Made by a program: the position numbers and the translations under genes. A DNA stretch of 64,000 nt from an uncultured Verrucomicrobiae bacterium (GTDB lineage: Bacteria; Verrucomicrobiota; Verrucomicrobiia; Limisphaerales; UBA11358): NCBI GenBank assembly GCA_963845665.1, contig CAWJTA010000002.1, positions 2,733,581-2,797,580 on the forward strand, given 5' to 3'. Numbering within the stretch: position 1 is the stretch's first letter; each line of letters begins with the position of its first letter. The notes beneath the pieces are model-generated. The model saw only the letters and a program-made list of their open reading frames with translations. It ran no database searches and was not told the origin of the DNA. Below are positions 1 through 64,000 of this stretch, piece after piece.

Positions 1-2570
1 ACGATCTCGCTTTCCTTCATATTCCGCCGAATAAACCGGCAAGCAACTGGATCGGATCATGGGGGGCCCATGTCGCCTATGCGACGTTTTTTATCTTTGG
101 ATTGGCGGCGTTCCTCGTTCCTTTTCTGATTGGGGCCTTTGGCTGCAGTTTCATCCTGAATATTTGGCCTTACCTGCGAGAGCGGCGCGTGCATTTGAGC
201 ATTTGGTCGCTTGTCTTCCTTTTCTCATTTTCAGGACTTTTGGAACGGACAGGAAATCTCTTCAAGGCGTTATGGTCCAACATTGATTCGCCCGGCGCCG
301 GCGGCTGGCTCGGCAGCACGCTTTTTGATTTTAAGTTGTTTGGTGACGACTGGGGTTTTTGGGTTTTCGGCGGCGTCGGCGCGACGATCGTCTATGCGGC
401 AGTCTGCCTGATTAGCTTGCTGTTTCTCACCAATTTCCATTTGGGAAGCTGGATTCGAGCCTTGTTGGCCAGGAAGGCTGAGCTGCCGGGAGTAAAATCG
501 CCGCAGGAAACGAAATCGCCGCAGGAAGCGGTACTGGAACGGCGCGCGCGCGAGCTGGAAAAACAGGCGAAGCAGCTTCAGGAACAGGTGGCGCGCTCGG
601 GTCTGGGCGCCGATATGCAGCCCGTACCGGAACCCACCGTCCGCGATTTGTCCGTGCCGCAAGCCAAAGGCCCGCGCATCCGCAAAACGACTGTGCCGGA
701 AATCGCAAAAACCATCGAACCTGCGGACGAAGGGCAGGTCATTCCTGCCAAAGAATTGGCCGCTGCCACAACGGATGAAATTCTCGGCAAGAAAGAGGGG
801 GACAAACCAGCCGGAAAAATAGAAGAACCCAAACCTGCGGAAATAAAGGCCGAAAGCTCGACTGAGAAGGACGAACTGGACAAAAAGGAAAAACCGCCGG
901 CCGAAAAAATCGAATCCGAAGTCAAAATCACGGGCATCGCTCCGGCCAAACCAAAAGCAAGAGCTAAACCGATTGCCGTCGCCCAGACTCCAATTATTGG
1001 GAATTATCAATTGCCGCCCATGGATTTCCTGCAATTGCCGGACATGACGGTCAAGCCGACCGAGTCCAAGGAGGAACTCATGGCCAACGCACGGCTGATG
1101 CAGCAGACGCTCGGGCAATTCGACATTGAAGTCTCGCTCGGTGACATCACCAAAGGCCCGACGATCACGCGTTACGAATTGCACCCGGCGCCCGGCGTGA
1201 AACTTGAAAAAATCACCGCGCTGTCAAACAACATTGCCGCCGCGCTCAAGGCCGAGCGCATTCATATTTTGGCGCCGGTTCCAGGAAAAAGTTCCGTGGG
1301 AGTCGAAGTGCCCAACCTCGTCAAAACCAAGGTCATCATGCGCGACCTTTTGGAATCCGACGAATGGCGTGCGACCAAGACCAAAATCCCGCTGGCGCTG
1401 GGCAAAGATGTGTATGGACATCCGATTGTTGCCGATCTGGCGGAAATGCCGCACCTATTGATCGCCGGCAGCACGGGTTCGGGCAAATCGGTCTGCATCA
1501 ACGCCATTATCGCGTCACTGCTGTATCGTTTTTCTCCGGACCAAATGCGGTTCGTGATGATCGATCCCAAAGTCGTCGAACTGCAGCATTACAACGCGTT
1601 GCCTCACCTGGTTGTGCCGGTCGTGACGGACCCTAAAAAGGTCATCCTCGCCTTGCGCTGGGTCGTAAACGAGATGGAAAAGCGATACCAGATATTTGCA
1701 AAAGTCGGTGTGCGCAACATCGCCACATTTAATTCACGGCCAAACAAAAAACTTGTTCCACAGGAGCCGGAACTCCCTCTCATGTCAAAGAAAGAGAAGG
1801 TCGAGCCGGGCGCGGAAGGTTTCGCGGTGGAAGTGGACGAGGAAATTGTGGTGCCTCGCGAGGAAGACATCGTCATTCCCGAAAAACTCAGCTATATCGT
1901 TGTTATCATTGACGAGTTGGCCGACCTGATGCTCGTCGCGCCGGCGGACGTGGAAATGGCGATTGCACGTATTACGCAGATGGCGCGCGCCGCCGGAATT
2001 CATTGCATCGTAGCCACCCAACGGCCCAGCGTGGACGTCATTACCGGCGTCATCAAGGCAAACATTCCTGCGCGCATTGCCTTTCAAGTCGCGGCCAAGG
2101 TGGATTCGCGGACAATTTTGGACGCCATGGGCGCGGACAAATTGCTGGGCAAGGGCGACATGCTCTATTTGCCGCCCGGCTCGGCGAAATTAATCCGAGC
2201 GCAGGGTGCTCTCATCACCGACCAGGAAATCCAGAGTATCGTCGATTTCATAGCGCGTCAGGGTAAACCCAACTACGACCTGGATATCCATCAACAATTG
2301 TCCAAGCCGTCAGCATCGGATATTCCCAGCGGCATTGATGAGGACGAGGACCTGATCCAGGATTGCATCGAGGTCATCCGCAGTGAGCAAAAGGCGAGCG
2401 TATCGCTGTTGCAGCGACGCTTGCGCCTGGGCTACACGCGCGCCGCGCGCATCATGGATGAATTGGAGAATCGCGGAATCGTCGGGCCGAGTAAAGGTGC
2501 GGAACCGCGAGACATCCTAATTGATTTGGATGGCGGTGGCGCGGATGGGGCAGGGCAGGAAGCCGTCTGA
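1..2570 (+). CDS. ftsK: DNA translocase FtsK/SpoIIIE (5' end runs off the window)
   Basis: The frame is open from nt 3, with no stop upstream of the listed TTG at 102. Hydrophobic N-terminal segments are followed by a Pro/Glu/Lys-rich linker and then the motor domain: Walker A 'AGSTGSGKSV', 'VVIIDELADLM', and a C-terminal gamma domain 'SVSLLQRRLRLGYTRAARIMDELE'. Confidence 0.95.
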   Translation, partial: DLAFLHIPPNKPASNWIGSWGAHVAYATFFIFGLAAFLVPFLIGAFGCSFILNIWPYLRERRVHLSIWSLVFLFSFSGLLERTGNLFKALWSNIDSPGAGGWLGSTLFDFKLFGDDWGFWVFGGVGATIVYAAVCLISLLFLTNFHLGSWIRALLARKAELPGVKSPQETKSPQEAVLERRARELEKQAKQLQEQVARSGLGADMQPVPEPTVRDLSVPQAKGPRIRKTTVPEIAKTIEPADEGQVIPAKELAAATTDEILGKKEGDKPAGKIEEPKPAEIKAESSTEKDELDKKEKPPAEKIESEVKITGIAPAKPKARAKPIAVAQTPIIGNYQLPPMDFLQLPDMTVKPTESKEELMANARLMQQTLGQFDIEVSLGDITKGPTITRYELHPAPGVKLEKITALSNNIAAALKAERIHILAPVPGKSSVGVEVPNLVKTKVIMRDLLESDEWRATKTKIPLALGKDVYGHPIVADLAEMPHLLIAGSTGSGKSVCINAIIASLLYRFSPDQMRFVMIDPKVVELQHYNALPHLVVPVVTDPKKVILALRWVVNEMEKRYQIFAKVGVRNIATFNSRPNKKLVPQEPELPLMSKKEKVEPGAEGFAVEVDEEIVVPREEDIVIPEKLSYIVVIIDELADLMLVAPADVEMAIARITQMARAAGIHCIVATQRPSVDVITGVIKANIPARIAFQVAAKVDSRTILDAMGADKLLGKGDMLYLPPGSAKLIRAQGALITDQEIQSIVDFIARQGKPNYDLDIHQQLSKPSASDIPSGIDEDEDLIQDCIEVIRSEQKASVSLLQRRLRLGYTRAARIMDELENRGIVGPSKGAEPRDILIDLDGGGADGAGQEAV

Positions 2571-2687
2571 AATACATTGGAATGTTGAACCGTTGAAGTT
2601 GGCACGGAGCCCTGAGCGAAAATAGCTGGCGGTTGGCTATGTTTAGGACCGCTTGCGGAACCATTGAATTTCCTGTATTTTTGATTA

Positions 2688-2939
2688 ATGACGGTTTCAC
2701 TTGACAGCGACGTTGAAGACTTTCTGCAGAAGCAAGTCCGCGGGGGTGTATGCGCAGATGCAAGTGAGCTCGTTAACGATGTCATTCGTTCAATCCGCGA
2801 CCAACAGCAAAAACCATTTGAAGTGACACCCGAATTGGAGAATTGGTTGTTGGAAGCCGCTGATACACCTGCAACACCACTGACAAAGAACGACTTTGAC
2901 TCCATTCGAGAGCGTGTTCGCGGGCGGCATAAATTATGA
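2688..2939 (+). CDS. ParD-type (CC2985-like, ribbon-helix-helix) antitoxin
   Basis: 83-aa ORF. 'MTVSLDSDVEDFLQKQVRGGVCADASELVNDVIRSIRDQ' matches the ParD/CC2985 antitoxin pattern. Its stop overlaps the next ATG (ATGA at 2936-2939). Confidence 0.75.
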   Translation: MTVSLDSDVEDFLQKQVRGGVCADASELVNDVIRSIRDQQQKPFEVTPELENWLLEAADTPATPLTKNDFDSIRERVRGRHKL

Positions 2940-3240
2940 CCGTCCGCAAATCGGATGAGTTTCTCGGCAATACGAGTGGTATATTCTAAAGGGAAATCCG
3001 GAAATTGCGGAACGTTACCTTGACACTGTGCGGGCGACCATTCGGCTGATCGAATTGCATCCACAAATAGGGCCAACTGGAAGTTTTGTCCATCCTCGAT
3101 TAAGCGGCTGGCGTTTCTTTGTCGTGTTTCGTCCTTTCAACAAGCACGTTCTCTTTTACGAAATCGCCAACGGCGGCGTGATTTTGCGCCGCACAATGCA
3201 TGGACACCGGAATTTGCCGAGGCGTTTGCTGGAAAGCTAA
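2936..3240 (+). pseudogene. ParE/RelE-family toxin, split by a single-base frame change
   Basis: ATG at 2936 gives 'MTVRKSDEFLGNTSGIF*' with TAA at 2987-2989. The ParE body 'QYEWYILKGNPEIAERYLDTVRATIRLIELHPQIG...FYEIANGGVILRRTMHGHRNL' lies in the adjacent frame. That frame is closed upstream by TGA at 2956-2958 and has no canonical start before GTG 3028. Confidence 0.65.
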
Positions 3241-4742
3241 TTTCCCCAAACCCAATCGCCATTCAAATAGTCAACGGCCCCATTTTTCTTATAGGCTGTC
3301 TTTCCGCCGTCATCGGTCTCGTTCCAGCCGACGGAATAGAGGAGGAATTTTCCCTCTGGCGTGAGCCGATAATGTAACGGTTGGCCATCGATGATATCAT
3401 GCGGGAGGGATTCGATGAATTGTGGCGCGAGTGCGTTGAGCGTTTCGGGATATTGACCGTGAGCGATGCGGTAACGCTCCAATGCGCAAGCCACCCCAGC
3501 CAGACCAACGTCGGTTTGAGCTATGGCAAATCGCCTTGCGCTTGGAATAAGAGCCTGAGTCGCCATTACTGCCTCATACTGGTATGGCGAGGAGTGTTTT
3601 AGTTGCGCCTGAATTTCATCTTGCGTCCGCTTCGAGTATTGCGGTGAAACGATCTGGCGATTTGTGTCAACCAATGTAACGGCATATTGCTGCGACATTT
3701 GTGCCTGGGCCAATTCACTTTGGTAAAAGTAGGCGCTGGGCATGAGATAAAAATGTTGAGTCACGACTTCAGATGTATCTGGATCCAGAACCTTGAATTC
3801 GCGTGTGACTCGCTGGTTGTCGATTGTTTCAATTGCAGATGCGGCTTCCCCACGCATCGCGAATTCATAGTCCTGCAGGAAATCCATTTTTGCTAATGCA
3901 TCCTTGAGCGTAGCCAGTTGGTTATCCGTCCACCGATGCTTTGCCAGGCCTTCCCATATTGGCTGCATGGCAATATTAAAAACTGCTATGCGTACCAGAT
4001 GCGCAATCAAAAACGGCTGGTTGCGAATGGAGTCATTAAGCCGGAACATAAGTTTAATGTCCTCTAGTGCCTTGTCGCTTTCACCGTTTTGTAATTCCGC
4101 GATTGAGCGTAACCCCAGCGCTTGACCCGAACGCTTCAACAACGAAAGCCACGGCAATAATTCACCGCTCGTCACGTCGATTCCGAGATCGTAATCGAGC
4201 GCAAGCCGCGAATCAGGGCGCAGGCTGGCTTTGTGCAGATCTTCGATGGTCGAGTCGTATTTGCTCAAAGCCAGCAGCACGTCTGCGGCCGGCGTTTGCG
4301 ATTGGGGAGACACAGGAAATTCATTCGTCATTGCGGCCAGCGTGCGGTAGTACCGTTGCCAGCTTGCAAGGTCGGTCGTTGTTCCGTTTACCCAGTTACC
4401 GATATTTGGCGACGCTATGGAATCGTCATTGCCGTAGATACTCAAAGAAATACGGCCGGCAATATTCGTATTTGGCCATTCGGAATCGACCAGGCTCTTG
4501 AAAATTGGTGCTTTAAGGAAGTTCCGGTTATCGGACACCGCTGGCGGAGCAAAGGACTGCCAATCAAATGTTTCGCCTTTGGCTGCCATTTCGCGCTTGT
4601 AGTTGTCCCAGGCGCGTTTGCCGCGCCAGTCTTCTTCGGTATAAAAAGCGGCAATCAACGTGGCCAGAACAGCCAGAACGATTAAGAACCAGCGCAGGAT
4701 GCGCCAGCCCCATTTCGATTTAGGTTTGGGCGATTCGTCCAT
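3237..4742 (-). CDS. Membrane-anchored hypothetical protein (501 aa), last gene of the ECF sigma module
   Basis: Long clean ORF with one N-terminal TM helix ('WRILRWFLIVLAVLATLIAAFY'). Its start lies 3 nt after the stop of the upstream small gene. No family recognised. Confidence 0.7.
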   Translation of the reverse strand: MDESPKPKSKWGWRILRWFLIVLAVLATLIAAFYTEEDWRGKRAWDNYKREMAAKGETFDWQSFAPPAVSDNRNFLKAPIFKSLVDSEWPNTNIAGRISLSIYGNDDSIASPNIGNWVNGTTTDLASWQRYYRTLAAMTNEFPVSPQSQTPAADVLLALSKYDSTIEDLHKASLRPDSRLALDYDLGIDVTSGELLPWLSLLKRSGQALGLRSIAELQNGESDKALEDIKLMFRLNDSIRNQPFLIAHLVRIAVFNIAMQPIWEGLAKHRWTDNQLATLKDALAKMDFLQDYEFAMRGEAASAIETIDNQRVTREFKVLDPDTSEVVTQHFYLMPSAYFYQSELAQAQMSQQYAVTLVDTNRQIVSPQYSKRTQDEIQAQLKHSSPYQYEAVMATQALIPSARRFAIAQTDVGLAGVACALERYRIAHGQYPETLNALAPQFIESLPHDIIDGQPLHYRLTPEGKFLLYSVGWNETDDGGKTAYKKNGAVDYLNGDWVWGN

Positions 4743-4745
4743 AAT

Positions 4746-5177
4746 TCAAGTCATCAGAAGTTCCACGCGCCGTTCGCTCGCCGGACGCGGCAAATACGAT
4801 TTCTTCGCTTCAGCAACCGGCGGATCATCCGGCCCCATGAGTTCGCTCAATAGTTGTTGCTGTTGGCGAAACGTCATCATCATTTCAGGAGCATGTTTTG
4901 CCACTGTGATCGGCGACTGGTCGCTTATGGAAAAATTGACCACTAAAATCAGAATCCATACCGCCGCCAATCCCGCCCAAATCACCCGCGACGGCAAGAC
5001 CAGTTCGCGCCAGAAAACGTTTGGAATACCGCACAATGTTGAAATCAATCTGGCCGAAACACTTTGCGCTTTTGTGGCTTTGTTGTTCAATTTTGCGACG
5101 AAATCCCGTCGAATTTCATCCAGCTTCGGTTCGATTGCCTTGTGGCGTGCCAATAGAATTTTACGGGGCGTTTTCAT
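4746..5177 (-). CDS. Small single-pass membrane protein, putative anti-sigma factor by position
   Basis: Start taken at ATG 5177 ('MKTPRKILLARHKAIEPKLDEIRRDF...'), which overlaps the sigma-factor stop by 17 nt. Central TM 'VIWAGLAAVWILILVVNF'. The function is inferred from context only. Confidence 0.5.
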   Translation of the reverse strand: MKTPRKILLARHKAIEPKLDEIRRDFVAKLNNKATKAQSVSARLISTLCGIPNVFWRELVLPSRVIWAGLAAVWILILVVNFSISDQSPITVAKHAPEMMMTFRQQQQLLSELMGPDDPPVAEAKKSYLPRPASERRVELLMT

Positions 5178-5763
5178 TTTTTGCCTCCAATAAAGCCCGC
5201 AATGATTTTTTGGCGTAGTGCAACCGGGACTTGATGGTGCCAATTTGCGCCCCGGTAACGCGGGCGATTTCTTCGAGCGAAAAATCTTCGATAAAATGCA
5301 GCAATAGAACTGACCGATGGGGCAGGGGAAGTCGATTGAGCGCGTTCATAAATTCGGCCTCCGCTTCGCGGCGAATGAGCAGTTCGTCGGGACTATCAAG
5401 CGATTCATCCGGCGCCTCCGGAATTTCATCGAACAAAATTTCCTTGCCGCCCTTTTTCCGCCAATACTGGAGAATCCTCTGATGGGCGATGCCGAAGAGC
5501 CAGCTTCCAAGTTTGTCATCGTCGCGCAGGCTGCCGATATGCCTGGCGGCGGCGATAAACGTCTCCTGGACGAGATCCAGGCTTGTTTGCTCGTGATGGA
5601 CCAGTTCGAAAACATAAACATAAAGTGGCAATTGGTATCTGCGAAAAAGCGCGTCCCAGGCCGCCGGATTTCCTTCTCGGGCCTGTCGTACGGGCAATTG
5701 TTCGCTTTCAGGCATTGCCGGCATTCTCGAGAAGTGGAATGCGCGAATCGAGAAAAGGTTCAT
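5161..5763 (-). CDS. ECF-type RNA polymerase sigma-70 family factor
   Basis: Region 2 ('YQLPLYVYVFELVHHEQTSLDLVQETFIAAARHI') and region 4 ('LPLPHRSVLLLHFIEDFSLEEIARVTGAQIGTIKSRLHYAKKSL') are recognisable. The true start may be an internal Met (5724 or 5715). Confidence 0.9.
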   Translation of the reverse strand: MNLFSIRAFHFSRMPAMPESEQLPVRQAREGNPAAWDALFRRYQLPLYVYVFELVHHEQTSLDLVQETFIAAARHIGSLRDDDKLGSWLFGIAHQRILQYWRKKGGKEILFDEIPEAPDESLDSPDELLIRREAEAEFMNALNRLPLPHRSVLLLHFIEDFSLEEIARVTGAQIGTIKSRLHYAKKSLRALLEAKNENAP

Positions 5764-5837
5764 TTCTTTTTTTCAATTCGCGCTTGTCAACCTGCCGCCG
5801 GAATCCTAAAGTGCGTTAATCAGTTTGCGAAATTGAC

Positions 5838-6509
5838 ATGATGGAATTGATTCAGTTTCCGTGGAGTCCGTTCTGCATTGTGCAGCGGAGGATACTTGAA
5901 TTTTCTGGCGCCCCCTTCAAAATCGTCAACATTCCACATCAGGACCGTTCCCTCGTCTGGAAGCTGACTCGCGAACGCTATTATGGTGTGCCGATTGTGC
6001 GCGACGGCAAAAACGTGATATTTGAGATGGATGAGGATTCCCAGGTCATCGCCAAATACATCGATGAAGAAATGGAATTGGGGCTTTTCCCGGCCCGTTG
6101 GCGCGGGGTGCAATCGGTCCTTTGGACCTTTATTGAAAATGAAATCGAGGGGACCACGTTTCGTTTGAACGATATTTACTGGAAGGAAAATGTCCCGGCG
6201 GCCGATCAGCTTCAGTATCTCCGTCATAAAGAAAGAAAATTCGGGCGTGGCTGCCTTGACCAATGGCGCAAGGACCAAAAGTCCTGGGTCAAAAAACTGG
6301 AAGAGCAATTGATCCCGTTTGAAATCATTCTATCGCACCAGCCGTTTTTGCTCGATGAGCGGCCCCGCTTCGTGGATTTTGACCTGTTTGGAATGCTGGA
6401 GAATTTCCTGTATTCGGGCCATTACAAGCTGCCACCCCGGCACAAAGAAGTGAAGAGCTGGCATGCAAAAATGAGCAAAGTCAAAGTGACGGACTTTGGC
6501 AAAGAATAG
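5838..6509 (+). CDS. Glutathione S-transferase-like / glutaredoxin-2-like protein
   Basis: Thioredoxin-fold N-terminus ('LIQFPWSPFCIVQRRILEFSGAPFKIVNIP') followed by a helical GST-C-like part. Confidence 0.55.
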   Translation: MMELIQFPWSPFCIVQRRILEFSGAPFKIVNIPHQDRSLVWKLTRERYYGVPIVRDGKNVIFEMDEDSQVIAKYIDEEMELGLFPARWRGVQSVLWTFIENEIEGTTFRLNDIYWKENVPAADQLQYLRHKERKFGRGCLDQWRKDQKSWVKKLEEQLIPFEIILSHQPFLLDERPRFVDFDLFGMLENFLYSGHYKLPPRHKEVKSWHAKMSKVKVTDFGKE

Positions 6510-6630
6510 GCGTACCGGCCGCGGTTCCGGGTTTTAGTGAAATATTTTTGTTAAAATTTGTTAAATTCGTGTCAAATTGGGTGTGTGCCTCTATCTATTT
6601 AGCGCGCTCTCGTGGTAAAATTCCTCGTTT

Positions 6631-7944
6631 GTGAAAAACTATATTCTTGATACCAACGTTCTCCTGCACGATCCCCACTCTCTGATGAGTTTTGCGGAAA
6701 ATAGCGTGCTGATTCCCATTGAAGTCATTGAAGAGATGGACCGTTTCAAACGGGAATCCACTGAATTGGGCCAAAACGCCCGGTCGGTCTCCCGCATGCT
6801 CGACCGGTTCCGCGTGGATGGCCATTTAAGTGAAGGCGTGGAACTGCCCAACGGCGGGCAGTTGAAGGTTATATTTCATAAAAATGGCGCCGAGAAAAAT
6901 GGACACACAGTCTTTGCCAGCGACAGCGTGGATAATCGCATCCTCATGCTTGCCTCCTCCGTTCAAAAGGCGCAGCCCAAGAATCCGACCATCCTGGTTT
7001 CCAAGGACATCAATTTGCGTATCAAGGCCGATGCCCTGGGCTTGCAGGCTGAAGACTACGAAAGCGACCATGTGTCCATCACCGATCTTTATACGGGAAT
7101 GATTGACCTCTCGGTTTCCTCGGAAAAGATGACGGAATTCCGCGCCAAAGGGGAATTGTATCCGGACAACGGCAGAAAGTTCTTCCCGAATGAATATTGC
7201 ACGCTCACTGACGAAGCGAACCCCAAAAAGGCCGCGCTTACTAAAGTGGATGCCACGGGCACCAAGCTGGTGCCCATTGTGGATTGCCGGGAGGGCGTTT
7301 GGGGAATCAAACCGCGGAACCGCGAGCAGCATTTCGCGCTGGACGCAGTGCTGGACGACCGCATCAAGTTGGTGACCTTGATGGGCAAGGCAGGAACGGG
7401 AAAAACCCTGCTCGCCATGGCCGCCGGTTTGAAACGCGTGGTGAACGACCGCGAATTTCGTCGGCTTATCGTCGCGCGCCCGACCATTTCAATGGGTAAA
7501 GAGCTTGGCTTTCTTCCGGGCTCTCTCGAAGAGAAGCTGGCGCCGTGGATGCAGCCGATCCATGACGCGCTCGAGATGTTGAGCGACTTGAACATGGGTC
7601 ACGACCATCGCCGAAGTGGCGACCTGATGCGCAGCGGCAGCATCGTTGTCGAGGCGTTGAGCTACATCCGAGGACGCAGCATCGCCAACCAGTTTATGAT
7701 TATCGACGAGGCGCAAAACCTTACGCCGCTCGAAGCCAAGACCATCATCACCCGCGTGGGCAATGGAACAAAAATTGTTTTTACCGGCGACCCTTACCAA
7801 ATTGACAATCCCTACGTGGATTCGTCATCCAACGGGTTCAATTATGTGGTCAGCCGTTTTCGCGACCACGCCATCGCGGCGCACATCGAATTGCAAAAGG
7901 GGGAACGGTCGGAACTCGCGGAATTGGCCGCAAATATCCTGTAG
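6631..7944 (+). CDS. PIN-domain + PhoH-like ATPase (PhoH2/YlaK type)
   Basis: N-terminal PIN motif 'YILDTNVLLHDP'. PhoH ATPase with Walker A 'GKAGTGKTLLA', 'FMIIDEAQNL' and 'GDPYQIDNPY'. Confidence 0.9.
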   Translation: MKNYILDTNVLLHDPHSLMSFAENSVLIPIEVIEEMDRFKRESTELGQNARSVSRMLDRFRVDGHLSEGVELPNGGQLKVIFHKNGAEKNGHTVFASDSVDNRILMLASSVQKAQPKNPTILVSKDINLRIKADALGLQAEDYESDHVSITDLYTGMIDLSVSSEKMTEFRAKGELYPDNGRKFFPNEYCTLTDEANPKKAALTKVDATGTKLVPIVDCREGVWGIKPRNREQHFALDAVLDDRIKLVTLMGKAGTGKTLLAMAAGLKRVVNDREFRRLIVARPTISMGKELGFLPGSLEEKLAPWMQPIHDALEMLSDLNMGHDHRRSGDLMRSGSIVVEALSYIRGRSIANQFMIIDEAQNLTPLEAKTIITRVGNGTKIVFTGDPYQIDNPYVDSSSNGFNYVVSRFRDHAIAAHIELQKGERSELAELAANIL

Positions 7945-8103
7945 GACTCTCTCGATAAAAATTGCGCGCTGAATCCGGCAGGAACGGCGCGCTGCCGTCA
8001 CCATCCGTAGAGCGGGCGGAAAATGCGCGGAATGATGTCCAGCCCACGCTCGTCGCGCCGCTAAAAGCTCAGCGCGCTGTCACTACCATGTTCATGCAGG
8101 CAC

Positions 8104-11100
8104 TCATTCGTCGCCTCCATTGGATTCGGTCTTTCGTGGCCACCGTGACTGGCGCTCGGGCAACGTTGTGTCCACCTTGGCGTAATAGGTGCCTTCACCA
8201 AAGCGGGTGTCCGCTTCATGCTGCAATTCCAGCGACGGCATCACTGAAAACCGGTCATTCGCCTGCAAAAAAAAGACTTCGCCCGCCGGTTGCATAAAAC
8301 AAAGGAAAAGCGGGCATTTGCCCGGATGCCCCACAACCAGGTCGCGCACCGTCTCCAATTGAGCCGGCTCCAGATGCGCTGTCTGCAACCGCAGATGGAC
8401 CTGTTTCGTAAATTTTTTTGGCGCTTCCTCGAGCGCGATAATTTCCTGCGGAAAAATCTTTGGACGCTCGTCACCAACATTCACTTCCCCGGTAACCAGG
8501 ATTGCTTTGTTGAGCTGTAACAGGGCCTTGAATTTTTCGAAGTTCTCGTTCATGCACAGGATTTGCACGGTGCCCTCCAAATCCTCCAGCGTGACCATGG
8601 AATAAGGTTTGCCGGATTTTTTGGACACGCCGTTTTGAACCGTGGCAATAAGTCCTCCGATGCGGGTCATCCCGCGATTGGGCAGGCCGGCCAGTTGCGC
8701 GGTATTGACGAGCGCGTATTTTTTCAATAGCGGGACATAGGGCGTTAGTGGATGGCCTGTGACGTAAAAGCCCAAAAGTTCTTTTTCATAGGCCAGCAAC
8801 TCGTGCTGGGGCCATTCCGGGAGGTTCTTTTCCGTCTCGCTCATGCCGCCGGCCGCGGGCTTGTCTTCGAACGCGCCAAAGAGCGAGCTCTGGCCCTTTT
8901 GCTTGTCCGATTGAATGCCTGCGGCGCGCCCCAGGGCCCGGTCAATCTGCGAAAACATCGTCGCGCGCGTTTGGCCGAAACAATCGCACGCTCCGCACTT
9001 GATCAGGGCCTCAAGGACTTTGCGGTTGAGCGCCCGGCTTTCAACCCGTTCGCACAAGTTAGCGAGCGATTTGAACTTTCCGTTTTGGTCGCGTTCCTTT
9101 AGGACGCTTTGTACGGTCGCTTCGCCCACATTTTTAACTGCGGCGAGCCCGAAACGAATAGGGCGCTGTGGATGGGATTCTGACTTTGCAGACTCAGAAC
9201 CCGTTCCAGCATTGCTCGGTTCAAAATAGACACCACTCTCATTCACGTCCGGTTGCAACACCTCAACACCGAATTCGTGCGCTTCATCTATATATTTGCT
9301 CAACTTTTCCGTGTCAGCCATATCGTTGGTCATCATGGCGCAGAAGAATTCGACGGGAAAATTCGCCTTCAGATACGCGGTTTGATAGGCAACGATGGCG
9401 TAAGCGGCGGCGTGGGATTTGTTGAAGCCGTAACCGGCAAATTTTTCCAGCAAATCGAAAATCTGGTTCGCTTTGGTGGCGGAAATCTTGTTTTTTTCAG
9501 CGCATCCTTTAACAAATTTCTCGCGCTGTTTCTGCATTTCCTCGACTTTTTTCTTGCCCATGGCGCGGCGGAGGATGTCCGCGGCGCCCAGCGTAAATCC
9601 AGCCAGGATTTGCGCAGCCTGCATCACCTGCTCCTGGTAGATCAAAATACCATACGTCTCGCTGGCAATGGGCTCGAGCAACGGATGTTCGTACTCGATT
9701 TTGACGTCACCATGCCGGCGTTTGATGAAATCAGGGATCAGATCCATTGGGCCAGGCCGGTACAATGCCACCAGCGCTGTGATGTGCTCGATGGAACTAA
9801 TTTGAAATTTACGGCACAGGTCGCGCATCCCGCCGGATTCCAACTGGAACACGCCAAGCGTTTCGGCCCGGTTCAATAAATCGTAGGTTTTTTTGTCGTC
9901 CAACGGCAAATGGTCTATGTCAATTTCGATTCCCTGGGTGCGCCTGGCCATTTCGCAGGCGTTGCGAATGACGGTGAGGGTCTTGAGTCCCAGGAAGTCC
10001 ATTTTCAACATTCCCAGGTCGCCAACAGGGTTCATCGCGTATTGCGTGACCAACGAGCCGTCTTCATCCTGTTTGAGCGGCAGCAGGTTTACAAGAGGCT
10101 GGTCGCCGATCACCACACCCGCGGCGTGGACGCTGGAGTTGCGCGTCAAATCTTCGAGGACCAGGGCCGTGTCAATCAGTTCGCGCGTTACGTCCTCACT
10201 ATCATAGGCAGTCTTGAGTTCAGGGGATTGCTTCAGCGCCTTTTCGAGCGTCATTTTTAAATCGGCCGGAATCATTTTCGCCAGGCGATCACCGTCGCTG
10301 TAGCCCAACCCCATGACCCGCGCGACATCGCGGACGACGCTTTTGGCCCCGAGAGTGCCGAACGTTATAATTTGCGCCACCGCGTCGCGTCCGTATTTTT
10401 CGCGGACGTACGCAATCACATCAGCCCGGCGATCGTCGGCAAAATCAATGTCAATGTCGGGCGGATTGACGCGCTCAGGATTCAAAAACCGTTCAAACAG
10501 AAGGCCGTAACGGATCGGGTCCACGTTCGCAATTTCGAGCAAATAAGTCACCAATGAACCAGCGGCGCTTCCACGGGCAACGCAGGAAATGCCGTGCTCA
10601 CGTCCGTACCGGACAAAGTCGCCGACGATTAAAAAGTAACTTAAGAAACCCGTTTTCTCGATGACTTTCAGTTCGAGGTCCAAACGGTCCAGGACAACTT
10701 TGACTGCCGCTTCCTCAGAATCCTTAAAGGAGGGCAGCAATTGTGCGTTTTCTACTTTTTCGACTATGAATTGGGCGCCTTCAGCCCGCGCGTGAATCCC
10801 ATAACGTTTCTGCAAGCCTTCGGCCAGAAGCTTTCGCAGGTATCCTTCGCGCGTAAAATGTTCGGGCGGATGGAATACGGGAAAATGCAGGTTCTTGCCA
10901 TCCACTTGCAGTTCCAAATTGCATTGTCCAGCCACCTCCAAAGTGTTTGTGACGGCCTCGGGCGTTTCCGCAAATCGGGCCTTCATTTCCTCGGCTGAGC
11001 GGAGATAAAACTGCTCGGCCGGATAGCCGGCGCTCATGCGTTTTGGGTTGCTCAACAGGTCCTGCGTGCCGATGCAAACCAGGCAATCGTGCGCATGCGA

Positions 11101-11751
11101 ATCGCCTTTTTTGATATAATGAACGTCGTTGGTGGCGACCAGTTTGAGGCCGAATTCTTTTGACCATTCAATCAAGTGCCGGTTGACCTTCGCCTGCTCC
11201 GGCAGCCCGTGGTTCTGCAGCTCGAGATAAAAATTTCCGGCGCCCAGCGTTTGCCGGAACCAGTCAACCGTTTCCCGCGCCTTGTCCAATTGGTCTTTGA
11301 GGATCAGGTCAGGAATTTCGCTGGCCAGGCAACCGGACATGGCAATGAGACCGTCTTTGTGGGCTGTGAGGATTTCTTTGTCAATGCGGGGCTTGTAATA
11401 GTAGCCCTTGAGGTGGGCGTCCGTCACCAGTTTGATGAGGTTTTTGTAGCCGGTTTCGTCTTTGGCCAACAGCCCGAGATGATGATAAACGTCCCGGCCG
11501 CTGCCGGCCTTTTTTTCCAGGCGTGAGCCGGGGGCCACATAGACTTCGCAACCGATGATGGGTTTGATCCCCTTTTCCCGGGCCGTTTTGTAAAAATCAA
11601 TGGCGCCGTAGAGCGCGCCGTGGTCGGTGATGGCCATCGCGGCAAATCCGAGTTCAACTCCCTTTTCCATGAGCCTGTCGAGACGGCAGGCCCCATCGAG
11701 CAACGAATACTCGGTGTGCAAATGAAGATGAACAAAATCCGCGTGCGGCAT
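8104..11751 (-). CDS. dnaE: DNA polymerase III alpha subunit
   Basis: 1215 aa. PHP domain 'FVHLHLHTEYSLLDGA', polymerase core 'GRDAVAQIITFGT', 'LGLLKMDFLGLKTL', 'GFNKSHAAAYA', and a C-terminal OB fold. Confidence 0.97.
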   Translation of the reverse strand: MPHADFVHLHLHTEYSLLDGACRLDRLMEKGVELGFAAMAITDHGALYGAIDFYKTAREKGIKPIIGCEVYVAPGSRLEKKAGSGRDVYHHLGLLAKDETGYKNLIKLVTDAHLKGYYYKPRIDKEILTAHKDGLIAMSGCLASEIPDLILKDQLDKARETVDWFRQTLGAGNFYLELQNHGLPEQAKVNRHLIEWSKEFGLKLVATNDVHYIKKGDSHAHDCLVCIGTQDLLSNPKRMSAGYPAEQFYLRSAEEMKARFAETPEAVTNTLEVAGQCNLELQVDGKNLHFPVFHPPEHFTREGYLRKLLAEGLQKRYGIHARAEGAQFIVEKVENAQLLPSFKDSEEAAVKVVLDRLDLELKVIEKTGFLSYFLIVGDFVRYGREHGISCVARGSAAGSLVTYLLEIANVDPIRYGLLFERFLNPERVNPPDIDIDFADDRRADVIAYVREKYGRDAVAQIITFGTLGAKSVVRDVARVMGLGYSDGDRLAKMIPADLKMTLEKALKQSPELKTAYDSEDVTRELIDTALVLEDLTRNSSVHAAGVVIGDQPLVNLLPLKQDEDGSLVTQYAMNPVGDLGMLKMDFLGLKTLTVIRNACEMARRTQGIEIDIDHLPLDDKKTYDLLNRAETLGVFQLESGGMRDLCRKFQISSIEHITALVALYRPGPMDLIPDFIKRRHGDVKIEYEHPLLEPIASETYGILIYQEQVMQAAQILAGFTLGAADILRRAMGKKKVEEMQKQREKFVKGCAEKNKISATKANQIFDLLEKFAGYGFNKSHAAAYAIVAYQTAYLKANFPVEFFCAMMTNDMADTEKLSKYIDEAHEFGVEVLQPDVNESGVYFEPSNAGTGSESAKSESHPQRPIRFGLAAVKNVGEATVQSVLKERDQNGKFKSLANLCERVESRALNRKVLEALIKCGACDCFGQTRATMFSQIDRALGRAAGIQSDKQKGQSSLFGAFEDKPAAGGMSETEKNLPEWPQHELLAYEKELLGFYVTGHPLTPYVPLLKKYALVNTAQLAGLPNRGMTRIGGLIATVQNGVSKKSGKPYSMVTLEDLEGTVQILCMNENFEKFKALLQLNKAILVTGEVNVGDERPKIFPQEIIALEEAPKKFTKQVHLRLQTAHLEPAQLETVRDLVVGHPGKCPLFLCFMQPAGEVFFLQANDRFSVMPSLELQHEADTRFGEGTYYAKVDTTLPERQSRWPRKTESNGGDE

Positions 11752-11970
11752 GACACCAATTTAGCTTTTCACAGCGGCAAGACCAAGAGGCAAAGTTGAA
11801 TACAGCAGACTATCGATGGCAGGGACGCTGCGCTGCGGCGCAACGGGCTTGGCCGGACCTGTCGCTTGATCAACCCGCTTTACGGGCGGTGACGGCGCAG
11901 GGCGCCGTCCCTGCCAACAATCCCTCAGTTTCGCTTTGCCTTTCGGGCGTTTGTCGAGCACTTTAAGTCG

Positions 11971-12669
11971 ATGAAAAGATGGTCGTTTGTTTGGTTTGGA
12001 GTATCGTTTGTTGGGATATTGTTGTCCCCGCAGTTTGCGGGCGCGGCGTTGGCCAGGTACGTTGTACTTGAGGGAAACGTGGGTTATTTGCGCGTTGCCA
12101 AAACGGACAAGGACCTTGCGAGCGGCATAGCGGCCGCGCTGAACCATTTGGCAGCGACGAATGCAATCGCCGGAATCGTCGTTGATTTGCGCTTCGCCGG
12201 TGGAAATGACATGGGCGATCTTCGCGGGATCGAACAGCAGTTGGAGCAACCCAAATTGCCGCTGGCGATCTTAATCAACGGCCAAACCGACGGCGCATCC
12301 GCAAAGGTTGCTGAAGATTTGCGGGAAGAAAATACCGGCCTGGTTTTTGGTTCAGCCGCGGAGAATTTTCAACCGGACATTCCCGTACCGATAAACTCCG
12401 ACGACGAGAAGAAGCTTGTCAACGACCCTTACGCGGAGTTGCCGGAGAGCTACACTGTGGATGCCAGCACAAATTTGCTGCCGCTGGTTGAGATCGACCA
12501 CACCACTGAAGCGGATCTGGTCCGCGAAAAAATCAAGGACGGCGACCAGGACGATAGTGATCATCCTGCCGTACCGCAAAAGCCGTTCATCCATGATCCG
12601 GTTCTGGCACGGGGCGTGGATTTTATCAAAGGAGTGGCCGCGTTGCATCTGAGCGCCGCCCAGCCCTGA
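11971..12669 (+). CDS. Secreted protein with an S41 (tail-specific protease)-like domain; catalytic dyad not recognisable
   Basis: Signal peptide 'MKRWSFVWFGVSFVGILLSPQFAGA'. 'GYLRV...GIVVDLRFAGGND...LAILINGQTDGASAKVAE' resembles the S41 core, but I could not find the SASA-E / GKG Ser-Lys motifs. Confidence 0.35.
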   Translation: MKRWSFVWFGVSFVGILLSPQFAGAALARYVVLEGNVGYLRVAKTDKDLASGIAAALNHLAATNAIAGIVVDLRFAGGNDMGDLRGIEQQLEQPKLPLAILINGQTDGASAKVAEDLREENTGLVFGSAAENFQPDIPVPINSDDEKKLVNDPYAELPESYTVDASTNLLPLVEIDHTTEADLVREKIKDGDQDDSDHPAVPQKPFIHDPVLARGVDFIKGVAALHLSAAQP

Positions 12670-12779
12670 GGGGAACCAAAGTTTGAAATATCAAAAGAAA
12701 CGGGCGCATCGCATAAATTTTCTTTGCATTCGGAATTGACGAGTCGGCCCCTACAATTCACTTTAAATCTTCGCTCTGG

Positions 12780-14948
12780 ATGAAGACGATTTTGTTTATA
12801 TGCACCGGCAACGTTTGCCGCAGTCCCATGGCCGAAGGGCTTTTTCGCAAGGCTGCGGGCAACGGCGAGTTCCGTGTGCTCTCGGCCGGGCTTGGGGCCG
12901 TTGACGGACAGCCTCCGACACCGCATTCCGTCTCGGCCATGCGTGAACTGGGGATTGATATTTCGAGCCAGCGCAGCCACACGCTGACAGGCGAGTTGGT
13001 GCGGCAGGCTGATTACATTTTTGGAATGACCCACTCCCACGTGGACACCGTGGGCCTTCTTTACCCTGCGGCAGCGGACAAAACGTTCCTGCTGCGCGAA
13101 TTTAATGAATTGGTCCCTTCTTATGAAAAGGACATCCCTGACCCGATTGGATGCCCGTATGATATTTACGTCGTCTGCCGCGATCAAATTTACCAAAGCA
13201 TCAATTCTCTTTTGAAATTTATGGAACAACATGAAACTCTCCAGACGTCCACCTCCGAAACGCCTTCATTTGTCAACTTTGCCGTCGGCGCCGACCACGG
13301 CGGCTTCGACCTCAAAGAAACGCTAAAGAAAGAACTCTTGAGTCGGGGATTGACCGTCAGGGATTTCGGCGCGGTCAGCAAAGATCCGGCCGACGATTAT
13401 CCGGATTTTGCCATCCCGGCCTCCGAATCCGTAGCCGAAGGGCGCGCCGAGTTTGCTCTGCTGATCTGTACCTCGGGGGTTGGTATCAGCATCGCCGCTA
13501 ATAAAATTCCCGGCGTTCGCGCCGCCCAGGCGTTCAATGAAAAGGAAGCAGACTTGATACGGCGGCACAACGACGTAAATGCCCTTTGCCTGAACGGTGA
13601 CATGGAACCGGAACTGGCGAAACGCGTTCTTAATGCATTTATCGCCGGCAAGTTTGAAGGCGGACGGCACGAACGCCGGGTCGATAAGCTCGACTTCCGG
13701 CTGGCGCCAGTGCAATTGCGTTTGCGGAACGTGGACCCGGCAGTGGGCGCGGCGATCGAACGGGAAAAAAACCGGCAGCGCGAAAACATTGAGCTCATTG
13801 CCAGCGAAAACTTTGTCAGTCCCGCCGTTTTGGAGGCGCAAGGCTCGGTTCTAACCAACAAGTACGCTGAAGGCATTCCCGGCAAGAGGTGGTACGGGGG
13901 TTGCGAAAATGTGGACATCATCGAACAACTCGCCATTGATCGGGCCAGGAAGCTCTTCGGCGCCGACCACGCGAACGTACAGCCGCATTCCGGAAGCCAG
14001 GCGAACATGGCGGTTTATTTCGCCGTGCTCAAACCCGGCGACAAAATGCTGACGATGGATTTGACCCACGGCGGCCATTTGACCCATGGCAACAAAGCTA
14101 ATTTCAGCGGCCGATTTTTTGAAATCATCCATTACGGCGTTCGCAAGGACACCGAGCAGATTGACTATGACCAGTTCGCGGCGCAGGTGCGGGAACACAA
14201 ACCCAAAATGATCACCGTGGGCGCCAGCAATTATTCGCGCACGATCGATTTTAAACGGATGGGCGATATCGCCCGCGAAGCCGGCGCTTTTTTGATGGCC
14301 GACATGGCTCATATTGCAGGGCTCGTCGCCACCGGATTGCATCCGAGCCCGGTACCGCATGCGGATTTTGTGACCACCACTACGCACAAGACATTGCGCG
14401 GTCCGCGCGGCGGACTGATTTTGTGCCGTGAAAAATACGCGAAGGAAGTGGATTCAACAGTATTTCCCGGCATCCAGGGCGGTCCGCTGGAACACGTCGT
14501 CGCCGCCAAGGCTGTCTGCTTCCATGAAGCCTTGCAGCCCTCGTTTAAGGCGTATCAGGAGCAAATTATCAAAAACGCGAAGGCTCTTGCGGAAGGAATT
14601 AAGCGCAATGGTTACCGTCTTGTCAGTGGCGGTACTGACAATCACCTGATGTCGGTGGATGTGGGTGCCAAGGGCCTGGGCGGCAAGGATTGCCAGCTGG
14701 CGCTGGATGAGGCCGGGATTACCGTCAACAAAAATACGATTCCGTTTGAGACGCGTTCGGTATTTCAAGGCAGCGGCCTTCGCCTGGGCACACCGGCAGT
14801 GACGACACGCGGCATGAAAGAACCTGAAATGGCGGCCATCGCTGATATGGTATCGGAAGTACTGATGGACATTAAAAATACGGAAGTCATTGGAAAAGTC
14901 CGGCAGCGCGTTCGCGAATTGACCGCGAAATTTCCGTTACCTTATTAA
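12780..14948 (+). CDS. glyA: Single 722-aa ORF fusing LMW protein-tyrosine/arginine phosphatase + ribose-5-phosphate isomerase B + serine hydroxymethyltransferase
   Basis: Residues 1-150 (nt 12780-13229): '[14 protein letters not shown]' C-X5-R P-loop and 'IPDPIG'. Residues ~165-304 (nt 13272-13691): RpiB '[12 protein letters not shown]', '[15 protein letters not shown]', '[11 protein letters not shown]'. Residues ~313-722 (nt 13716-14945): SHMT '[29 protein letters not shown]' and PLP lysine '[14 protein letters not shown]'. There is no stop codon between the modules. Confidence 0.85.
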
Positions 14949-15377
14949 ATGCAACGGCAAAAGAGACGGCGAAATTCAATCCTGTGGGTTGAAGCGGGGG
15001 GATTTTCGCTGATCATTGTCATGTCGTGGCTGACAGAGCTGTTCCGGATTCCACACTATCTCTTTGGCGAATCCTTCGTCCCAAACTGGCATCGAGCAAT
15101 TCTCCGGACGCTGGTCATCGGCGCGATTTGGATATGGGTTTATTGGATTACGCGGCGCCTGCTTAGGCGCCTGCATTACCTGGAGGAATTTCTGCGGATT
15201 TGCAGTTGGTGCCGCAAGGTTTGCCACGACGACGAATGGCTAGGGCTGGAAGCATTCTTCAATTCAAAATTCGCGACGCGAACGTCGCACGGGATGTGCC
15301 CGGAATGCCTGAAGAAGAAGGTCCTCGAACTGTCGCCGGATGAAAAGCCGTCAAAGCCGCAAAACCGGCTCAACTGA
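14949..15377 (+). CDS. Small membrane protein with a C-terminal Cys-rich (CxxC...CxxC) tail
   Basis: The ATG directly abuts the TAA of the fusion ORF (TAAATG). Two TM helices, then 'ICSWCRKVCHDDEWLGLEAFFNSKFATRTSHGMCPECLKK'. Confidence 0.6.
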   Translation: MQRQKRRRNSILWVEAGGFSLIIVMSWLTELFRIPHYLFGESFVPNWHRAILRTLVIGAIWIWVYWITRRLLRRLHYLEEFLRICSWCRKVCHDDEWLGLEAFFNSKFATRTSHGMCPECLKKKVLELSPDEKPSKPQNRLN

Positions 15378-15392
15378 GCAGAGGGGATGAGG

Positions 15393-15515
15393 GGATGATT
15401 GGATGATTGGATTAACGGATTTTTGGCATGACGAGTCGTCACATGGATTTTTGGATCGCGGGAATTGTCCGGTGCGGATTACCCATTATCCATCCATCCA
15501 ATAATCCATTTATCC
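15393..15515. repeat. Imperfect 20-nt inverted repeat (GGAT-rich arm / ATCC-rich arm) flanking an 83-nt spacer, between convergent genes
   Basis: 'ggatgattggatgattggat' (15393-15412) pairs with 'atccaataatccatttatcc' (15496-15515) at 17 Watson-Crick pairs plus 1 G-T out of 20. The spacer holds 'ggatttttgg' twice, flanking the palindrome 'tgacga-g-tcgtca'. Confidence 0.6.
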
Positions 15516-15522
15516 AGGGCCT

Positions 15523-15783
15523 TTAGGCGGCGGCTGGCTTCCAATTCCGCTTCGGGGCCTTTGTAACCAGGCCTTTTTTGAGGGCGGTGGCGGCCACGCG
15601 GATGTAACGGACTTCGCCGCTGGGCAAAAGGGCTTTGACACGCTGAAGGTTGGGCATGAATTTCCGCTTGGTGATCGCGGTCACGTGCGTGCCGATACCG
15701 CCGGACTTTTTGGACTTACCAGAGCGCCAGATAATGCTGCCCTTCATTGGGCGTTTGCCAGTCAATTCACAAATGCGTGCCAT
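15523..15783 (-). CDS. rpmB: 50S ribosomal protein L28
   Basis: 'MARICELTGKRPMKGSIIWRSGKSKKSGGIGTHVTAITKRKFMPNLQ' is the canonical L28 N-terminus. Confidence 0.95.
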   Translation of the reverse strand: MARICELTGKRPMKGSIIWRSGKSKKSGGIGTHVTAITKRKFMPNLQRVKALLPSGEVRYIRVAATALKKGLVTKAPKRNWKPAAA

Positions 15784-15888
15784 AAATCAAATTTCAGTTA
15801 AAGAGGTGAAAGAATAGCCATTTTCCGCGCAAAGGCAAGTGCTTTCACGAAGATTTTTAGGCATGAATGACGCTAATCAGCAGCAATT

Positions 15889-16182
15889 TCAGGCCTCGTA
15901 ATCGAAGACTAGAATTTCGGCGCGAATTGGATTGATAAAAGTCTTCACAACGTGCTGATGCTCTGGATGCTGAATATATGCGTTCAGGGCTGCCCGATCT
16001 TTGAAGCGGAAGACCATTCCGTACGTAAAGCCTTTCGCGCGTTCAGAGAAATTCGTGCCCAAAGATAAATCCATGATTTCCGGGATTTTTTCCTTCAAGC
16101 CACGTAGTTCCATTATCGCGCGGTCAATCGCTTCCGGATCGGCCTTCTCGCTCCAGCGTAATAAAAGAATGTGTTCAACCAT
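15889..16182 (-). CDS. Dabb (stress-responsive alpha/beta barrel) domain protein
   Basis: 97 aa. 'VEHILLLRW...', 'GFTYGMVFRFKDRAALNAYIQHPEHQ' is the typical Dabb pattern. Confidence 0.85.
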   Translation of the reverse strand: MVEHILLLRWSEKADPEAIDRAIMELRGLKEKIPEIMDLSLGTNFSERAKGFTYGMVFRFKDRAALNAYIQHPEHQHVVKTFINPIRAEILVFDYEA

Positions 16183-16207
16183 TGTATTCTTCTTTCAAGC
16201 CAAAAGT

Positions 16208-16236
16208 AGTGGGACAGGCTGCAAGCCCGTCCCACT
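16208..16236 (-). terminator. Intrinsic-terminator-like hairpin downstream of ohr
   Basis: 'agtgggac-a-ggct-gca-agcc-c-gtcccact' is a GC-rich hairpin. On the minus strand it is followed by 'ACTTTTGG', and it lies 12 nt after the ohr stop. Confidence 0.55.
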
Positions 16237-16247
16237 CAACTCTTTAG

Positions 16248-16703
16248 TTATAGCAGATTTACTTGCACGTCGATGTTCCCTCGCGTTGCTTTGGAGTACG
16301 GACATAGTTGATGGGCCGCGTCCACGATAGATTGTGCCGTCTCATGGTCGACGCCCGGCAGGCTGACATTGAGACGAGCTCGGATGAAATAAGCGTCCTG
16401 CGCATCCTGGCAAAGGTCCACTTCGGTGTCCATTGAATGGTTAGGGGGAAATTTTAGTTTCATCTTGCCCGCAACCGCCTTCATTGCGCTGGTAAAACAC
16501 GCTGACCATCCTGCCGCGAACAACTGCTCTGGATTCGTGCCATTGCCAGGCGCTCCGGGAAGGGAAGTTTTGAGGTCCAGCCGTCCGTCCGAACTTTTAA
16601 GCGAACCGCCGTCGCGGCCGCCCGTCGTATGTACGCTCGCGGTGTAGAGGATCTTTTTTGCCTGGGGAATGCCAATTTCTTCGGTCGTTTCAGTCATATT
16701 CAT
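16248..16703 (-). CDS. ohr: Organic hydroperoxide resistance protein (OsmC/Ohr family)
   Basis: 'GTNPEQLFAAGWSACF' and 'AHQLCPYSKATRGNI' contain the two conserved Ohr cysteines. Confidence 0.9.
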   Translation of the reverse strand: MNMTETTEEIGIPQAKKILYTASVHTTGGRDGGSLKSSDGRLDLKTSLPGAPGNGTNPEQLFAAGWSACFTSAMKAVAGKMKLKFPPNHSMDTEVDLCQDAQDAYFIRARLNVSLPGVDHETAQSIVDAAHQLCPYSKATRGNIDVQVNLL

Positions 16704-16860
16704 AACGATCTCCTTTTTTTGTTTGGTTTATTACGTGTGTTTAGAAGTGAAACACGGCACATGGCGTCGCGACCCAACGGCAGACCATACCACGCGGACA
16801 TTTAATGTCAAACGGCCTCCTGTGTTATTACACTGATGCTAATTGTCACACTCGCGCCCC

Positions 16861-16888
16861 TTGACATGTCAAAGAATGCCTTGATAAT
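16861..16888 (+). promoter_or_regulatory. Sigma-70-like promoter candidate upstream of the SPFH-like gene
   Basis: TTGACA (16861-16866), a 16-nt spacer, then GATAAT (16883-16888). The -35 is embedded in a perfect 12-nt palindrome 'ttgacatgtcaa'. Confidence 0.35.
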
Positions 16889-16997
16889 TTTGCGTGACGC
16901 GGGATGGGCTAAATTTTCGCTCATCTGCGCCGCGCCGAGTACGCGCGGCAGGCAGGCGCAATAATCACTATCACTATCAGCAACTGAAAGGTTCTTT

Positions 16998-17918
16998 ATG
17001 GCTGCAATTCGTGGCGTTATCTCAACATTGACAAGCGATGGCAAGGAGGCAATGGGGCCCGATATTCTCATGTATCACTACCCGGACAACTCGATTGTCA
17101 GTGGAACTCTTCTGACCGTGGAATCGAACCATTTCGCGGTGCTAAAATCACGCGGAGCTGTCCTGGATATTTACGAAACGGGCCAATTTCCGATTCAGAC
17201 GCCCGATAAGCCGCTGCTGGGCTCCTTTACGCAGGCGTTTTTCGGCGGGCAGAGTCCATGGCAATACGAAGTTCTTTACGTCAATAGAACCAAAATGGTG
17301 GTCAAAGCGTCCGGCATGGCTTTGTCCAGGGAGATGGCGGAAATGGGTTACGAAGTGGATTACTACTTCCATGTCGCGAAAAAGGACGACGCGCTGGCGC
17401 TGGTCACCCATATGCCGCAAACGGGCCATTTTGTGACGACGTCCCAAGTCAATACCTACGCCGGACCGGTAGTGGAGCAGGCCATCAATCAAATTGTACA
17501 ACTCACACCGCTTGAAAGCGTGAATGAAAAGATTCATGAAATTACGCAATTGGTGCATGACCATTTGCAGGAGTTCTTGAGTGGCTTTGGAATCACGCTC
17601 GATACGGTAAAGGTTTTGGTGTTTCCCAAAGATGAGCGCATGCGCCAACTCATTTCTCTGAAGGCCTTTGGCCTTAGTGAAATAGACGCGGTCCGCTACT
17701 ACACGGCAATGCTAATGGCCGAACGAGGAGTGGTTTCGGCGCCGAATATGGCAATGGGAGTTCCGTTCACCATTGGAGGTATTCCGCAGGTCCAGGTACC
17801 GCTGGATCTTGGCGGCGGCGGCGGCCCTGTTCCAAAAACCCCGCCCACCAAACCTTCTCCAGGAAAGCTCCCTCCCAACCTTCCGCCAATACAGGATAAC
17901 CCGGAACAGGAGCAGTAA
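16998..17918 (+). CDS. SPFH/band-7-related protein (YdjI / 'virion core protein'-like), Pro-rich tail
   Basis: 'LLTVESNHFAVLKSRGAVLDIYETGQFPIQTPDKPLL...SPWQYEVLYVNRT' resembles COG4260-type SPFH proteins. The C-terminus is 'GGGGGPVPKTPPTKPSPGKLPPNLPP'. The start may be an internal Met. Confidence 0.55.
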   Translation: MAAIRGVISTLTSDGKEAMGPDILMYHYPDNSIVSGTLLTVESNHFAVLKSRGAVLDIYETGQFPIQTPDKPLLGSFTQAFFGGQSPWQYEVLYVNRTKMVVKASGMALSREMAEMGYEVDYYFHVAKKDDALALVTHMPQTGHFVTTSQVNTYAGPVVEQAINQIVQLTPLESVNEKIHEITQLVHDHLQEFLSGFGITLDTVKVLVFPKDERMRQLISLKAFGLSEIDAVRYYTAMLMAERGVVSAPNMAMGVPFTIGGIPQVQVPLDLGGGGGPVPKTPPTKPSPGKLPPNLPPIQDNPEQEQ

Positions 17919-17922
17919 GTTT

Positions 17923-18483
17923 ATGAATTACAAACTTCCCGGTGAGGGGTCTCCGCTGTGGGAGACTTGGATCATGCTCCTCAATGGATACGGGTATAAT
18001 TGGTACCGGGCAGATAATCAGGCGCGAACAGACGATTTGCTCATACGCCAAAAGGTTGGGTATTTTCTCGGGCTTGCCGCGTCAAAACTGCTTGAAGCGG
18101 AAGCGGCGTACCAGCGCAAATATCTTCCCCCAGGCACACGGGAAAATCCGTTTCCGCCTGCGGACAAAGTTGCCGCGCATCGCCGTCTCCGCGAGTTTCG
18201 GCAGGCCGTTTTGTCAATGGAAGGGGTTGTTCGTTCGCTTCCAGCACCGCCTTCGGACAAAATCTGGCAGCGGCATCGTCTGGAATGGACGACACTCAAG
18301 AGGCTGACAGATGCGGATGTCGGAATGATTGGCGGAGCCAAGCTGCTGGCCGATGAAACTGAAAAGACGACAGTCGACCAATGGAATGAGAATGAGACGC
18401 CTGAAAAGCTCAACAACATTCTCGGAGGATTCAAGAATCTGGTCGAAGAACGACGTGTGTTGCTGCTTATTGACGGCGTATAA
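17923..18483 (+). CDS. Hypothetical protein (186 aa) coupled to the SPFH-like gene
   Basis: ATG at 17923 lies 4 nt after the upstream stop. The protein looks soluble. No family recognised. Confidence 0.5.
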   Translation: MNYKLPGEGSPLWETWIMLLNGYGYNWYRADNQARTDDLLIRQKVGYFLGLAASKLLEAEAAYQRKYLPPGTRENPFPPADKVAAHRRLREFRQAVLSMEGVVRSLPAPPSDKIWQRHRLEWTTLKRLTDADVGMIGGAKLLADETEKTTVDQWNENETPEKLNNILGGFKNLVEERRVLLLIDGV

Positions 18484-18520
18484 TTTGGCCGCATTTTGAT
18501 TATCGGCCTTGGGGATTTCG

Positions 18521-21064
18521 TCACCCCGCCTTTAGAACGGCTTTGACGGTGGTATGAAGCTCCGACAGCGTAAAAGGCTTGGCCAGACAGGGGCGCTTCT
18601 CTGTTTCCAGGAATTGCCGCATCTGGTCGTTGATGACGTCGCCGGTGATGAAAATGATACGCCGGCAAAACTGGGGATTGGTGCGGCGCATTTGCTCGTA
18701 TACCTGCTGGCCATTCAAGCCGGGCATCCGCCAGTCGCAAAACGCCAGGTCGAAGTGATTTGTTTCGAGTTTTTCCAGCGCGGTCTTGCCATTCTCAGCC
18801 AGTTCGACTTCGTATCCACGAACCTCAAAGTCGTTGTGGAGCAGGTTGAGGATGGGTTGCTCGTCATCAATGACCAACACTCGCTTGCCCTGGCCTTCGG
18901 TTGTATCTGGTATTTCCGGCGCTGGCGAGGTTTCCGTTTCGACGGGCGCTTCGGCATTCTCGGCATTCTCGGCGACGGGCAGTTCGATGATGAATGTTGC
19001 GCCCTTGCCCACCTGGCTCAGGGGTGTGATGGTGCCGCCGTGGTCCTTGACATAGCCGTAGCAAAGGCTCAGACCCAGGCCGGTGCCCTTACCGACCTCT
19101 TTGGTTGTGAAAAATGGATCAAATAGCCGCCGCATATGTTCCCGCGGAATGCCCGGTCCATTGTCCTGTATGGTAATGCGGATGTTCGGCGCCCGGCTTT
19201 CGGTCGTGATTTGGATTCGACCTGGTTGCCCGCCGGCTTCGATTGCCTCTTGCGCGTTGTTGATCATGTTTAGCAATACCTGCTGAATTTGGCTGGAATC
19301 GACCAGGACCAGCGGCAGGTTGGGTTCGAGCCTGGTGACGACCTCAATGTTACCGGTTCGCAGCGCGTAGCCGACAATTTCCAGGGCCGTTTCAATGAGC
19401 TTGTTCATCGCAGCGAGCTTGCGTTCGGACTGTTCGCGTCTCGCGAAGCTCAAGAGCGATTGGACGATCCGCTTGCAATGCAAAGCGGACTTAAGGATGG
19501 TATCTGAGTACTTGCGGTCGGTGTCATTCAATTCACTTTGGATGAGGAGTTCCGAGAAACCCACGACCGCCGACAGAGGATTGTTCAATTCATGCGCCAC
19601 CCCGGCGACAAATTTTCCGATGGCCGATAATTTTTCGCTCTGGACCAGTTGCTCCTGGGTCGTCTTGAGCGTGTCCACGGTTTTTTCCAATTGCGACCGC
19701 GATTGCTGGATCTTTTCGGTCATCTCGTTAAAGACCAATGCCAGTTGGCCGCACTCGTCGCGGCTGCGCACCGGCACACGCCGGTCGAGATCGCCGGACC
19801 CGACCGCTTTGGCGCCGTGCCGCAACTCCCGCAGCGGTTCGGTGACGCGGTTGATGAAAAGTGAGACCGCCGCAATGCAGAACAAAACGGCCAGAAATCC
19901 TGTGAAGGTCAGCATCTGCTGCGTCGTCCCCATGGCGGCCAGCGACTGTTCGCGCGAACTCAACAGAACGTAACCGAGGTTGCTGTCGGGGTTCAGGGAG
20001 GCAAACCGTCCAGCGACGCAATAGTAATGTACGCCGTTGAGAGTTATCGGTTTTACGCCTGCGCTCGAATCGTCACTGCGATTCGCGGCCATGGCGCCCT
20101 CAAACGCACTGACAAACTGCGCGTTGAGGTCCAAACCTGGCAGGGTGGAGGCGACCAGGCGCCCATTGGCCATCAGCGCAATCTGGCTTTGCGTCAGTTT
20201 GCTGAATTCCTGCGCCGCCGCGCCGCCGAGTTCCAATCCCAACGTCAACACGCCAACCTGTTGGTTATCCTGGTTGTAGGCCGGGACGGTCACCACGTCG
20301 TAGAGTTTTCCGCCTACCCAGATGGTGTCCGTCCTTTCATCACCGTGCAAAGCCATCTGCAATACCCGGCTCGCCGCTGCCTCAAATTCCGAGACGGGCA
20401 ACTCCGGATCGCTTTTCTCGACATCAAGGATTTTGCCCCGGTTGGATGCATAAATCAGAATGTCCACCCGTTGCATTTGCATGAGGTCGCTCAAGGTATC
20501 GTGCAGTTCCCTGGCCTGGCCGAATTGGAAGACCTGCCGCCAGAGGGGCTGGTTGGGCAGGTTGTGAAAGCGCAACAGCAGGTCGGTACGGCGGGAATCC
20601 TGCAAGGAACAAATGACCGCATTGGCTGTGGCCAGCGTGTAGCGCGCCTCCTGTTCTGATTGCTTCGTGATGCGATGGTCCACGACATAGAACGTTACGG
20701 CCATGGTTACCGCCATGCAACTCACGACCGGCAACAACACTTTGGCGCGGAAACTGGAGTCGAAGATTTCGTGCGCGCGGGCTGCTAATGATTCGACCGG
20801 CCGGCGAAGTTTTTCTGGAGTCACCGCTGCCACGAGGCGCCCGCAAAGGGTAACGAATTGGAATTTGCGGCCGGAATCGGGCGCATTGCCGGCGCCGTCT
20901 ACTTTCGTGGACGGGTCAGCTTTGGCGCGCGCGTGTGCCTCTTTCCAATTGAGCAAACGGCGAAGTGCCTCTCCGGGTTTCATCTGTCTCCGGAAACAGC
21001 AACTCATATGCCTGATAAGCTTGGATAAAGCTCGCGGCAGCCGAAAATAGCATTCTTGAGCCAT
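18521..21064 (-). CDS. Hybrid sensor histidine kinase (extracytoplasmic sensor, HAMP, HisKA, HATPase_c, C-terminal receiver)
   Basis: HAMP '[23 protein letters not shown]', H-box '[16 protein letters not shown]', G-boxes 'DNGPGIP...GTGLGLS', receiver '[12 protein letters not shown]...[14 protein letters not shown]'. The exact start is uncertain. Confidence 0.9.
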
Positions 21065-21181
21065 ATCGAATGCTGGAAATTATTGTAACAGCCTCATAAA
21101 GAGCGGGATGTGGCTATTCGCTGATTGAAGTGAACCCTGGGCTTGAGTCACCATTCCCGGCACTCTAAAGTTATTGGGTAA

Positions 21182-22162
21182 ATGAACGAATCGTTGAAAG
21201 CTCAAACGAGCGAAGTATCGGGTTGGATTCAAAAATTGCGTGCGGAGATTGGCCGCGTCATTGTCGGCCAGGAAGCTTTGGTCGAGCGCCTGCTCATCGG
21301 CCTGCTCGCCAACGGTCACGTGTTGCTCGAAGGCGTTCCAGGCCTTGCCAAAACACTGTCCGTTCGCACGCTGGCGTCAGCGGTGCAGGCGACGTTTCAC
21401 CGTATCCAATTTACGCCCGATCTATTGCCGGCGGACATTGTCGGCACTCTCATTTACAATCCGCAGGATGGAAAATATCATGCGACTCGAGGTCCGGTCT
21501 TTGCCAATTTTGTGCTGGCGGACGAAATCAATCGCGCGCCGGCCAAGGTGCAGTCCGCCCTGCTCGAAGCCATGCAGGAACGCCAAGTGACGTTGGGAGG
21601 CGAAACGATGCGGCTGCCGTCGCCGTTTTTGGTGATGGCTACAGAAAATCCGATTGACCAGGAAGGCACGTATCCACTGCCGGAGGCGCAGGTGGACCGC
21701 TTTATGTTCAAAGTGATGCTGGATTATCCCAGTGAACAGGAGGAGCGAATGATTCTCGACCGGATGGCGTTCACCAGCCCTGAATCCCCGACAAAGCCGG
21801 TGGTCGGCCTGGAAGACATCCTGCAGGCGCGCCGGCTCGTGGACCAAATCCATGTGGATCCCAAAATCCGCGATTACATTGTTAAAATCGTCATGGCCAC
21901 GCGCCGGCCGCAGGAATTCAAGCTTGACCTGAAGCATTTTATCCAATTTGGTGCCTCGCCGCGGGCGACTATTTACCTTACGCTGGCCGCCAAAGCCTGG
22001 GCGTTGTTGCATGGCCGCGACTACGTGATTCCCGAAGACGTGAAAAGCATCGGCCCCGACGTACTGCGCCACCGCATCATTCTTACCTACGAGGCCGAGG
22101 CGCAGACCGTTTCGTCCGATGCGATTGTCAAACAAGTGTTGAACGCTGTGCCCGTGCCGTGA
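21182..22162 (+). CDS. MoxR-family AAA+ ATPase
   Basis: 'HVLLEGVPGLAKT' Walker A, 'ILLADEINRAPAKVQSALLEAMQE', 'FLVMATENPIDQEGTYPLPEAQVDRF'. Confidence 0.95.
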   Translation: MNESLKAQTSEVSGWIQKLRAEIGRVIVGQEALVERLLIGLLANGHVLLEGVPGLAKTLSVRTLASAVQATFHRIQFTPDLLPADIVGTLIYNPQDGKYHATRGPVFANFVLADEINRAPAKVQSALLEAMQERQVTLGGETMRLPSPFLVMATENPIDQEGTYPLPEAQVDRFMFKVMLDYPSEQEERMILDRMAFTSPESPTKPVVGLEDILQARRLVDQIHVDPKIRDYIVKIVMATRRPQEFKLDLKHFIQFGASPRATIYLTLAAKAWALLHGRDYVIPEDVKSIGPDVLRHRIILTYEAEAQTVSSDAIVKQVLNAVPVP

Positions 22163-22220
22163 ATTTTGGGATTTGCGCATTAAGAGCCGTCAAAACCGGA
22201 GCGCCGTTCGCAAATCGTTA

Positions 22221-23198
22221 ATGGAATCTGTCATGACTGCCACTGAACTTTTGGAGAAGGTCCGCCGTATCGATGTGCGCACCAACCGGCTTGTTAACGA
22301 TATGATGGTCGGAGGGTATCTCAGCCATTTCAAAGGGCGTGGCATGGACTTCGAAGAGCTGCGCGAATATGTGCCCGGTGACGACGTGCGGAACATTGAC
22401 TGGAACGTCACTTATCGCATGGGCCGTCCTTTTGTAAAATGTTTCCGGGAGGAACGTGAGCTGGCGATGGTGCTTGCTGTAGACGTCTCGGCGTCATCGG
22501 CCTTTGGGTCCGGCAACCGTACCAAACGCGAGTTCGCCGCTGAAATTGCCGCCACACTCGCCGTGTCCGCCGCGAAGAATGGCGACAAGGTCGCGTTGCT
22601 GTTGTTCACCAGCGAAGTAGAACTGTTTGTTCCGGCGCGAAAGGGACGCCGTCACGTCCTTCGACTCGTTCGTGACCTTCTGGCCTTCCATCCCCGGCGG
22701 CGTGGCACGGATATTTCCCGCGCGCTTGAGTTTCTGGGCCAGGTGCAGCGGCGCCGCGCAATTGTTTTCCTGCTGACGGATTTTTTGCACAGTTCCGGCA
22801 GTGGCGCAGGCGGCACAGTCCCGAAGTCGCCTCTTTCGCCGAATAGACAAAGAGCCGGCGCACCCGTCCGGTCGCGTGATTTTATCAGCCAATTGGGCGT
22901 GACCAACATGCGGCATGATGTCGTCTGTCTGCATCTCCACGATCCACACGAAAACACACTGCCGGACGCCGGTCTGCTCACCATTGAGGACGCCGAGACG
23001 GGCGAACTCCTCGAATTGGATTCCAAAAGCGGCGCCGTGCGCGCGCGTTTTGCGGCCCATAACACCGAACGGCTGGCGGAACTGGACCGCTGTCTCATTC
23101 GCACCGGTGTGGACACACTACGGCTGAATACGGCCGAACCATTTGCGCCGGCGTTGCAGCGATTTTTCGAAATCCGGCGCGGCCGCCGGCGAGGCTGA
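22221..23198 (+). CDS. DUF58 (vWA-like) protein, MoxR partner
   Basis: 'SHFKGRGMDFEELREYVPGDDVRNIDWNVTYRMGRPFVKCFREERE' is the DUF58 signature. The start is taken at ATG 22221 (alternative 22233). Confidence 0.9.
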   Translation: MESVMTATELLEKVRRIDVRTNRLVNDMMVGGYLSHFKGRGMDFEELREYVPGDDVRNIDWNVTYRMGRPFVKCFREERELAMVLAVDVSASSAFGSGNRTKREFAAEIAATLAVSAAKNGDKVALLLFTSEVELFVPARKGRRHVLRLVRDLLAFHPRRRGTDISRALEFLGQVQRRRAIVFLLTDFLHSSGSGAGGTVPKSPLSPNRQRAGAPVRSRDFISQLGVTNMRHDVVCLHLHDPHENTLPDAGLLTIEDAETGELLELDSKSGAVRARFAAHNTERLAELDRCLIRTGVDTLRLNTAEPFAPALQRFFEIRRGRRRG

Positions 23199-23202
23199 CA
23201 CG

Positions 23203-23832
23203 ATGAACATCGAACATCGAACGCAGCGTGAAAGCATCGTGAAACCGTTCTCAGGTTTGTTTTGCTTTTTCTTCCTTGCTGCCTCGAGTGTCTTTGGCCA
23301 GGACACAACGAACGCGTTGCCGAAACTCGTACCCCCGCATGGGACGTTGCCACCGACATTCTGGGAGCAAAATGGAACGGCAACCGCAGCCGGCGGTGTT
23401 ATTTTTCTGGCGCTGGCTGCAGTTCTCGTGTGGCGGAATCTGAAATCGAGGCCGCAATGGGTTTTGCCTCCGGACGTCGTTGCCCGAGAGGCTCTGGCGA
23501 AATGTCGAGGCCAGCCTGAAGACGGAAAAGTCTTGAGCGAAGTTTCACGAGCGTTGCGCCGCTATATCGGGGCGGCTCTTAAATTTCCACCTGGCGAATT
23601 CACGACCGCCGAATTTTGCCGCGAACTTGAGCACCGCGAACAAATCACGCCTCAATTGAAACGAGCAATTGCCGATTTTTTGCTCGCATGTGACGAGCGA
23701 AAATTTTCCCCGGCCGTTTCATCCGGGCCGCTCGATGCCGCGGGCCGCGCTTTGGAATTTGTCGATCTTACCGAAAAAGAAAGTTGCAGGCAGGACGACG
23801 CCTGTGCCGCTAAAAATGAACGGTCAGTTTGA
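23203..23832 (+). CDS. Small membrane protein in the DUF4381-like position of Bat operons
   Basis: ATG at 23203 lies 4 nt after the DUF58 stop. It has a signal/TM segment and a second TM 'AAGGVIFLALAAVLVW'. It overlaps the next gene by 17 nt. Confidence 0.6.
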   Translation: MNIEHRTQRESIVKPFSGLFCFFFLAASSVFGQDTTNALPKLVPPHGTLPPTFWEQNGTATAAGGVIFLALAAVLVWRNLKSRPQWVLPPDVVAREALAKCRGQPEDGKVLSEVSRALRRYIGAALKFPPGEFTTAEFCRELEHREQITPQLKRAIADFLLACDERKFSPAVSSGPLDAAGRALEFVDLTEKESCRQDDACAAKNERSV

Positions 23833-24853
23833 ATTTCAATATCCGTGGGTCCTGGCGTTGTTGACGTTGCTGCCGGTTTACGCCCTGTTGCGTGGTAAAT
23901 TCGGGAAGTGGTCGGCCCTCAAGTTTTCCAGCGCGGAAATCGCCCGGGCGGCCGGCGCACGGATGCGTACGGCCGCGGGGCGTTTGCTGGCGTTTCTGCG
24001 GCTGCTGGCTGTCGGGCTTGGTATTGTGGCGCTGGCCGGGCCGCGGTTGGCGGATTATCACGTCGTCACTGAAACGCCGGGCATTGACATTATGCTCGTG
24101 CAGGACGTGTCCTGGTCCATGATGGCGGTGGACATGGAGCCGGAGGAAAGGCTTTCCCGTTTTGCCATCGCATCGGGGGTGTTGCAGGACTTCATCCAAA
24201 AGCGGCCCAACGACCGGGTTGGTTTGATTGCGTTTTCCGGCAAGTCTTACCTCGTCGGTCCGCTCACGTTGAACCACGACTGGCTCATTCAAAATCTTCA
24301 GCGGTTGCACATCGGCATTATCACCGACCTCGGCACGGCTATCGGAGATGCAGTCGTCGTCGCCGCCAAACGGCTGCATGCGGTACCTAATGCCAAAAGC
24401 CGCGTGATCATCCTGTTGACCGACGGTGACAACAACCTGGGCCAGGTTAATCCGCTTGCCGCCGCGCAAATAGCCGCCGCCCTGGGCGTCAAAGTTTATA
24501 CCATCGGCATCGGTGTCGAAAAGCCGTGCAACATGCCGAAATTCGATCCGCAGACCGGACAGTTTCTCCTCGACGCTAACGGCAACATTATTCCATCCCT
24601 TCTGCTGCAACCGGCAAACTTTTCGGTATTGGGACAAATGGCCAGTTTGTCAGGCGGCCAATTCTACCGCGCCACCAGCCAGCACCAGTTACGAAACATC
24701 TACGACCAGATTAACCGGCTGGAAAAAAACAGGATTACGCGGCGCCGATTCGCCACGTATCATCCGTTATTCGAATGGCCTTTGCTGGCGGCCCTGGGGG
24801 TATTGGCGCTGGAATTGATTTTGGCGAATACGAGATTTCGAAGGGTCCCATGA
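23816..24853 (+). CDS. batA: BatA-type vWA-domain membrane protein
   Basis: 'FEFQYPWVLALLTLLP' N-terminus. vWA MIDAS 'DIMLVQDVSWSM', 'VIILLTDGDNN', 'VKVYTIGIG'. C-terminal TM. Confidence 0.85.
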   Translation: MNGQFEFQYPWVLALLTLLPVYALLRGKFGKWSALKFSSAEIARAAGARMRTAAGRLLAFLRLLAVGLGIVALAGPRLADYHVVTETPGIDIMLVQDVSWSMMAVDMEPEERLSRFAIASGVLQDFIQKRPNDRVGLIAFSGKSYLVGPLTLNHDWLIQNLQRLHIGIITDLGTAIGDAVVVAAKRLHAVPNAKSRVIILLTDGDNNLGQVNPLAAAQIAAALGVKVYTIGIGVEKPCNMPKFDPQTGQFLLDANGNIIPSLLLQPANFSVLGQMASLSGGQFYRATSQHQLRNIYDQINRLEKNRITRRRFATYHPLFEWPLLAALGVLALELILANTRFRRVP

Positions 24854-25881
24854 CAAATTTTGCCAATTTTCATTTTGCCGCGCCGGGCTGGCTTTGGCTG
24901 GCCGTCCTGGCGCCGATCACGCTGGCGTTGCTGCAGCGTTACGCGGAGAAAGCGCGGCGGGAAGAACTGGCGCGAATGGTTGCATCACGTTTCGCCGGGC
25001 AACTCACCGCCTCCCACAGCCCGGGGCGGCGGTGGTTCAAAAACGGCCTGCTGCTAGCGGCGTTTGCGCTGGCCGGCGTTGCTTTGGCGCGGCCCCAGTG
25101 GGGCCAGGTGCAGACTTCCAATGGCTGGGTTGGTGAGGATATTGTTTTTGTGGTCGATTGCTCGCGCAGCATGTTGTCCACCGATGCCCAGCCGGACCGG
25201 CTGGACGCAGGGAAATATGCGATTCTGAATTTTGTCCGGCGCTACGCCCGCGGACGCGTCGGCCTGGTGGCCTTTGCGGGCAGTGCTTTCACTGAATGCC
25301 CTTTGACCTTTGACTACGATGCATTTGATGAAACATTGTTGGCAATGAACGACAAAACTATTCCCGATCTGGGCACCGACGTTGGCCAGGGGCTGTACGA
25401 AGCAAATCGGGACATGGATAAGCACAGCCGGCGAAAGCTCATCGTGCTGCTCACCGATGGCGAGGACCTCGACAAGACCGGCGCAGCCGCTGCCAGGTCG
25501 CTGGCGACAAATGGCGTGGTTGTATTTACAATCGGTGTGGGCACGCCCGCCGGGAAGGAAATCCAATTTGTGAACGACGCCGGCCAAAAGGAATGGGTGC
25601 GCGATGCCCGTGGCAATCCCGTTCGCAGCAGGCTGGATGAACGAACGCTCCACGAAATTGCCGAGGCGACCGGAGGCCAATATTATCCACTCGGCGCGGC
25701 AGGAAACGGTTTAATGAACGTTCGCTTCGCCGTTCACGCGCTGGACACCGCCGGCAGCACCCGCCGTTCTGAGGCGACCGGGGTGGATCGCTTTCATACA
25801 CCTATCGCCCTTGCCCTGGTGTTGATTGTGGCCGAATCATTGATCAGCACGCGCAGGAGGTTAACCTTGGAGAACTCATGA
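24850..25881 (+). CDS. batB: BatB-type vWA-domain membrane protein
   Basis: ATGA overlap with batA. 'FHFAAPGWLWLAVLAP', vWA 'IVFVVDCSRSM', 'LIVLLTDGED', 'VVVFTIGVGT'. Confidence 0.85.
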   Translation: MTNFANFHFAAPGWLWLAVLAPITLALLQRYAEKARREELARMVASRFAGQLTASHSPGRRWFKNGLLLAAFALAGVALARPQWGQVQTSNGWVGEDIVFVVDCSRSMLSTDAQPDRLDAGKYAILNFVRRYARGRVGLVAFAGSAFTECPLTFDYDAFDETLLAMNDKTIPDLGTDVGQGLYEANRDMDKHSRRKLIVLLTDGEDLDKTGAAAARSLATNGVVVFTIGVGTPAGKEIQFVNDAGQKEWVRDARGNPVRSRLDERTLHEIAEATGGQYYPLGAAGNGLMNVRFAVHALDTAGSTRRSEATGVDRFHTPIALALVLIVAESLISTRRRLTLENS

Positions 25882-26825
25882 TCTCGCCCCCAAATTTGAG
25901 ACGGTGTTTGCTGGCGTCCATGCTGGCATTGGCATGCTCAGCGTTCGCCGATTCTCAGACAAATTCCATCGCGCCGGGTGATCTACCGGTGAGCGCCCGG
26001 GATTTTTACAATGACGGAACGGAACTGCTCGCCTCAAAAAAATTCTCCGAAGCGGAACAGATGTTCCTGTCCGCGCTTGCTGCGCAGGATGAGCACGTGC
26101 AGCCGGCGGCGCTTTATAATTTGGCCCACGCGCGATTTGGTGAAGGGTTGGCGGCGTTAAAGAAAGGGCCGAATGCCCAATCCATTACGGCGCAAAGCAG
26201 CGGACCCGCTGCGGAGACAGCATCGGCAATTCAACAGGGAGAGGCGGCGCTGGGGGGAAATGATTTGTCAAAACTGATTGCCGCCTACATGGCGGGACAC
26301 GGAGCTCGCCACGACCTGCGCACCGCCGAGGCAGCCGTCAAGGAGGCGATCGAAACTTATGGTGAAACACTGCGCAAATGGCAGCGGGCGGACGATGATT
26401 TCAAAAGCGCGGCCGAGTTAAATCCAGCCGATGTGGATGCCGCCCGAAATGCCCAAATCGTCGAGCAATATATCGCGCGCCTTGTGGATAGCCTGCGTAA
26501 AATGCAGGACCTTGGCGCCAGGCTCCACGACCAGCACAACAAAATAAATCAGGTCCTGCGCCAAATCGGCGGCCGTATTCCGCAACCAAATCTTCCGCCC
26601 GGCGCCCCAGGCGACAAGGATGAGGACGACGGAATGCAGCCCGACCCAGGATCGTTGGAGGGTATGAAGGAAGGCGCCACGCGCACCGGCAGCCCCATCG
26701 GAACGCCTCTTTCGCCGGATCAGGCCGCGCAAATCCTCAATGGCATCCCGATCGACTCCGCGCAGCAGCTAATGATGAACGAGGCTAAAACCGGCCGTAA
26801 CCAGCAACCCGGTCTTACATGGTGA
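25878..26825 (+). CDS. batC: BatC-like TPR protein
   Basis: ATGA overlap with batB. Lipoprotein-like signal 'LLASMLALACSAF', TPR-like helices and an acidic C-terminal region. Confidence 0.6.
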   Translation: MISPPNLRRCLLASMLALACSAFADSQTNSIAPGDLPVSARDFYNDGTELLASKKFSEAEQMFLSALAAQDEHVQPAALYNLAHARFGEGLAALKKGPNAQSITAQSSGPAAETASAIQQGEAALGGNDLSKLIAAYMAGHGARHDLRTAEAAVKEAIETYGETLRKWQRADDDFKSAAELNPADVDAARNAQIVEQYIARLVDSLRKMQDLGARLHDQHNKINQVLRQIGGRIPQPNLPPGAPGDKDEDDGMQPDPGSLEGMKEGATRTGSPIGTPLSPDQAAQILNGIPIDSAQQLMMNEAKTGRNQQPGLTW

Positions 26826-26834
26826 TGATTTAAC

Positions 26835-28610
26835 ATGCGTTTTGTTCAGTGCCTCATTTCGATAATATTTGTGGCAGTCGCGGCGCCATTGTCGCGGGCG
26901 CAGGTCTCGCCTCACGTATCCCCAGAGCAGGCCGCCAGGTTGCAGGTTGCCCAACCATTGGCAGATCTCTCTTCGCCGATCACTGTCACCGCGAATTTTG
27001 ATCCGCCTGCCGCGCGAGTCGGCCAAAGCGTATTTTACAGGGTTGCGCTTGACGGACCCGGGGGAGACATCAAATGGCCCGGCGCTATTTCTGCGTCGCC
27101 TCAGTTGAAGTTCGGACCACTTTCTCAGGACCAATTGGTGCATGGTTTCGCGAATAAATACCTTCTGCTTACGTCGTTTCTCTACGAAGTGCGGGCCACG
27201 GCGGCGGGACATTTTATCGTCCCGGGTTTCGATGTGACGGTCGATGGCAAGCCCGTTCAAATCCCGGCGGCAACCCTGGATGTGGACAAATCCATTTCCG
27301 GACCGGCGCCCCGCCGCCTGGTGCTTGAGGTTTCGAGCACAAATGTCTTTCTCGGTCAACCCCTTCGTGCCCGCGTCATGCTGCCCGCCACACCGGACAA
27401 TCAAATCGAGGCACTTCGCGAGGTTCAATTCGGCGGCAACGGATTCAGCAGCGATCTAACCACGATGGGCCAGGCTGTGCAAACCATCGGAGTTGACGGC
27501 CATGCTGTTCCGGCGTTCATTTATGAAATTACCCTGACGCCGATCGAGGCAGGGCCGCAGGCGTTTTCCGCGCAGGCGTTCGCCGCCGGACGTGACTTTT
27601 TTGGATCCATCACAGTTGCCGGCCACGTCGCCATTTCCGGCGGACAGCCGAACTATGTTTTGCTGGCTTCGAATCCCGTTCGTGTAAATGTTCGTCCGCT
27701 GCCGGTTGCCGGCCAACCGGCTGGTTTCAACGGGTCAATTGGATCCTTCTCGCTCGGCCGTCCTCAGTTGTCTACGAATCGGATTCAGACGGGCCAACCG
27801 ATACGGCTCACGGTTGCCGTTCACAGCCAGGGTGCGTTGAATCGCCTGGTCGCCCCGGCGCCGCCGGCTGTCAATGACTGGGAAATCATCCCTGACAACC
27901 CTCCGGATTTTTCCTTCACATTGATTCCACTGACCGATACCACCCGGCAGACGCCCGCGATTCCGTTCAGTTGTTTTGATCCGGCTCTTGACGGCTACGT
28001 GGATTTGACCATTCCCTCTCTGCCCGTCACGGTCACATCCCAGGGGCTGCCAACCGAAATTGCCTCGGAGGATTCAGGAATTACGAATTCCTCCCCATCG
28101 AGACTGGGCGAGTTATTGCCATCGCCCGGCAGTATGGTCGCCGGCCTCGCTCCTCCACAATTCCGTGGCTGGTTAATCTTTCTCCAAATTGTTCCTTTGC
28201 TGGCGATTCTTGGGTTGTGGCGATGGGACCGCCACCGTCGATTTTTGGAAGCGAATCCGGCCGTCGTGCGAAGGCGGCAGGCGCGGCGCCTTTTGCGGCG
28301 CGAAAAGCGCCGGCTGCGCGCCGCTGCCAGCCGTGGTGACGCTGCGGCTATCGTTTGCCATGCGGCCGAAGCGATGAAAATCGCATCAGCACCGCACTAT
28401 GCGGCGCATCCGCAGGCCATGGTCTGCTCCGACGTTTTGGACCGGCTCTACGATGCCGACCAGAGCGGCGCCCTTGGCAAAACGGTCCGTGAAATTTTTG
28501 CGGCAGAAGACGCGCGATTCGCGTCGAAAAAACCTCGGACGCAAACCAATTGGCCCGCGCTCCAGGCGGATGTGGACGCTGTGTTGCTGAAACTGGAGGA
28601 GCGCTTATGA
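26835..28610 (+). CDS. batD: BatD-like (oxygen-tolerance) protein
   Basis: 591 aa. Signal peptide, beta-rich body, a C-terminal TM 'WLIFLQIVPLLAILGLW' and an Arg-rich tail. This architecture and position are typical of BatD. Confidence 0.65.
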   Translation: MRFVQCLISIIFVAVAAPLSRAQVSPHVSPEQAARLQVAQPLADLSSPITVTANFDPPAARVGQSVFYRVALDGPGGDIKWPGAISASPQLKFGPLSQDQLVHGFANKYLLLTSFLYEVRATAAGHFIVPGFDVTVDGKPVQIPAATLDVDKSISGPAPRRLVLEVSSTNVFLGQPLRARVMLPATPDNQIEALREVQFGGNGFSSDLTTMGQAVQTIGVDGHAVPAFIYEITLTPIEAGPQAFSAQAFAAGRDFFGSITVAGHVAISGGQPNYVLLASNPVRVNVRPLPVAGQPAGFNGSIGSFSLGRPQLSTNRIQTGQPIRLTVAVHSQGALNRLVAPAPPAVNDWEIIPDNPPDFSFTLIPLTDTTRQTPAIPFSCFDPALDGYVDLTIPSLPVTVTSQGLPTEIASEDSGITNSSPSRLGELLPSPGSMVAGLAPPQFRGWLIFLQIVPLLAILGLWRWDRHRRFLEANPAVVRRRQARRLLRREKRRLRAAASRGDAAAIVCHAAEAMKIASAPHYAAHPQAMVCSDVLDRLYDADQSGALGKTVREIFAAEDARFASKKPRTQTNWPALQADVDAVLLKLEERL

Positions 28611-29335
28611 GAATCGCCACTTCCATCTTCGTCTCGGTCCTGATTTGCTCACTGGCGAGCGCCCGGGCAGCGACCAATGATGCTTTTGCCCTGGGCGTCG
28701 CGGCATATCGCAGCGGAGATTTTGGCCCTGCCGCGCGGGCGTTTAAAGATGCCGCCGCAGCTCAGCCGGCTGCCGGCACGTTCGTCAACCTGGGGCTGGC
28801 GGAATGGCAACGCGGCCACGGTGGTCCGGCGATATTGGCCTGGCAACAGGCGCTGTGGATTGATCCGTTCGAAAAGCGCGCCGCCGAAAACCTCCACTTT
28901 GCACGCGAGGTGACCCAATTGGATGCGCCACAGCTTAACTGGTTTGAAGCATTGTCCAATTGCCTGCCCTCCGCGGGTTGGCTTTGGCTCTCCGGAGCCA
29001 GCCTCTGGCTGTCCGCAGGTATGTTGCTATTGCCGTCCGTTTTCCGGCGGCAAAAAGCGCCCTGGCATCAAACGCTGGCAGCGTGCGGTCTTTGCGTTTT
29101 TTTGTTCAGCCTGGCGGGAAACTGGGGCGTCATCAGCCGCACGCGCGTCGGATTTGTCCTGCAAGATAACGCGCCGCTGCTCTTGACGCCCACGCGCGAC
29201 GGCGAAGTCACTTCGACTTTGACCTCTGGCGAGCCGGCGCGTGAACTTCGGAGGCTGGGAAATTACTACTTGATTCGCACTGTGTCTGAAACGGGATGGG
29301 TTGAACGCGAAGAATTCGGCCTGGTATCGCAATAG
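28607..29335 (+). CDS. batE: BatE-like TPR + TM + SH3-like protein
   Basis: ATGA overlap with batD. Signal peptide, TPR ('AFALGVAAYRSGDFGPAARAFKDAA'), two TM helices and an SH3-like end 'GEPARELRRLGNYYLIRTVSETGWVEREEF'. Confidence 0.6.
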   Translation: MRIATSIFVSVLICSLASARAATNDAFALGVAAYRSGDFGPAARAFKDAAAAQPAAGTFVNLGLAEWQRGHGGPAILAWQQALWIDPFEKRAAENLHFAREVTQLDAPQLNWFEALSNCLPSAGWLWLSGASLWLSAGMLLLPSVFRRQKAPWHQTLAACGLCVFLFSLAGNWGVISRTRVGFVLQDNAPLLLTPTRDGEVTSTLTSGEPARELRRLGNYYLIRTVSETGWVEREEFGLVSQ

Positions 29336-29585
29336 AGCGTCGCTCAAATTCCACGCCAATTTGCCTGAAGTTCACGCTTTCCTTCTCTTGACATTTTTCC
29401 TCATTCTTTTAATTGCTTTGTAAATTGACAAAATCCTGCATTGGCACCTGTCGTGCTTGTTTGCGAAAACCGTGTGAACTCGAATGCGCCCAGTCGCCAG
29501 CGGACCTTGGCATTGACCTTGACCGTTGTATGTCCGGATGACAAACTGGCTGGCACAGATAAGAACCCCTGTCCCTCAACACGTT

Positions 29586-32500
29586 ATGTTACAAAAAATC
29601 CCTCGGACTCTCCGGCTGATAATCTTCTCGATTTTTTGCCTTCATCTTATGAGTGCTGAAGCCAGCGTCACCGTGAGTATTCTGCAGGGCAACCAGACTG
29701 TGTCGGTGGGCGAAACAGTTGACTTCGGCGCCACAGTCACGACAACCGCGGGCGAGGTGATCACGGGTTATCAATGGTTGATGTCAACCAATGCCCAGGG
29801 TCCGTTCACCGTGGTTGGCAACTCAAGCGCCCTGGTTCTGGCTGACGTTCAAACCAATGCTGCCGGATATTATTTTGTGAGTGTCACCTATGGGCCTGTT
29901 GGCAACCAGCAAACAGTATCCAGCACAGTGGTGAGTCTGGTGGTGAATCTCCAACCGCAAGTCGCAGTCCAGCCGGTGAGCCTGTCCCTTCCGGTGGGGA
30001 GCAATGCCGTGTTCAGCGTTGTGGTTGGTGGAGCGCCACCGCTGACTTTGCAATGGCAAAAAAACGGGACAAATCTGACGCATAGCAGCCGCGTGACGGG
30101 AACCACCGGTACGACTCTCGAAATTCAGAATTTAGCGCTGACCGATTCCGGCAATTACGAAATTGTCGTGACCAATTCCTACGGTTCAACTAATAGCCAG
30201 GTGGCTGCATTGCAGGTGTATTTGGCTCCGCCAGTCTTTACCGGCCCGACCAACGCGGTTGGAAAACAGGGATATGCTTTCAATTATACGATTTCAGCCA
30301 CTGGCACGGCGCCGATCACGTTTGGCGCCGCCGGATTGCCTGCCGGCCTGAATGTGAACTCGACGAACGGCGTGATTTCGGGCATCCCGTCCGTTGCGGG
30401 CGTTTTTGATATTGGTCTTTTCGCGACGAATGCTGCGCAGACGACCATCGGAAATCTATATCTCACATTGGCCGATGACATTCCCGTCATCACCAGCGCA
30501 ACGAGTGCGACGGGCCAGCAGGGGCAACCATTCAGCTACACTATTACGGCTACCAACGACCCGGCATTATTCAGCGCCGTATCGTTGCCTCAGGGACTGA
30601 GCGTGGACCCAAACAACGGCATCATCTCCGGCGTGCCGCTGGTCAGCGGTTCGTTCCCCATAACAATAGGCGTGACCAACGCCTATGGGTCCAACAGCGA
30701 AACGTTGACGTTGAATCTGGCTTCCGGCGCGCCAACCATCATCAGTCCCCTCGGGGAAAATGGCGCGCAAGGACAATCGCTCAGTTACACGATCGCGACT
30801 CACAACAACGCTGCTTTGTTTAGCGCCGCGCCGTTGCCTGAGGGTCTGAGTCTGAATACGAGCAGCGGTGTCATTTCGGGTGTGCCGTTGGTCAGCGGTA
30901 CGTTCCCCGTCGCCATTGGCGCGATGAACCAATATCGGTTCCGACAGCAAGACCGTCACGTTTGACATTGGCGGCGGAGTGCCGGTCATCACGAGTCCCT
31001 TGAATGTCACGGGCTGGGAGGAGCAGACGGATTTCGATTATACTATCACCGCAAGCAATGCGCCGGCCGTGTTTTGGGCCTCGGACCTGCCGACAGGACT
31101 TTCGGTGAATACGAACACAGGTGACATCGCCGGCTACACCACTCTATGCCGGCAGCTACGCCATTCCGTTGTTTGCCGCAAATGCCTGGGGAGTCGGAAC
31201 GGCCACCCTGCAATTGACCATAACGAACATGGCTATCACCAATCTCGTCATCGCCAATGTAATGACCAATTATTCGTCTCCCTATCTGCTGGAGTTCAAG
31301 TTTTCGCTGCGTCGACGGCAATGATCCAGACGAGCCATGCCGTGGTCGCGTCGCCCTCTTTGATGTCCGTGACCGCTTTGAAAATGGCGTGCCGGTCAGT
31401 CCGTCGGAAACCTCCGTCCTTCTCCGGCCCATTGACAGCAGTCCGCCAAGGTCCTCAAGGGGTATCTGGTTCTGGACTTCACCGAGAGCATCGCCTCGAC
31501 CGGCCAACGGCGAAGACGGCAATGGCATTCCCGACGCCGTTGCCGCCGAAGTCGCCAGCGCCCAAAGCTTTGTCAACGAACAGCCGGCCGACGTCGCAAA
31601 TCGGTGTCTATGAGTTTCACCGGGACGATGAAGCGCCGCAGCAGGTGCATGTCGTTAACCACCGATAAAACTCTTCTGGACAATGCTCATCGCCGGCATC
31701 TGGACCAATTATGTCCAGAATTTCCGCCGGTGGCTCGCGCATATGGGATGCCTTGGGCGATGCGATCACCGCCTTGGCGCCGGCCAACAGCGACGAGAGC
31801 CACTACATCGTCTTCATGTCCGACGCCCAGGATGACTCCAGCACCAACACCTTGCAGAACGTGATTGACGCCGCGACCAATGCCAGCGTGCAAATTTACA
31901 CCGTCGGCATCGGCGACGATGTGAACACACCAACATGCTCGAGCCATTACCAGTTCCACCGATGGCCGGTAATATACCCCTCCACCAATTTGGTCGGACT
32001 TCGCCCTTGATTTCGCCCAGATCGGCAAGGACCTCAGCAGCCAATACATTCTGCGCTGGGCCACGCTGCAGCGCGCCGCCGTTCCATTCATGCCTTCGTT
32101 CCAAATCACTTATCAAGGTGTGACCGCCGACTCGCCCACCAATCCGCCCCCCTTCATCAGCGGCACAAATTTTGTGACCGTCACGAATTCCGACGGTGTC
32201 ATTGAGCACCAACGACGTTTATCTTTACACGACCAATGATATCATTCCGCCCTACGACCCTGCCACCTACGCGGGCGACGTGTTCGCTGGCTCACTGCGC
32301 TTCGTTTCGGATGCCGGCGTGGATCCGCCGGGAATCACATTGTGTGCCACTTACGCCCCGCGCTATATCAGCCGCCTCCATCTGCATTATCGCGCCAACT
32401 GGCCCGCCACCTTGAGCCTGGAATCCACCAATCCCGGCGAAATACTGGCCGGCTGGACTTTGACCCAAACCAACGACGGTGCCGGCGGTCAATGGGCATA

Positions 32501-33093
32501 TTCTGAGCAGCCCGAATCCCTCCATTTTATCCGATTGCATCCCGTTTGCTGATTTCGGCAAGCCTCCTGACCTTTTCTTTCCAGGATCCCATCATCGTCA
32601 GCAATGCTTTCAGCGAGTTTGCAGTGGACAACACCATTTACACCAATACCGCCGGAACGAATTTCTACGGGTTCACGCTCCAAAATACCAACGCCATTTT
32701 CACCTTCTAGCCTTGCCGCCGCCCCACGGAACTCCCATACCGTGGTTGCAGTCAGCTACGGGTTTACAAACAATTTCGCCGCGGCGGAACTGCTCGACCC
32801 CAACGGAAATGGGTTTGACGGTCTGGCAGGACTATCTCGCCGGGCTGGATCCACTGGACACCAACTCCACTTTTGCCGTCCAATACGCCTCGTCGCAAAA
32901 TCCGCCCCAAATCGTCTTCAACACCGCTGTTGGACGAACCTATCGTGTTGAGTGGGCCATAAACCCGGATGACGAATGGACGGTGTTGCGCGACGGGATT
33001 GTCGGCACGGGCAGCGATGTGATTTTCACAGATGAGCGTAATTTGAGCGGCGCACCAACTATGTACTATCGCGTAGCCGTGGAAGTTCCGTAA
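29586..33093 (+). pseudogene. Giant secreted Ig-like / He_PIG-repeat / vWA adhesin-like gene, disrupted (~1165 codons if repaired)
   Basis: Signal peptide 'MLQKIPRTLRLIIFSIFCLHLMSAEA', Ig-like modules, 4 He_PIG-type repeats, a vWA-like domain ('YLVLDFTESIAS', 'IYTVGIGDD', 'STDGR*YTPP') and a C-terminal beta-sandwich ending 'MYYRVAVEVP'. The frame is intact from 29586 to 30935. After that, the homology-consistent reading changes frame about 16 times and passes an in-frame TAA (31970-31972) before the stop at 33091-33093. Confidence 0.8.
30228..31228 (+). repeat. Four tandem ~249-nt (83-aa) He_PIG-type 'putative Ig' repeats inside the adhesin-like gene
   Basis: Units start at about 30228, 30480, 30729 and 30979. 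Each has the pattern 'P.I(T/I)S....G..G..FSYTI.A.N....F.A..LP.GLS.....G.ISG.P...G.F...'. Confidence 0.8.
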
Positions 33094-33230
33094 TTCCCGT
33101 GGATCTGATTTGACGCGCCGAATCGCGGTTTGTCCCCGGTGCCCACGCCACGACGAGAACGCGCGAAAAGAGCACTCTCTGATCCGTAGTTGGCTCTCCG
33201 CTTTTGGGCCCAAAAAACGAAGTGAGAATT

Positions 33231-35630
33231 TCATTTTTTTGATGATTGGGGCAGTCCTGAAAAAGAATCCTGGTTTGTAAATCTTAGGGACCATTTAATG
33301 GTCCGGCTCGTTTTAGAGGAGATCATAACACGAAGCCAACCACTTTCTTCATCTGCCGGGGGATTGGGAGTGATGATCGCGTCTTCCGCTGATACCGAGG
33401 CAGAGATAAATTTCCAGTTGCTTGAGTCGTCATCTACTCCGGCAATCCGAATCTCGTACGGGTCATTCCCGACAACCTGGCTGGTCGCCGAAAGCGTTCC
33501 TGTAGATGGATTCCATTGCTCGCCCTTAACGTCAACTATTCCCTGGGTTACATGCTGTGAAGTGCTAACAAGCACGGGGTGGTCTTCAGCAGCGCGGACC
33601 GCAATGACGCGGCATGATTCCGCCGGCACATCGAATTTGAAAACGCCTTTGAAAGACGGCAGAGGTGATTTGTTCCAAAAGTCAAAGGCGTAATAAGACT
33701 TCGTCGCATCCAATCCCGCTTTGGCGGCGTCATAACTTATATATTTCTTCTCGCTGTCCCAATTATACAGCCCAAGGACGTCACGATGCACGGAGCCGCT
33801 GGCGTCTGTGGTCAGCCAAATCTCCGGCATCGTGGTATCAAAATAATCCACCGGGCGTGCTGTGGCATGATAAGGAATCATACAACGTTTGAGAATATCA
33901 AGACGTTCAGGTGAAAGGCCGGGAAGCCAATCGCTGTCGAGGTTAAACATTCCGCTCAGAGCCATCCACGAGGCAAGCAGTTGCGCATGATTCAGCTTTA
34001 CGCTGTCGCGAACGTACGCGGGATCCGGATCATTCCACCATACGCGTCCATTCAGAAAGTAAAGCCGGTTGCCGCGAATTGGTCCGGTGATGATGCCACC
34101 GCCATCGGGATGAATAATCTCCTTGCGGTAGTCCTCCCAGCCAAACCCGTTATCCGGGCCAATCCGCATCGAGTCCACCAGGCCGATGGAGCCGCCCAGG
34201 GAACGCATATTCTGGCTGGCGCAGCAGCCGGAGAAAAAGACATTTGGCCCGGCGCCTTTGCGCAGAAGCTTTAATCCATCCCGAAGCGCTTCGATACTGG
34301 TTTTCATCGGGTTGTAAAAAGGCAGATAGTTGCCGATGGCATCATCTTTATACCCATCGTTAACATATAGTTGTTCTGTGACAGAACCTGTCCACAGCCC
34401 GTCCAACTTAAAATAGTCATAGCCCCACTCATGTATCGTGTGAGCCAGGTCTATAATGTGTTTTTGAACATCCGGCCTCGTTAAATCGAGTGACGTGCCG
34501 CCCCAAACCGTATCGTAAGGGCTGCCATCCAGGCGTTTCATGAACCAATTTTGTCGGCCTATATATTCCGGGTCCTGATAGTTGCGGGCAAAGGGGATAA
34601 ACCATATTCCAGCGGTCAACCCGTTGCTTTTTATCATATTCGAAATCGGCTTCATGCCGCGCGGATAGGCGCCACCAGGCGCCGCCCTGGTAAACCCCCG
34701 CCGGGGACCGTTAAATAACCCGCCATCCTGCCATCCATCATCGATCTGCACAAACGAGAATCCGTAAGGCTTGAGTTCTTCAGCTGCGTATTTAGCCAGC
34801 ATGGTGATGTTTTTCTCGTTGCTGCAACCGCCCCCGCCTTTTTTATCAGTCAGTCCGCCTACCTCGGAATACCAGGTACAATAACCGGCAGCTTGCGGAT
34901 GGAGCTGAATGTGATACCGCTTTTTAATCGCATCGGCGTAGGTTTCTTCGCCGATTCGCGCATCATCAAACACACCGATGGCCAGAGTTTCCAATGTTTC
35001 TGACCTCCTGGGAAGTATATGCAAATGGCCGTAGTCAATCTGGGCTTTAAATTCAGTACGACCATCTTTCAAGCTGGAAAATATCACTCCACTGCCGCGG
35101 TCTTCAGTCAGCCAGCCGGCGACAACCCCGCGGCGTGTCCCTGGATCGGCAAGTGTCAGGAACAGATAACTCCCAGGGTTCATGTCGGGAGCGGTCAAAC
35201 CGGCTGTTCCCATCGTGCGGAGTTCGCCAGGCGACTTGCCGAGATCAAGGTCGAATGTCACCACAGCAAGCTTGTGGTAGTCGGTGACAGCGGCGCAATT
35301 ATTGCGCAATTCCCTGCGAACAAGAAGAAACGGAAGATGGTTATAAAGCTCGAGATTCACGATGCTGCCGTTGGCCTGTGACACCACGATTCTCGATCCC
35401 TTGCCAAACACCGGGTCATTAGCAGGACGGATAGCCGCCTCCTTTACCCCGCCTTCCAATTTGCCATTAACCAGAAAGCGGTCGCCTGTGGCCTTTTCTA
35501 TTCCGCAGAACGCTCCGGTTACCGCGTCAAACTCAATGGACAATGCTTCATTACCGATAGTATATGGAGTCGCAATTAATTCATTTGGAACCCAAACCGC
35601 TAAAATTAAAATAATTGCCCAGTATTTCAT
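33231..35630 (-). CDS. Secreted alpha-galactosidase-like glycoside hydrolase (GH36/GH27 clan-D-like)
   Basis: Signal peptide. 'FSFVQIDDGWQDG' and 'EWGYDYFKLDGLW' match the DDGW and Y-x-K-x-D motifs of melibiase-type enzymes. The family assignment is tentative. Confidence 0.6.
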   Translation of the reverse strand: MKYWAIILILAVWVPNELIATPYTIGNEALSIEFDAVTGAFCGIEKATGDRFLVNGKLEGGVKEAAIRPANDPVFGKGSRIVVSQANGSIVNLELYNHLPFLLVRRELRNNCAAVTDYHKLAVVTFDLDLGKSPGELRTMGTAGLTAPDMNPGSYLFLTLADPGTRRGVVAGWLTEDRGSGVIFSSLKDGRTEFKAQIDYGHLHILPRRSETLETLAIGVFDDARIGEETYADAIKKRYHIQLHPQAAGYCTWYSEVGGLTDKKGGGGCSNEKNITMLAKYAAEELKPYGFSFVQIDDGWQDGGLFNGPRRGFTRAAPGGAYPRGMKPISNMIKSNGLTAGIWFIPFARNYQDPEYIGRQNWFMKRLDGSPYDTVWGGTSLDLTRPDVQKHIIDLAHTIHEWGYDYFKLDGLWTGSVTEQLYVNDGYKDDAIGNYLPFYNPMKTSIEALRDGLKLLRKGAGPNVFFSGCCASQNMRSLGGSIGLVDSMRIGPDNGFGWEDYRKEIIHPDGGGIITGPIRGNRLYFLNGRVWWNDPDPAYVRDSVKLNHAQLLASWMALSGMFNLDSDWLPGLSPERLDILKRCMIPYHATARPVDYFDTTMPEIWLTTDASGSVHRDVLGLYNWDSEKKYISYDAAKAGLDATKSYYAFDFWNKSPLPSFKGVFKFDVPAESCRVIAVRAAEDHPVLVSTSQHVTQGIVDVKGEQWNPSTGTLSATSQVVGNDPYEIRIAGVDDDSSNWKFISASVSAEDAIITPNPPADEESGWLRVMISSKTSRTIKWSLRFTNQDSFSGLPQSSKK

Positions 35631-35773
35631 CTTTTACCATCATTCTGCAGCCCGCCAAGGTTGAATAGACTGATTGGGATTGCCCGTTGCTCTGTATTAG
35701 TACCTATCAGTCCCATTTGTCTCTTTCGCCGGCTGTTCTAATTTCTATTCACATTCACGCGACGGTTTAATTC

Positions 35774-36700
35774 TCAAGGATGAGATTCAGGAGTCCAACC
35801 CCGGTACCAATACAAAGTCCAAAGTAAATCGAGACGGACGAGCTTGACGTGGGCGTCAGCGAAAGCGACGTTTATAGACCCGGGAAGGATGCCGCCGGCC
35901 GGCCATTGTGTATGAGCTTTGGCAGTTGGATGCCCGGAATAGCTGCCGTGGCGCGCAATGCAGAATCGTTCGATACCTTCAGTGCTGCCGCTTGGATCAT
36001 TTGCCGTTGAACCCATCGTCTGCGTATACAGGCTATAAGGCGGAAACTGGTTCACGTCCGGCCAGGCATCGCACCACAACGCATCCGCGATGAGAGGTGT
36101 TTCTGCCGGAAACTTCACCATGGATTCCTTTTGAAAATTGATCGTGGTATCTCTGTCATAGTAAAAATAACCGTTCAAGCCGTAGCCTCCCTGATACTCT
36201 GTCGTATTTGGATTGCCACCATAAGGAACACCGTTGTAATACCATACTTTATCCGCTGCGCCATACATGGAGTTGGCCGGAATTTGGGCGCCGAATAATT
36301 CCGGCGTCATGGGACAAATGCGAACCTTTTGCACTGTAGATTGATAGCTAATCAGATTCACCATCCATATGCCCTGACCCTGGCCTCCACCATTGTTAAA
36401 AAAAGTGGTGCCATTGTCGTCGAAATACATTTTGCAGGCGATGGCCATTTCCTTTTCGTTGCTCATGCAGGCGGCCTGCAGAGCCTTTAACTTGCCCTTG
36501 TTCAATGCCGGCAATAGGATCGACGCCAGGATGGCAATGATGGCCACCACTATCAAAAGTTCTATTAGAGTGAAGGCCGATGGACCATAAACATTTGGCT
36601 TTTTCACGAATAGCATCGAATTTTCAAAGCGGCCTGCCATACTGACAGCCGGGAGATTTCTCCCGGCTGCCATGCTGTTTGATGACTGAATTTCCAACAC
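35774..36700 (-). CDS. Prepilin-type N-terminal cleavage/methylation domain protein (pseudopilin-like, H-X9-DG/DUF1559-like)
   Basis: 'SAFTLIELLIVVAIIAILASILLPAL' and C-terminal 'INVAFADAHVKLV'. The start is either ATG 36700 (4 nt after the LamG gene) or ATG 36616 ('MLFVKKPNVYGPSAFTLIEL'). Confidence 0.85.
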   Translation of the reverse strand: MLEIQSSNSMAAGRNLPAVSMAGRFENSMLFVKKPNVYGPSAFTLIELLIVVAIIAILASILLPALNKGKLKALQAACMSNEKEMAIACKMYFDDNGTTFFNNGGGQGQGIWMVNLISYQSTVQKVRICPMTPELFGAQIPANSMYGAADKVWYYNGVPYGGNPNTTEYQGGYGLNGYFYYDRDTTINFQKESMVKFPAETPLIADALWCDAWPDVNQFPPYSLYTQTMGSTANDPSGSTEGIERFCIARHGSYSGHPTAKAHTQWPAGGILPGSINVAFADAHVKLVRLDLLWTLYWYRGWTPESHP

Positions 36701-36704
36701 TTTC

Positions 36705-38846
36705 TTATGGCGGTGTTAAAGTTGTGCGATAAAACGCCGCCGGACCATTTGCCGGAACCGCGTACGGGGATGTCGCAGTATTCGCGTATGTCCAGGGACC
36801 GTTAATTGAGGTGGCTTCCTGCAGATAGCCAGAGTTCCAGGTAATGATGACGTTCGGGCCTGAAAGCTGGATTGAGACAAGCGGAGGAGAGGCATTTGTT
36901 CCTGTAAGGCCAATTTGGTAATGCTGCTGGATTTGGGCGGGTGTCAGAGCATAATCATAAATGGCTACGTTGTTTATTGAACCGTCCAGCGATGGCGGTA
37001 TCACCCCGGCTGGACCATTTGCCGGGCGTGCCCCGATCGCCCACCCCCCGTTGGCCGTAACAGCGCCCGGCGGCATATTCGTGTCCAACATGTCCGCAAT
37101 ATCAACGCCGTTGCGATACAAACGCCAATATGTGCCATCCGCCACGCCGACCAAATAGACCCACTGCCCCTGATCTTCGGGGGGGACCGCGTAATAAGGA
37201 CCAAAAGTCGGAGGAATGGCGACTTGCACGTCGCGTTCGAAGCTATATTCACCATATGGATCAATTTCAAGAGCGTCGTCTGACTTGTTCGGGTTTGCAT
37301 CAATTGCCGGCCCATGGGTGACAATGTATTGTTGATCAGAGATATCCTGAAGCTGGACCCAGGCTTCGATCGTGAGCGGCCCGACAATGCCCATCGCAGT
37401 GGGATTATTAATGTAAATACCGTTGGTAGCGGCTGAATCTAAAGTCACCGCAGTTCCAAGATAGCTGCTGGCTCCGGGTTGTTGGAAAAGCACGGGTGCA
37501 TTGGTCGCATCGTAGGTGACATAAGTGCCGTTATTATCAACAGGGTCAATCAAGTCATAACAGACCGGGCCGTTTGTTTCATGCAACGGGTAAAAAGCCA
37601 CGGGTAGGGCACTGATAACGTTGGACTGATAAACATCCAAAGGCAACGCCTGGACCAGTAGTGTGACGGGACCGATATTGGTGCTGCCGAGGATGTTCGT
37701 GACGGTGACGCTGTAACTGCCCGAATTCGTCAATTGAAGATCGTTTAAAGTCAATGTGTTGTTTGTGGCGCCGTGAATGGGCGATGCGCCGTTATACCAT
37801 TGATAGGACAAGGGCTGTGTTCCACCGGCAGTGATGGAAAAGGTACGGCTGTAGCCGATGTAGTTTGTCCCACCGACCGGCGGCGCAGACGGGAAAGGGG
37901 CCGACACGTTCGCACCCGAGACACCAGTCAAATAATGGTTCAGGATTTGGGTAGGTGTGAGAACATTGGTATAATACGCGACATGCGATACGGCACCGTT
38001 AAAAAACAAGTCGCGCGTATTCCCCGTGTTCCCGGCGCCACCAAAATAGGATTCACAATACGACCCAATGATAAACGGTTCTATGTGAGTTGGCAACGCG
38101 AAGATGCCTGCATAGGTCGGGTTGTTAGCCGCGTAGATCAAAACTCCGTTCTCATAGAATTTAAAGGAAGATGCACTATAAGTAATAACCATATAACTGT
38201 CCGCCCCTGCCACGTTATTTGTAAAAGCTTCTGGAGTGGGCCCGCTCGAGGTCCAGCCAGCATGGTTTCCATGGGCAAGGTTTACGTCCACTATTCCCGC
38301 GGAACCCGAACCATCAACATGAGTATCAATCCACCATCCGGCCTGGCTGCCGCTGTTGGCTTCGAGGCCTAAAATCACCTGTTCATTTCCGTTGGTATAA
38401 CCAATCGGGTAAGTTGGCAAATGCACCCAGGCTTCCATCGTGAAATTGCTGGCCGGGTCCATTTGAGCATTGTAGGGGACCACAATTTGTGCGTTGGTTA
38501 ACTGGCCGTCTAAGTTTGTGAAATACACGGCAGTTTCATTCGGGAATCCAGGCAAAAGGCCGGGGCCTCCCATGTTATAGGAGATGCCGTCTGATGATCC
38601 GGCGCCCGCGGGAATAAATGACACGTGATAATCCTTGGTTGTCGGCAAATCCGTGGAGGTCATCAGAGTCCCGCTATTGGTGCCGGCGACGTCGTTGATA
38701 ACAGAACCGGATGTTTCCTGCAAAGGCCAGTATGCGTAAGCCCCGTCACTCAATACTGTGCTATCGTAGGCCGTTAAACCAAGCGCAAGGCTGGCGTTTA
38801 GCATCATCAATGCGGCGATCAAGGTGCTTAGTTTATTTATTTTCAT
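36705..38846 (-). CDS. Secreted double LamG (concanavalin-like lectin) protein with a central Ig-like module
   Basis: Signal peptide 'MKINKLSTLIAALMMLNASLA'. Two 'YWPL.E..G....D' LamG starts. Ig-like 'PLSYQWYNGASPIHGATNNTLTLNDLQLTNSGSYSVTVTN'. A conserved C-terminal ~60-aa module follows. Confidence 0.8.
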   Translation of the reverse strand: MKINKLSTLIAALMMLNASLALGLTAYDSTVLSDGAYAYWPLQETSGSVINDVAGTNSGTLMTSTDLPTTKDYHVSFIPAGAGSSDGISYNMGGPGLLPGFPNETAVYFTNLDGQLTNAQIVVPYNAQMDPASNFTMEAWVHLPTYPIGYTNGNEQVILGLEANSGSQAGWWIDTHVDGSGSAGIVDVNLAHGNHAGWTSSGPTPEAFTNNVAGADSYMVITYSASSFKFYENGVLIYAANNPTYAGIFALPTHIEPFIIGSYCESYFGGAGNTGNTRDLFFNGAVSHVAYYTNVLTPTQILNHYLTGVSGANVSAPFPSAPPVGGTNYIGYSRTFSITAGGTQPLSYQWYNGASPIHGATNNTLTLNDLQLTNSGSYSVTVTNILGSTNIGPVTLLVQALPLDVYQSNVISALPVAFYPLHETNGPVCYDLIDPVDNNGTYVTYDATNAPVLFQQPGASSYLGTAVTLDSAATNGIYINNPTAMGIVGPLTIEAWVQLQDISDQQYIVTHGPAIDANPNKSDDALEIDPYGEYSFERDVQVAIPPTFGPYYAVPPEDQGQWVYLVGVADGTYWRLYRNGVDIADMLDTNMPPGAVTANGGWAIGARPANGPAGVIPPSLDGSINNVAIYDYALTPAQIQQHYQIGLTGTNASPPLVSIQLSGPNVIITWNSGYLQEATSINGPWTYANTATSPYAVPANGPAAFYRTTLTPP

Positions 38847-39009
38847 GATTATTGATTTAGGGTTTTGTTTTTGTTTGCTGCGCTCTGCCAGGGCCAGGGT
38901 CCGCCGAGCCTCACCTCAACACGTAAATTGAAAATGCGACGCCGAAAACATTGTTGTCGGGTATTCATGCTGATAGTTAGTTTTTACACCAGTCGTGACT
39001 TCCGCACAA

Positions 39010-39025
39010 TCCGTCAAATGACGGA
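39010..39025. promoter_or_regulatory. 7-2-7 palindromic box TCCGTCA-AA-TGACGGA, copy A (between the LamG operon and the sensor kinase)
   Basis: Exact 16-mer. On the minus strand it is followed directly by TTGTGC (39004-39009), 17 nt, then TAAAAA (38981-38986). It lies 19 nt upstream of the kinase TTG start. Confidence 0.6.
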
Positions 39026-39043
39026 GACGCGCTTTTTCATTGA

Positions 39044-42000
39044 TTGGAAGGCGAATTTACTTTACGGTTGAGCCGCTTGAACCCCTCCCACGAACAGTAT
39101 TTTTTAGCCTCCTGGCGATGCTGTTGCGGTCTGCCAAAGCTGCTGTTCTGGGTGCTGCTGGTAAATTGTGCGTGCGACCCGAAAGCGCTCTGCCAGGAAT
39201 ACCAGGTTCGAAACTGGCACATAGAAGATGGCTTGCCGGACGGCGAAATCACAGCCATTGAACAAACCCCTGACGGCTATCTTTGGATCGGCACGGCAAA
39301 GGGGTTGGCCAGATTTGACGGGACTCGGTTTAAAAGTTTTAAAGCGGGGCCGGGTTCTGTTCTCACCGATTCGCAGATTACCAGCTTACTAACTGGTCGT
39401 GACGGTACACTGTGGATAAGCACGCAGGATGGGAGCGTCATTCGTAGACGGAATGGAAAATTTGAAAACACGCAGGCTCCGGTTGACATTTTGATCGACC
39501 AAAAGACAAAGCGCGCGCCTGGAAGCTGGTTATGGGATCGCCGCATGCGGGTCATTGAAGGAACAGAAGGCAAGGATTTGCTGGATGACAGCACTCATCT
39601 CATCGGAGATGCCGAAGGGGCCGTTTGGGAATACGTTTCGGACGGGATCGTTGCGCGATTGGATGGCAATAACTGGAAGATCTTTACGCCGACCAATGGG
39701 TTGCCAGGCGGCGGGGTCAAGCAACTAACGGCGGACCAGGAAGGACGTATTTGGATTGAAGCTGGAGGCAGGTTGTATCGCTTTGGCAGCGAGGGATGGA
39801 TTTACAATTCCAACGCGGTGTCCGTAGATGAGCCCTGGCCCGTATTTGCCCCGGCAAATCATGGAGGAATGTGGGTCGCCGAACCAAAAGAAGGTTCGTG
39901 GTTGCTTGGCGGCGGACAAGTGCGAAGATTTGCCGACGGGCAGTGGCAAAGCCGCCCGGAATTAATTCCGACGACTCCTTTCTCAGCGCGTTCAACCGTT
40001 ACCTGCCTGATGGAAGATCGTTCGGGCCGCATTTGGTATGGGACAGCGGCCGGCGGAGTTTTTTTCTCCAGCCCTGATGGCAATTGGGAAAGGTTGATTG
40101 CCAAGAATCCTTTTTCCCAGGGTTATATATCATGTTTGTTTCAGGATGCGCAGGGCAATATTTGGGTGGGAACGGTGGGAGATGGTCTTTACAGAATTGC
40201 CCTGCAGCCGCTGGCCATGCTTACGCTGCCTCCCCCGCTGGAGAATGCCGAGATCAGCACGATCAGCCTGGCGCACAACGGTGCCATTTGGGTAGGGACA
40301 GCCGGCTTTGGCCTGGCTCAATGGTATGATGATAAATTCAAAATTTATGGAGAGGCGCAGGGACTAAGTGACCCTCATGTCTGCACGATCTTTGAAGATT
40401 CACAAAGCAATGTATGGGCAGGGACTTCTGAAGGACTTTTCCAATTAAAAAACCAGCGCTTTACATCAGTTGCAGGACCGCCGGAGATGTCAAATTGGGT
40501 AAAAGCTCTGTTTGAAGACCATCATAGACGGCTCTGGATTGGCACGCTCGGTGGGTTGATATGTTTGCAGGACGGCCATTTTAAGGTATTCCACTTGCGC
40601 CCCGACCAGGGGTATTGCGATATAAGGAGCATAACTGAGGATGCGTCCGGCAATATTTGGATTGGAACCATCGGCCAGGGGTTGTTTTGCCTTCCCAATG
40701 ACCAGCCGGAGAAACTTCACCGGGTGGAAGATTATCCGGCGACCGATGCCCGATCACTTTTTTACAGTAAGGATGGGTCGCTATGGGTTGGCAGTTGGGG
40801 TGAAGGCTTAATCCGGAAATACCAAAACGCGTTTACAATTTTCACCACAGATGATGGGTTACCCAGCGACAGGATTCAATCTATAATAGATGACGACGGT
40901 GGCCGGCTTTGGCTAAGTACCGACAACGGGATCGTCGGGTTTTTGCCACAAGCGATCGAGAACTACAGGCGCGGAGACAACCCGCCGCCCTCATACGAGC
41001 ACGTATCCCTGTCGGAAGGATTGGCCAACCGGAGTTGTTCTGGCTCGGGCAAACCCGTATCTGCCCGTTTGGCGAATGGCATCCTTTTGTTTCCTGATTA
41101 TGAAGGCATCGCCGAACTTAATCCGCGCACAGCGGCAACCGAACCTTTGTTGCCCACTGTTTTGCTGGAGGAAGTGCTGGCGGATGGAAAGCCGCTGGTG
41201 GCTGCGCCTGGCGGAGAGTTGCGCGTTTCTTCCAGTGCGCGGCGAATTGAGTTCGATTATACCGCGCCTGATTTGACGCTGCAGCACAATCTGAATTTTC
41301 GATACAAATTGGAAGGATTAGACCACAACTGGGTAGAAGCGGGCGGTCAAAATGTGGCGTATTACAGCCAATTAAAACCAGGGCGATACCAATTCCAGGT
41401 TATGGTTGGCGGCAGTGACGGCGTATGGCACGGAATGACACATGCGGCAAACCTCTATGTTGTGCCGCGATTATGGGAGCGGCACTGGATACAGGCGTCA
41501 GGCGGCGGAATATTCGTTTGCGCGCTGGTTAGTGGAATTGTCTGGAGACAACGGCGCAAGTTTTTGTTGCAGGTCGAACGATTGGAAATGCAGGAGGCTG
41601 TGGAAAAGGAGCGCCGCCGCATTGCGCGAGACCTGCATGATGAACTCGGAGCGCGCCTGACAGCAACTGCCCTTCAGGGTGAGTTGGCCGCCCAGGACGG
41701 AACCATCTCTGATAGCGCAAAATTCGAACTCAATTTCATGAACCGGCGCGTTCGGCAACTTATCGGATCGGTTGACGAAGTCGTTTGGACGACCGATCCC
41801 CAAAACGATTCGCTTCCGAATCTGGCCGCCTATTTATGCGATTATATTGAAACTTTTCTCGCGCCCGTCGGGATCGGTTGCAGACTGGACGTGGACCCGG
41901 ACCTGCCGAATTTGCCCTTGCCGGCGCTTGCCCGGCGCAATTTGCTCCTGGGTTCCAAAGAAGCGCTCACCAACTGTGTTCGTCACGCCAATGCGAGAAT

Positions 42001-42232
42001 CATTTATTTCAAGATTCATCTTAAAGATCATCTGTTGAACATAGAAATTTCCGATGACGGCGGCGGCTTTGCATTTGACGGCATGCGCGCAGGCGGCAAA
42101 GGCCTTCTTAATATTAAGAGCCGGATGGAACTCATCAAAGGCGAAGCCACAATACGAAGCGCAATCGGAAAAGGAACAACTGTTTTGCTTTCATTACCGG
42201 TGCCAGGATTCATTCCGGGCAATAAGAAATAA
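39044..42232 (+). CDS. Sensor histidine kinase with periplasmic two-component-regulator-propeller + Y_Y_Y domains and a HisKA_3/HATPase_c transmitter
   Basis: Repeated 'G.LW(I/V)GT..GL' propeller blades, a Y_Y_Y region ('FRYKLEGLDHNWVEAGGQNVAYYSQLKPGRYQFQV'), a TM, H-box 'ERRRIARDLHDELGARL' and 'GKGLLNIKSRMEL'. The start codon is uncertain (TTG 39044 or later). Confidence 0.9.
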   Translation: MEGEFTLRLSRLNPSHEQYFLASWRCCCGLPKLLFWVLLVNCACDPKALCQEYQVRNWHIEDGLPDGEITAIEQTPDGYLWIGTAKGLARFDGTRFKSFKAGPGSVLTDSQITSLLTGRDGTLWISTQDGSVIRRRNGKFENTQAPVDILIDQKTKRAPGSWLWDRRMRVIEGTEGKDLLDDSTHLIGDAEGAVWEYVSDGIVARLDGNNWKIFTPTNGLPGGGVKQLTADQEGRIWIEAGGRLYRFGSEGWIYNSNAVSVDEPWPVFAPANHGGMWVAEPKEGSWLLGGGQVRRFADGQWQSRPELIPTTPFSARSTVTCLMEDRSGRIWYGTAAGGVFFSSPDGNWERLIAKNPFSQGYISCLFQDAQGNIWVGTVGDGLYRIALQPLAMLTLPPPLENAEISTISLAHNGAIWVGTAGFGLAQWYDDKFKIYGEAQGLSDPHVCTIFEDSQSNVWAGTSEGLFQLKNQRFTSVAGPPEMSNWVKALFEDHHRRLWIGTLGGLICLQDGHFKVFHLRPDQGYCDIRSITEDASGNIWIGTIGQGLFCLPNDQPEKLHRVEDYPATDARSLFYSKDGSLWVGSWGEGLIRKYQNAFTIFTTDDGLPSDRIQSIIDDDGGRLWLSTDNGIVGFLPQAIENYRRGDNPPPSYEHVSLSEGLANRSCSGSGKPVSARLANGILLFPDYEGIAELNPRTAATEPLLPTVLLEEVLADGKPLVAAPGGELRVSSSARRIEFDYTAPDLTLQHNLNFRYKLEGLDHNWVEAGGQNVAYYSQLKPGRYQFQVMVGGSDGVWHGMTHAANLYVVPRLWERHWIQASGGGIFVCALVSGIVWRQRRKFLLQVERLEMQEAVEKERRRIARDLHDELGARLTATALQGELAAQDGTISDSAKFELNFMNRRVRQLIGSVDEVVWTTDPQNDSLPNLAAYLCDYIETFLAPVGIGCRLDVDPDLPNLPLPALARRNLLLGSKEALTNCVRHANARIIYFKIHLKDHLLNIEISDDGGGFAFDGMRAGGKGLLNIKSRMELIKGEATIRSAIGKGTTVLLSLPVPGFIPGNKK

Positions 42233-42236
42233 CCTT

Positions 42237-42887
42237 ATGAAAATTAAAGTCGGCATTGTCGAGGATGATCACGAGGTCAGGGAAAATTGGATCAAGGTTT
42301 TGAACGCCCATCCAAGGCTCAAATGTGTTGCAGCCTGCGACTCAGGTGAAATGGCGGTCAAGCAATTTCCTGATTACCGTCCGGAAGTAGTCCTGATGGA
42401 TATCAATTTGCCGGGCATGTCAGGGATTCAATCAACTGCGCTCTTGAAGGAACTCATGCCCAGGACCCAAATTCTCATCGTGACGATTTATTCCAACAAC
42501 AATTTCATATTTGACGCCCTTCAGGCTGGAGCCAGCGGCTACATTTTAAAGACCAATTCATCAGTGGAAGTCATTAAATCGATCATCGAAGTCGTTGATG
42601 GCGGCGCGCCGATGACCGGCCAGATTGCCCGCCGGGTTATTGAGGTCTTTCGAAAGCCGGTGCGCAGCGACCTGTCCAAAGCACAATTGACCACGCGGGA
42701 AAAAGAGATTTTGGAATTAATTGCCAAGGGTTATACCAACAAAGAAATCGCCTCGCATATCCAGGTAGAGGTGTCCACGGTGCGAACCCATATCGAACAT
42801 ATCTACGAAAAACTGCACGTTCACTGTCGAACGCAAGCCGCGGCAAAATTTTTGGGAAATACGGGTCACGATAAATCGGAAAAGTAA
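42237..42887 (+). CDS. NarL/FixJ-family response regulator (receiver + LuxR-type HTH)
   Basis: ATG lies 4 nt after the kinase stop. 'IKVGIVEDDHEVRE...VVLMDINLPGMSG', HTH 'LTTREKEILELIAKGYTNKEIASHIQVEVSTVRTHIEHIYEKLHV'. Confidence 0.93.
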   Translation: MKIKVGIVEDDHEVRENWIKVLNAHPRLKCVAACDSGEMAVKQFPDYRPEVVLMDINLPGMSGIQSTALLKELMPRTQILIVTIYSNNNFIFDALQAGASGYILKTNSSVEVIKSIIEVVDGGAPMTGQIARRVIEVFRKPVRSDLSKAQLTTREKEILELIAKGYTNKEIASHIQVEVSTVRTHIEHIYEKLHVHCRTQAAAKFLGNTGHDKSEK

Positions 42888-42946
42888 GCGCATGAGGCCG
42901 CCAAAGCTGTTCAGCGTTCACCGGCCTCAATCCAACGGATGTTATT

Positions 42947-44824
42947 GTGAAAACTATTTTTAATACCCGGGCAACGCCGATTTCCAGTTTCTTTCGGCTT
43001 TGGTCGCGAATTTGCCCTCCTCTGCCAATTCTCATCTTGCTTTTGAATCTTTGCGGGACCAGGACCCATGCTTTGGATCTTTTTCCGTCCGGTGACACGC
43101 ATCAAACGGCAACCGGTGATAAGGCTCCAGCAGCGCTTTCCTCCAGCCCTGGACGGAATCTTTCAGATCCCTCGCAGTTCACATTTGTCATGGACATGGT
43201 CCATAACAATCCCGGTGAACCGCTCCAACCCACCATCTTTCGCAATCCAAAAACCTTGAGCGATTTAGGTTATAACGGCCAGGTAATAATGGCTGAAGCC
43301 GACTCGTGCGAGAGCTTTGACTCAATCGCGCACGACATTTTGCCAAAGGGCAACGAGGCGCGGATTTGGATCGATCAGCACGCGCAGACGCTCGAACATC
43401 TGGCCGCTCAAGCCCATTCCGCCGGAATCAAAGCGTATGCCTGGATGCAATTCATCGTGCTTCCCAAGGCCCTGGTGGCGCGTTTCAAGGGCGAGATCTG
43501 CGATGACCAGGGCCGCATAGACCTTGAACGTCCTATGACGCAGAAGATAATCCGCGCGCAGATCGATGAATTGTTCGACCGCTGCCCCTCCCTCGACGGC
43601 CTGGTCGTGCGTACTGGCGAAATTTATTTGTTCGACAGCCCGTACCATGCTTCCAGCGGCCAAAGCGGTGAAAATAAAATGCAAGGCGCCACCGCGATCA
43701 TTCACGGGCCGGACAGCCATATTGCCCTGTTAAAAATCCTGCGCGACGAAGTTTGCGTGCAACGCGGAAAAATGGTTTTTTACCGAACCTGGGATTTTGG
43801 CGACAATTTTCATATCAACCCGAAATATTATCTGAAAGTAACCGATGCAATTGAACCGCATCCGAACCTCATCTTTTCCATCAAACCGCAGGCGGGAGAT
43901 TTTTTGCGCATGACCCCGTTTAATCCAACGCTTGGCATCGGCGCGCACCGGCAAATCGTGGAAGTTGAGTGCCAATGCGAAGCGTATGGCAAAGGCGCCC
44001 ATCCTTATTATGTTGGTGACGGCGTTATTAACGGCTGGGAGGAATATGCTGTGAAATCCGGCCGGCCAAAAGGCCTGCGTGATATTGTAAACAACAGGAA
44101 CTTTGCCGGTGTGTGGACGTGGTCGCGTGGCGGCGGTTGGGAAGGACCTTACATTACGAACGAACTTTGGTGCAGGTTGAATGCGTACGTTATTACCAAA
44201 TATATTGAGGCCCCAAAGTGCACTGAAGAGGAAGTCTTCAACGAGTTCGCCACTCGGCAACTTGGCTTAAAGGGGGTCGATATCAGGCGCTTCCGTGAAC
44301 TCAATCTGCTGGCAGCCGCAGCCGTGTTGCGAGGGCAATGCAGCCTATTAGGGCCCGTAGACCTTTGGTGGGCGCGAGACGATTTTATAGCGGCCCCGAA
44401 TTTGGATTTCTTTATCACGAATAACATGGTCGCTGACGCGCTTGCAGAAAAAGCCGAGGCAGTATCCATGTGGAAAAAAATTAATTCACTGGCGCAACAA
44501 ATAAACTTCCCCGATCCGCGGACAAAAGAATTTGTAGTCACGTCAGCCGCTTACGGACGCATCAAATATTCAATTTTTGAGCAGGCATGGACCATATTGC
44601 TTTACGGCGCTTCAGGGGATAAATCGGGGCATTACGACCGCAAGAGACTTTCGACTGCCATCGCCAAATACGATCGGCTATGGAAAGACTGGCAAAGACT
44701 AAAGGACCAGCATCCATCCTGTGCAACGCTATATAAGGATGTTGCTTTTCAGGATGAACCGGGCATCGGCGATGCCGTAAATCGTTATCGAAAAATCTGC
44801 CAAAAATCTCCGCCTGATTCTTGA
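42947..44824 (+). CDS. Secreted hypothetical protein, possible glycoside hydrolase
   Basis: Signal-like N-terminus, long clean ORF, 'MDMVHNNPGEP...' and a TIM-barrel-like alternation. I cannot assign a family from memory. Confidence 0.5.
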   Translation: MKTIFNTRATPISSFFRLWSRICPPLPILILLLNLCGTRTHALDLFPSGDTHQTATGDKAPAALSSSPGRNLSDPSQFTFVMDMVHNNPGEPLQPTIFRNPKTLSDLGYNGQVIMAEADSCESFDSIAHDILPKGNEARIWIDQHAQTLEHLAAQAHSAGIKAYAWMQFIVLPKALVARFKGEICDDQGRIDLERPMTQKIIRAQIDELFDRCPSLDGLVVRTGEIYLFDSPYHASSGQSGENKMQGATAIIHGPDSHIALLKILRDEVCVQRGKMVFYRTWDFGDNFHINPKYYLKVTDAIEPHPNLIFSIKPQAGDFLRMTPFNPTLGIGAHRQIVEVECQCEAYGKGAHPYYVGDGVINGWEEYAVKSGRPKGLRDIVNNRNFAGVWTWSRGGGWEGPYITNELWCRLNAYVITKYIEAPKCTEEEVFNEFATRQLGLKGVDIRRFRELNLLAAAAVLRGQCSLLGPVDLWWARDDFIAAPNLDFFITNNMVADALAEKAEAVSMWKKINSLAQQINFPDPRTKEFVVTSAAYGRIKYSIFEQAWTILLYGASGDKSGHYDRKRLSTAIAKYDRLWKDWQRLKDQHPSCATLYKDVAFQDEPGIGDAVNRYRKICQKSPPDS

Positions 44825-44923
44825 TTTCATCTTTTGATCGTGAAGCAAAAACGCTCAAATCAATTTAACGTTTGGATTGCTTCATGGACTGATCACCAAT
44901 CACCAGGACATTGTGCTTTTGGG

Positions 44924-46327
44924 TTACGGCTTGGTGGCCAGAGTCACTTTGAAGACCATGTCTCCAAACGTTTTTACATCGAGCCAGTCACGGTTCTGAA
45001 GCAATAGGACTCCAATGTCATCAAACTGGACAGGTGACCCGGTCCGCAGATCGACGACAGAGGCAATTTTGTATCCATTTTTTGGCACGCGCAAATGATC
45101 CGCATCCGGTGCAGTCGTGACGTGAATATAGAGAACAGTTGGATCTTTTAAAGAGACTGTAATTGAACCGTAGGCGCCGTCATTCCACCAGCCCGGGTTG
45201 AGCGCCGAGCCTTCGCCGCCAACCGTGTCATAGATCGATTCTGCGGCCCATGCGAAATAATTATGCAGACATTGAACCATCGGCTGGAGACTGGGAGCAA
45301 GCTTGCCATCAATCATAGGCCCGACGCCGAGCGCAAAATTCCACTCGCGCCGCTGGCCCAGCGAAGAAACCATCTGCCTGACGACGAACGTCGGGTCTTT
45401 GGCGTAACGTGAGTTTTGGTAGCCATCGACGTCCGGCCCCCTGGACGTATACCACCAGGTGCCGACGCAGGGGATGTCTTCATTATAGTCGCGGTCGGGC
45501 GGGAGAAGCCCCCACCGGACATGGGTCTTAACCAAGCCGGAAGGCCGGCTATAATCCGGATCAGCCGGGCCGGTTAGAAATTCAGTCGTTCCATAGTCGA
45601 TGTTTGGATCACTTGTGCTGCCCCATCCAAAATAATCATCGTTGTTATGAACGACGATACACCCGGGGAAGTGCTGCCTCATGTAGGCGGGCAGGTCGGA
45701 TGGACTTCCATCGATCCAGAACCCGGCAATCTCGCCGGGGCAACGGGCCGCCAATTCGTCAAGCAATCCTTTTGTTGCTTCAACATATTTCTTTTCGTTT
45801 CGCATCGATTCGTCGAGCCAGTCGCCTCCTTCAAAACCATGATCAGGTCCGCCACAAAGATAGAGCATCAGCGGGATATGTTCCTCATGACAGCGAGCCG
45901 CCAGGGCGCCTATGTAATCCTTCGTCGTCGTAACCTTAAAACCAGGCGTTTTAGCCGGGAAAAGTACTGCATGGCGATCATCGCTGTGCAGCAATGAAAA
46001 AGTGATATATCTTGCCCCCATCATTTTAGCCGTGGCCACAATATTACTGGCAATAGCATTAGGATTGTCGGCCGCCGCTTCAAACTCGGCAATGGTATTG
46101 TAATGCGTGACGTTCGCGTTGTCGTTACTGGCCCCTGTGTACAATCCCCAGTGGCAGAAAAGCCCAAACCGGGCCGGCGCATACCACTGGCTCACCCGTT
46201 CCTGGCGTTCCTGATATTCTTTCTTAAGAGGCAAATCTCCTTCAATATTCAGAGCGTCACCAGCGCGGGCAGAAACGATTACAAATAGAATAGCAATAAA
46301 TTGGGCGGCTATGCGGGTTCGCGTCAT
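44924..46327 (-). CDS. GH29-like (alpha-L-fucosidase family) protein
   Basis: Signal peptide. 'ARFGLFCHWGLYTG', 'AKMMGARYITFSLLHSDD...' and 'IPLMLYLCGG' resemble the GH29 N-terminal barrel. The similarity is distant. Confidence 0.5.
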   Translation of the reverse strand: MTRTRIAAQFIAILFVIVSARAGDALNIEGDLPLKKEYQERQERVSQWYAPARFGLFCHWGLYTGASNDNANVTHYNTIAEFEAAADNPNAIASNIVATAKMMGARYITFSLLHSDDRHAVLFPAKTPGFKVTTTKDYIGALAARCHEEHIPLMLYLCGGPDHGFEGGDWLDESMRNEKKYVEATKGLLDELAARCPGEIAGFWIDGSPSDLPAYMRQHFPGCIVVHNNDDYFGWGSTSDPNIDYGTTEFLTGPADPDYSRPSGLVKTHVRWGLLPPDRDYNEDIPCVGTWWYTSRGPDVDGYQNSRYAKDPTFVVRQMVSSLGQRREWNFALGVGPMIDGKLAPSLQPMVQCLHNYFAWAAESIYDTVGGEGSALNPGWWNDGAYGSITVSLKDPTVLYIHVTTAPDADHLRVPKNGYKIASVVDLRTGSPVQFDDIGVLLLQNRDWLDVKTFGDMVFKVTLATKP

Positions 46328-46329
46328 AA

Positions 46330-48051
46330 CTATTTGGCCCGTGGATCGAGATCAAAATTGCGAAACATGCGTAGATTGACCGGACTGCGTCCCGTGAAGC
46401 GGATCTCCCCAAAGAGCCCGCGCATCAGTGCTGTCAAAACGGCATCAGAAGCATCATAGGCGTTTATATAGGTGTCGGCTGCCACAAATTCGTCGCTGTG
46501 GAAAGGATTATCGAGTGAAATGACAATGGTTTTTTGGCCGCCAGCCATACCCGAGGTCCAGGTGTCTGACTGTGCCGGGCTGTCATCCCAGGTTTGAAAG
46601 CCGATTTCCCCAACCAGGTAGATGATAAGGTCATTTTCCGCCGCAACTTTGGTTATGTCGTCCAACCAAAGTCCCCTGTGAATGGAAGCAGAAATGCCGC
46701 GGGCCGCAAAAGCCGCCTGCAAGTGTTCAGCTGCATCTTCGACGCGCACGTGTTTGCTCGTTATTGGAATGATGGCGACATGGTGGATGGCAGTGGAATT
46801 TAGGGGCAAAAGGTGATTGCGATCACGAACCAGTGTAATGCTTTTTTCCGCGATGTTCTGCGCTGTCTCTTCGACGAAAATTCTGTCCCTGCTGTCCAAT
46901 GGACGTGATGCGGGAGCATCTATATCCAGCAGGCCAAGTTTTTGCTTTAACCGCCAGATGCGTTCCACGGCGTCGTCGAGTCGTGACACGGGAACGCGAC
47001 CACTTGCTATCGCCTTTTCCATGTCATCAAAATATCGTTCCGGCGGCCAAAGCAACATATCCGTGCCCGCAGCGAAGCAATGGACGCATGCGTCGTCGCC
47101 ATAAAATTTGCTGAAACCGCCCATAATCAACGCGTCAGAAACCACGACGCCTTTAAATCCCATTTTTTGCTTTAGAAGCTTGGTAATTAAATCGTGGGAA
47201 AGCGTGGCCGGCAGATAACGGCCATCCACCTTTCCCGATTCGCTCTGATAACACGGCAGGGAAATGTGACCGGCCATGATCGCCATCACATTATTATCGA
47301 TCAGCGCCTGGAAAACGGCGCCGTGGTTTCGGTCCCATGCCGCTTGCGTCAGCCCATTGCAGGAAGTGGTTTCGTGCTGGTTGCGATAATCCACTCCATC
47401 GCCGGGGAAATGCTTGGCAGTGGCGGCCACTCCGTTGTCCTGGTAACCGTTCACTATACTAATTAAAAGTGGCGTTGCCATCTGCGGGTCATCCGATATG
47501 CTGCGATCGGCCACGATGTAGTTGAACGGGTTTTGCACAAGGTCCGCCACGGGAGTAAACAGCCAGTTGAACCCGATTGAGCGCGCCTCGATGGCAGTGG
47601 CTCGTCCAAAATCGTATGCGAGCCTTCTTGATCGGGTCGCTCCCACACCTGGTAAATGGGTAATCCTTGTAAAACCCCGTACATTCGCGCCGGCGCCCGA
47701 CTCCATGTCCCCACAAATAATCAGGGGAATTTGCGAAGCTTTGCGCAATCGCACGATGCGCTCTTCTATTTGAGATGCCGCAGGCCCGCTGTCAAAAATG
47801 ACAGTCCCTCCATCAAATACACCGCCCACGGGATAATGCTTGAGATAGAGAGCCAGTTCCGCATCTGTCGTACCGCTATGAACCAATGATTCGCCCCGCA
47901 TTATCACGGTCTGGCCTATCTTTTCACGCAAGGATAGTCTTTTCCAGCCATCGTCCAGAGGCTGCGTTTTCAATTCGCCCTGTGCACCGCACGCAATTAA
48001 GCTAATCAGATAAAACGCAGAAATGCTGGCGATGGTATTCTTGTTGCTCAC
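46330..48051 (-). CDS. Glycoside hydrolase family 3 protein (NagZ / beta-glucosidase-like)
   Basis: 'LREKIGQTVIM', 'GFNWLFTPVADL', 'KHFPGDGVDYRNQH', 'MGFKGVVVSDAL'. There is a 2-nt gap to the downstream gene and an 11-nt gap to the upstream gene. Confidence 0.85.
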   Translation of the reverse strand: MSNKNTIASISAFYLISLIACGAQGELKTQPLDDGWKRLSLREKIGQTVIMRGESLVHSGTTDAELALYLKHYPVGGVFDGGTVIFDSGPAASQIEERIVRLRKASQIPLIICGDMESGAGANVRGFTRITHLPGVGATRSRRLAYDFGRATAIEARSIGFNWLFTPVADLVQNPFNYIVADRSISDDPQMATPLLISIVNGYQDNGVAATAKHFPGDGVDYRNQHETTSCNGLTQAAWDRNHGAVFQALIDNNVMAIMAGHISLPCYQSESGKVDGRYLPATLSHDLITKLLKQKMGFKGVVVSDALIMGGFSKFYGDDACVHCFAAGTDMLLWPPERYFDDMEKAIASGRVPVSRLDDAVERIWRLKQKLGLLDIDAPASRPLDSRDRIFVEETAQNIAEKSITLVRDRNHLLPLNSTAIHHVAIIPITSKHVRVEDAAEHLQAAFAARGISASIHRGLWLDDITKVAAENDLIIYLVGEIGFQTWDDSPAQSDTWTSGMAGGQKTIVISLDNPFHSDEFVAADTYINAYDASDAVLTALMRGLFGEIRFTGRSPVNLRMFRNFDLDPRAK

Positions 48052-48062
48052 TTATTAAATGT

Positions 48063-51000
48063 CTAGGGCGACGGAGAGATACTTCTAAAGAATAGGGTCT
48101 GATTAGTCAACCCGGTTGAATAGGGCGGCGCTGTATTGGTGACATATGTCCAGGGGCCGTGAACCGTAGGAGCCGCCTGCAAATAACCAGAGCCCCATCC
48201 TACGTTTATCTTGTTCCCGGAGATTTGAATGGACATCATCGGCGGCGTTAATGGTATCCCGGTTGAACCCACCTCATAATGCTCGGAGATTTGGGTCGGC
48301 GTCAGCGCATAGTTGTATTCCGCCACGTTCTCCATCCCCCCGTTGTAGAACCGCGTAGAGCCGCTGTTATTGTAGGCTCCCAAATACAAGGGCGTCCCGG
48401 CTGTCGCCTGCGCGTACCCGGACGAACTGCTCACCGCCAGCACCCCGTTGGTATAAACCTTGAAGCTCGTCCCATCATATGTCAGAACATAATACGACCA
48501 TGATCCTTGCAGGCTTGTCCCGGAATTCACTCGGGTCCAGGCGCCCCCGGATGCCAGCCAGCCGTACAGTAGAGGGTTGGCCCCGTTGGGATAGGCGATC
48601 TCAAACGTCCATCCGTACGGGTTAAAGGCCACGTCAAAACTTAACGGGTTCATATCCGCACCCGCTCCATTGACCGGAAAGATCGGCATCTTCAGCCAAG
48701 TTTCGACACTGAAGTTCGGCGTGTTTAAGGTGCTCGAATAAGGAATCCGGATATAGCCGCTGTTTGTGTTTTGGAAATAGATTGCTGTGTCCGAGTTCAC
48801 CCCGTTGGAATACAGTACGCCCGGACCGCCAAACGTCAGACCGGCGGTATTCATGGCTGTGCCATTGTTGGTGCCAGCCACGTCATGAATGACCGTCCCG
48901 CCCATTTCATTGAGCGGCCAGTAGGAAACAGGATGATCGGCAAGGATTGTCGTTTGATAGGATGAGTTGGTCAGGATGGTGAGGGTCGCTTTGGCGCTAG
49001 TGACGGAACCATAGGAATTTGTAATGACCACCAGGTAATCCGCGGCATTGGCCAGTGTTAAATTCGAGATCGTCAGGGTGGCGTTGGTTACGCTGGTGAT
49101 TTGGCTGTTGACTGGCAAATTCGCGTATACTCCGCCGCCGGCAACTCTCGCCATCCATTGATACGATAATTGCGCCAGTCCGGCGGCACCGACGGTGAAT
49201 TGAATGCTCTGGCCGACAATGCTCGTCTGGTTGGACGGTTGCATGGTAATAGTTGGTGCCGGGCTCAAGACAGTCAATGTTGCCACGGCGCTGTTGACCG
49301 GCCCATTCGAATTGCTGACCACGACCATATAGTCAGCAGTATTTGCAAATGTCAAATTGGAGATAGTTAAAGTTGCATTGGTCACGCTGGCGATTTGGCT
49401 GTCAGGCAGCAAATTGGTATAAATGCCGCTGCCGGTGGCACCCGCCATCCATTGATAATACTGGGAACCAATGCTGCCGGCAGTCACCGAAAATACTGCA
49501 GTTTGATCGATGTAATTAGTTTGGCTGGACGGCTGCACGGTGATGACAGGAAATGAATAAGGATTTGGAAATGGCTCGGGCTCAAAATTTGCTCCCGGGA
49601 CCCAATAGGTTCCTCCCGCCTCATAAGCGCCGATGTCTGGAGCAGCCCCAATATATCCATCTGTATAGGGTGAATATACCTCGCCTCCATCAATGGCTCC
49701 CGACCCCGTCTGGGGTACGTAGTTCGATCCCAATGGAGGGTACCAGCCATCATCAGTCAGAGTCGTGCTGCCGCTAAATGCATTGTTCTGGCTGGTTGAG
49801 TGCCAGATATTATTGATGAACGAAACATTAATATCGCCGCCCCCGTTACATAACAAGTCGGTTCCGTTCGAGACGGCAGTATTATTGATAAATAAATTAT
49901 TGGTAAACGAATTGAAACACATTCCATTGGCGTTGCTGTAACAGACGTTCCGATACACAATGTAGTTATTTTGACCTTGATCTACATATACCCCGGCCCA
50001 GCAATTGTGCGCCCAATTATGATGGATGATCGTGCCATTCCCATTGCCTCCTCCCACATACACGTAGGTAGCGCCTCCATCACTGGTCAAAAGCGTCCCA
50101 AAACCCAGGTCGTTATATGCGATATCGACATCCGTAGCGGAGGCGCCAACCAAATATCGGCCACTATACGTAAACGTGTTATTGAGGATCCTCGTCCCAT
50201 TGCCGCCGCTATAGGCAGTGACCGCCGCATAATAAGTTCCAGGATAGTAATCCACCTGCTGGATCACACAATTGCTCACAACCTCATTTTGGCCGCTGCA
50301 TCGGATGCCGTCCTGCGAACTGTATTTAATTGTCGAATTCTCCCACATGCTTCCGCTTCCGCTTACTTGGTTGGCGATGGGAACATCCATCGTCCAGTCC
50401 GCGGTTGTGTTATGTTGCACGTATTCAAGGTTGCAATTGTTCACGATGCAATCGGTGGTATTGGCCATGGAAATACCCGCAGCAAACACATACAGGCCAT
50501 TTACCGTTATGTAGGCCAGATTATCGAGGGTAAAGGCACTGGTTCTTGCCTTGATCTCGACAGTGTGATTGGTCGGGGACGCACTGTCGGGGCACCAGAG
50601 ATATAGCACCTTGGCGTTGGTGTCCAGGTACCATTCGGTTGAGATATCCAGCAGCGGTAATGCGCCGTAGATATAATAGTAGGTGGCGGTCGCACCGGAA
50701 TTGAAAATATTTCCGTTCCACGAAAGTTTCTTCGCCACGGGATCCCAGGCTGTGATAAGACGGGTATTGGCCGCGTAACCCGAATTATTGTACTCATTAG
50801 GGAATATATGAAGGGTTGCTCCCAAAAGATTTACATTTGGCAGAGAGCTATCCATCAGATTTGTCAGCGTGCAGGAATTGGGGGTCGATCGTGGCGCGTA
50901 GAGCAGATTATTGACCGTGGCATTGGGCCAGCGCGCTTCATTCATCATGACTCCATCCACGAAGAGCTGCCTGAATGAACTCGTCGTGCTCGCCTGGTAA

Positions 51001-51335
51001 ATGGAATTACTATAAACGTTCCACGTCAGGCTGATCGGGTTGGCGCCGCTGACTATCGGAATTGCACCGGGGTAAGCGGCGAACGTAATGGGCAAACCGG
51101 CCGTGCCACTATGCGCCGGCACGACTGTCTCGCGATAAGTTCCCGAAAAAATATAGCAGGTATCACCGGCATTCATGACCGATGCCGCTTTCTGGATGGT
51201 TAGAAATGCGAGGTTCGTGGTGCTTCCGGGATTTGAGTCATTCCCGGATTTTGCCACGTAGTAAACTGCAGCCTGCCCGGATTGAGCCAGAAAAACAATA
51301 GCCAGAAACGTGAAAAAAATATTTCTTACAGTCAT
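48063..51335 (-). CDS. Secreted right-handed beta-helix (pectate-lyase-fold) protein with two Ig-like modules and a C-terminal LamG module
   Basis: 'YYVAKSGNDSNPGS...TIQKAASVMNAGDTCYIFSGTYRE', many beta-helix coils, 2 x 98-aa Ig-like repeats. The LamG start 'YWPLNEMGGTVIHDVAGTNNGTAM' and the C-terminal tail are paralogous to 36705..38846. Confidence 0.85.
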   Translation of the reverse strand: MTVRNIFFTFLAIVFLAQSGQAAVYYVAKSGNDSNPGSTTNLAFLTIQKAASVMNAGDTCYIFSGTYRETVVPAHSGTAGLPITFAAYPGAIPIVSGANPISLTWNVYSNSIYQASTTSSFRQLFVDGVMMNEARWPNATVNNLLYAPRSTPNSCTLTNLMDSSLPNVNLLGATLHIFPNEYNNSGYAANTRLITAWDPVAKKLSWNGNIFNSGATATYYYIYGALPLLDISTEWYLDTNAKVLYLWCPDSASPTNHTVEIKARTSAFTLDNLAYITVNGLYVFAAGISMANTTDCIVNNCNLEYVQHNTTADWTMDVPIANQVSGSGSMWENSTIKYSSQDGIRCSGQNEVVSNCVIQQVDYYPGTYYAAVTAYSGGNGTRILNNTFTYSGRYLVGASATDVDIAYNDLGFGTLLTSDGGATYVYVGGGNGNGTIIHHNWAHNCWAGVYVDQGQNNYIVYRNVCYSNANGMCFNSFTNNLFINNTAVSNGTDLLCNGGGDINVSFINNIWHSTSQNNAFSGSTTLTDDGWYPPLGSNYVPQTGSGAIDGGEVYSPYTDGYIGAAPDIGAYEAGGTYWVPGANFEPEPFPNPYSFPVITVQPSSQTNYIDQTAVFSVTAGSIGSQYYQWMAGATGSGIYTNLLPDSQIASVTNATLTISNLTFANTADYMVVVSNSNGPVNSAVATLTVLSPAPTITMQPSNQTSIVGQSIQFTVGAAGLAQLSYQWMARVAGGGVYANLPVNSQITSVTNATLTISNLTLANAADYLVVITNSYGSVTSAKATLTILTNSSYQTTILADHPVSYWPLNEMGGTVIHDVAGTNNGTAMNTAGLTFGGPGVLYSNGVNSDTAIYFQNTNSGYIRIPYSSTLNTPNFSVETWLKMPIFPVNGAGADMNPLSFDVAFNPYGWTFEIAYPNGANPLLYGWLASGGAWTRVNSGTSLQGSWSYYVLTYDGTSFKVYTNGVLAVSSSSGYAQATAGTPLYLGAYNNSGSTRFYNGGMENVAEYNYALTPTQISEHYEVGSTGIPLTPPMMSIQISGNKINVGWGSGYLQAAPTVHGPWTYVTNTAPPYSTGLTNQTLFFRSISPSP
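48965..49555 (-). repeat. Two tandem 294-nt Ig-like coding repeats
   Basis: 'ggacggttgcatggtaat' at 49233 versus 'ggacggctgcacggtgat' at 49527. The protein repeats both end 'TNATLTISNLT(F/L)AN(T/A)ADY(M/L)VV(V/I)(S/T)NS'. Confidence 0.8.
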
Positions 51336-51423
51336 TAAAATGGGCCGCTGGCTTTAGCGGAGCGGTAAGCATTAGCCATGTGTTTGTGTTGATATTCTTA
51401 CATCAGGTTTTGCTGTTTCACAA

Positions 51424-51439
51424 TCCGTCAAATGACGGA
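51424..51439. promoter_or_regulatory. 7-2-7 palindromic box, copy B (upstream of the beta-helix/GH3/GH29-like operon)
   Basis: Exact 16-mer. On the minus strand it is followed by TTGTGA (51418-51423), 17 nt, then TAAGAA (51395-51400). The operon start codon is at 51335. Confidence 0.6.
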
Positions 51440-51499
51440 GGCTATTGTGTACAGACTCATTATTCAAAGACGCGATATCTGGAATTCTCTGATTTTGCC

Positions 51500-52987
51500 T
51501 TAATTTACATCCGTGCGAAACGGGGTCGCGGGGAGCCCTTGCTGGTTGACCAAATTTACATCGGGCACATTTGACCAGCCATAGCGAACCTCTGCAGGCT
51601 TTGCCACTAAGGGATTATAGACGACCACTTTGTTTCCCTCAATTTCCGCTATGGCGTCAAAAAACTGCCCTTTCGGGCCGGCGATTTGGAAGCCTTTAAG
51701 TTTGCCTCCTCTGGCTGCCAGGCCGCCGGTCGCATGGCTGAAGTAAATGATCGCGTGGTCTTTTTTAATTTTCATCGAATCATAGACGGGCCCCGAATAT
51801 TCTATCTTTTTGCCGTAGGCAACAGCGCGCGCCGCCAATGCAAGTCGGGCGCCGACGGGTTCTTTTCGCGTGGGATGAATATTATTCGTGTCGCCAACGT
51901 CGGTAATAACCACCATCGCCGTTCGAGGCACCTGTTGCCAGGTCAATAATTGTGCTTCACGGATTTCCGGAGTCATGTCACGCTGCGGCGCAATTTGGAC
52001 AAACAGAAATGGAAACCTGCTTTCTCCCCAGGCAATCCTCCAGCTTCGAATCAGGGCGGGGAAGAGTTTGCGATATTCATTGGCGCGCTTGTTGTTCGAC
52101 TCACCCTGGTACCAGATGACACCTGCAATTGCAAAAGGCTGAAGAGGAGCTATCATGGCATTATACAATCCGGCGGGACGGTTAAAGCTAATGGCCGGGC
52201 TTTTGGCGACCTGCACCCTGGATACATCTTTGCCTTCAGCTTTTGCTTCAGCGACGTTCGTTTGGTATTCGGCCCGGGCCTGGGCCGGATCAAATGTTTT
52301 TACGGCCAATGCCTGTCGTTCGAGGATTTGCTTTAAATCCGGGTCCTCTTCAAGAGCAGTACGAGCAGTCCAGGCTTCGGCTGGTGTTCCTCCAACGGAT
52401 GAATGAATCAGACCGATGGGGATTTTCATTGTCCTGCGAAGATCGCGTCCAAAGAAGTATCCTACCGCGGAAAAATATTTCGCCTTTCCAGGCGTTGATT
52501 CAACCCAGGACCCGGACACATCGGTCTTTGGTTCATCCGACGCCTCATGAGCAACCGTGAAAAAACGCAATTGAGAGTCTGAAGCGGTGGCTAAAGCTTC
52601 CGACGCATTCGTGGTGGCAGCCAACGGCATTTCCATGTTTGATTGCCCGCTGCAGAGCCAGACCTCACCCACCAGAACATTGGTAATCGTAACAATATTT
52701 TCACCGGCAATGGTCATAACAAATGGTCCGCCGGCTTCTAAAGGTTTGAGATGCAACATCCAGTGCTCTTCGCGCGCTGTGGTGGATACCGTTTGATTTT
52801 GAAATTTGACGGTTATTTTTTCGCCATCTCTTGCGCTGCCCCAGATTGGCAGTTTGACTCCTCGCTGCAAGACGACACCGTCGGAAAAGAGAGCATTTGG
52901 TTGGACGGCATACATCGATAATGGCCGGCAGGTCAACAACACGACGATTTGGAAAATGTGAATTATGCGCGAATTGATTTTCATCAT
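51500..52987 (-). CDS. Sialate O-acetylesterase-like (SASA/SGNH) carbohydrate esterase
   Basis: Signal peptide. 'LFSDGVVLQRGVKLPIWG', 'GEVWLCSGQSNME', 'GVIWYQGESN'. Confidence 0.85.
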   Translation of the reverse strand: MMKINSRIIHIFQIVVLLTCRPLSMYAVQPNALFSDGVVLQRGVKLPIWGSARDGEKITVKFQNQTVSTTAREEHWMLHLKPLEAGGPFVMTIAGENIVTITNVLVGEVWLCSGQSNMEMPLAATTNASEALATASDSQLRFFTVAHEASDEPKTDVSGSWVESTPGKAKYFSAVGYFFGRDLRRTMKIPIGLIHSSVGGTPAEAWTARTALEEDPDLKQILERQALAVKTFDPAQARAEYQTNVAEAKAEGKDVSRVQVAKSPAISFNRPAGLYNAMIAPLQPFAIAGVIWYQGESNNKRANEYRKLFPALIRSWRIAWGESRFPFLFVQIAPQRDMTPEIREAQLLTWQQVPRTAMVVITDVGDTNNIHPTRKEPVGARLALAARAVAYGKKIEYSGPVYDSMKIKKDHAIIYFSHATGGLAARGGKLKGFQIAGPKGQFFDAIAEIEGNKVVVYNPLVAKPAEVRYGWSNVPDVNLVNQQGLPATPFRTDVN

Positions 52988-53063
52988 TAATTGCGGTCAA
53001 GTCGGTTTGTTGTAAAGCCGGTCTATTGAGGATTTATCAGCCAAAGATTTGCGCCCTGAACAG

Positions 53064-53079
53064 TCCGTCAAATAACAGA
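53064..53079. promoter_or_regulatory. 7-2-7 box, copy C (one perfect half-site, one degenerate) upstream of the esterase gene
   Basis: 'TCCGTCA-AA-TAACAGA' has 2 mismatches in the right half. On the minus strand it is followed by CTGTTC (53058-53063), 18 nt, then TGATAA (53034-53039). The start codon is at 52987. Confidence 0.45.
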
Positions 53080-53089
53080 ACCATAGCAA

Positions 53090-53959
53090 CTATTGCGGTT
53101 GTCCTGCATACTTCATTATAAAATCCACAATTGGCGCAGGATCAGTTAGGCCGTGAGGATGATGGCCGACACCATGCTTTACGATTAACGTGATGTTCCC
53201 TCCTAAATCACGATAACGTTTGGCCACGATCCCTGTATTTTCGTCCCAAGGCACAACCGGATCCGCATCCCCGTAAACATGTAGCAGCGGGACTCTGTGG
53301 TCCGCGAGGGGTTTGAGGTTATCGATCGGATTTCCGGGATAAGCTATTGCTTCTGCGTCGGACTTGAAACCGTATGCTTTGAGCATTTTTCCCCATTCTT
53401 CCTTGCTGCCGTCACCTTTGCCCAAATTCCTGGCTTTTCCGCCCGGCCAGCTTTTGAAATCACAAACCGGGGCATCTGCATAAATACACGCCACCTTGTC
53501 AGGATTGGCTGTCGCCCAGTTATAACAATAGAGGCCGCCGCGGCTCAAACCAATCAGCGCGACTTTTTTCGCGAATCCGTATTTCTTCGTCAGTTCCCTG
53601 TAAAACGTGTCCCAAAGCTCGACTGCTTTGGGACTTCCAAACATATCTGGCGTGCTTAAAAATGCGAGATAAAGACCGTTGGTGAGAAGCGCCGCATCTG
53701 CATTTGCATAAATTCCGAAGAACTCTCCGCGCCATGCCCACGGGCGGTTCGGCAATTGTTGCCTCGGCGCGACCACGATGGCGTTCCTGCCCCCGACTTT
53801 AAAATCATACCTGTCAAAACCATTCCATTTTGATTTTATTCCCGGAAACATTGCCGCATTCGTGGAGGGCGCGTACGCCGCATCAGATCCAGCCATTCGA
53901 CCGGGCAATAGCAAAGCCACCAGGATTATAATAACAAATGGAATCAAACGCGTTGACAT
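53090..53959 (-). CDS. Secreted alpha/beta-hydrolase (esterase)
   Basis: Start taken at ATG 53959 ('MSTRLIPFVIIILVALLLPG' signal). Nucleophile elbow 'GLSRGG'. C-terminal 'HGVGHHPHG'. Confidence 0.75.
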   Translation of the reverse strand: MSTRLIPFVIIILVALLLPGRMAGSDAAYAPSTNAAMFPGIKSKWNGFDRYDFKVGGRNAIVVAPRQQLPNRPWAWRGEFFGIYANADAALLTNGLYLAFLSTPDMFGSPKAVELWDTFYRELTKKYGFAKKVALIGLSRGGLYCYNWATANPDKVACIYADAPVCDFKSWPGGKARNLGKGDGSKEEWGKMLKAYGFKSDAEAIAYPGNPIDNLKPLADHRVPLLHVYGDADPVVPWDENTGIVAKRYRDLGGNITLIVKHGVGHHPHGLTDPAPIVDFIMKYAGQPQ

Positions 53960-53993
53960 GACCGGCTGTTGTATATTTAAAAATTTGTTCGAG

Positions 53994-54019
53994 TACAATC
54001 CGTCAAATGACGGATTGTA
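53994..54019. promoter_or_regulatory. 7-2-7 box, copy D, extended to a perfect 26-nt palindrome between divergent genes
   Basis: 'TACAATCCGTCA-AA-TGACGGATTGTA'. Minus side: TTGTAC (53993-53998), 17 nt, TATACA (53970-53975), then 10 nt to ATG 53959. Plus side: TTGTAA (54015-54020), 17 nt, TAAACA (54038-54043), then 13 nt to TTG 54057. Confidence 0.65.
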
Positions 54020-54056
54020 ATGCGGATCGGAAATCATTAAACAAATCATATAAGTT

Positions 54057-56750
54057 TTGAAGAAAACAGTTCCCTTTTCACGAGCGCGATTACTTGCCAC
54101 TGCCATTGTTGCGTTTGTGTGCCAGATTTCTGAGGCAACACATTTTTACGTGTCCACGAATGGTAACGATGCGAACTCCGGCCGCGGTCCGGGCAGAGAA
54201 CAATCTCTAAAAACTATTCAGGCCGCGGTCGATAAACTGCGGCCTGGCGATTTCCTTTCAATTGGCGGCGGTGTCTATCGTGAAACCGTTGTTTTTCATC
54301 ATAGTGGGACCGGGGAAAGTATAATTACCGTCGAACCATACAGAAATGAGCGAGTGATCATCACCGGTTGTGAACCTGTTACCGGGTGGACCAGGTACAC
54401 AAATAATATTTGGATGGCTCGCATGAATTGGACCCTGGGATTGGGGCGCAACCAGGTATTTGACGATGGCAATGTGTTGATTGAGGCCCGCTATCCAAAC
54501 GAGCCAGACCGCGGCCTGGAAATTCCAGTTCGCGGCTTAAGCAAGTTATGGCCGACTTTTGGCGAATTCTCGATCCCGGCCGACACCGGAAAGTCGCAAC
54601 CGGGAAGGATTGTGAGCAAATTGCTTGAAAGGGAGCCTGATGATTACTGGAGGGGCGCCCTTTACTACGGCGTTCACTACCAGGGCTGGTCCGCACAAAC
54701 GGGTATTATAGAAAGTTCAAAAGCCGGAGAAATTGTTGTCGGAGATCGCACCAAAACGTGGTGGTTCGCCGGGACACGATATGGGGAAGAAATGGGCCGG
54801 GGAATGATTATTGGTCATATGCATGCCCTGGATCAACCCGGCGAATGGGTTTGGCAGCGGAACATGCTCTATATGATTCCGCCTGCTGGCGCCGCCCCGG
54901 ACGGACTTATAGACGCCAAAAAAAGGCAATTGGCATTTGATCTGTCCGGCCAGAGCTACATCCATATTCGTGGTCTTGCCGTCAACGCCGCTTCTGTCAA
55001 AATGGATGGGTCGGCCTGGTGCTCTTTTGACCACTGCGACTTCAGCTATATCTCGCATTTTACGCTAATGTACGGAATCGGGCAGGTCGAAAAAGGCCGG
55101 GACACGATCAAATCCGGCGAAACGGGTATTTTTATCAGCGGCCACGACAATGCATTCCTGAGTTGCAGCGTCCGTTTCAGCGCCGGCGCCGGATTCTATC
55201 TTCGAGGTTACCACCAGACGATCCATAACTGCCTGATCGATGAAGTTGATTATTCCAGCCACTATCTCAACGCCATTACCGAGGCGGTGGCAGATTTTCA
55301 AGACGATGAAGACCTTCTTGTCGGCGGCCACGTGATTACCTGCAACACTATGAGCAATGCCGGAAGGCATTTTTTTAACTTTTCAGGCAATGGCACCAGC
55401 ATGGTATCGCGCAACCGCGCGCCTATGAATTATATGGCTACACTGTTTGCACACAATCACCTCTTCAACGGCATGCTTGAAACAAGGGACGCCGGTTTTC
55501 TCACGGGTTACTTCAGCAGTGGCGGCACGCTTGACGGGTTGAACTCGCAAGTGGCGTTCAATGTCATGCATGATTCTTACGACCCTTTTGGCATGCGAAT
55601 CAAAAAACTAGGGATCATTTATTTGGACCAGGGAACCTGCAACGTGGATCTCTATGATAATTTGCTTTGGGCCAAACCCGGGTCCCTGCAGCAGGGCTTT
55701 TGGTACAACACGTGTTGCGTTGGCATTCGCGAAACCAATAATGTCTTCTATACGAACTTTATTCGGTCCGGCAATGAATTAAGGCCTGGCGATTTTCCGG
55801 AAGGCAAGGCATTTCAATTCGGTTGCAATTTTAGCCATCCACCACCCATACCTCAGTGGCCGCCACTCGACAGTCAATGGGAGTCGGCGGAATCAGTCAC
55901 AAGCTTTTCTCCTGGGATCGTGAAATCAACCAATGGTCTCACCGGTTTGACCAATGGCAGCTGGCTTTGTTTTGGCAACGTTGACTTCAACCAGCATTGG
56001 CAATCGATTGTTTTGCACTTTTCAAGTGACGCCAAACAAATGAATACCGACAAAACTGATCGGACTCCTCCACGCCACCAGAAAGCAACTGACCCATTGG
56101 TGTTTGAATTCGCCGCTAATGATGGCGTTCGGGCGGATGTGCAAAAATACTGGACCTTTGTTCATGGATTCACCAACGGCGCGTGGTTGCGTTTCAATAA
56201 AGTCCCGATGGGCAACGGATACCGCCGATTTCGGATAATCTATGGCCATACAAATGAAATTCCCCGGACGCTTGAAGTCCATATGGATAGCCCAACCGGC
56301 CCGCTCATCGGCACTGCACCTCTTTCCAAAACCGACAAGCCCAGGATCGGCTGGACGCAAATTTATGGCGAGGCTATCGGTGAGATCTCAAGCCTGGCAG
56401 TGGGTACTCATGACATTTTTTTGGTCTTCCATTCCAATGACGCGAAAACAATCGGAGAATTTGAGTATTTCCGGTTTGAGCAGTATCGGGGAGAGATCGC
56501 CTTGCAGAAGAATGATGTAAAACTCGAAATCCGTATTGACAGCAAAGACGGAGAGAAAATCGGCGACATTTTCCCGCATTTTACCGGCGGATCTGCTAAT
56601 TTTACTGATTTCGTCGCCTCGATTGAACCAACCAAAGCAAAAGGCCCCTTGTTTATTGTCGTGCGGTCAAAACTCGATTCGCCTATCGGTGAAATCGGGT
56701 GGATCCGTTTGGATAGAAAAAAGGATTTTATAACGGGAATTCAACAGTGA
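54057..56750 (+). CDS. Secreted right-handed beta-helix protein with C-terminal CBM6/35-like carbohydrate-binding modules
   Basis: 'HFYVSTNGNDANSG...TIQAAVDKLRPGDFLSIGGGVYRE'. Two CBM-like modules ('GSWLCFGNVDFNQHWQSIVLHFSS', 'GAWLRFNKVPMGNGYRRFRIIYG'). Confidence 0.8.
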   Translation: MKKTVPFSRARLLATAIVAFVCQISEATHFYVSTNGNDANSGRGPGREQSLKTIQAAVDKLRPGDFLSIGGGVYRETVVFHHSGTGESIITVEPYRNERVIITGCEPVTGWTRYTNNIWMARMNWTLGLGRNQVFDDGNVLIEARYPNEPDRGLEIPVRGLSKLWPTFGEFSIPADTGKSQPGRIVSKLLEREPDDYWRGALYYGVHYQGWSAQTGIIESSKAGEIVVGDRTKTWWFAGTRYGEEMGRGMIIGHMHALDQPGEWVWQRNMLYMIPPAGAAPDGLIDAKKRQLAFDLSGQSYIHIRGLAVNAASVKMDGSAWCSFDHCDFSYISHFTLMYGIGQVEKGRDTIKSGETGIFISGHDNAFLSCSVRFSAGAGFYLRGYHQTIHNCLIDEVDYSSHYLNAITEAVADFQDDEDLLVGGHVITCNTMSNAGRHFFNFSGNGTSMVSRNRAPMNYMATLFAHNHLFNGMLETRDAGFLTGYFSSGGTLDGLNSQVAFNVMHDSYDPFGMRIKKLGIIYLDQGTCNVDLYDNLLWAKPGSLQQGFWYNTCCVGIRETNNVFYTNFIRSGNELRPGDFPEGKAFQFGCNFSHPPPIPQWPPLDSQWESAESVTSFSPGIVKSTNGLTGLTNGSWLCFGNVDFNQHWQSIVLHFSSDAKQMNTDKTDRTPPRHQKATDPLVFEFAANDGVRADVQKYWTFVHGFTNGAWLRFNKVPMGNGYRRFRIIYGHTNEIPRTLEVHMDSPTGPLIGTAPLSKTDKPRIGWTQIYGEAIGEISSLAVGTHDIFLVFHSNDAKTIGEFEYFRFEQYRGEIALQKNDVKLEIRIDSKDGEKIGDIFPHFTGGSANFTDFVASIEPTKAKGPLFIVVRSKLDSPIGEIGWIRLDRKKDFITGIQQ

Positions 56751-56811
56751 AGTGGCCACAGCGCAACTCACCCTTGAGGGGAGGGACACATTCGCGAACT
56801 TTTAAATCCAA

Positions 56812-56888
56812 TGGTGCACGCATCAGGAGTTGAACCTGAAACCTTCTGATCCGTAGTCAGATGCTCTATCCAATTGAGCTATGCGTGC
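56812..56888 (-). tRNA. tRNA-Arg (anticodon ACG), CCA encoded
   Basis: Hand-folded 77 nt: GCACGCA-TA-GCTC-AATTGGATA-GAGC-A-TCTGA-CTACGGA-TCAGA-AGGTT-TCAGG-TTCAACT-CCTGA-TGCGTGC-A-CCA. All four stems are fully Watson-Crick paired. Confidence 0.95.
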
Positions 56889-57460
56889 CCATCGAAAACC
56901 TTGAAGATTCAGCCCCGCTATTGGTGCCATGTGGTCTGACGGCACCGGGACGCCTCTTGCAAATAACACTGCAAAAGTAAGCACAATCGGTGCGAACGGC
57001 AAGGGAAAAATTCCTCGCCATGGAGGCCGTTCGGTGTCCGGCCCGCGGGCTGCAACATTCAAACGCGTTCCATGAACCTGGCAGGGGACCCTCCCGGGCT
57101 GACCGCCATAGCTTTCGAGACGGCGGCCCCGCCTGGGCACGTGAGATCGCAAGCGGCGCTACCACCGGCGTAGTGCGCCGTCCCTGCTACAGTCAGAATT
57201 GAGAACATCAGCCGTGTCCGTTACGTTTCCATTATTCCCTCCTTTGTTGTTGACAAAGTTTTCTTATTCTGACTATCCTGCCTGTCTTCAGCGGGTTTTA
57301 AAAGGAACGATTCAATTGGATCGGTCGTGGTTGCTTGATTTTTTGCTCGGCGGCCTGCTCGGCGCTTTGTGCAAAAATCTGTGGCGCATCTGCTTCCCTC
57401 CAGTTAGATCGTTTCGGCTTAGGCGGCAGGAAGGTCCTGCCGTCAACCAAGGAGAAACAC

Positions 57461-59182
57461 ATGAAAAACCGCGTCCTAAAAGTATCCACCGCGCTGGCTC
57501 TGCTGGCGTTCAGTCTAACTCATATTAATTCAAACGCACTTGCCCAGAGCACGACCTTTACGTATCAGGGCCGCGTTACCGACAATGGCACGAGCTTCAA
57601 CGGCACGGGCCAGTTCCAGTTCGCGCTGGTCACAAGTACCAACGCCAGCGCCGCTACCGCAGCGGCCAGTCCGCCCGCTAGTGGTTCTATTACCGCCATT
57701 AACGTCACGGACGGTGGCAACGGCTACACATCCCCGCCCGCCGTGAATATCACCGGTGGCGGGGGCTCGGGCGCAACGGCCGCCGCCAGCATCAGCGGCG
57801 GCGCCGTGACTCAGATCACGGTTACCCATGGCGGTTCGGGCTACACCAGCGCGCCGACGGTCACGGTAGCGCCGCCGTCGACTCAGGTTCTTTATACCAC
57901 CTGGTGGAGCAATGACGGCAGGAGCGTCAACGGCAGCGAACCTTCCTCCGCCGTGAGGGTGAGCGTAAACCAGGGGCTGTTCACGGTCATATTGGGCAAC
58001 ACTGCGCTGCCAAACATGACCGCCATCCCTGCGAGCATTTTTAGCATGGAACCCAACCTCCAATTGATCATTTGGTTCAATGACGGCGTAAATGGTTTTG
58101 CCATGCTCAACCCGCCGCAGAACCTGACGCCTGTGCCATACGCCGCATTTGCCGAGAGCGCGAGCAATCTGTTGGGTACAGTGTCCACGTTGCAAGTGAC
58201 CGGCACGATGCTGTTGTCACAATTGCCCGTATCCGTGCTGACGAATGACGAAACCAGCGTCACGCTGGATAATTTGACGCTCGACGGCACGTTGAACCTG
58301 CCCGCGCCGGCGACCATCAATTCCGGGGGCGTCCCTCTGCTGGTCTCCGATAATAACGAAAATTTTTTCGCCGGTCCTTACGCGGGAATTGAGACGACAA
58401 GCGGATCCTTCAACGAAGCCAATGGTTACGGAGCGCTTAGCGCCAACAGGAGCGGCAGCTACAATACGGCCAGTGGCGCTATAGACCTTCCCAACAACAC
58501 GACCGGCAGCTATAACACAGCCGCCGGGTATTTGGCGCTTTTGAACAACCAGAGCGGCAACGACAACACCGCAGACGGCTATGATGCGTTGTCAGTTCTC
58601 GGTTCCACGACCGGTGCGGGCGGTACCAATGATATTGCGTTGGGTTTTCAGGCCGGCGGCGAACTCAACGGTGACGAAAGCTTCGACATTGACATCGGAA
58701 ATCTCGGCGTCTCCGGCGAGAGCCACACCATTCGCATCGGCACCCCGGGTGTGCAAACGGCCACGTATCTGTCGGGCACCGTTTATGCCAATGGCGTGGC
58801 CTTGAGCAGCGACCGTAATGCCAAGGAGAATTTCACTTGGGTCAATCCGCAGACCGTGCTGGCCCAGGTGGTTTCATTGCCAGTCAGCGAGTGGAATTAC
58901 AAAACGGACAAAAACGCGGAGCATATCGGCCCCATGGCGCAGGATTTTTACTCGGCGTTTGGGTTAAACGGAGGCGATGACAAACACATTTCCGTAGTCG
59001 ACGAAGGCGGTGTGGCGCTGGCGGCCATTCAGGGATTGAACCAAAAAGTGGATGAACTCAAAACCGAATTGGATCGCCGTGACGCTGAGAACACGCAGTT
59101 GAAACAACAGAACGATGCTCTGGCAGGAGAATTTAAAAAACTCGCGGCGGCCGTGAAATCGCTGCAACAAAACGCGAATTGA
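57461..59182 (+). CDS. Secreted tail-fibre-like protein with a C-terminal S74-type intramolecular chaperone (endosialidase chaperone) domain
   Basis: AAGGAG lies 7 nt upstream of ATG 57461. Signal peptide 'MKNRVLKVSTALALLAFSLTHINSNALA'. 'GG.GYTS.P.V' modules and short N-T-x-G / A-x-G-x-x-A-L repeats. 'SSDRNAKENF' (from 58805) followed by 'IGPMAQDFYSAFGL' and a coiled-coil end is the Peptidase_S74 pattern. Confidence 0.8.
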   Translation: MKNRVLKVSTALALLAFSLTHINSNALAQSTTFTYQGRVTDNGTSFNGTGQFQFALVTSTNASAATAAASPPASGSITAINVTDGGNGYTSPPAVNITGGGGSGATAAASISGGAVTQITVTHGGSGYTSAPTVTVAPPSTQVLYTTWWSNDGRSVNGSEPSSAVRVSVNQGLFTVILGNTALPNMTAIPASIFSMEPNLQLIIWFNDGVNGFAMLNPPQNLTPVPYAAFAESASNLLGTVSTLQVTGTMLLSQLPVSVLTNDETSVTLDNLTLDGTLNLPAPATINSGGVPLLVSDNNENFFAGPYAGIETTSGSFNEANGYGALSANRSGSYNTASGAIDLPNNTTGSYNTAAGYLALLNNQSGNDNTADGYDALSVLGSTTGAGGTNDIALGFQAGGELNGDESFDIDIGNLGVSGESHTIRIGTPGVQTATYLSGTVYANGVALSSDRNAKENFTWVNPQTVLAQVVSLPVSEWNYKTDKNAEHIGPMAQDFYSAFGLNGGDDKHISVVDEGGVALAAIQGLNQKVDELKTELDRRDAENTQLKQQNDALAGEFKKLAAAVKSLQQNAN

Positions 59183-59194
59183 AGGGTTCGGATA

Positions 59195-59222
59195 GGGCAG
59201 GGCGGGCCTGCCCGCCTTCCCT
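59195..59222. terminator. GC-rich hairpin between convergent genes (possible bidirectional terminator)
   Basis: 'gggcagg-GCGGG-cctg-CCCGC-cttccc'. There is no clear U-tract on either strand. Confidence 0.3.
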
Positions 59223-59298
59223 CCATGGCTTTAGCGACGGCGGGTCCGCCGGGCGTGCGCTGTTGTGGGCCATGTGCGCTTGCAAGGGCGTTGCCGCC

Positions 59299-60660
59299 TT
59301 ATTTCAAAAACCCTTCCACTCGCTCTGCGGCAGCCGTGCCGGACACTATCGAATCGCCCAGCGAAATGCCGTCTCGAAAATGTCCGGCAAAGAACAAACC
59401 TCCGGCCTTGGATTCAATGTCGTTCAAGAGTTGTTTGAATTTTCCGTAGCCGACATTGTATTGGGGTATAGCCCGGGGATAAACGGCTGTGCTCCGAAAA
59501 ACCGGCGCTCCTTTCACGCCCAGCAAAATATCCAGGTCTTCGCAAGTTAATCGGACCAGTTCATCAGGTTTAAGGCCGGCGAGGTCGGGAGAACGCTGTC
59601 CGCCAAGATAACTGGTCAACAAGACATGGCCGGCGGGCGCGCGGTTCGGAAAAATTGACGATGAAAAAATGGTGCCGAGGATTTTAAAGCCTTCGATTTT
59701 TGGAATAAGCATCCCAAAACCCTGGCACGGATGCGGCACGTCCTCACGCCGAAAGCCTAAAACGACACTGGCTACCGGCGCGTAACGAATTTCGGCAAAG
59801 GCCGAAACGTTTACGGGCGATGGCGCTGAGAGTTTCAATTCCGCCAGGCCGTACGCCGTCCCACAATAGATGACTGCCGCAAATTCCCCCTCGTCCTGCG
59901 CGCTCGTCACGCGCCAGTCATTGCCAATTTGAGCGAGCCGGACAACCGGCGCGTTGACTTTCAAAGCATCTCCCAGCTGAGCCGCCAGCGTATCCGGCAG
60001 CACCTGCAGCCCTTCATCAAACGAAAATCCCCGCGCCCGGTCTCGGGCCACTTGACCGCCCTTCTTTCGTTCGCGCGCCCCAAGGAATTGTCCTTTGATA
60101 AGCGAACCATATTTTGCTTCAACTTGATACAGCCGGGGCAGCGCATGCTGTATCGAAAGCCTGTGCGGATCCCCTGCATAAATGCCACCTACCAGTGCGT
60201 CCACCAGACGTTCCAAAAATTCGCGATTCAGCCGTCGCGTCACAAATTCCGCCACAGTTTCTTCTTTCCCGTCTCGTCTGCGTGGCACGAACGGCTCTCG
60301 CAGCAGGGCCAGTTTGGACCTGGCGCTAAGCAATGGAGATGTAAATATTCCGGGAGGCGACGACGGCATGGCAACGGGTCGCCGGTCCCGCACTACGAAC
60401 CGCGACTTGGCGTCCGGATCAGTATACAGCCTTCGGGATTCAAGGTTGACTTCGCCGATGAGCCTGGAAATTTCCGGCGCGGTTTCCAGTATCGTATTCG
60501 GGCCTGATTCAGCCAGAAACCCGTCTTTTCGCACGGATTGAATGACGCCGCCCGCTCGCCCGCTCGCTTCATAGACAGTAAAGGGGATACCCTTGCGTTG
60601 CAGGCAAAATGCCGCGGTCAAACCCGTGATGCCGGCGCCGATGACTGCGACAGGTTTCAT
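59299..60660 (-). CDS. hemY: FAD-dependent protoporphyrinogen/coproporphyrinogen III oxidase (HemY type)
   Basis: 'KPVAVIGAGITGLTAAF' dinucleotide fold, 'GGVIQSVRKDGFLAESGPNT', C-terminal 'GLFFAGHFRDGISLGDSI'. Confidence 0.88.
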   Translation of the reverse strand: MKPVAVIGAGITGLTAAFCLQRKGIPFTVYEASGRAGGVIQSVRKDGFLAESGPNTILETAPEISRLIGEVNLESRRLYTDPDAKSRFVVRDRRPVAMPSSPPGIFTSPLLSARSKLALLREPFVPRRRDGKEETVAEFVTRRLNREFLERLVDALVGGIYAGDPHRLSIQHALPRLYQVEAKYGSLIKGQFLGARERKKGGQVARDRARGFSFDEGLQVLPDTLAAQLGDALKVNAPVVRLAQIGNDWRVTSAQDEGEFAAVIYCGTAYGLAELKLSAPSPVNVSAFAEIRYAPVASVVLGFRREDVPHPCQGFGMLIPKIEGFKILGTIFSSSIFPNRAPAGHVLLTSYLGGQRSPDLAGLKPDELVRLTCEDLDILLGVKGAPVFRSTAVYPRAIPQYNVGYGKFKQLLNDIESKAGGLFFAGHFRDGISLGDSIVSGTAAAERVEGFLK

Positions 60661-60923
60661 TTAAGATTTAAATCGTTTTCGATAGTCTGGTATTTTGAGT
60701 CGTGGATTGCGAATTGATTCTAAGATGCAATCCTGGGTCGGTCCTTGCGCCGAAGCCCGTTGGGCCGGCGTATCTGTAGAAAGCTTACGAAAACGATTCC
60801 CAAAGCTCCATAGGAGCGGCGTAGTCTGAGCCTGCATTCATTAAGGCGGCTCGGGGCAACCAGAGGCCAAATTCTTGACTTGGCTCATTCCAATGCTGAA
60901 ACTTTTGGCATCTTCATTCGATC

Positions 60924-62201
60924 ATGAAATGCGACGCCTGCGGACTTGAATCAGATTACTCAGCAGCCTTTTTCAAGGAACGAAAAGCATTTGGAAAGGT
61001 AGTGCAAAGTTTTTGTCCTAACTGCTGGGCCCGTCGAGGCAGGATGATTGCCGCGTGGCCTCTGATCGGAATAATATTGATAGGAATTATTGGATGCGTT
61101 CTTTACTGGTTGAAAGTGTGCCCGGAATTGGCGCAAGCTTTGAACTCAATTTTTCTTTGTTTCGTCTTCTTTATTTTGAGCGTGGTTCCTCATGAGTTGG
61201 GACACGCAATTGCAGGCTGGTTGCTTGGTTTTCGGGTATTCGCTGTTGCATTTGGTTACGGAAAACAGATTTTCAAATTCCACTTGTTCGGAACGGTTGT
61301 CAGCGTCTGCTCAATACCGGCGGGCGGCCTTACTCGATCTGCGCCAAAAAGCGTCCACTGGTATCGTGCCAGAACTTTTTTCAGGGTTCTGGCCGGACCG
61401 GCTGCAAATGCAATCATCGTGGTGACGATTGCTTTGATTTCACCATATCATGCTGGTGTACCGACGTGGGCGCAAATGTTCCTGATTGCTAACCTCCTGG
61501 TTTTAATCGGCACGCTCGTGCCTTATCGCGATCCATTTTCGAAAAGAGATAGCGATGGCAAAAATTTGATTAAAGCATTCTTCATGAAACCGGAAGAAAT
61601 ACAACAGACCCACGTGTCGCGGTTTGTATTAGAGGCGGGACTACGGGAGGATGAATATCAGGATTTCGAGGGCGCGGCTGAGTGGTGCGAAAAAGGGCTC
61701 GCTCTATATCCGGATGATTTGCAGCTGCTGAATTTAAGCGCCACAATTTGGGTCGAGCGGCGAAACTATACCATTGCGCGGCAGATATTTGTGCAATTAC
61801 TGCGACGGGAATCAACGCCGCCAGAATGGTATTTTAGCCTCCTAAATAATATTGCGTATACAGATGTGTTGATCGGTGATCCGACATTATTATCAGAGGC
61901 GGACTCCTTTTCGGAAGAAACATATCGAAGCCATCCCTGCGTCAATTTCGTCATAGGGACACGGGGCATCGTGCTTGTAGAGATGGGAGAATATGAGGAA
62001 GGTATAAAACTTTTGAAGGTAGCGATTGAAAAGCATGAAAATCTACGAAGTAAAGCTTTGAATGCCTGCTACCTGGCGATCGCTTGTGCGCGAATGGGCA
62101 AATACGATCAGTCTGACAAATATCTTAAGCTGGCCCGCCAATTTGATTTACACTGTTCGTTGCTGGAACGTGCCGAAGCAGAACTGCTCAATCGGAACTG
62201 A
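60924..62201 (+). CDS. M50 (site-2 protease-like) membrane metalloprotease with an N-terminal Cys4 motif and C-terminal TPR repeats
   Basis: 'CDACG...CPNCW'. 'VVPHELGHAIAG' HExxH within TM helices. TPR-like C-terminal third. Confidence 0.75.
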   Translation: MKCDACGLESDYSAAFFKERKAFGKVVQSFCPNCWARRGRMIAAWPLIGIILIGIIGCVLYWLKVCPELAQALNSIFLCFVFFILSVVPHELGHAIAGWLLGFRVFAVAFGYGKQIFKFHLFGTVVSVCSIPAGGLTRSAPKSVHWYRARTFFRVLAGPAANAIIVVTIALISPYHAGVPTWAQMFLIANLLVLIGTLVPYRDPFSKRDSDGKNLIKAFFMKPEEIQQTHVSRFVLEAGLREDEYQDFEGAAEWCEKGLALYPDDLQLLNLSATIWVERRNYTIARQIFVQLLRRESTPPEWYFSLLNNIAYTDVLIGDPTLLSEADSFSEETYRSHPCVNFVIGTRGIVLVEMGEYEEGIKLLKVAIEKHENLRSKALNACYLAIACARMGKYDQSDKYLKLARQFDLHCSLLERAEAELLNRN

Positions 62202-62341
62202 TTTTTAACATCGCCGACAATAATTCCACTTGTCTTATTGTGAAATGGGTGGAGGTTAGTGGTCCGGACGTTTGGGCTTCGACGGTTCCAGGCGCGATAC
62301 CTAGGGGAGAAGAAAACAATCAAAAACAAAAGGAGATTCAT

Positions 62342-62908
62342 ATGAACGGCATTCCAGAAATCAATCGTGAAATCAGATGGTCCATCGTGGTGAGCATTTT
62401 GATGATTCTGGTGGGTTGCGTGGCAATATTGGTACCGCCAATATCAGGAATCGCGGTGACCCTGTTCGTGGCGTGGCTGATGATATTGGCCGGCGTGGCG
62501 CATTGGGTCTATACATGGCATCGACGGCATCGGCCCGGAATGTGGTGGGGATGGCTAATGGGCCTGCTGTTTATCGGCGTCGGTATTTGCATGTTGGCGT
62601 TCCCCCTGGCGGCTTTGGCGTCATTGACTCTCGTGCTGGGAGCCTACCTGATCGTCGAAGCGGTGCTGGAATTTACACTGGCTTTTCGTTTGCGCCCGCG
62701 GGACGGCTGGGGCTGGCTGTTTTTTGACGGATTGGTGGCACTTGTTCTCGGGTTTATCATTTTCGTGAGGTGGCCCCACAGCGCGTTATGGGTCATCGGC
62801 ACATTAATCGGTATCAGTATATTTTGCAGTGGCGTGACGCGGTTCATGATGTCCCTCGCGGCCCGGGATGCGGCCAAAGGCCTGGAACAACCCACGCCGG
62901 CGCATTGA
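62342..62908 (+). CDS. HdeD-family (DUF308) membrane protein
   Basis: GGAG lies upstream of ATG 62342. Six evenly spaced TM helices with the 'GI..I..G' periodicity typical of HdeD/DUF308. Confidence 0.7.
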   Translation: MNGIPEINREIRWSIVVSILMILVGCVAILVPPISGIAVTLFVAWLMILAGVAHWVYTWHRRHRPGMWWGWLMGLLFIGVGICMLAFPLAALASLTLVLGAYLIVEAVLEFTLAFRLRPRDGWGWLFFDGLVALVLGFIIFVRWPHSALWVIGTLIGISIFCSGVTRFMMSLAARDAAKGLEQPTPAH

Positions 62909-62928
62909 AGGCGAAGCCGTGGAGCGGG

Positions 62929-64000
62929 CTAACTCGCTTTCACCGCAGCGGATATCGCTTGCAAGGAGGCCCGGGCGTCACCAAAGAGCATGCGTGTGTT
63001 GTCCTTGTAAAAGAGATGGTTCTCGATGCCGGCGAAACCTGCGGCCATCGAACGTTTCATCACAATCGTCGTCTTGCAGCGGTCCGCTTCGATGATGGGC
63101 ATGCCATAAATCGGGCTGCTCTTTTCCTCGCGCGCGGCGGGGTTGACCACGTCGTTTGCGCCGATGACCAGGCAGACGTCAACACGGTCCATCGACGGAT
63201 TGATTTGCTCCATTTCAATGAGCTGGTCGTAAGGCACATTCGCTTCGGCAAGCAGAACATTCATGTGGCCCGGCATGCGGCCCGCGACTGGGTGAATGGC
63301 GAACTGCACTTCAACGCCGCGTTTGCCCAGTTCATCGGCCAGTTCACGCACCTGGTGCTGCGCTTGCGCCACCGCCATTCCGTAGCCGGGCACCACCACC
63401 ACACGCTGTGCGTAGGTCAGCAGCAGCGCCGCTTCATCGGCCTGCACCGGCTTGACCGCACCGACGACGCTGTTGGACGCCGCCTTGCTTCCGCCCGACG
63501 ACCCGAAAGCCCCAAACAGAACATTGGTCACAGGCCGGTTCATGGCTTTGCACATGAGCAGGGTGAGCAGAGTGCCCGAAGAGCCGACGAGCGTTCCGGC
63601 GACGATCATCGCGGTGTTGTTGATGGCAAATCCGTCCGCGGCGACTGCCAGGCCGGTGAACGAATTGAGCAGCGAAATGACGACCGGCATGTCCGCGCCG
63701 CCGATGGGCATGACCATGGCGACGCCGAAAAAGAGAGCGAGCGAGAACATGATAATGAACGCGGCGGAAGCGTTGGCCTGGCCCGTGTTGAAAATCAGCC
63801 AGCCGCACAAGCCAAGGATGACCAGCAGAATAAGGCCGTTCAGGAAATTCTGCCCAGGGAAGGTCATCGGCTTTTCAAACTTACCCTGGAGCTTGAGATA
63901 GGCGATGATGCTGCCGGAAAAGGAGAGCGAGCCGATAAGCGTGGCAAAGAGCATCGGGACCGAGATGAAAGCCGAGACGGATTCCAACGCCTGAGTGTGG
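62929..64000 (-). CDS. pntB: NAD(P) transhydrogenase beta subunit (N-terminus beyond the window)
   Basis: 'VVVPGYGMAVAQAQH', 'AIHPVAGRMPGHMNVLLAEA', 'NPAAREEKSSPIYGMPI', 'LFGDARASL'. The frame stays open to the window edge. Confidence 0.93.
   Translation of the reverse strand, partial: HTQALESVSAFISVPMLFATLIGSLSFSGSIIAYLKLQGKFEKPMTFPGQNFLNGLILLVILGLCGWLIFNTGQANASAAFIIMFSLALFFGVAMVMPIGGADMPVVISLLNSFTGLAVAADGFAINNTAMIVAGTLVGSSGTLLTLLMCKAMNRPVTNVLFGAFGSSGGSKAASNSVVGAVKPVQADEAALLLTYAQRVVVVPGYGMAVAQAQHQVRELADELGKRGVEVQFAIHPVAGRMPGHMNVLLAEANVPYDQLIEMEQINPSMDRVDVCLVIGANDVVNPAAREEKSSPIYGMPIIEADRCKTTIVMKRSMAAGFAGIENHLFYKDNTRMLFGDARASLQAISAAVKAS

Follow-up and report, generated by a model that had tools for sequence, protein, structure and literature searches.

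A verrucomicrobial gene joining an LMW phosphatase, RpiB and serine hydroxymethyltransferase in one reading frame is very probably a genuine, vertically inherited fusion

At one locus of the 64-kb stretch of DNA that we analysed (the window), a low-molecular-weight (LMW) phosphatase, RpiB and serine hydroxymethyltransferase (SHMT) are read through without a stop codon. This raises the question of whether the locus makes one polypeptide with three enzymes, or whether the enzymes only look joined. The original prediction had described a single stop-free ORF of 722 aa, intact catalytic motifs and short linkers. ORF translation and profile searches bore this out: the motifs CTGNVCRS, D121-P122, C230-T-S-G-V-G and T-H-K537 are all present in the window protein, and the two linker strings that had been quoted map exactly to aa 151-166 (nt 13230-13277) and aa 305-317 (nt 13692-13730). 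As argued below from sequence comparison, the gene is very probably a genuine, vertically inherited fusion, translated as one polypeptide of ~79 kDa that would comprise three catalytically competent enzymes in their ancestral operon order. The features of the locus are as follows.

12736..12779, + strand: conserved 5' leader; a TTGACGA box 38 nt before the ATG is invariant when five orthologous upstream regions are aligned
12780..14948, + strand: phosphatase-RpiB-SHMT fusion ORF, ATG at 12780, TAA at 14946-14948, 722 aa, no internal stop
12780..13229, + strand: LMW phosphatase domain (PF01451), YwlE subgroup, aa 1-150 (Pfam LMWPc; AF2 pLDDT ~90)
12801..12824, + strand: phosphatase P-loop C8-T-G-N-V-C-R14-S15, read directly; Val12 is the counterpart of YwlE Thr11
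13140..13145, + strand: D121-P122 general-acid motif of the phosphatase, invariant in 121 sequences
13230..13277, + strand: linker 1, flexible, aa 151-166, variable, with in-frame indels of 3 and 6 nt
13278..13694, + strand: RpiB domain, aa 167-305 (Pfam LacAB_rpiB and PRK05571 above cut-off)
13467..13469, + strand: catalytic cysteine of RpiB, Cys230 of the ICTSGVG loop, unchanged throughout alignments A1 and A3 and among 121 homologues
13695..13733, + strand: junction 2, aa 306-318, made up of a hinge of 4 residues and then a conserved helix into SHMT
13734..14945, + strand: SHMT domain, aa 319-722 (Pfam 546 bits; NF000586 638.9 bits; dN/dS 0.059, an approximate value)
14388..14390, + strand: PLP-binding Lys537 of SHMT, read directly; H536 and K537 are invariant in 121 close homologues

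In the Pfam searches, LMWPc matched aa 4-145 (profile positions 1-144 of 144; 101.6 bits against a cut-off of 23.2), LacAB_rpiB (PF02502) matched aa 168-304 (2-138 of 138; 154.5 bits against 24.7) and SHMT (PF00464) matched aa 316-691 (2-399 of 399; 546 bits). With the NCBIfam models, the SHMT domain reached 638.9 bits on NF000586 (cut-off 335; profile positions 2-403 of 404), while the RpiB domain passed PRK05571 (149.7 against 135) and TIGR00689 (141 against 88.3) and fell slightly under the equivalog cut-off of TIGR01120 (128.6 against 138.65). AF2 predicts all three domains of the protein confidently (mean pLDDT 88.3), and its confidence is low only at aa 154-162 and 306-309. The GC content is even over the three parts of the gene, and no paralogue of it was found within the window.

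The phosphatase domain is nearer in sequence to YwlE than to Wzb, YfkJ or PtpA-type enzymes. Against solved structures it scored 90.8 bits with 4egs, 87.6 bits with YwlE 1zgg/4kk3 (83-88 bits for the YwlE structures), 58 bits with Wzb and 48.5 bits with YfkJ. The P-loop Cys, Arg and Ser are invariant, and position 12 is Val in 88 and Ile in 10 of 98 full-length close homologues. The window protein, with its Val12, lacks the YwlE-type Thr at P-loop position 5, and this Thr is present in some distant orthologues (L006, L015, L043 and L062). In YwlE, this residue (Thr11) confers the preference for phosphoarginine, according to PMC7772506, which cites Fuhrmann 2013, and an Ile at the same position favours phosphotyrosine (PMC7772506). 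We also considered whether the first domain could be a thioredoxin-coupled arsenate reductase (ArsC, pI258 type), a reading that was rejected on its scores with TIGR02691 (60.1 against 174.3) and NF010053 (61.7 against 215). ArsC enzymes of this type have their second and third redox cysteines at about Cys82 and Cys89, and the reading also fails here, as there is no Cys at aa 80-95.

The nearest solved structures to the RpiB domain are 3s5p (119.9 bits) and 1o1x (113.6 bits). Its residues H263, N264, R296, H297 and R300 are invariant in the same alignments and homologues as Cys230. We take C230 to correspond to Cys66 of E. coli RpiB, and Ser232 to stand at the position of E. coli Thr68; Thr is found at position 232 in 14 of the 121 close homologues. 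The SHMT domain has its HGGHLTHG loop at aa 430-437. Each of the three domains retains the residues that define its own chemistry. In P0180/P0271, a divergent branch of triple fusions, the SHMT is dead: the PLP lysine and the HGGHLTHG loop are lost and the domain is kept, so activity of every domain is not guaranteed throughout the fusion family.

Every one of the best 120 matches (78-93% identity) carries PF01451+PF02502+PF00464, and the architecture is present in more than 120 distinct clusters, a recurrence well beyond chance. These best matches come from independent JGI, ENA, NCBI and Logan contigs of up to 925 kb. Deeper three-domain relatives have representatives at 58%, 44% and 36% identity. 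Forms of 707 aa that seem truncated at the N terminus are gene-calling errors, an in-frame upstream ATG adding 15 residues. Among the loci listed, the stop-free triple frame occurs in at least 10 species-level genomes (L002-L009, L014 and L015). In the genomes listed, triple fusions belong to Pedosphaera-like lineages and Chthoniobacterales, and two-domain RpiB-SHMT fusions to Akkermansiaceae, Lentisphaerota (Victivallales) and Kiritimatiellia. In Lentisphaerae and some Verrucomicrobiota (L018, L028, L043 and L056), the phosphatase has its own gene directly upstream of an RpiB-SHMT fusion. In L024 (Opitutales) and L059 (Syntrophomonadaceae), three separate genes lie side by side in the order of the fused domains; the genes are separate in L062 as well. 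In a rough NJ tree of RpiB+SHMT, the verrucomicrobial fusions group as a single clade. The window gene is an ordinary member of a widespread, uncharacterised fusion family that is common to many Verrucomicrobia and long established.

Several loci needed closer reading. The single in-frame stops after the phosphatase in L018 and L043 were considered as read-through or sequencing errors and proved to be ordinary gene boundaries (TAA, spacer, ATG), with AAGGGA ahead of the RpiB-SHMT ATG in L043. L034 (Acidimicrobiales) was rejected as a triple fusion from a fourth phylum: its phosphatase is joined through an open frame of ~190 aa, rich in P, A and E, in a genome of 69% GC. RpiB and SHMT of L034 share one frame, with a typical GTG start before RpiB, and on this reading of its sequence we treat it as an independent fusion of RpiB and SHMT alone. 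In many phyla, rpiB and glyA lie in the same frame with one stop codon between them, an arrangement for which we claim no enrichment, because the tblastn ranking of the loci used a query that spans the junction and so favours it. In four close relatives of the window gene, an S41-like gene lies upstream in 4/4, and a small ORF and an L28 gene lie downstream in 2/4. A purine-pathway link through purD (GARS) was also rejected; purD lies two genes upstream in L083 and L084 and is absent near the window gene, where the corresponding ORF encodes a PIN/PhoH protein.

At the two junctions and in the domains, dN/dS was 0.25 in linker 1, 0.12 in junction 2 (52 synonymous and 22 non-synonymous differences) and 0.06-0.10 in the domains, figures that are approximate because dS is saturated (~1.5). 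All linker indels are in frame, and junction 2, whose length ranges from ~6 to 16 residues among lineages, always keeps the frame; R314 and L315 within it are invariant in 121 sequences. In the AF2 model, pLDDT falls below 50 at aa 154-162 of linker 1, and junction 2 regains confidence after aa 309, with a helix at aa 311-318. The substitution patterns indicate that both junctions evolve as coding sequence under purifying selection. These data bear on the possibility of an assembly or sequencing artefact, in which a lost stop codon or frameshift makes three separate genes look fused. An exact look-up found no record of the window protein in public assemblies, so it is without an independent replicate. 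However, the same stop-free architecture is found in more than 120 clusters of independent projects and in at least 10 species genomes, the junction codons are under purifying selection with every indel in frame, and synteny is kept in the four close relatives. The chance that an artefact explains the ORF is close to nil.

One ORF could also yield separate enzymes, by internal initiation at Met148 or at GTG/TTG codons near aa 311-322, or by proteolysis of the linkers. Met148 does not vary among 121 close homologues, the codons for aa 311-322 include several GTG and TTG, and linker 1, if disordered as modelled, could be accessible to proteases. The original prediction had proposed looking for GTG or TTG starts near 13700 with an RBS-like context; such codons are present, but they are not conserved in orthologues, and no conserved SHMT start was found. 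Orthologues replace GTG311 by GTC or CTG, TTG313 by TTC, TTG315 by CTG and GTG318 by GTT, and ATG148 becomes GTC, CTG or ATT in L002, L003 and L005. Between aa 149 and 180 of the window protein there is no ATG, GTG or TTG, and hence no internal start for RpiB. The RBS context was uninformative, because SD-like motifs occur at gene starts of this genome only at the background rate: 5 of 33 starts have an SD-like core, and so do 16% of internal ATGs. As the genome makes do without Shine-Dalgarno sites, a missing RBS says nothing against internal starts. In contrast, the amino acids of junction 2 are conserved despite synonymous turnover, and a frame kept open through indel-rich linkers over deep divergence would be unexpected if the joined product were irrelevant. 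A promoter and terminator scan of 11700-15900 gave nothing beyond shuffled expectation, internal matches included, which also argues against separate products. Taken together, separate products are improbable. The TTGACGA box of the 5' leader was not called by the consensus sigma-70 scan; from its conservation, this leader is probably the fusion gene's own promoter region.

A third reading accepts the single polypeptide and holds that at least one domain is a non-enzymatic scaffold or regulatory module, the candidates being the phosphatase, or SHMT as in P0180/P0271. That branch illustrates how a fused SHMT fold can persist without catalysis, the phosphatase has Val at the position of arginine-phosphatase specificity, and the RpiB domain scores just under its equivalog cut-off. 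Nevertheless, the window protein and all its close homologues agree at every catalytic residue checked (C8, R14, D121, C230, H263, N264, R296, H297, R300, H536 and K537), the low dN/dS of the domains reflects strong purifying selection, and the SHMT score is typical of a housekeeping GlyA. This makes a loss of catalysis in the window protein very improbable.

We therefore return to the genuine fusion of three enzymes and to how it may have arisen. The original prediction that a conserved neighbourhood of the ywlE/rpiB/glyA type had collapsed into one polypeptide is supported by the finding of separate, two-domain and three-domain arrangements; as separate genes occur in the same order as the domains, a ywlE-rpiB-glyA-type operon is the likely source. 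The stop codons of adjoining genes would have been lost, and short in-frame spacers would have become the linkers. RpiB and SHMT probably fused first, in an ancestor within the PVC group. Fusion to the phosphatase probably followed in some verrucomicrobial lineages, although the direction of this step is tentative.

In our model, the three domains would sit like beads on a string, connected by a disordered linker 1 and, at junction 2, by a short hinge and a conserved helix. Each domain would still run its own reaction. The main effect of the fusion would be obligatory 1:1:1 co-expression and co-localisation, possibly with co-assembly through the dimer interfaces of RpiB and SHMT. As no intermediate is common to the three reactions, substrate channelling among the domains is unlikely. 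The earlier suggestion that the fusion couples pentose-phosphate and one-carbon metabolism to a phosphatase thus stands in the physical sense only. A more far-reaching proposal is that RpiB and SHMT, which are obligate oligomers, could build a defined higher-order particle in which the YwlE-like phosphatase acts on, or is regulated by, the metabolic domains or phosphorylated ligands. We regard this as doubtful; if true, the protein would be a regulated 'nucleotide-precursor supply' module delivering ribose-5-phosphate, glycine and one-carbon units jointly. The dead SHMT of P0180/P0271, the strongly conserved junction-2 helix and the deep conservation of the ywlE-rpiB-glyA linkage across phyla fit, rather than prove, the idea that the SHMT body serves a structural purpose and that junction 2 has a fixed geometry.

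The fusion is old and common, its domains are ordinary and its RpiB+SHMT part has already been remarked upon, and on its own it opens no new mechanism. Its significance lies elsewhere. NCBI and JGI records usually name the fusion proteins after one domain only, either 'serine hydroxymethyltransferase' or 'RpiB/LacA/LacB family', so pathway reconstructions of Verrucomicrobiota (Akkermansiaceae included), Lentisphaerota and Kiritimatiellia can miss rpiB, glyA or the phosphatase. In addition, as a 'Rosetta-stone' protein, the fusion hints at a real functional association behind the long-unexplained linkage of rpiB and glyA with a YwlE-like phosphatase, and it provides a natural construct for testing that association.

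As for known relatives, the RpiB+SHMT fusion was remarked upon in one sentence of a 2026 Limisphaera paper (PMC13608581), for Limisphaera and 'Ca. Methylacidiphilum infernorum', descriptively and without analysis or biochemistry. This sentence was the only published description of the fusion in the literature searched, where neither the phosphatase domain nor a characterisation was found; within that literature, the claim that no tri-functional protein of this type has been characterised holds. The two-domain RpiB-SHMT proteins of Verrucomicrobiota resemble the window protein in their domain order and in a similar short linker after GGRHxRRv.K, and fall in the same clade in the rough RpiB+SHMT tree. 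In contrast to the window protein, they lack the N-terminal phosphatase domain.

Among phosphatases, the YwlE/PtpB protein-arginine phosphatases (PDB 4kk3, 1zgg and 4pic) share with the window domain the LMW-PTP fold, a CTGNxCRS P-loop with Thr at position 2 and the DP general acid. They have Thr at P-loop position 5, whereas the window domain has Val and some homologues have Ile. Unlike them, the window domain is joined to two metabolic enzymes, with no McsB-type arginine kinase context known. The neighbourhood ywlE - ywlF(rpiB) - glyA is present in Bacillus subtilis and other Firmicutes, and in B. subtilis ywlG sits between rpiB and glyA. The Bacillus neighbourhood contains the same three families as the window gene, with order and strand shared too, and among solved structures the window phosphatase is most similar to YwlE. 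The ywlE-rpiB-glyA-type loci of L059 and L024 differ from the window gene in having separate genes, each with its own start and stop. Finally, the same search gave other N-terminal fusions to SHMT. One example, P0157, in which FolB (dihydroneopterin aldolase) precedes SHMT, is, like the window protein, a bacterial SHMT with an extra N-terminal enzyme domain. FolB acts in the folate pathway, and its metabolic tie to SHMT is obvious, whereas RpiB and the phosphatase share no metabolite with it.

The gene at window positions 12780-14948 (+) is a single ORF of 722 aa, running from ATG to TAA with no internal stop. Pfam and NCBIfam domains bore out in full the original prediction that it joins an LMW phosphatase, RpiB and serine hydroxymethyltransferase (SHMT), and every motif and linker quoted there was found in its place. 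The NCBIfam scores were 638.9 bits against a cut-off of 335 for SHMT (NF000586) and 149.7 bits against 135 for RpiB (PRK05571). The parts of the protein are listed below, with catalytic residues invariant in close homologues and dN/dS from codon alignments of the window gene and four relatives (orthologous loci L001, L082, L083 and L084); these dN/dS values are approximate because dS is saturated.

aa 4-145: phosphatase (Pfam LMWPc, profile positions 1-144 of 144); C8, R14, S15, D121, P122; dN/dS 0.08
aa 151-166: linker 1; dN/dS 0.25
aa 168-304: RpiB (Pfam LacAB_rpiB, profile positions 2-138 of 138); C230, H263, N264, R296, H297, R300; dN/dS 0.10
aa 306-318: junction 2; dN/dS 0.12 (52 synonymous and 22 non-synonymous differences)
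aa 316-691: SHMT (Pfam SHMT, profile positions 2-399 of 399); H536, K537; dN/dS 0.06

Across 121 close homologues, linker 1 (aa ~152-166) is variable with in-frame indels; conservation is strong in junction 2 (aa 305-318), where R314 and L315 never change. Junction 2 measures ~6-16 residues in deeper relatives, where its frame is always open. In the fused frame, both segments clearly evolve like coding DNA. The single frame is conserved; its three enzyme domains are intact, its linkers short or flexible, and its junctions under selection.

Separate products could also arise by internal initiation, and a check for GTG or TTG starts near SHMT had been suggested. Such starts are not conserved: orthologues carry non-start codons where the window gene has GTG/TTG at aa 311-318. 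The same is true of ATG148, and the window protein has no ATG, GTG or TTG codon at aa 149-180, so RpiB lacks a start of its own. Shine-Dalgarno-like cores accompany 5 of the 33 likely gene starts in the whole window, which equals the background of 16% at internal ATGs; judging by these counts, initiation in this genome appears largely SD-independent, and the suggested look for an RBS-like context is uninformative about internal starts here. Promoter and terminator matches inside the fusion gene were not above shuffled expectation.

An AlphaFold2 model of the fused protein, built from a 77-sequence alignment (mean pLDDT 88.3, pTM 0.61), contains three confidently predicted domains and leaves their mutual placement undefined. 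Low confidence is limited to aa 154-162 in linker 1 and aa 306-309. The conserved VQLRLRNV (aa 311-318) is predicted as a helix running into the N-terminal helices of SHMT.

We searched 5.8 billion proteins with the window protein. PF01451, PF02502 and PF00464, the combination proposed as a check, occur together in all of the best 120 matches listed (704-735 aa, 78-93% identity); their JGI, ENA, NCBI and Logan assemblies are independent, and the contigs reach 925 kb. Those with names are Verrucomicrobiae or Limisphaerales, labelled 'serine hydroxymethyltransferase' or 'RpiB/LacA/LacB family sugar-phosphate isomerase'. Contigs bearing three close verrucomicrobial orthologues (L002, P0014 and P0042) are labelled 'uncultured Bifidobacteriaceae', 'Candidatus Acidoferrum sp.' and 'Methylomirabilota bacterium', probably through binning or taxonomy errors in MAG records. 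About one fifth of the matches are ~707 aa long and seemingly without the phosphatase P-loop; these are start-codon mis-calls, because the DNA of L001, one such match, has an in-frame upstream ATG that restores the missing N-terminal residues.

When 1.84 billion cluster representatives were scanned exhaustively with HMMER, three-domain proteins at 58%, 44% and 36% identity (P0121, P0123 and P0180) were added. Five further proteins, 555-577 aa long, have only the two domains RpiB-SHMT (P0122, P0124, P0126, P0131 and P0224); their source names are Victivallales and Kiritimatiellia. The metagenomic proteins P0180 and P0271 (683 and 702 aa), which differ by the same mis-call pattern, form a divergent triple-fusion lineage at 36% identity. 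In both, the P-loop of the phosphatase and the catalytic residues of RpiB are kept. Their SHMT has lost the HGGHLTHG loop and the PLP lysine, the window's PLP-lysine motif reading VGGTGATMRGPGTG there; by these residues, it is a retained pseudo-SHMT domain. SHMT also carries other N-terminal partners, namely FolB (dihydroneopterin aldolase) in P0157 (562 aa) and a ~134-aa extension with no Pfam match in P0137 (537 aa).

One genome per GTDB species was scanned with a junction-spanning query, and the reading frame was checked at each listed locus. Among the matches listed, all three domains share one frame in Pedosphaera-like, Chthoniobacterales/'Spartobacteria' and some Verrucomicrobiales genomes (L002-L009, L014, L015). 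RpiB-SHMT alone is in one frame in Akkermansiaceae (including an Akkermansia sp.), other Verrucomicrobiota and Lentisphaerae, often directly preceded by a separate phosphatase gene (L018, L028, L043, L056). The three remain separate neighbouring genes in Opitutales (L024, L062) and in one Syntrophomonadaceae genome (L059); Acidobacteria, Alphaproteobacteria, Selenomonas, Nitrospiria and others have rpiB next to glyA. The proposed collapse of a conserved gene neighbourhood is supported, with separate, two-domain and three-domain arrangements all found. At L018 and L043 the ordinary gene boundaries happen to be in frame, so that one stop-codon loss would yield the triple fusion.

In a rough NJ tree of RpiB+SHMT, the verrucomicrobial fusions form one clade. 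The RpiB-SHMT of an Acidimicrobiales MAG (L034:3092-5689, stop-free, 69% GC) groups with an unfused actinobacterial (Acidimicrobiales) relative, so it is apparently an independent fusion outside the PVC group. A phosphatase upstream shares its open frame; the ~190 aa between the two, rich in P/A/E, are probably no true linker. Many non-PVC genomes have rpiB and glyA in the same frame with a single stop in an otherwise open spacer (L010, L012, L019-L021, L023, L025, L026, L029, L033, L037, L039, L040, L042, L051, L057-L059, L061); no enrichment can be claimed, because junction-spanning tblastn ranking favours such loci. In a Verrucomicrobia MAG (L047:3905-5693) the RpiB-SHMT frame breaks inside SHMT (frames 3905-4936 and 4818-5693), reflecting either a pseudogene or an assembly error.

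Close relatives share the local gene order. In the window, the elements flanking the fusion gene are:

11971-12669, + strand: upstream ORF, 232 aa, signal-peptide-like N-terminus
12736-12779, + strand: 5' leader, conserved across five orthologous loci
14949-15377, + strand: downstream ORF, 142 aa, starting directly after the fusion-gene TAA (TAAATG)

All four relatives with gene tables have an S41-like gene upstream; the 232-aa ORF matches Peptidase_S41 over the first 43 profile positions only and is syntenic in L001, L082 and L084. A small ORF and an L28 gene follow the fusion gene in L001 and L082. The 142-aa ORF has no Pfam match, carries hydrophobic segments and a C-terminal C-x2-C ... C-P-x-C (ICSWCRKVCH...HGMCPEC), and is 76% identical to its L001 counterpart, 239 nt downstream of the fusion gene there. 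In the five leaders a TTGACGA box 38 nt before the ATG is invariant; a scan for sigma-70 consensus promoters passed it over.

Among solved structures, the nearest subgroup to the phosphatase is the YwlE arginine phosphatase (83-91 bits; Wzb scored 58 and YfkJ 48.5). Unlike YwlE, which has Thr11, the window phosphatase carries Val at this position; some homologues have Ile, and some distant orthologues Thr. Thr here favours phosphoarginine and Ile phosphotyrosine (PMC7772506). An ArsC-type arsenate reductase identity was rejected with NCBIfam. The best structural match, 4egs_A (PDB), was deposited as 'Ribose 5-phosphate isomerase RpiB' and aligns to the LMW-phosphatase domain; its name looks like a carry-over from a neighbouring or fused gene. 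Among the solved structures hit with the phosphatase and RpiB domains, none was long enough for a second domain.

The window protein would be trifunctional, and the fusion would enforce equimolar synthesis and co-localisation of the three enzymes. RpiB converts R5P to Ru5P, SHMT converts serine and THF to glycine and methylene-THF, and the phosphatase hydrolyses phosphomonoesters; with no common intermediate, channelling is unlikely. A looser rationale is that nucleotide synthesis needs ribose-5-phosphate, glycine and one-carbon units, which the fusion would supply together. As RpiB and SHMT are both obligate oligomers, the fusion protein may co-assemble through them. We consider it quite improbable that it forms a regulated, co-assembled 'precursor-supply' particle whose phosphatase functionally interacts with the metabolic domains.

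The fusion is real and the original interpretation of it right; our literature search found no biochemical or structural study of it, in line with the view that no such trifunctional protein has been characterised. Within its fusion family, which is large, old, already present in databases and partly remarked on, the window gene is ordinary. In the literature searched, a single sentence, on Limisphaera and 'Ca. Methylacidiphilum infernorum', notes the RpiB+SHMT part (PMC13608581); the paper makes no mention of the phosphatase.

What the first reader, a model, noticed from the sequence alone, without database searches (positions are those of the whole stretch)
30936..32814. Seventeen coding lesions packed into 1.9 kb of an otherwise intact adhesin-like gene, with a strong bias to single-base insertions
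I followed the repeat- and domain-consistent reading by hand. The gene is clean for 1350 nt, then needs the following repairs:
- Extra single bases at about 30936, 31135, 31313, 31505, 31596, 31648, 31688, 31725, 31936, 32207, 32502, 32560 and 32814.
- Single-base losses at about 31441, 32707 and 32753.
- An in-frame TAA at 31970-31972, in 'STDGR*YTPP', where vWA proteins usually have G-x-Y-Y.

Positions are good to roughly +/-15 nt, and the two compensating pairs after 32500 are the least certain. The roughly 60 kb around this region shows no comparable damage. Thirteen of the 16 indels are +1 insertions, mostly outside homopolymers (TAT-C-GGT, GGC-T-ACA, CGT-C-GAC, GTC-G-CAA, GTG-C-ATG, GCT-C-ATC). 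Bacterial pseudogene decay is normally deletion-biased, so this is unusual.

Three explanations are possible. It may be a genuinely and recently hyper-damaged locus, a locally unpolished stretch from an insertion-prone sequencing technology, or something stranger.
Basis: seen in the sequence. Interest (0 to 1): 0.55.

Follow-up and report, generated by a model that had tools for sequence, protein, structure and literature searches.

The report
Frameshift-riddled adhesin gene, probably assembly error
A 1.9 kb stretch of an otherwise normal surface-protein gene carries about 22 small insertions and deletions, and their pattern points to a local sequencing or assembly error, not to a gene that is really broken in the bacterium.

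Summary
The gene at 29586-33093 (+) encodes a Verrucomicrobia (Limisphaerales-type) secreted Ig-like / He_PIG-repeat / VWA protein. Frameshift-aware alignment to 8 intact homologues and 12 orthologous loci shows at least 18 frame changes between 30934 and 32818. Optimising each junction gives a 1163-aa stop-free reading after removing 20 extra bases and adding 4 missing ones.

The "in-frame TAA" lies inside a short out-of-frame excursion and is not a nonsense substitution.

Natural pseudogene decay is rejected:
- The repaired protein keeps 94% of conserved columns, as intact homologues do.
- A relative-rate test shows no excess amino-acid change.
- Insertions outnumber deletions about 17:4.
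- Only 2 of 13 single-base insertions could extend a homopolymer, and the sites share no motif.

The lesions form a sharp block. An independent Logan assembly of run ERR11523669, which contains the same strain, matches 25.5 kb of the window with no indels. It yields nothing retrievable for the damaged locus.

Best explanation (about 0.78): a local consensus error from an insertion-prone long-read patch or a mixed-allele consensus. No reads were available, so this is inferred, not shown. Interest is low.

The parts
29586..33093 (+). Whole gene. After repair it gives a 1163-aa secreted Ig-like / He_PIG-repeat / VWA surface protein. The native stop is at 33091-33093.
   Evidence: Repaired translation has no internal stop. 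It is colinear with full-length orthologue proteins from L003 and L014 over residues 9-1176. Pfam domains.
29586..29660 (+). N-terminal hydrophobic, signal-peptide-like segment (MLQKIPRTLRLIIFSIFCLHLMSAEA).
   Evidence: Read directly from the translation. Not tested with a predictor.
29955..30203 (+). Immunoglobulin I-set / Ig_3 domain, in the undamaged part.
   Evidence: Pfam PF07679 E=3.6e-18 and PF13927 E=2.1e-14, residues 124-206.
30483..30716 (+). Best-scoring of four He_PIG (putative Ig) repeats. The internal repeats are only about 71% alike at DNA level.
   Evidence: Pfam PF05345 E=1e-27, 4 stretches. Self-BLAST.
31575..31996 (+). von Willebrand factor type A domain, visible only in the repaired reading. 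It lies entirely inside the damaged block.
   Evidence: Pfam PF00092 E=8.9e-10, residues 663-800 of the repaired protein.
30934..32818 (+). Damaged block of 1885 nt with about 22 indel events (20 extra bases, 4 missing), about 1.1 events per 100 nt, and sharp edges.
30934..30936 (+). One extra base (A, T or C of ..aatATCggt..). Not a homopolymer extension.
   Evidence: The public-record protein P0082 ends in the frameshifted tail RFRQQDRHV, so this lesion is in the deposited record.
31134..31135 (+). One extra base (C or T in ggCTaca).
31312..31313 (+). One extra base (T or C in cgTCgac).
31328..31329 (+). One extra base (A or G in ccAGacg). It opens a 16-codon excursion into frame 1 (TSHAVVASPSLMSVTA).
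   Evidence: score 1064 to 1561 together with the next item.
31374..31379 (+). One missing base at gcTTTgaa. It is compatible with a T4-to-T3 run and closes the excursion.
31433..31441 (+). One missing base, in a loop of variable length among homologues. The position is loosely defined.
31500..31503 (+). One extra base within CCGG. Compatible with extending a 2-nt run.
31593..31596 (+). One extra base (gacGTCGcaa).
31647..31648 (+). One extra base (G or C in gtGCatg).
31687..31688 (+). One extra base (T or C in gcTCatc).
31725..31727 (+). One extra base. The unique best repair removes G31726 and restores the conserved NFP(G/A)GSR.
31930..31945 (+). Net +1. Best modelled as two extra bases at 31935-31937 plus one missing base at 31943-31945. 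A single extra base is only slightly worse.
   Evidence: +41 summed score.
31970..32002 (+). Short out-of-frame excursion that contains the TAA at 31970-31972. Two extra bases at 31971-31974 and one at 31992-32002. The repaired reading is GRYYPSTNL(A/V)..ALDF.
   Evidence: The TAA is an extra codon relative to all homologues. Score 1529 to 1772.
32197..32207 (+). One extra base in a variable loop. The position is loosely defined.
32498..32499 (+). One extra base (A or T in gcATatt).
32562..32564 (+). One extra base (aaGCCtc). Compatible with extending a 2-nt C run.
32707..32709 (+). One missing base. It restores the conserved Tyr in FTF-Y-ALPPPHGTP and removes the apparent TAG.
32748..32753 (+). 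Two extra bases (slightly preferred) or one missing base.
   Evidence: +56.
32811..32818 (+). One extra base. Best repair removes A32818, giving GNGFAVWQDY. The alternative is one base of GGGTTT.

Best explanation
The organism most likely carries an intact gene for a secreted Ig-like / He_PIG / VWA surface protein. The roughly 22 indels between 30934 and 32818 are most likely errors in the deposited consensus sequence.

The window comes from a 3.3 Mb contig, apparently a long-read metagenome-assembled genome. Somewhere in its assembly, about 1.9 kb was written from poor evidence. I see two possible routes.

(a) A coverage trough was bridged by one or very few reads of an insertion-prone single-molecule chemistry and never effectively polished. 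Raw PacBio-type reads show insertions > deletions >> substitutions, and the errors are not tied to homopolymers.

(b) Reads from two alleles of this segment were merged. SNPs were aligned as insertion-plus-deletion pairs, and the insertion half was called more often than the deletion half.

Shown here:
- the lesions exist in the sequence;
- the block has sharp edges;
- the flanks agree with an independent assembly;
- the repaired protein is as conserved as intact orthologues;
- the indel spectrum is unlike natural mutation.

Inferred, not shown: that the raw reads do not support the extra or missing bases, and which of routes (a) and (b) applies.
For: 1. The damage is indel-only. The repaired protein matches 170/180 (94%) of columns that are at least 90% conserved among 20 homologues, within the range of intact homologues (0.80-1.00). 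Tajima-type relative-rate counts in the damaged part are 26-35 window-unique against 29-39 orthologue-unique changes, p>0.5 for four different ingroups. The repaired 1163-aa reading has no stop.

2. The spectrum is unlike natural mutation. Events split about 17 insertions to 4 deletions (p=1e-5 against a 1:2 deletion-biased expectation). Only 2/13 single-base insertions could extend a homopolymer, against 44% expected even for random insertion (p=0.03). No run of 4 nt or more is hit.

3. The insertion:deletion ratio fits raw PacBio-type reads. It is not different from 8.0:3.2 (p=0.47). PMC7671305 reports about 8% insertions, 3% deletions and 1-1.7% substitutions, uniformly distributed, with about 1% residual error after consensus correction.

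4. The block is sharp. No lesions occur in the 1348 nt of the same gene upstream (P=3e-7 at the block's rate).

5. The flanks are perfect. Logan contigs of run ERR11523669 carry the same strain and match window 22025-29620, 34175-43021 and 47786-56866 with 3 mismatches and 0 gaps in 25.5 kb.

6. That independent assembly breaks at 29620 and 34175. No Logan-derived protein, intact or fragmentary, matches the repaired gene. This is expected if the locus has low or heterogeneous read support there.

7. All 12 orthologous loci in other genomes are intact.

8. Residual frameshift errors are a recognised property of long-read assemblies. Abstracts of PMC8812927, PMC12007338 and 10.1101/2021.08.23.457338 say so.
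Against: - No reads, coverage data or assembly metadata could be examined, so the key claim is untested.
- The platform is unknown. If the assembly is nanopore-only (Flye plus Medaka, as for the related MFD MAGs; PMC12313526), the expected errors are homopolymer deletions. That is exactly what is seen once in the orthologue of another long-read assembly (L016, C4 to C3). The window's non-homopolymer insertions are not.
- The flanks are of very high quality, so a special local cause has to be assumed.
- Logan contigs for this genome are only 7.6-9.1 kb long, so breaks near the locus could be coincidence. Exact-match look-ups are incomplete: the 315-aa protein encoded at 25878-26825 and called on L001 was reported absent.
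- The specific 'two alleles of a SNP written side by side' signature was tested and is not significant: 8/13 against 45-48% expected by chance, p about 0.2.
Confidence: 0.78

Rival explanations
1. Genuine pseudogene formed by ordinary mutational decay. The gene was inactivated and then accumulated neutral mutations.
For: The ORF is disrupted relative to 12 intact orthologues. The deposited record itself carries the truncated 438-aa product. Surface adhesin-like genes are often dispensable (own knowledge).
Against: There is no excess amino-acid change. The relative-rate test is balanced and conserved columns are kept at 94%. With about 21 indel events and the roughly 10:1 substitution:indel ratio typical of bacteria (own knowledge), about 200 substitutions and about 10 in-frame stops would be expected in 1.9 kb. 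The repaired frame has no stops. The insertion bias is about 17:4 instead of a deletion bias. The insertions are not at slippage-prone runs. The upstream 1.35 kb and downstream 0.28 kb of the same dead gene are untouched.
Confidence: 0.05
2. Genuine, very recent, indel-specific hyper-damage of this segment in the living population. Examples would be one episode of highly error-prone synthesis, or repeated break repair that adds non-templated single bases (bacterial Ku/LigD-type end joining).
For: Non-templated, non-homopolymer single-base additions are what a terminal-transferase-like activity would give (own knowledge). The damage is confined to one block. Constraint looks intact, as expected if the damage is very recent.
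Against: No motif or repeat is shared by the sites that could direct repeated cleavage. About 22 independent events in 1.9 kb with none in the 25.5 kb compared with independent contigs has no known precedent. End joining usually also gives deletions of several bases, and none is seen. An independent k-mer assembly of a read set holding this strain did not reproduce the truncated product or any fragment of the locus.
Confidence: 0.08
3. The DNA is correct and the gene is expressed through recoding: multiple programmed ribosomal frameshifts, or deletion/insertion editing of the transcript.
For: Only that the repaired reading is perfectly conserved, so a full-length product would be functional.
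Against: There is no slippery or stimulatory motif common to the sites. Shifts occur in both directions, and some need two bases skipped. None of the 12 orthologous loci has any shift, and a thirteenth (L016) has only one homopolymer deletion, in the same part of the gene as the window's 32748-32753 lesion but not matching it in kind. About 22 recoding events in one mRNA is unknown in bacteria (own knowledge).
Confidence: 0.01

Closest known systems
Residual indel (frameshift) errors in long-read or hybrid bacterial/MAG assemblies. This is the problem addressed by proovframe (10.1101/2021.08.23.457338), Kastor (PMC12007338) and Polypolish (PMC8812927).
   Same: Genes are fragmented by 1-2 nt indels while the repaired translation is fully homologous to intact relatives. 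Errors persist locally where polishing evidence is poor. The insertion-rich, substitution-poor ratio resembles raw PacBio-type reads (PMC7671305).
   Different: Such errors are usually scattered and sit in homopolymers. Here about 22 are packed into 1.9 kb, avoid homopolymers, and lie next to flanks that are perfect over 25.5 kb.
Classical nanopore homopolymer deletion, as in the orthologue on ENA ERZ25039534 contig_666 (L016).
   Same: Same gene family, long-read assembly, and a frameshift that splits the C-terminal part of the gene.
   Different: L016 has a single -1 lesion in a C run (CCCC to CCC). The window has mostly +1 lesions outside runs.
Bacterial pseudogenes in decaying genomes, which are deletion-biased (Mycobacterium leprae, Rickettsia, Sodalis; Mira, Ochman and Moran 2001; Kuo and Ochman 2009; own knowledge).
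   Same: Multiple frameshifts in a gene whose orthologues are intact.
   Different: No excess substitution, no in-frame stops, insertion bias instead of deletion bias, no slippage context, and damage limited to part of the gene.
Programmed +1/-1 ribosomal frameshifting (prfB, dnaX, IS3-family transposases; own knowledge).
   Same: The product is read across a frame change.
   Different: Those cases have one conserved shift at a defined slippery motif. Here there are about 22 shifts in both directions, with no motif and no conservation in orthologues.
Limisphaerales/Verrucomicrobiota 'putative Ig domain-containing protein' family (I-set + He_PIG repeats + VWA + conserved C-terminal region).
   Same: The repaired product has the same domain order. 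It is 72-74% identical over the damaged part to the best hits and colinear end to end with the L003/L014 proteins.
   Different: None apart from the frameshifts. The function of the family is not established experimentally (names are 'hypothetical' or 'putative Ig domain-containing').

Membership tests
Technical consensus/assembly error block | Lesions are absent from, or unsupported by, the raw reads or an independent assembly of the same strain. | not testable with these tools
   No reads are available. The independent Logan assembly of ERR11523669 covers the flanks but yields nothing retrievable for 29621-34174.
Technical consensus/assembly error block | The underlying gene shows no sign of relaxed selection (indel-only damage). 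| tested here: met
   94% of conserved columns are kept. The relative-rate test is balanced. The repaired frame has no stop.
Technical consensus/assembly error block | The error spectrum matches a sequencing chemistry. | tested here: inconclusive
   The insertion:deletion ratio fits PacBio-type raw reads (PMC7671305). It does not fit homopolymer-type errors of nanopore, HiFi or Ion chemistries. The platform of the record is unknown.
Technical consensus/assembly error block | A discrete block bounded by high-quality sequence. | tested here: met
   The block spans 30934-32818. There are 0 indels in the 25.5 kb of compared sequence elsewhere in the window, including both sides of the locus. P=3e-7 for the clean upstream part of the gene.
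Pseudogene by natural mutational decay | The ORF is disrupted relative to intact orthologues. | tested here: met
Pseudogene by natural mutational decay | Elevated substitution rate, loss of constraint, and in-frame stops. | tested here: not met
Pseudogene by natural mutational decay | Deletion-biased indels concentrated at homopolymers or repeats (slippage). | tested here: not met
   About 17 insertions to 4 deletions. 2/13 are homopolymer-compatible and no run of 4 nt or more is hit.
Programmed ribosomal frameshifting / recoding | A shared slippery or stimulatory motif at the shift site. | tested here: not met
   Site contexts show no common motif.
Programmed ribosomal frameshifting / recoding | The shift is conserved in orthologues. 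| tested here: not met
   None of the 12 orthologous loci has a shift.
Phase-variable contingency locus | A simple-sequence repeat or long homopolymer at the frameshift site. | tested here: not met
Verrucomicrobial Ig / He_PIG / VWA surface-protein family (for the gene product) | Domain order I-set, He_PIG repeats, VWA, conserved C-terminal region, with full-length colinearity to family members. | tested here: met
   Pfam scan of the repaired protein. Alignments.

The most novel reading that the evidence does not exclude
The indels are real in the cells. A localised process that adds mostly single, non-templated bases without substitutions would then have hit 1.9 kb of a surface-protein gene about 20 times very recently. 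Candidates are repeated break repair by a LigD-like polymerase or an unknown targeted mutator. This would be a kind of bacterial hypermutation not described before.
Probability: 0.05. Interest if true: 0.8.

Novelty: not a real feature. Interest (0 to 1): 0.15.

Why it matters
If it is an artefact, as I judge most likely, the value is practical. A deposited 3.3 Mb contig of otherwise very high quality contains a 1.9 kb patch with about 1.3% indel error. That patch turns a 1163-aa surface protein into a 438-aa fragment in the public protein set (P0082). Pseudogene counts, pangenome comparisons and domain censuses for this lineage would be misled.

The case also shows that an error block can be recognised from sequence alone. 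The tests are indel-only damage, balanced relative rates, a non-slippage insertion spectrum and sharp block edges.

If the lesions proved real, the insertion-only, non-templated, sharply bounded pattern would be a new mutational phenomenon worth following up.

Tried and rejected
- **E. coli genomes.** A search with the locus gave no match, so this is not an enterobacterial sequence.
- **GTDB representatives.** An exact-pattern scan for the gene start found nothing, so the source genome is not among them.
- **Independent copy of the damaged locus.** I used exact look-ups of neighbouring proteins. I also guessed 12 possible partial products of a Logan contig adjacent to L002, and looked up the truncated product P0082. 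Only flanking contigs were obtained. Exact look-ups are incomplete, so absence is weak evidence.
- **'Doubled wobble SNP' idea.** Most +1 sites can be read as c1c2XY with both c1c2X and c1c2Y synonymous, which suggested two alleles written side by side. Simulation showed a random insertion looks like this 45-48% of the time, so 8/13 is not significant. The idea survives only as one possible route. Its main support is that the inserted base differs from its neighbours more often than chance predicts.
- **Codon-boundary bias of insertions.** Abandoned, because equal-scoring alternative repairs make the codon slot indeterminate.
- **Paralogous repeat as the cause of mis-polishing.** Only the 71%-identical He_PIG repeats are found inside the window. 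The rest of the genome could not be checked.
- **Identifying run ERR11523669.** The literature search gave no hits, and no supplementary files are held for the MFD paper.
- **Not used.** Structure prediction and RNA tools have no bearing on the question.
Full report
**What is there**

The window has about 54% G+C and is densely coding. The region of the finding is one gene on the + strand, from ATG 29586 to the stop at 33091-33093.

The reading is open from 29586 to 30935 and then hops between frames. I stitched the frame segments by eye and searched the C-terminal 612 residues, which cover most of the damaged block. This gave 73 homologues. The best are 72-74% identical over 93-100% of the query. 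They carry VWA (PF00092) and He_PIG (PF05345) domains, and sources name them 'putative Ig domain-containing protein' from Verrucomicrobiae/Limisphaerales MAGs.

A Pfam scan of the repaired protein gives I-set/Ig_3 (residues 124-206), four He_PIG repeats and VWA (663-800), followed by a conserved C-terminal region.

Upstream lies a cluster of DUF58, BatA/VWA and TPR/SH3 genes. Downstream, on the opposite strand, is a melibiase-like gene.

**Checking the lesions**

I wrote a protein-to-DNA dynamic-programming alignment that allows +1/-1 frameshifts. Against six homologues and the full-length orthologue proteins of L003 and L014, it finds 18 frame changes between 30936 and 32814 and none in 29586-30935.

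As a control, the same code run on 12 orthologous loci from other genomes (L003-L014) reported no frameshift or stop.

I then optimised each junction separately against 8 homologues. The best repair removes 20 bases and adds 4, giving a 1163-aa reading without an internal stop.

- There is an additional compensating pair, an extra base at 31328/9 and a missing base at 31374-9. Summed score rises from 1064 to 1561.
- The TAA at 31970-72 is an extra codon relative to all homologues. It lies in a short out-of-frame excursion. Removing two bases at 31971-4 and one at 31992-32002 restores GRYYPSTNL.., and the score rises from 1529 to 1772.
- The lesion at about 32750 fits slightly better as +2 than as -1.
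- The lesion at about 31935 fits slightly better as +2/-1 than as a single +1.

The first frameshift is in the public record and was not introduced when the window was prepared. The record's own protein P0082 ends in the frameshifted tail ...AMNQYRFRQQDRHV.

**Is the damage local?**

The window's proteins are on record from a 3,303,060-bp NCBI/ENA contig.

An independent Logan assembly of run ERR11523669 contains the same strain:
- L001 = window 22025-29620, 1 mismatch;
- L002 = window 34175-43021, 2 mismatches;
- L015 = window 47786-56866, identical.

None of the three has a gap. That is 25.5 kb with no indels, against about 22 events in 1885 nt.

At the block's rate, the clean 1348 nt upstream in the same gene has probability 3e-7. 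Elsewhere, long ORFs with full-length domain matches tile the window.

**Is it natural decay?**

No, on four counts.
- In the damaged part, the repaired protein matches 170 of 180 columns that are at least 90% conserved among 20 homologues. Leave-one-out values for the intact homologues range from 0.80 to 1.00.
- A Tajima-type relative-rate count used four different ingroups and a consensus outgroup. It gives 26-35 changes unique to the window against 29-39 unique to the intact relative, all p>0.5.
- With about 21 indel events, ordinary bacterial mutation would bring on the order of 200 substitutions and several in-frame stops (roughly 10 substitutions per indel; own knowledge). The data allow at most a few tens of substitutions and show no stops.
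- Events split about 17 insertions to 4 deletions (p=1e-5 against a 1:2 deletion-biased expectation).

**The indel spectrum**

For 11 of the 13 well-placed single-base insertions, no best-scoring candidate base equals a neighbour. In simulation, a random insertion into this sequence extends a run 44% of the time (P of 2 or fewer in 13 = 0.03).

None of the 17 runs of 4 nt or more, including a C6, carries a lesion. Only the missing base at 31374-9 sits in a short T run.

This pattern argues against two things. One is replication slippage. The other is homopolymer-type sequencing error, typical of nanopore, HiFi, 454 and Ion chemistries. For contrast, the orthologue on another long-read contig (L016, ENA ERZ25039534 contig_666) has a single -1 lesion, and it is a CCCC-to-CCC homopolymer deletion.

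The sites share no motif. Shifts go both ways, and no orthologue has them. Programmed frameshifting and site-directed cleavage are therefore unsupported.

**What fits**

Raw PacBio-type reads show about 8% insertions, 3% deletions and 1-1.7% substitutions, uniformly distributed. Consensus correction leaves about 1% error (PMC7671305).

The observed insertion:deletion split does not differ from that ratio (p=0.47). The near absence of substitutions and the roughly 1.1-1.3% residual density also fit.

The most economical account is that about 1.9 kb of the consensus rests on one or very few such reads, bridging a coverage trough, and escaped polishing.

A second route is a consensus over two alleles of this segment, for example a recombination tract in a surface-protein gene. 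SNPs would be aligned as insertion-plus-deletion pairs, with only one half called. This would explain +1, -1 and +2 events together, and why the inserted base differs from its neighbour. However, its most specific prediction, synonymous wobble doublets, is not significant: 8/13 against 45-48% by chance.

Both routes are artefacts, and I cannot separate them.

There is indirect support from the Logan assembly, which needs each k-mer at least twice. Its contigs stop at 29620 and 34175. No Logan protein, intact or fragmentary, matches the repaired gene.

Two caveats apply to that support. Logan contigs for this genome are only 7.6-9.1 kb long. Exact look-ups are also demonstrably incomplete: the 315-aa protein encoded at 25878-26825 and called on L001 was reported absent.

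**What argues against the artefact reading**

I could not see reads, depth or metadata. If the record is a nanopore-only Flye/Medaka MAG, like the related Microflora Danica MAGs L004 and L008 (PMC12313526), the spectrum is atypical. The very high quality of the flanks also means a special local cause must be assumed.

A genuine, very recent, indel-specific event therefore keeps a small probability. One example would be break repair that adds non-templated bases.

**Comparison with what is known**

As a phenomenon, this is closest to residual frameshift errors of long-read assemblies (PMC8812927, PMC12007338 and 10.1101/2021.08.23.457338). It is unusual in its density, its avoidance of homopolymers and its sharp block shape.

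It fails the defining tests for the alternatives:
- a decaying pseudogene (substitution load, deletion bias, slippage context);
- programmed frameshifting (motif, conservation);
- a contingency locus (no repeat tract).

After repair, the gene product is an ordinary member of the verrucomicrobial Ig/He_PIG/VWA surface-protein family.

**Verdict**

It is not a real biological feature on present evidence, and interest is low (0.15). The residual novel reading is a real insertion-only hypermutation block (probability about 0.05). Read mapping at the listed sites would settle it.

Noticed in passing
L016 9140-9150 (ENA ERZ25039534 contig_666, 5.9 Mb): The orthologue in another long-read assembly is split by a single missing C in a C run (ATCCC-TGGCTC; expected CCCC) just after the conserved HGTPIP motif. 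This produces the aberrant tail of P0017 and a separate 103-aa ORF. It looks like a classic homopolymer deletion.
   Followed up: yes
window 29620 and 34175: Logan contigs of run ERR11523669, which carry the same strain, end at these two points. Nothing from the 4.5 kb between them could be retrieved. This could reflect low coverage, a strain-variable segment, or chance, since contigs are only 7.6-9.1 kb long.
   Followed up: partly
window 22139, 41051, 41301: These are the only differences between the window and 25.5 kb of Logan contigs: three substitutions (T/C, A/C, G/A). They may be strain SNPs or consensus differences.
   Followed up: no
window 12780-14948 (+): A single 722-aa ORF contains three complete enzyme domains in series: LMW phosphotyrosine phosphatase (4-145), RpiB (168-304) and serine hydroxymethyltransferase (316-691). 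It is followed in the same frame, directly after its stop, by a 142-aa ORF with no Pfam match. It may be a real fusion, or stop codons between adjacent genes may have been lost. This exact product is not in the protein collection.
   Followed up: partly
window 22233-29335 (+): A cluster upstream of the damaged gene resembles an aerotolerance (Bat) operon, as I read it from memory: DUF58, BatA/VWA, a second VWA gene and a TPR + SH3 gene. The broken VWA protein thus sits next to other VWA genes of a different family.
   Followed up: no
window 32001-33000: Strongly negative GC skew (-0.195) over the 3' third of the gene, with C at 33% of bases in the repaired block. I did not check whether this is ordinary for the family or related to the lesions.
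   Followed up: no
window 16998-18483 (+) and 15377-16248: ORFs 16998-17918 (SPFH/Band 7) and 17773-18483 (no Pfam match) overlap by 146 nt in different frames. The stretch 15377-16248 has no ORF of 120 aa or more. I did not examine either for frameshifts.
   Followed up: no
window 57335-59182 (+): A 615-aa ORF with a Peptidase_S74 (endosialidase chaperone) domain at 492-542. This domain is typical of phage tail fibres and some autotransporter-like proteins. It lies just after tRNA-Arg (56812-56888, - strand), so it may mark a prophage or island edge.
   Followed up: no

Follow-up and report, generated by a model that had tools for sequence, protein, structure and literature searches.

In Bacteroidota, HTCS PULs such as the heparin PUL of Bacteroides thetaiotaomicron (BT4663) combine, in one cluster, a dedicated sensor with secreted glycosidases and esterases, carry a SusC/SusD pair and surface glycan-binding proteins, and fuse the kinase to a receiver and an AraC output. 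The RG-II degradome of the same species includes the GH141 enzyme BT_1002, GH138 (6hze/6hzf) and GH127. Regulons of the NarL/FixJ family use 7-2-7 inverted-repeat operators, as exemplified by the E. coli NarL heptamers, and tRNA islands with P4-type integrases have att sites that run from the anticodon loop to the tRNA 3' end. In Verrucomicrobiota, SusCD-less PUL-like clusters centred on GH29 are known (Orellana et al. 2022, PMC8857213), and those clusters are marine and sulfatase-rich.

We analysed a 64-kb stretch of DNA (hereafter, the window) from an uncultured, soil-type Verrucomicrobium, probably of subdivision 3 / Verrucomicrobiae. Positions 33231-56750 (23,520 nt) of the window are tiled by 12 ORFs of at least 250 aa. 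A previous reading of the sequence alone had described a 12-gene, 23.5-kb block ending 61 nt from a tRNA-Arg gene, and both the ORFs and the ARAGORN tRNA prediction agree with it. The block is probably a SusC/SusD-less PUL-type regulon driven by its own regulator via a palindrome. It is an ordinary kind of locus, and what it offers is an uncharacterised enzyme family (U625, described below) and a predicted regulator site that can be tested.

Gene content and predicted products

Ten of the 12 proteins have an export-type N-terminus, the other two being the regulators. A hydrophobic segment was found within the first ~70 residues of all ten non-regulators (best Kyte-Doolittle 11-mer 2.2-3.8, a crude measure and not SignalP), and the same measure gave no N-terminal hydrophobic segment in the response regulator. 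None of the 12 ORFs matched SusC/TonB, SusD, ABC, MFS or sulfatase families, and no GH28, GH105, GH88, PL1 or CE8 gene is among them. The sequence-only reading was right that all but the two regulators are exported, with hydrophobic or prepilin N-termini, and that a Bacteroidetes SusC/SusD route, transporters and sulfatases are missing from the block; for most members its family calls held or were sharpened. The genes neighbouring the block encode large Ig and S74-type surface proteins.

The leftmost operon (LamG2-pseudopilin-GH36L, minus strand) includes a secreted, non-catalytic protein of 713 aa with two Laminin_G_3 domains and Ig (36705..38846; Pfam), a candidate glycan-binding protein whose C-terminal half shows homology to the C-terminal end of the beta-helix/LamG enzyme (32% identity, E 8e-37). 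The pseudopilin-like protein (35774..36700, minus strand) has a prepilin-type N-terminal methylation motif (Pfam N_methyl, TIGR02532), bears SAFTLIELLIVVAIIAILA and likely starts at Met29 (36616). The last gene of the operon, GH36L (33231..35630, minus strand), encodes a putative alpha-galactosidase of 799 aa with a signal peptide, GH36/GH27-like (clan GH-D). Its Pfam matches all fall just under the cut-off (Melibiase 24.8 bits against 27, Melibiase_2 22.9 against 23, Melibiase_C 19.0 against 22.9), and phmmer against PDB sequences returned the alpha-galactosidases 6lcj, 1zy9 and 5m0x (E 6e-17 to 1e-16). The GH36-like assignment is a remote one. Orthologues in two related loci, L001 and L081, are 72-75% identical.

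On the plus strand, a sensor histidine kinase (39044..42232; Pfam Reg_prop, Y_Y_Y, HisKA_3, HATPase_c) has two membrane segments. Its extracytoplasmic sensor, a Reg_prop beta-propeller/Y_Y_Y domain, matches the Bacteroides HTCS sensors 3v9f (E 7e-58) and 4a2l (E 1e-52), and its HisKA_3/HATPase core is DesK-like. The ORF of a NarL/LuxR-family response regulator (42237..42887, plus strand; Pfam Response_reg and GerE HTH) begins 4 nt past the kinase stop, with an in-frame start present.

U625, a secreted protein of 625 aa (42947..44824, plus strand), had been left unassigned by the sequence-only reading. This still stands for sequence families, as Pfam, NCBIfam and PDB sequences gave no match even with a profile; the structure model and the genomic neighbourhood go further. 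The AlphaFold2 model (pLDDT 80.7) predicts a TIM barrel with a C-terminal helical domain, for which Foldseek found GH67 closest (E 7e-13, TM 0.50), then GH138, and also GH84. The folds nearest to the model are alpha-uronidases, though the fold assignment is remote. The family comprises 1015 clusters at 50% identity, with members fused to sulfatase, LamG, DUF5013, SLH, GDSL or ThuA domains. Its commonest neighbour is a GH29 fucosidase (30 of 80 loci, in several phyla, usually one or two genes off), GH88 occurs nearby in 8 of the 80, and the Bacteroidota homologues sit in SusC/SusD loci. Judged from the model, U625 is a candidate glycosidase.

The BH_LamG-GH3-GH29L operon (minus strand) starts with BH_LamG (48063..51335), a secreted beta-helix enzyme whose 1090 aa include a GH141-type insertion, two Ig domains, a LamG domain and, at the C-terminus, a conserved tail; its Pfam Beta_helix and GH141_M matches are weak, and orthologues in L085, L088 and L090 are 77-78% identical. 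The GH3 protein (46330..48051, minus strand; Glyco_hydro_3, 219 bits) belongs to the NagZ/beta-glucoside-phosphorylase clade, has a lipobox-like LIAC at its N-terminus and best matches the BglX phosphorylase 5vqd in the PDB (E 4e-55), followed by GH3 N-acetylglucosaminidases. GH29L (44924..46327, minus strand) is a divergent GH29-like protein of 467 aa with a signal peptide (Alpha_L_fucos 49 bits; PDB fucosidases, E 1e-9), and its orthologues in L001 and L081 are 78-80% identical. Two esterase-type genes follow on the minus strand, one for a SASA-domain carbohydrate esterase of 495 aa with a signal peptide (51500..52987; Pfam SASA 77 bits; orthologues 73-75% identical), the other for a secreted S9-like alpha/beta-hydrolase, a probable esterase by Pfam (53090..53959; likely start at Met50 of the ORF; orthologues in L085 and L086 81-82% identical). 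The last ORF, BH_CBM6 (54057..56750, plus strand), encodes a secreted beta-helix protein of 897 aa with a C-terminal CBM6 (Pfam CBM_6).

The operator-promoter module and its conservation

A 7-2-7 palindrome of 16 bp, TCCGTCA-AA-TGACGGA, occurs in four copies (three exact, one with two mismatches), all intergenic in the block and none elsewhere in the 64 kb. Allowing up to three mismatches, there were 7 strand-matches against 0.78 expected, and no shuffle reached 7; chance does not explain the common 16-mer operator of the block. Operator 1 (exact, 39010-39025; promoter region 38981..39025, minus strand) is followed by TTGTGC-17 nt-TAAAAA, the predicted promoter of the LamG2-pseudopilin-GH36L operon, with the kinase gene on its opposite side. 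Operator 2 (exact, 51424-51439; promoter region 51395..51439, minus strand), followed by TTGTGA-17 nt-TAAGAA, is the predicted promoter of BH_LamG-GH3-GH29L. Operator 3 (53064-53079; promoter region 53035..53079, minus strand), the copy with two mismatches, lies upstream of the SASA gene. Operator 4 (exact, 53999-54014; promoter region 53970..54043, no strand assigned; full palindrome TACAATCCGTCAAATGACGGATTGTA) has TTGTAx -35-like hexamers on both flanks, and these are predicted to form divergent promoters, one for the alpha/beta-hydrolase gene and one for BH_CBM6.

The block operators abut TTGTGC-17-TAAAAT-like promoters aimed at secreted genes, and this holds more widely. TTGT or xTGT stands immediately after the palindrome in 22 of 25 sites, a 17-nt spacer comes next and then, at most sites, a TAAAAT-like hexamer, and the TTGT side points to a secreted gene wherever neighbouring genes were mapped. 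A consensus promoter scan as such gave no enrichment. The palindrome is likely bound by the NarL/LuxR response regulator of the block, though another regulator could bind it, and we infer that binding activates rather than represses. Repression at some promoters is possible, since at the hydrolase/BH_CBM6 site the leaders have a predicted length of just about 5-10 nt and, on the kinase side, a -10-like CACAAT abuts the operator.

The operator recurs in orthologous intergenic regions of L001, L081, L085 and L086, whose proteins are 64-83% identical, and is absent from the 75 other loci with U625 homologues except for one match with two mismatches (L062). The position of Operator 1, upstream of the kinase gene, is kept in L001, L081, L091 and L094, and all five distinct loci with this region (the window, L001, L081/L019, L091 and L094) have an operator upstream of the kinase-regulator operon. 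The position of Operator 2 is kept in L085, L088 and L090, and an equivalent of Operator 4 lies beside the hydrolase orthologue in L085 and L086. Scanning metagenome contigs with a 20-mer yielded 12 stretches with the module; since the sites were picked with this 20-mer, their flanking ACAAT is not independent evidence. Homologues of block genes lie beside the site in seven of the 12 (BH_LamG 78%, SASA 74%, GH3 73%, kinase/regulator 60-78%, LamG2 39-47%, pseudopilin 39-42%, GH36-like 46%). Pfam searches around the sites added GH92, a GH31 N-domain, GDSL and BD-FAE esterases, three pseudopilins and an Ig-domain protein, bringing the stretches with block homologues or related families (glycosidase, esterase, pseudopilin, Ig) to 11 of 12.

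The relatives, soil and peat-type MAGs according to their records, hold the genes as two modules. L001 and L081 are syntenic for GH36L, kinase, regulator, U625, GH29L, GH3 and BH_LamG, and L085 for BH_LamG, SASA, alpha/beta-hydrolase and BH_CBM6. The block is mosaic; in relatives the two modules have extra genes (GH116, GH92, GH127), and GH116, GH92, GH127, canonical GH29 and esterases are gained or lost among them. The notion of the block as one unit therefore needs qualifying, as the genes are split and their content varies in relatives; what is shared is the operator-promoter module, and as both modules carry it the genes of the relatives appear co-regulated. Other CAZyme clusters of the relatives adjoin a protoporphyrinogen-oxidase gene.

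Proposed mechanism and alternative explanations

These results support the earlier proposal that the secreted glycan-processing proteins form a functional unit, with a two-component regulator of their own. The extracytoplasmic beta-propeller/Y_Y_Y domain of the kinase, of a type with which Bacteroides HTCS bind oligosaccharide signals, would sense a breakdown product of the target glycan, and the kinase would phosphorylate the adjacent response regulator. A regulator dimer would then bind TCCGTCA-AA-TGACGGA directly upstream of the weak -35-like TTGTGC at four places in the block, switching on five outward promoters (LamG2-pseudopilin-GH36-like, beta-helix/LamG-GH3-GH29-like, SASA, alpha/beta-hydrolase and beta-helix/CBM6); the first site has the kinase-regulator-U625 operon on its opposite flank. 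The substrate would be a fucose-bearing, acylated heteroglycan, deacylated by the esterases, cut by the GH141/GH120-like beta-helix proteins and trimmed by the GH29-like, GH36-like and GH3 enzymes and the GH67/GH138-like U625, while binding or presenting it is probably the role of the LamG/Ig protein and the pseudopilin. The acetylated, branched polysaccharide first suggested is plausible, since the block has two esterase-type genes and relatives add GDSL and BD-FAE esterases next to the operator; of the possible descriptions, "fucose-bearing" has the better support. Neither transporter nor sugar-catabolic genes were found in the block or beside the operator sites examined in relatives, and for this reason nutrient acquisition is argued by analogy; all enzyme specificities, the substrate and the import route are likewise what we infer.

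The same lack of transporter and catabolic genes would fit a cluster that does not serve feeding on an external glycan but acts on the cell itself, remodelling its surface, its matrix polysaccharide or its adhesion apparatus, with the LamG/Ig, pseudopilin and beta-helix proteins as adhesins or matrix enzymes. The regulon repeatedly includes pseudopilins and LamG/Ig proteins, and the adjoining surface protein genes point the same way. We nevertheless consider this quite unlikely, since the exo-glycosidase families are many (GH3 and GH29, with GH92, GH116, GH127 and GH31 in relatives) and come with several esterase types, the HTCS-type sugar-sensor domain is a signature of catabolic PULs, and Bacteroidota keep U625 homologues within SusC/SusD loci. 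Also unlikely is that both beta-helix proteins are pectate-lyase-type polysaccharide lyases and the target a pectin-like polyuronide, close to how the sequence-only reading had classed them. This would accord with the precomputed Pfam Pel9A-like_beta_helix match of the exact cluster of BH_CBM6, with weak PelN, PL9 and PL6 matches, with the alpha-uronidase folds nearest U625 and with GH88, which acts after lyases, near U625 homologues. However, the similarity of the BH_CBM6 profile to GH120, GH141, PL9 and PL6 is confined to the first ~100 residues, an N-terminal cap common also to GH120 and GH141 hydrolases, and its best fold match is GH141 BT_1002 (E 8e-17, ~450 columns), then GH120, albeit from a poor model (pLDDT 60). 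Because the lyase likeness is N-terminal only and the best folds are hydrolases, the pectin-lyase reading is unsupported; the GH141_M match of BH_LamG and the lack of GH28, GH105, GH88, PL1 and CE8 in the block also argue against it. Both beta-helix proteins are closer to GH141/GH120 hydrolases than to pectate lyases, with the GH141-like assignment remote. A mere chance grouping, in which the genes form no functional unit and adjoin because Verrucomicrobia are rich in CAZyme genes, is very improbable. The varying gene content and order in relatives, and their CAZyme clusters at the protoporphyrinogen-oxidase gene, would suit it, but the module has four sites in the block and none in the rest of the 64 kb, and it is conserved, again beside these gene families, in relatives and metagenome contigs.

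A further explanation is about where the block came from and does not conflict with the functional one. The block may have moved horizontally, inserted by a tyrosine integrase into an anticodon-loop-to-3'-end att of tRNA-Arg(ACG), with the integrase since lost; we hold this only tentatively, and the evidence for insertion at the tRNA is suggestive. The tRNA gene (56812..56888, minus strand), the sole one in the window, turns its 3' end to the block, and 61 nt separate that end from the last stop codon (56750). At the other end, in a 137-nt spacer, alignment revealed a possible decayed tRNA-Arg(ACG) 3' half, an att-like direct repeat (33125..33190, minus strand). It is the best semi-global match in the window of the 46-nt tRNA 3' half, in the same orientation, and its 13-nt exact match TCTGATCCGTAGT (33178-33190, to 56845-56857) is the sole exact match of at least 12 nt to the tRNA region in 56.7 kb upstream. 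It also ends at the anticodon-loop base where the genuine tRNA-Arg 3' half of L094 ends. The L094 fragment has an integrase (phrog_1, E 4e-10) at a distance of 75 nt and an operator-bearing kinase/regulator pair at ~7 kb. In L100, the closest relative with both flanks (~84% nucleotide identity, tRNA gene identical), the sequence ceases to be homologous to the window precisely at the 3' end of the tRNA, and only a 2.2-kb GH28 segment separates this point from the next shared gene. GC3 is 0.51-0.60 in all 12 block genes and 0.62-0.70 in 13 of 15 left-flank genes measured. Against this, the 64-kb window has no integrase, excisionase or other mobility gene, and the gap of only 61 nt leaves no room for an integrase next to the tRNA. 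The repeat is short and decayed, with an alignment score of 13 where the next-best match of the window reaches 12; some flank genes are also low in GC3, and tRNA adjacency is not conserved, as relatives hold the same genes and operator in tRNA-free contexts. The block is absent from this site in L100, but the missing segment is 35.8 kb and extends beyond the CAZyme genes to a MoxR/Bat operon and an adhesin gene.

Comparison with described systems

Like tRNA islands, the block adjoins the 3' end of a tRNA, has a candidate for a displaced tRNA 3' half at its opposite border and a lower GC3 than most flank genes, and is absent from the site in the closest relative; in L094 an integrase lies beside the same tRNA fragment. 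Unlike such islands, the block has no integrase or mobility gene, its repeat is decayed, and the variable segment exceeds it in size. To the RG-II degradome it is linked by the best fold match of the beta-helix/CBM6 protein (BT_1002), the second-best fold family of U625 (GH138) and GH127 genes in the orthologous clusters of relatives. This likeness is at fold level only (11-16% identity), membership in GH141 or GH138 is a candidate assignment, and the block lacks most RG-II families (GH28, GH43, GH78, GH95, GH105, GH106, GH137, GH139, GH140, GH143 and PL1).

With the HTCS PULs of Bacteroidota the block shares a grouping of genes for secreted glycosidases and esterases around a sensor of their own, whose sensor domain is homologous to HTCS periplasmic domains (3v9f, 4a2l). 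SusC/SusD PULs of Bacteroides, Parabacteroides, Mucilaginibacter and others repeatedly combine genes for U625, GH29, beta-helix proteins, GH3 and esterases. The block differs in having neither a SusC/SusD pair nor a transporter, in its classical non-hybrid kinase with a HisKA_3 (DesK-like) core and a separate NarL/LuxR regulator in place of fused receiver and AraC output, and in having pseudopilin and LamG/Ig proteins instead of surface glycan-binding proteins. As in NarL/FixJ regulons, a REC-GerE regulator is paired with a HisKA_3 kinase, and a predicted 7-2-7 operator lies by the -35 region, with a site before the regulator's own operon, whereas the half-site TCCGTCA is unrelated to the NarL consensus. 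The clusters of PMC8857213 are from the same phylum and likewise combine fucosidase-family genes with other glycosidases and carboxylesterases and no SusCD. The block differs from them in having no sulfatases, in its soil/peat-type relatives and, where the literature searched yielded no description of such a regulator pair or operator-promoter module, in possessing an identified regulator pair together with a conserved operator-promoter module.

Enzymes of the block and the U625 family

Twelve ORFs of at least 250 aa tiled positions 33231-56750, and nearly all of the labels that the sequence-only reading had attached to them were borne out by Pfam. The matches comprised a weak Melibiase (GH36/GH27-like), a prepilin N-methylation motif, a protein with two LamG domains and Ig, a Reg_prop/Y_Y_Y/HisKA_3 kinase, a REC-GerE regulator, a divergent GH29, a GH3, a SASA esterase, an alpha/beta-hydrolase, and two beta-helix proteins, one with Ig and LamG and one with CBM6. 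NCBIfam gave generic pilin and GH3 matches only and no further names. The export signals proposed for all proteins other than the regulators also held in a simple hydrophobicity check, with a hydrophobic or prepilin segment at the N-terminus of 10 of 10 non-regulators and none in the response regulator. For several of the genes, the nearest named relatives were from Verrucomicrobiae, subdivision 3 or Limisphaerales MAGs, many of them, judging by record titles, from bog, fen and soil studies.

The GH3 protein (46330-48051, minus strand) belongs to its family by a clear margin (PF00933, 218.9 bits against a cut-off of 27), and its nearest solved relatives were the beta-glucoside phosphorylase BglX (5vqd, E 4e-55) and then GH3 N-acetylglucosaminidases. 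NagZ enzymes carry the motif KHFPGHGxxxxDSH, in place of which residues ~210-225 (window 47300-47400) read KHFPGDGVDYRNQH, which retains the His and has Asn for the Asp of the Asp-His dyad. The GH29-like protein (44924-46327, minus strand) is likewise a GH29 member (PF01120, Alpha_L_fucos, residues 39-352, 49.1 bits against 25.2), and a divergent one, with 23-26% identity to the canonical GH29 of relatives. The GH36-like protein (33231-35630, minus strand) fell just under the cut-offs for Melibiase (24.8 bits, cut-off 27) and Melibiase_2 (22.9 bits, cut-off 23), and phmmer over its barrel returned the alpha-galactosidases 6lcj, 1zy9 and 5m0x (E 6e-17 to 1e-16). A new alpha-galactosidase family remote from GH36/GH27, 'GH_New2', was described in a 2026 preprint (bioRxiv 10.64898/2026.05.19.726164); the GH36-like protein has the same three-domain layout and may belong to this family.

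The two beta-helix proteins, BH_LamG (48063-51335, minus strand) and BH_CBM6 (54057-56750, plus strand), had been read as pectate-lyase-fold proteins; that they are pectate lyases was not supported. Their likeness to GH120, GH141, PL9 and PL6 was confined to the N-terminal ~100 residues. Homology to pectate lyase families (PL1, PL9) did not extend across the catalytic beta-helix core; only the N-terminal cap aligned with PL9 1ru4 (residues 23-111) and other lyases, and no lyase domain was found in either protein at E ≤ 0.01 in the Pfam scan. A BH_CBM6 profile matched GH141 5mqp at residues 22-125 only (E 3e-8), and BH_LamG had a weak GH141_M match (E 0.006). The best fold match of BH_CBM6 was the hydrolase GH141 BT_1002 (E 8e-17, ~450 columns), followed by GH120; these matches were weighed as weak evidence because the AlphaFold2 model was poor (pLDDT 60, residues 374-602 unresolved). 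Both proteins also have in common a GH141-type insertion motif with a Bacteroides beta-helix protein encoded beside a homologue of U625. Judging from these partial profile and model matches, they are candidate GH141/GH120-like hydrolases rather than pectate lyases.

U625, the 625-aa protein without a family assignment (42947-44824, plus strand), had no relatives among Pfam, NCBIfam or PDB sequences, even with a 29-sequence profile. In its AlphaFold2 model (pLDDT 80.7) a (beta/alpha)8 barrel precedes a helical domain, and Foldseek placed the model nearest to GH67 alpha-glucuronidases (E 7e-13, TM 0.50, 12-13% identity), then GH138 and GH84. E225, E339 and E365/E366 are invariant residues. No sequence homology to GH67 or GH138 was detected and the likeness lies at the fold level only, so U625, if the model is right, may work like these enzymes and is not a member of either family. 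The alpha-uronidases as nearest predicted folds are thus a lead.

The U625 family is large, with >1200 relatives in one search and 1015 clusters at 50% identity in an exhaustive search. It was present in 394 species genomes of Verrucomicrobiota, Acidobacteriota, Planctomycetota, Bacteroidota (Bacteroides, Parabacteroides goldsteinii, Mucilaginibacter, Pedobacter and Chitinophaga), Myxococcota and Actinomycetota. A census of neighbours at the best 80 loci found GH29, mostly canonical and usually one or two genes away, at 30, a ~730-aa beta-helix protein at 16, SusC at 15, an HTCS-type sensor at 14, and putative SusD at up to 12 (two clusters of 6). Less frequent were GH3 (11/80), GH92 (9/80), GH88 (8/80), GDSL esterase (7/80), SASA and DUF5040 (6/80 each), and GH2, GH95, GH97 and BD-FAE (4/80 each). 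Fusions to sulfatase, LamG, DUF5013, SLH plus Big_2, GDSL and ThuA domains were also detected. These neighbours and fusions indicate that U625 behaves as an extracellular carbohydrate-active catalytic domain for fucose-bearing glycans, and the family may partner GH29 fucosidases in six or more phyla, gut Bacteroides among them. By its predicted fold, U625 may be the founder of a glycoside-hydrolase family not yet classified, with a barrel like that of GH67/GH138 and possibly with alpha-uronidase activity.

We searched the literature for new GH families related to GH67/GH138 and found no description of the U625 family; neither of the new GH families of bioRxiv 10.64898/2026.05.19.726164 fits it. 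In Bacteroides sp. f07 (L044, 7744-13868), a string of genes conserved in gut Bacteroides, for a beta-helix protein, a U625 homologue, DUF5040 and GH29, lies beside SusC and HTCS genes, and a similar string occurs in L036, L038, L041, L043 and L053; no paper mentioning DUF5040 was found in the literature search. The family is a widespread, unnamed, enzyme-like one with about 1000 clusters at 50% identity, and as it is encoded next to GH29 in cultured Bacteroides, Parabacteroides, Mucilaginibacter, Pedobacter and Streptomyces, its members can be expressed and screened. Cultured carriers with GH29 and beta-helix genes beside it include Parabacteroides goldsteinii DSM 19448, Mucilaginibacter aquatilis and Bacteroides caecimuris.

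Putative operator, promoter module and regulator

Comparison of the intergenic regions of the block against each other revealed a 16-mer, TCCGTCAAATGACGGA, that forms a 7-2-7 inverted repeat (a putative operator; hereafter, the operator). Exact copies are located at 39010, 51424 and 53999 and a copy with two mismatches at 53064, and no further copy was found elsewhere in the 64-kb window. When up to 3 mismatches were allowed, 7 strand-matches were observed in the window versus 0.78 expected, and no shuffle equalled 7. Among the loci of relatives, L001 and L081 have the operator upstream of the kinase gene, with a second site upstream of a pseudopilin gene in L081; L085 has one site between the BH_LamG and SASA genes and another beside the alpha/beta-hydrolase gene; and L086 has three sites. 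The four block sites and the orthologous sites in these relatives constitute a shared operator before member operons, the conserved arrangement expected of a regulon. In the 75 other loci with a U625 homologue no operator was detected, except for one 2-mismatch match in L062.

The metagenome collection was then scanned with the 20-mer ACAATCCGTCAAATGACGGA, which returned 12 stretches. Homologues of block genes (BH_LamG, SASA, GH3, kinase/regulator, LamG2, pseudopilin, GH36-like) lay beside the site in 7 of them, and the remaining operator neighbours encoded, by Pfam, GH92, a GH31 N-domain, GDSL and BD-FAE esterases, more pseudopilins and an Ig-domain protein. Related genes thus adjoined the site in 11/12 stretches, the exception being a phage antirepressor-like gene.

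A promoter module became visible only when the operator flanks were aligned with all 25 sites oriented alike. At 22 of these the palindrome runs straight into a weak -35-like hexamer, TTGT(G/A)N; a 17-nt spacer comes next and then, at most sites, a TAAAAT-like hexamer. Where neighbours were mapped, the TTGT side of the operator faces a gene for a secreted "structural" protein, with the kinase-regulator operon on the opposite side. At 53999 the palindrome is extended to TACAATCCGTCAAATGACGGATTGTA and has -35-like hexamers on both sides, which fits the divergent genes for the hydrolase (53090-53959, minus strand) and BH_CBM6. A generic sigma-70 and terminator scan performed no better than shuffles. 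A promoter-like match, TTTACA-16-CACAAT, at 38983-39010 on the plus strand abuts operator 1, the copy between the LamG2 and kinase genes, on its kinase side; if this match is real, the regulator bound there could activate the LamG2 operon and, in the divergent direction, repress that of the kinase. Six transcription units cover the 12 genes, namely LamG2-pseudopilin-GH36L, kinase-regulator-U625, BH_LamG-GH3-GH29L (gaps of 11 and 2 nt), and the single genes for SASA (51500-52987, minus strand), the alpha/beta-hydrolase and BH_CBM6.

The HisKA_3 kinase (39044-42232) and the REC-GerE regulator (42237-42887) are encoded together on the plus strand, the regulator starting 4 nt past the kinase stop, and were assigned by Pfam as a two-component pair. 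The extracytoplasmic region of the kinase matched the solved periplasmic domains of Bacteroides hybrid two-component systems (3v9f, E 7e-58; 4a2l, E 1e-52), and the kinase core is DesK-like. The locus therefore has a sensor module of the type that senses sugars in PULs, with an output that differs and is split. Activator-dependent promoters classically have a dimer site directly next to a poor -35, and the sole DNA-binding protein travelling with the operator is the NarL/LuxR regulator. From these two features we infer that this regulator would bind the palindrome and activate the promoters.

Arrangement in relatives and the tRNA-Arg boundary

Whether related genomes have or lack the block as a unit had been named as a check. 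In the synteny comparison its genes recurred with the operator, as two modules and not as a fixed set of 12. Module A, shared with two species (L001, L019/L081) at 64-83% protein identity, includes the genes for GH36L, kinase, regulator, U625, GH29L and GH3, and in L081 also BH_LamG. The LamG2 and pseudopilin genes are missing between those for GH36L and the kinase in both species, which have in addition GH116, a canonical GH29 and a second GH29-like gene, with a pseudopilin added in L081 and a GH92 in L001. In L085, Module B (BH_LamG, SASA, hydrolase, BH_CBM6; 75-83% identity) is syntenic apart from inserted LRR, BD-FAE and GH127 genes. In the MAG that includes L001, Module B is on a separate contig (L086) and is followed by genes for a LamG protein and a pseudopilin, and the operator occurs on both contigs. 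The 12 block genes as they lie in the window are one arrangement of a two-module, gene-flexible regulon.

The genes flanking the block are ordinary, with FtsK, DnaE, SHMT and a MoxR/Bat operon on the left, and a large surface protein, protoporphyrinogen oxidase and an M50 protease on the right. One left-flank ORF of 722 aa (12780-14948, plus strand) is an unusual three-way fusion of a low-molecular-weight phosphotyrosine phosphatase, RpiB (ribose-5-phosphate isomerase B) and a complete serine hydroxymethyltransferase. A gene for a large secreted Ig/He_PIG/VWA-like surface protein (29526-33093, plus strand), situated between the block and the MoxR/Bat operon, is apparently split across at least 4 reading frames, and is either a pseudogene or the result of long-read assembly frameshift errors. 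On the right, a 615-aa protein (57335-59182, plus strand) combines a Peptidase_S74 (endosialidase chaperone) domain with repeats matching phage structural-protein families. It is kept alongside the oxidase gene and tRNA-Arg in a related genome (L100) and is therefore probably a core surface protein, not a prophage remnant.

The tRNA said to bound the block was confirmed by ARAGORN as a tRNA-Arg(ACG) at 56812-56888 on the minus strand, the only tRNA in the window, with its 3' end facing the block 61 nt from the last stop codon. Integration of the block at this tRNA as a genomic island is a possibility to which we give some weight while leaning against it. A 13-mer at 33178-33190 is the only exact match of at least 12 nt to the tRNA region within the upstream 56.7 kb, and it lies in direct orientation in the 137-nt spacer at the opposite end of the block. 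When the 46-nt tRNA 3' half was aligned semi-globally along the window, the same place scored best (33125-33190, score 13). This direct-repeat candidate consists of the 13-nt exact core and otherwise decayed similarity, however, and leads only narrowly, the next scores being 12 and 10 (whole-window mean 1.5, sd 2.3). A higher-scoring local match at 20939-20955 was taken as chance, because it falls in the D-arm part and inside a conserved kinase gene. Base composition is in line with integration, with a GC3 of 0.51-0.60 in 12/12 block genes versus 0.62-0.70 in 13 of the 15 left-flank genes measured. On the other hand, no integrase was found in the 12 ORFs or the annotated flank ORFs, and the 61 nt between the tRNA and the CAZyme gene leave no room for one.

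Relatives likewise provide evidence on both sides. L100 (GCA_035507975.1), the closest relative sharing both flanks (~84% DNA identity, identical tRNA), lacks the block at the same tRNA site: homology stops exactly at the tRNA 3' end, a 2.2-kb GH28 segment follows, and homology begins again from window 21016. But the missing segment, at 35.8 kb, is larger than the block and also spans the MoxR/DUF58/BatA/BatB/BatD/TPR operon and the adhesin gene (21017-33124), which lie between tRNA-Arg and the hybrid kinase gene at 18521-21064, where L100 has the GH28 gene instead. A metagenome contig (L094) with a related kinase/regulator pair and operator has a genuine tRNA-Arg 3' half that ends at the same anticodon-loop base as the match at 33125-33190. 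On this contig (337-1720), the tRNA-Arg(ACG) 3' half has no 5' half; 75 nt beyond it come a 419-aa integrase (phrog_1, E 4e-10) and then Fic and HTH/HsdM-fragment genes, ~7 kb from the kinase/regulator pair with operator. Against integration, the modules of the relatives are located away from any tRNA. The surroundings of the protoporphyrinogen-oxidase gene in three further relatives (L082-L084) were not conserved and included no tRNA. The region downstream of tRNA-Arg is clearly variable, and in this lineage tRNA-Arg seems to act as a hotspot for integration.

Substrate, glycan capture and relation to known clusters

Across the lineage, the gene pool of the regulon includes GH29, GH29-like, GH36-like, GH3, GH116, GH92, GH127, GH31, U625, GH141-like proteins and four esterase types. 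From this pool, the candidate substrate would be a branched heteroglycan, from plants or microbes, that bears fucose and is heavily acylated. RG-II was considered and not taken up because most of the required families are absent.

Consistent with what the sequence-only reading had noted, no SusC/SusD, transporter or sulfatase was found by Pfam among the 12 ORFs. The TonB_dep_Rec, Plug and SusD families were absent both from these and from the annotated operator neighbours in relatives, and no transporter or catabolic genes were detected by Pfam in the block or beside the examined operator sites. The one lead on glycan capture or import is the recurrence in the regulon of pseudopilin and LamG/Ig genes, which are found in the window (pseudopilin, 35774-36700; LamG2, 36705-38846; both minus strand) and in L081, L086, L090, L093, L095 and L096. 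The C-terminal half of LamG2, the double-LamG protein, is a paralogue of the Ig-LamG-tail module of BH_LamG (E 8e-37), which fits a non-catalytic binding role. LamG2 (36705-36900) and BH_LamG (48063-48260) share a ~55-aa C-terminal tail, ...ISG...W.SGYLQ.A....GPWTY....PY.......F(Y/F)R, and the flanking adhesin (32900-33093) has a comparable tail, ...W..L....YYRV; the three may share a C-terminal domain for sorting or anchoring. Literature searches for prepilin and polysaccharide utilisation in Verrucomicrobia, and for DUF1559 and polysaccharide, returned nothing relevant.

The recurrent pseudopilin and LamG pair is a candidate capture device, and may be the missing SusC/SusD-independent means by which these Verrucomicrobia capture, present or import glycan fragments. 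That this reading and the founding of an unclassified GH family by U625 should both be right is doubtful. With the short operator-promoter module as a search motif, members of the regulon can be listed across genomes and metagenomes.

A CAZyme gene cluster, as defined in dbCAN, has at least one CAZyme gene closely followed or preceded by at least one gene for signal transduction, a transcription factor or a transporter. The block is such a PUL-like cluster, with GH3 (219 bits), GH29 (49 bits), the SASA esterase, and the kinase and regulator inside it, and its predicted gene functions make it a PUL-like CAZyme regulon. The locus does not overturn current understanding. PUL-like clusters without SusC/SusD have already been described for Verrucomicrobiota, and their regulation, glycan capture and import were named as an open question in the outlook of that work (PMC8857213). 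New details here are the operator-promoter module, the split HTCS-like sensor with NarL-type output, and the U625 family with its link to GH29. In contrast to the PULs of Bacteroidota, for which the SusC/SusD pair is defining, the block is without this pair and matches the Verrucomicrobiota clusters that likewise lack it (PMC8857213).
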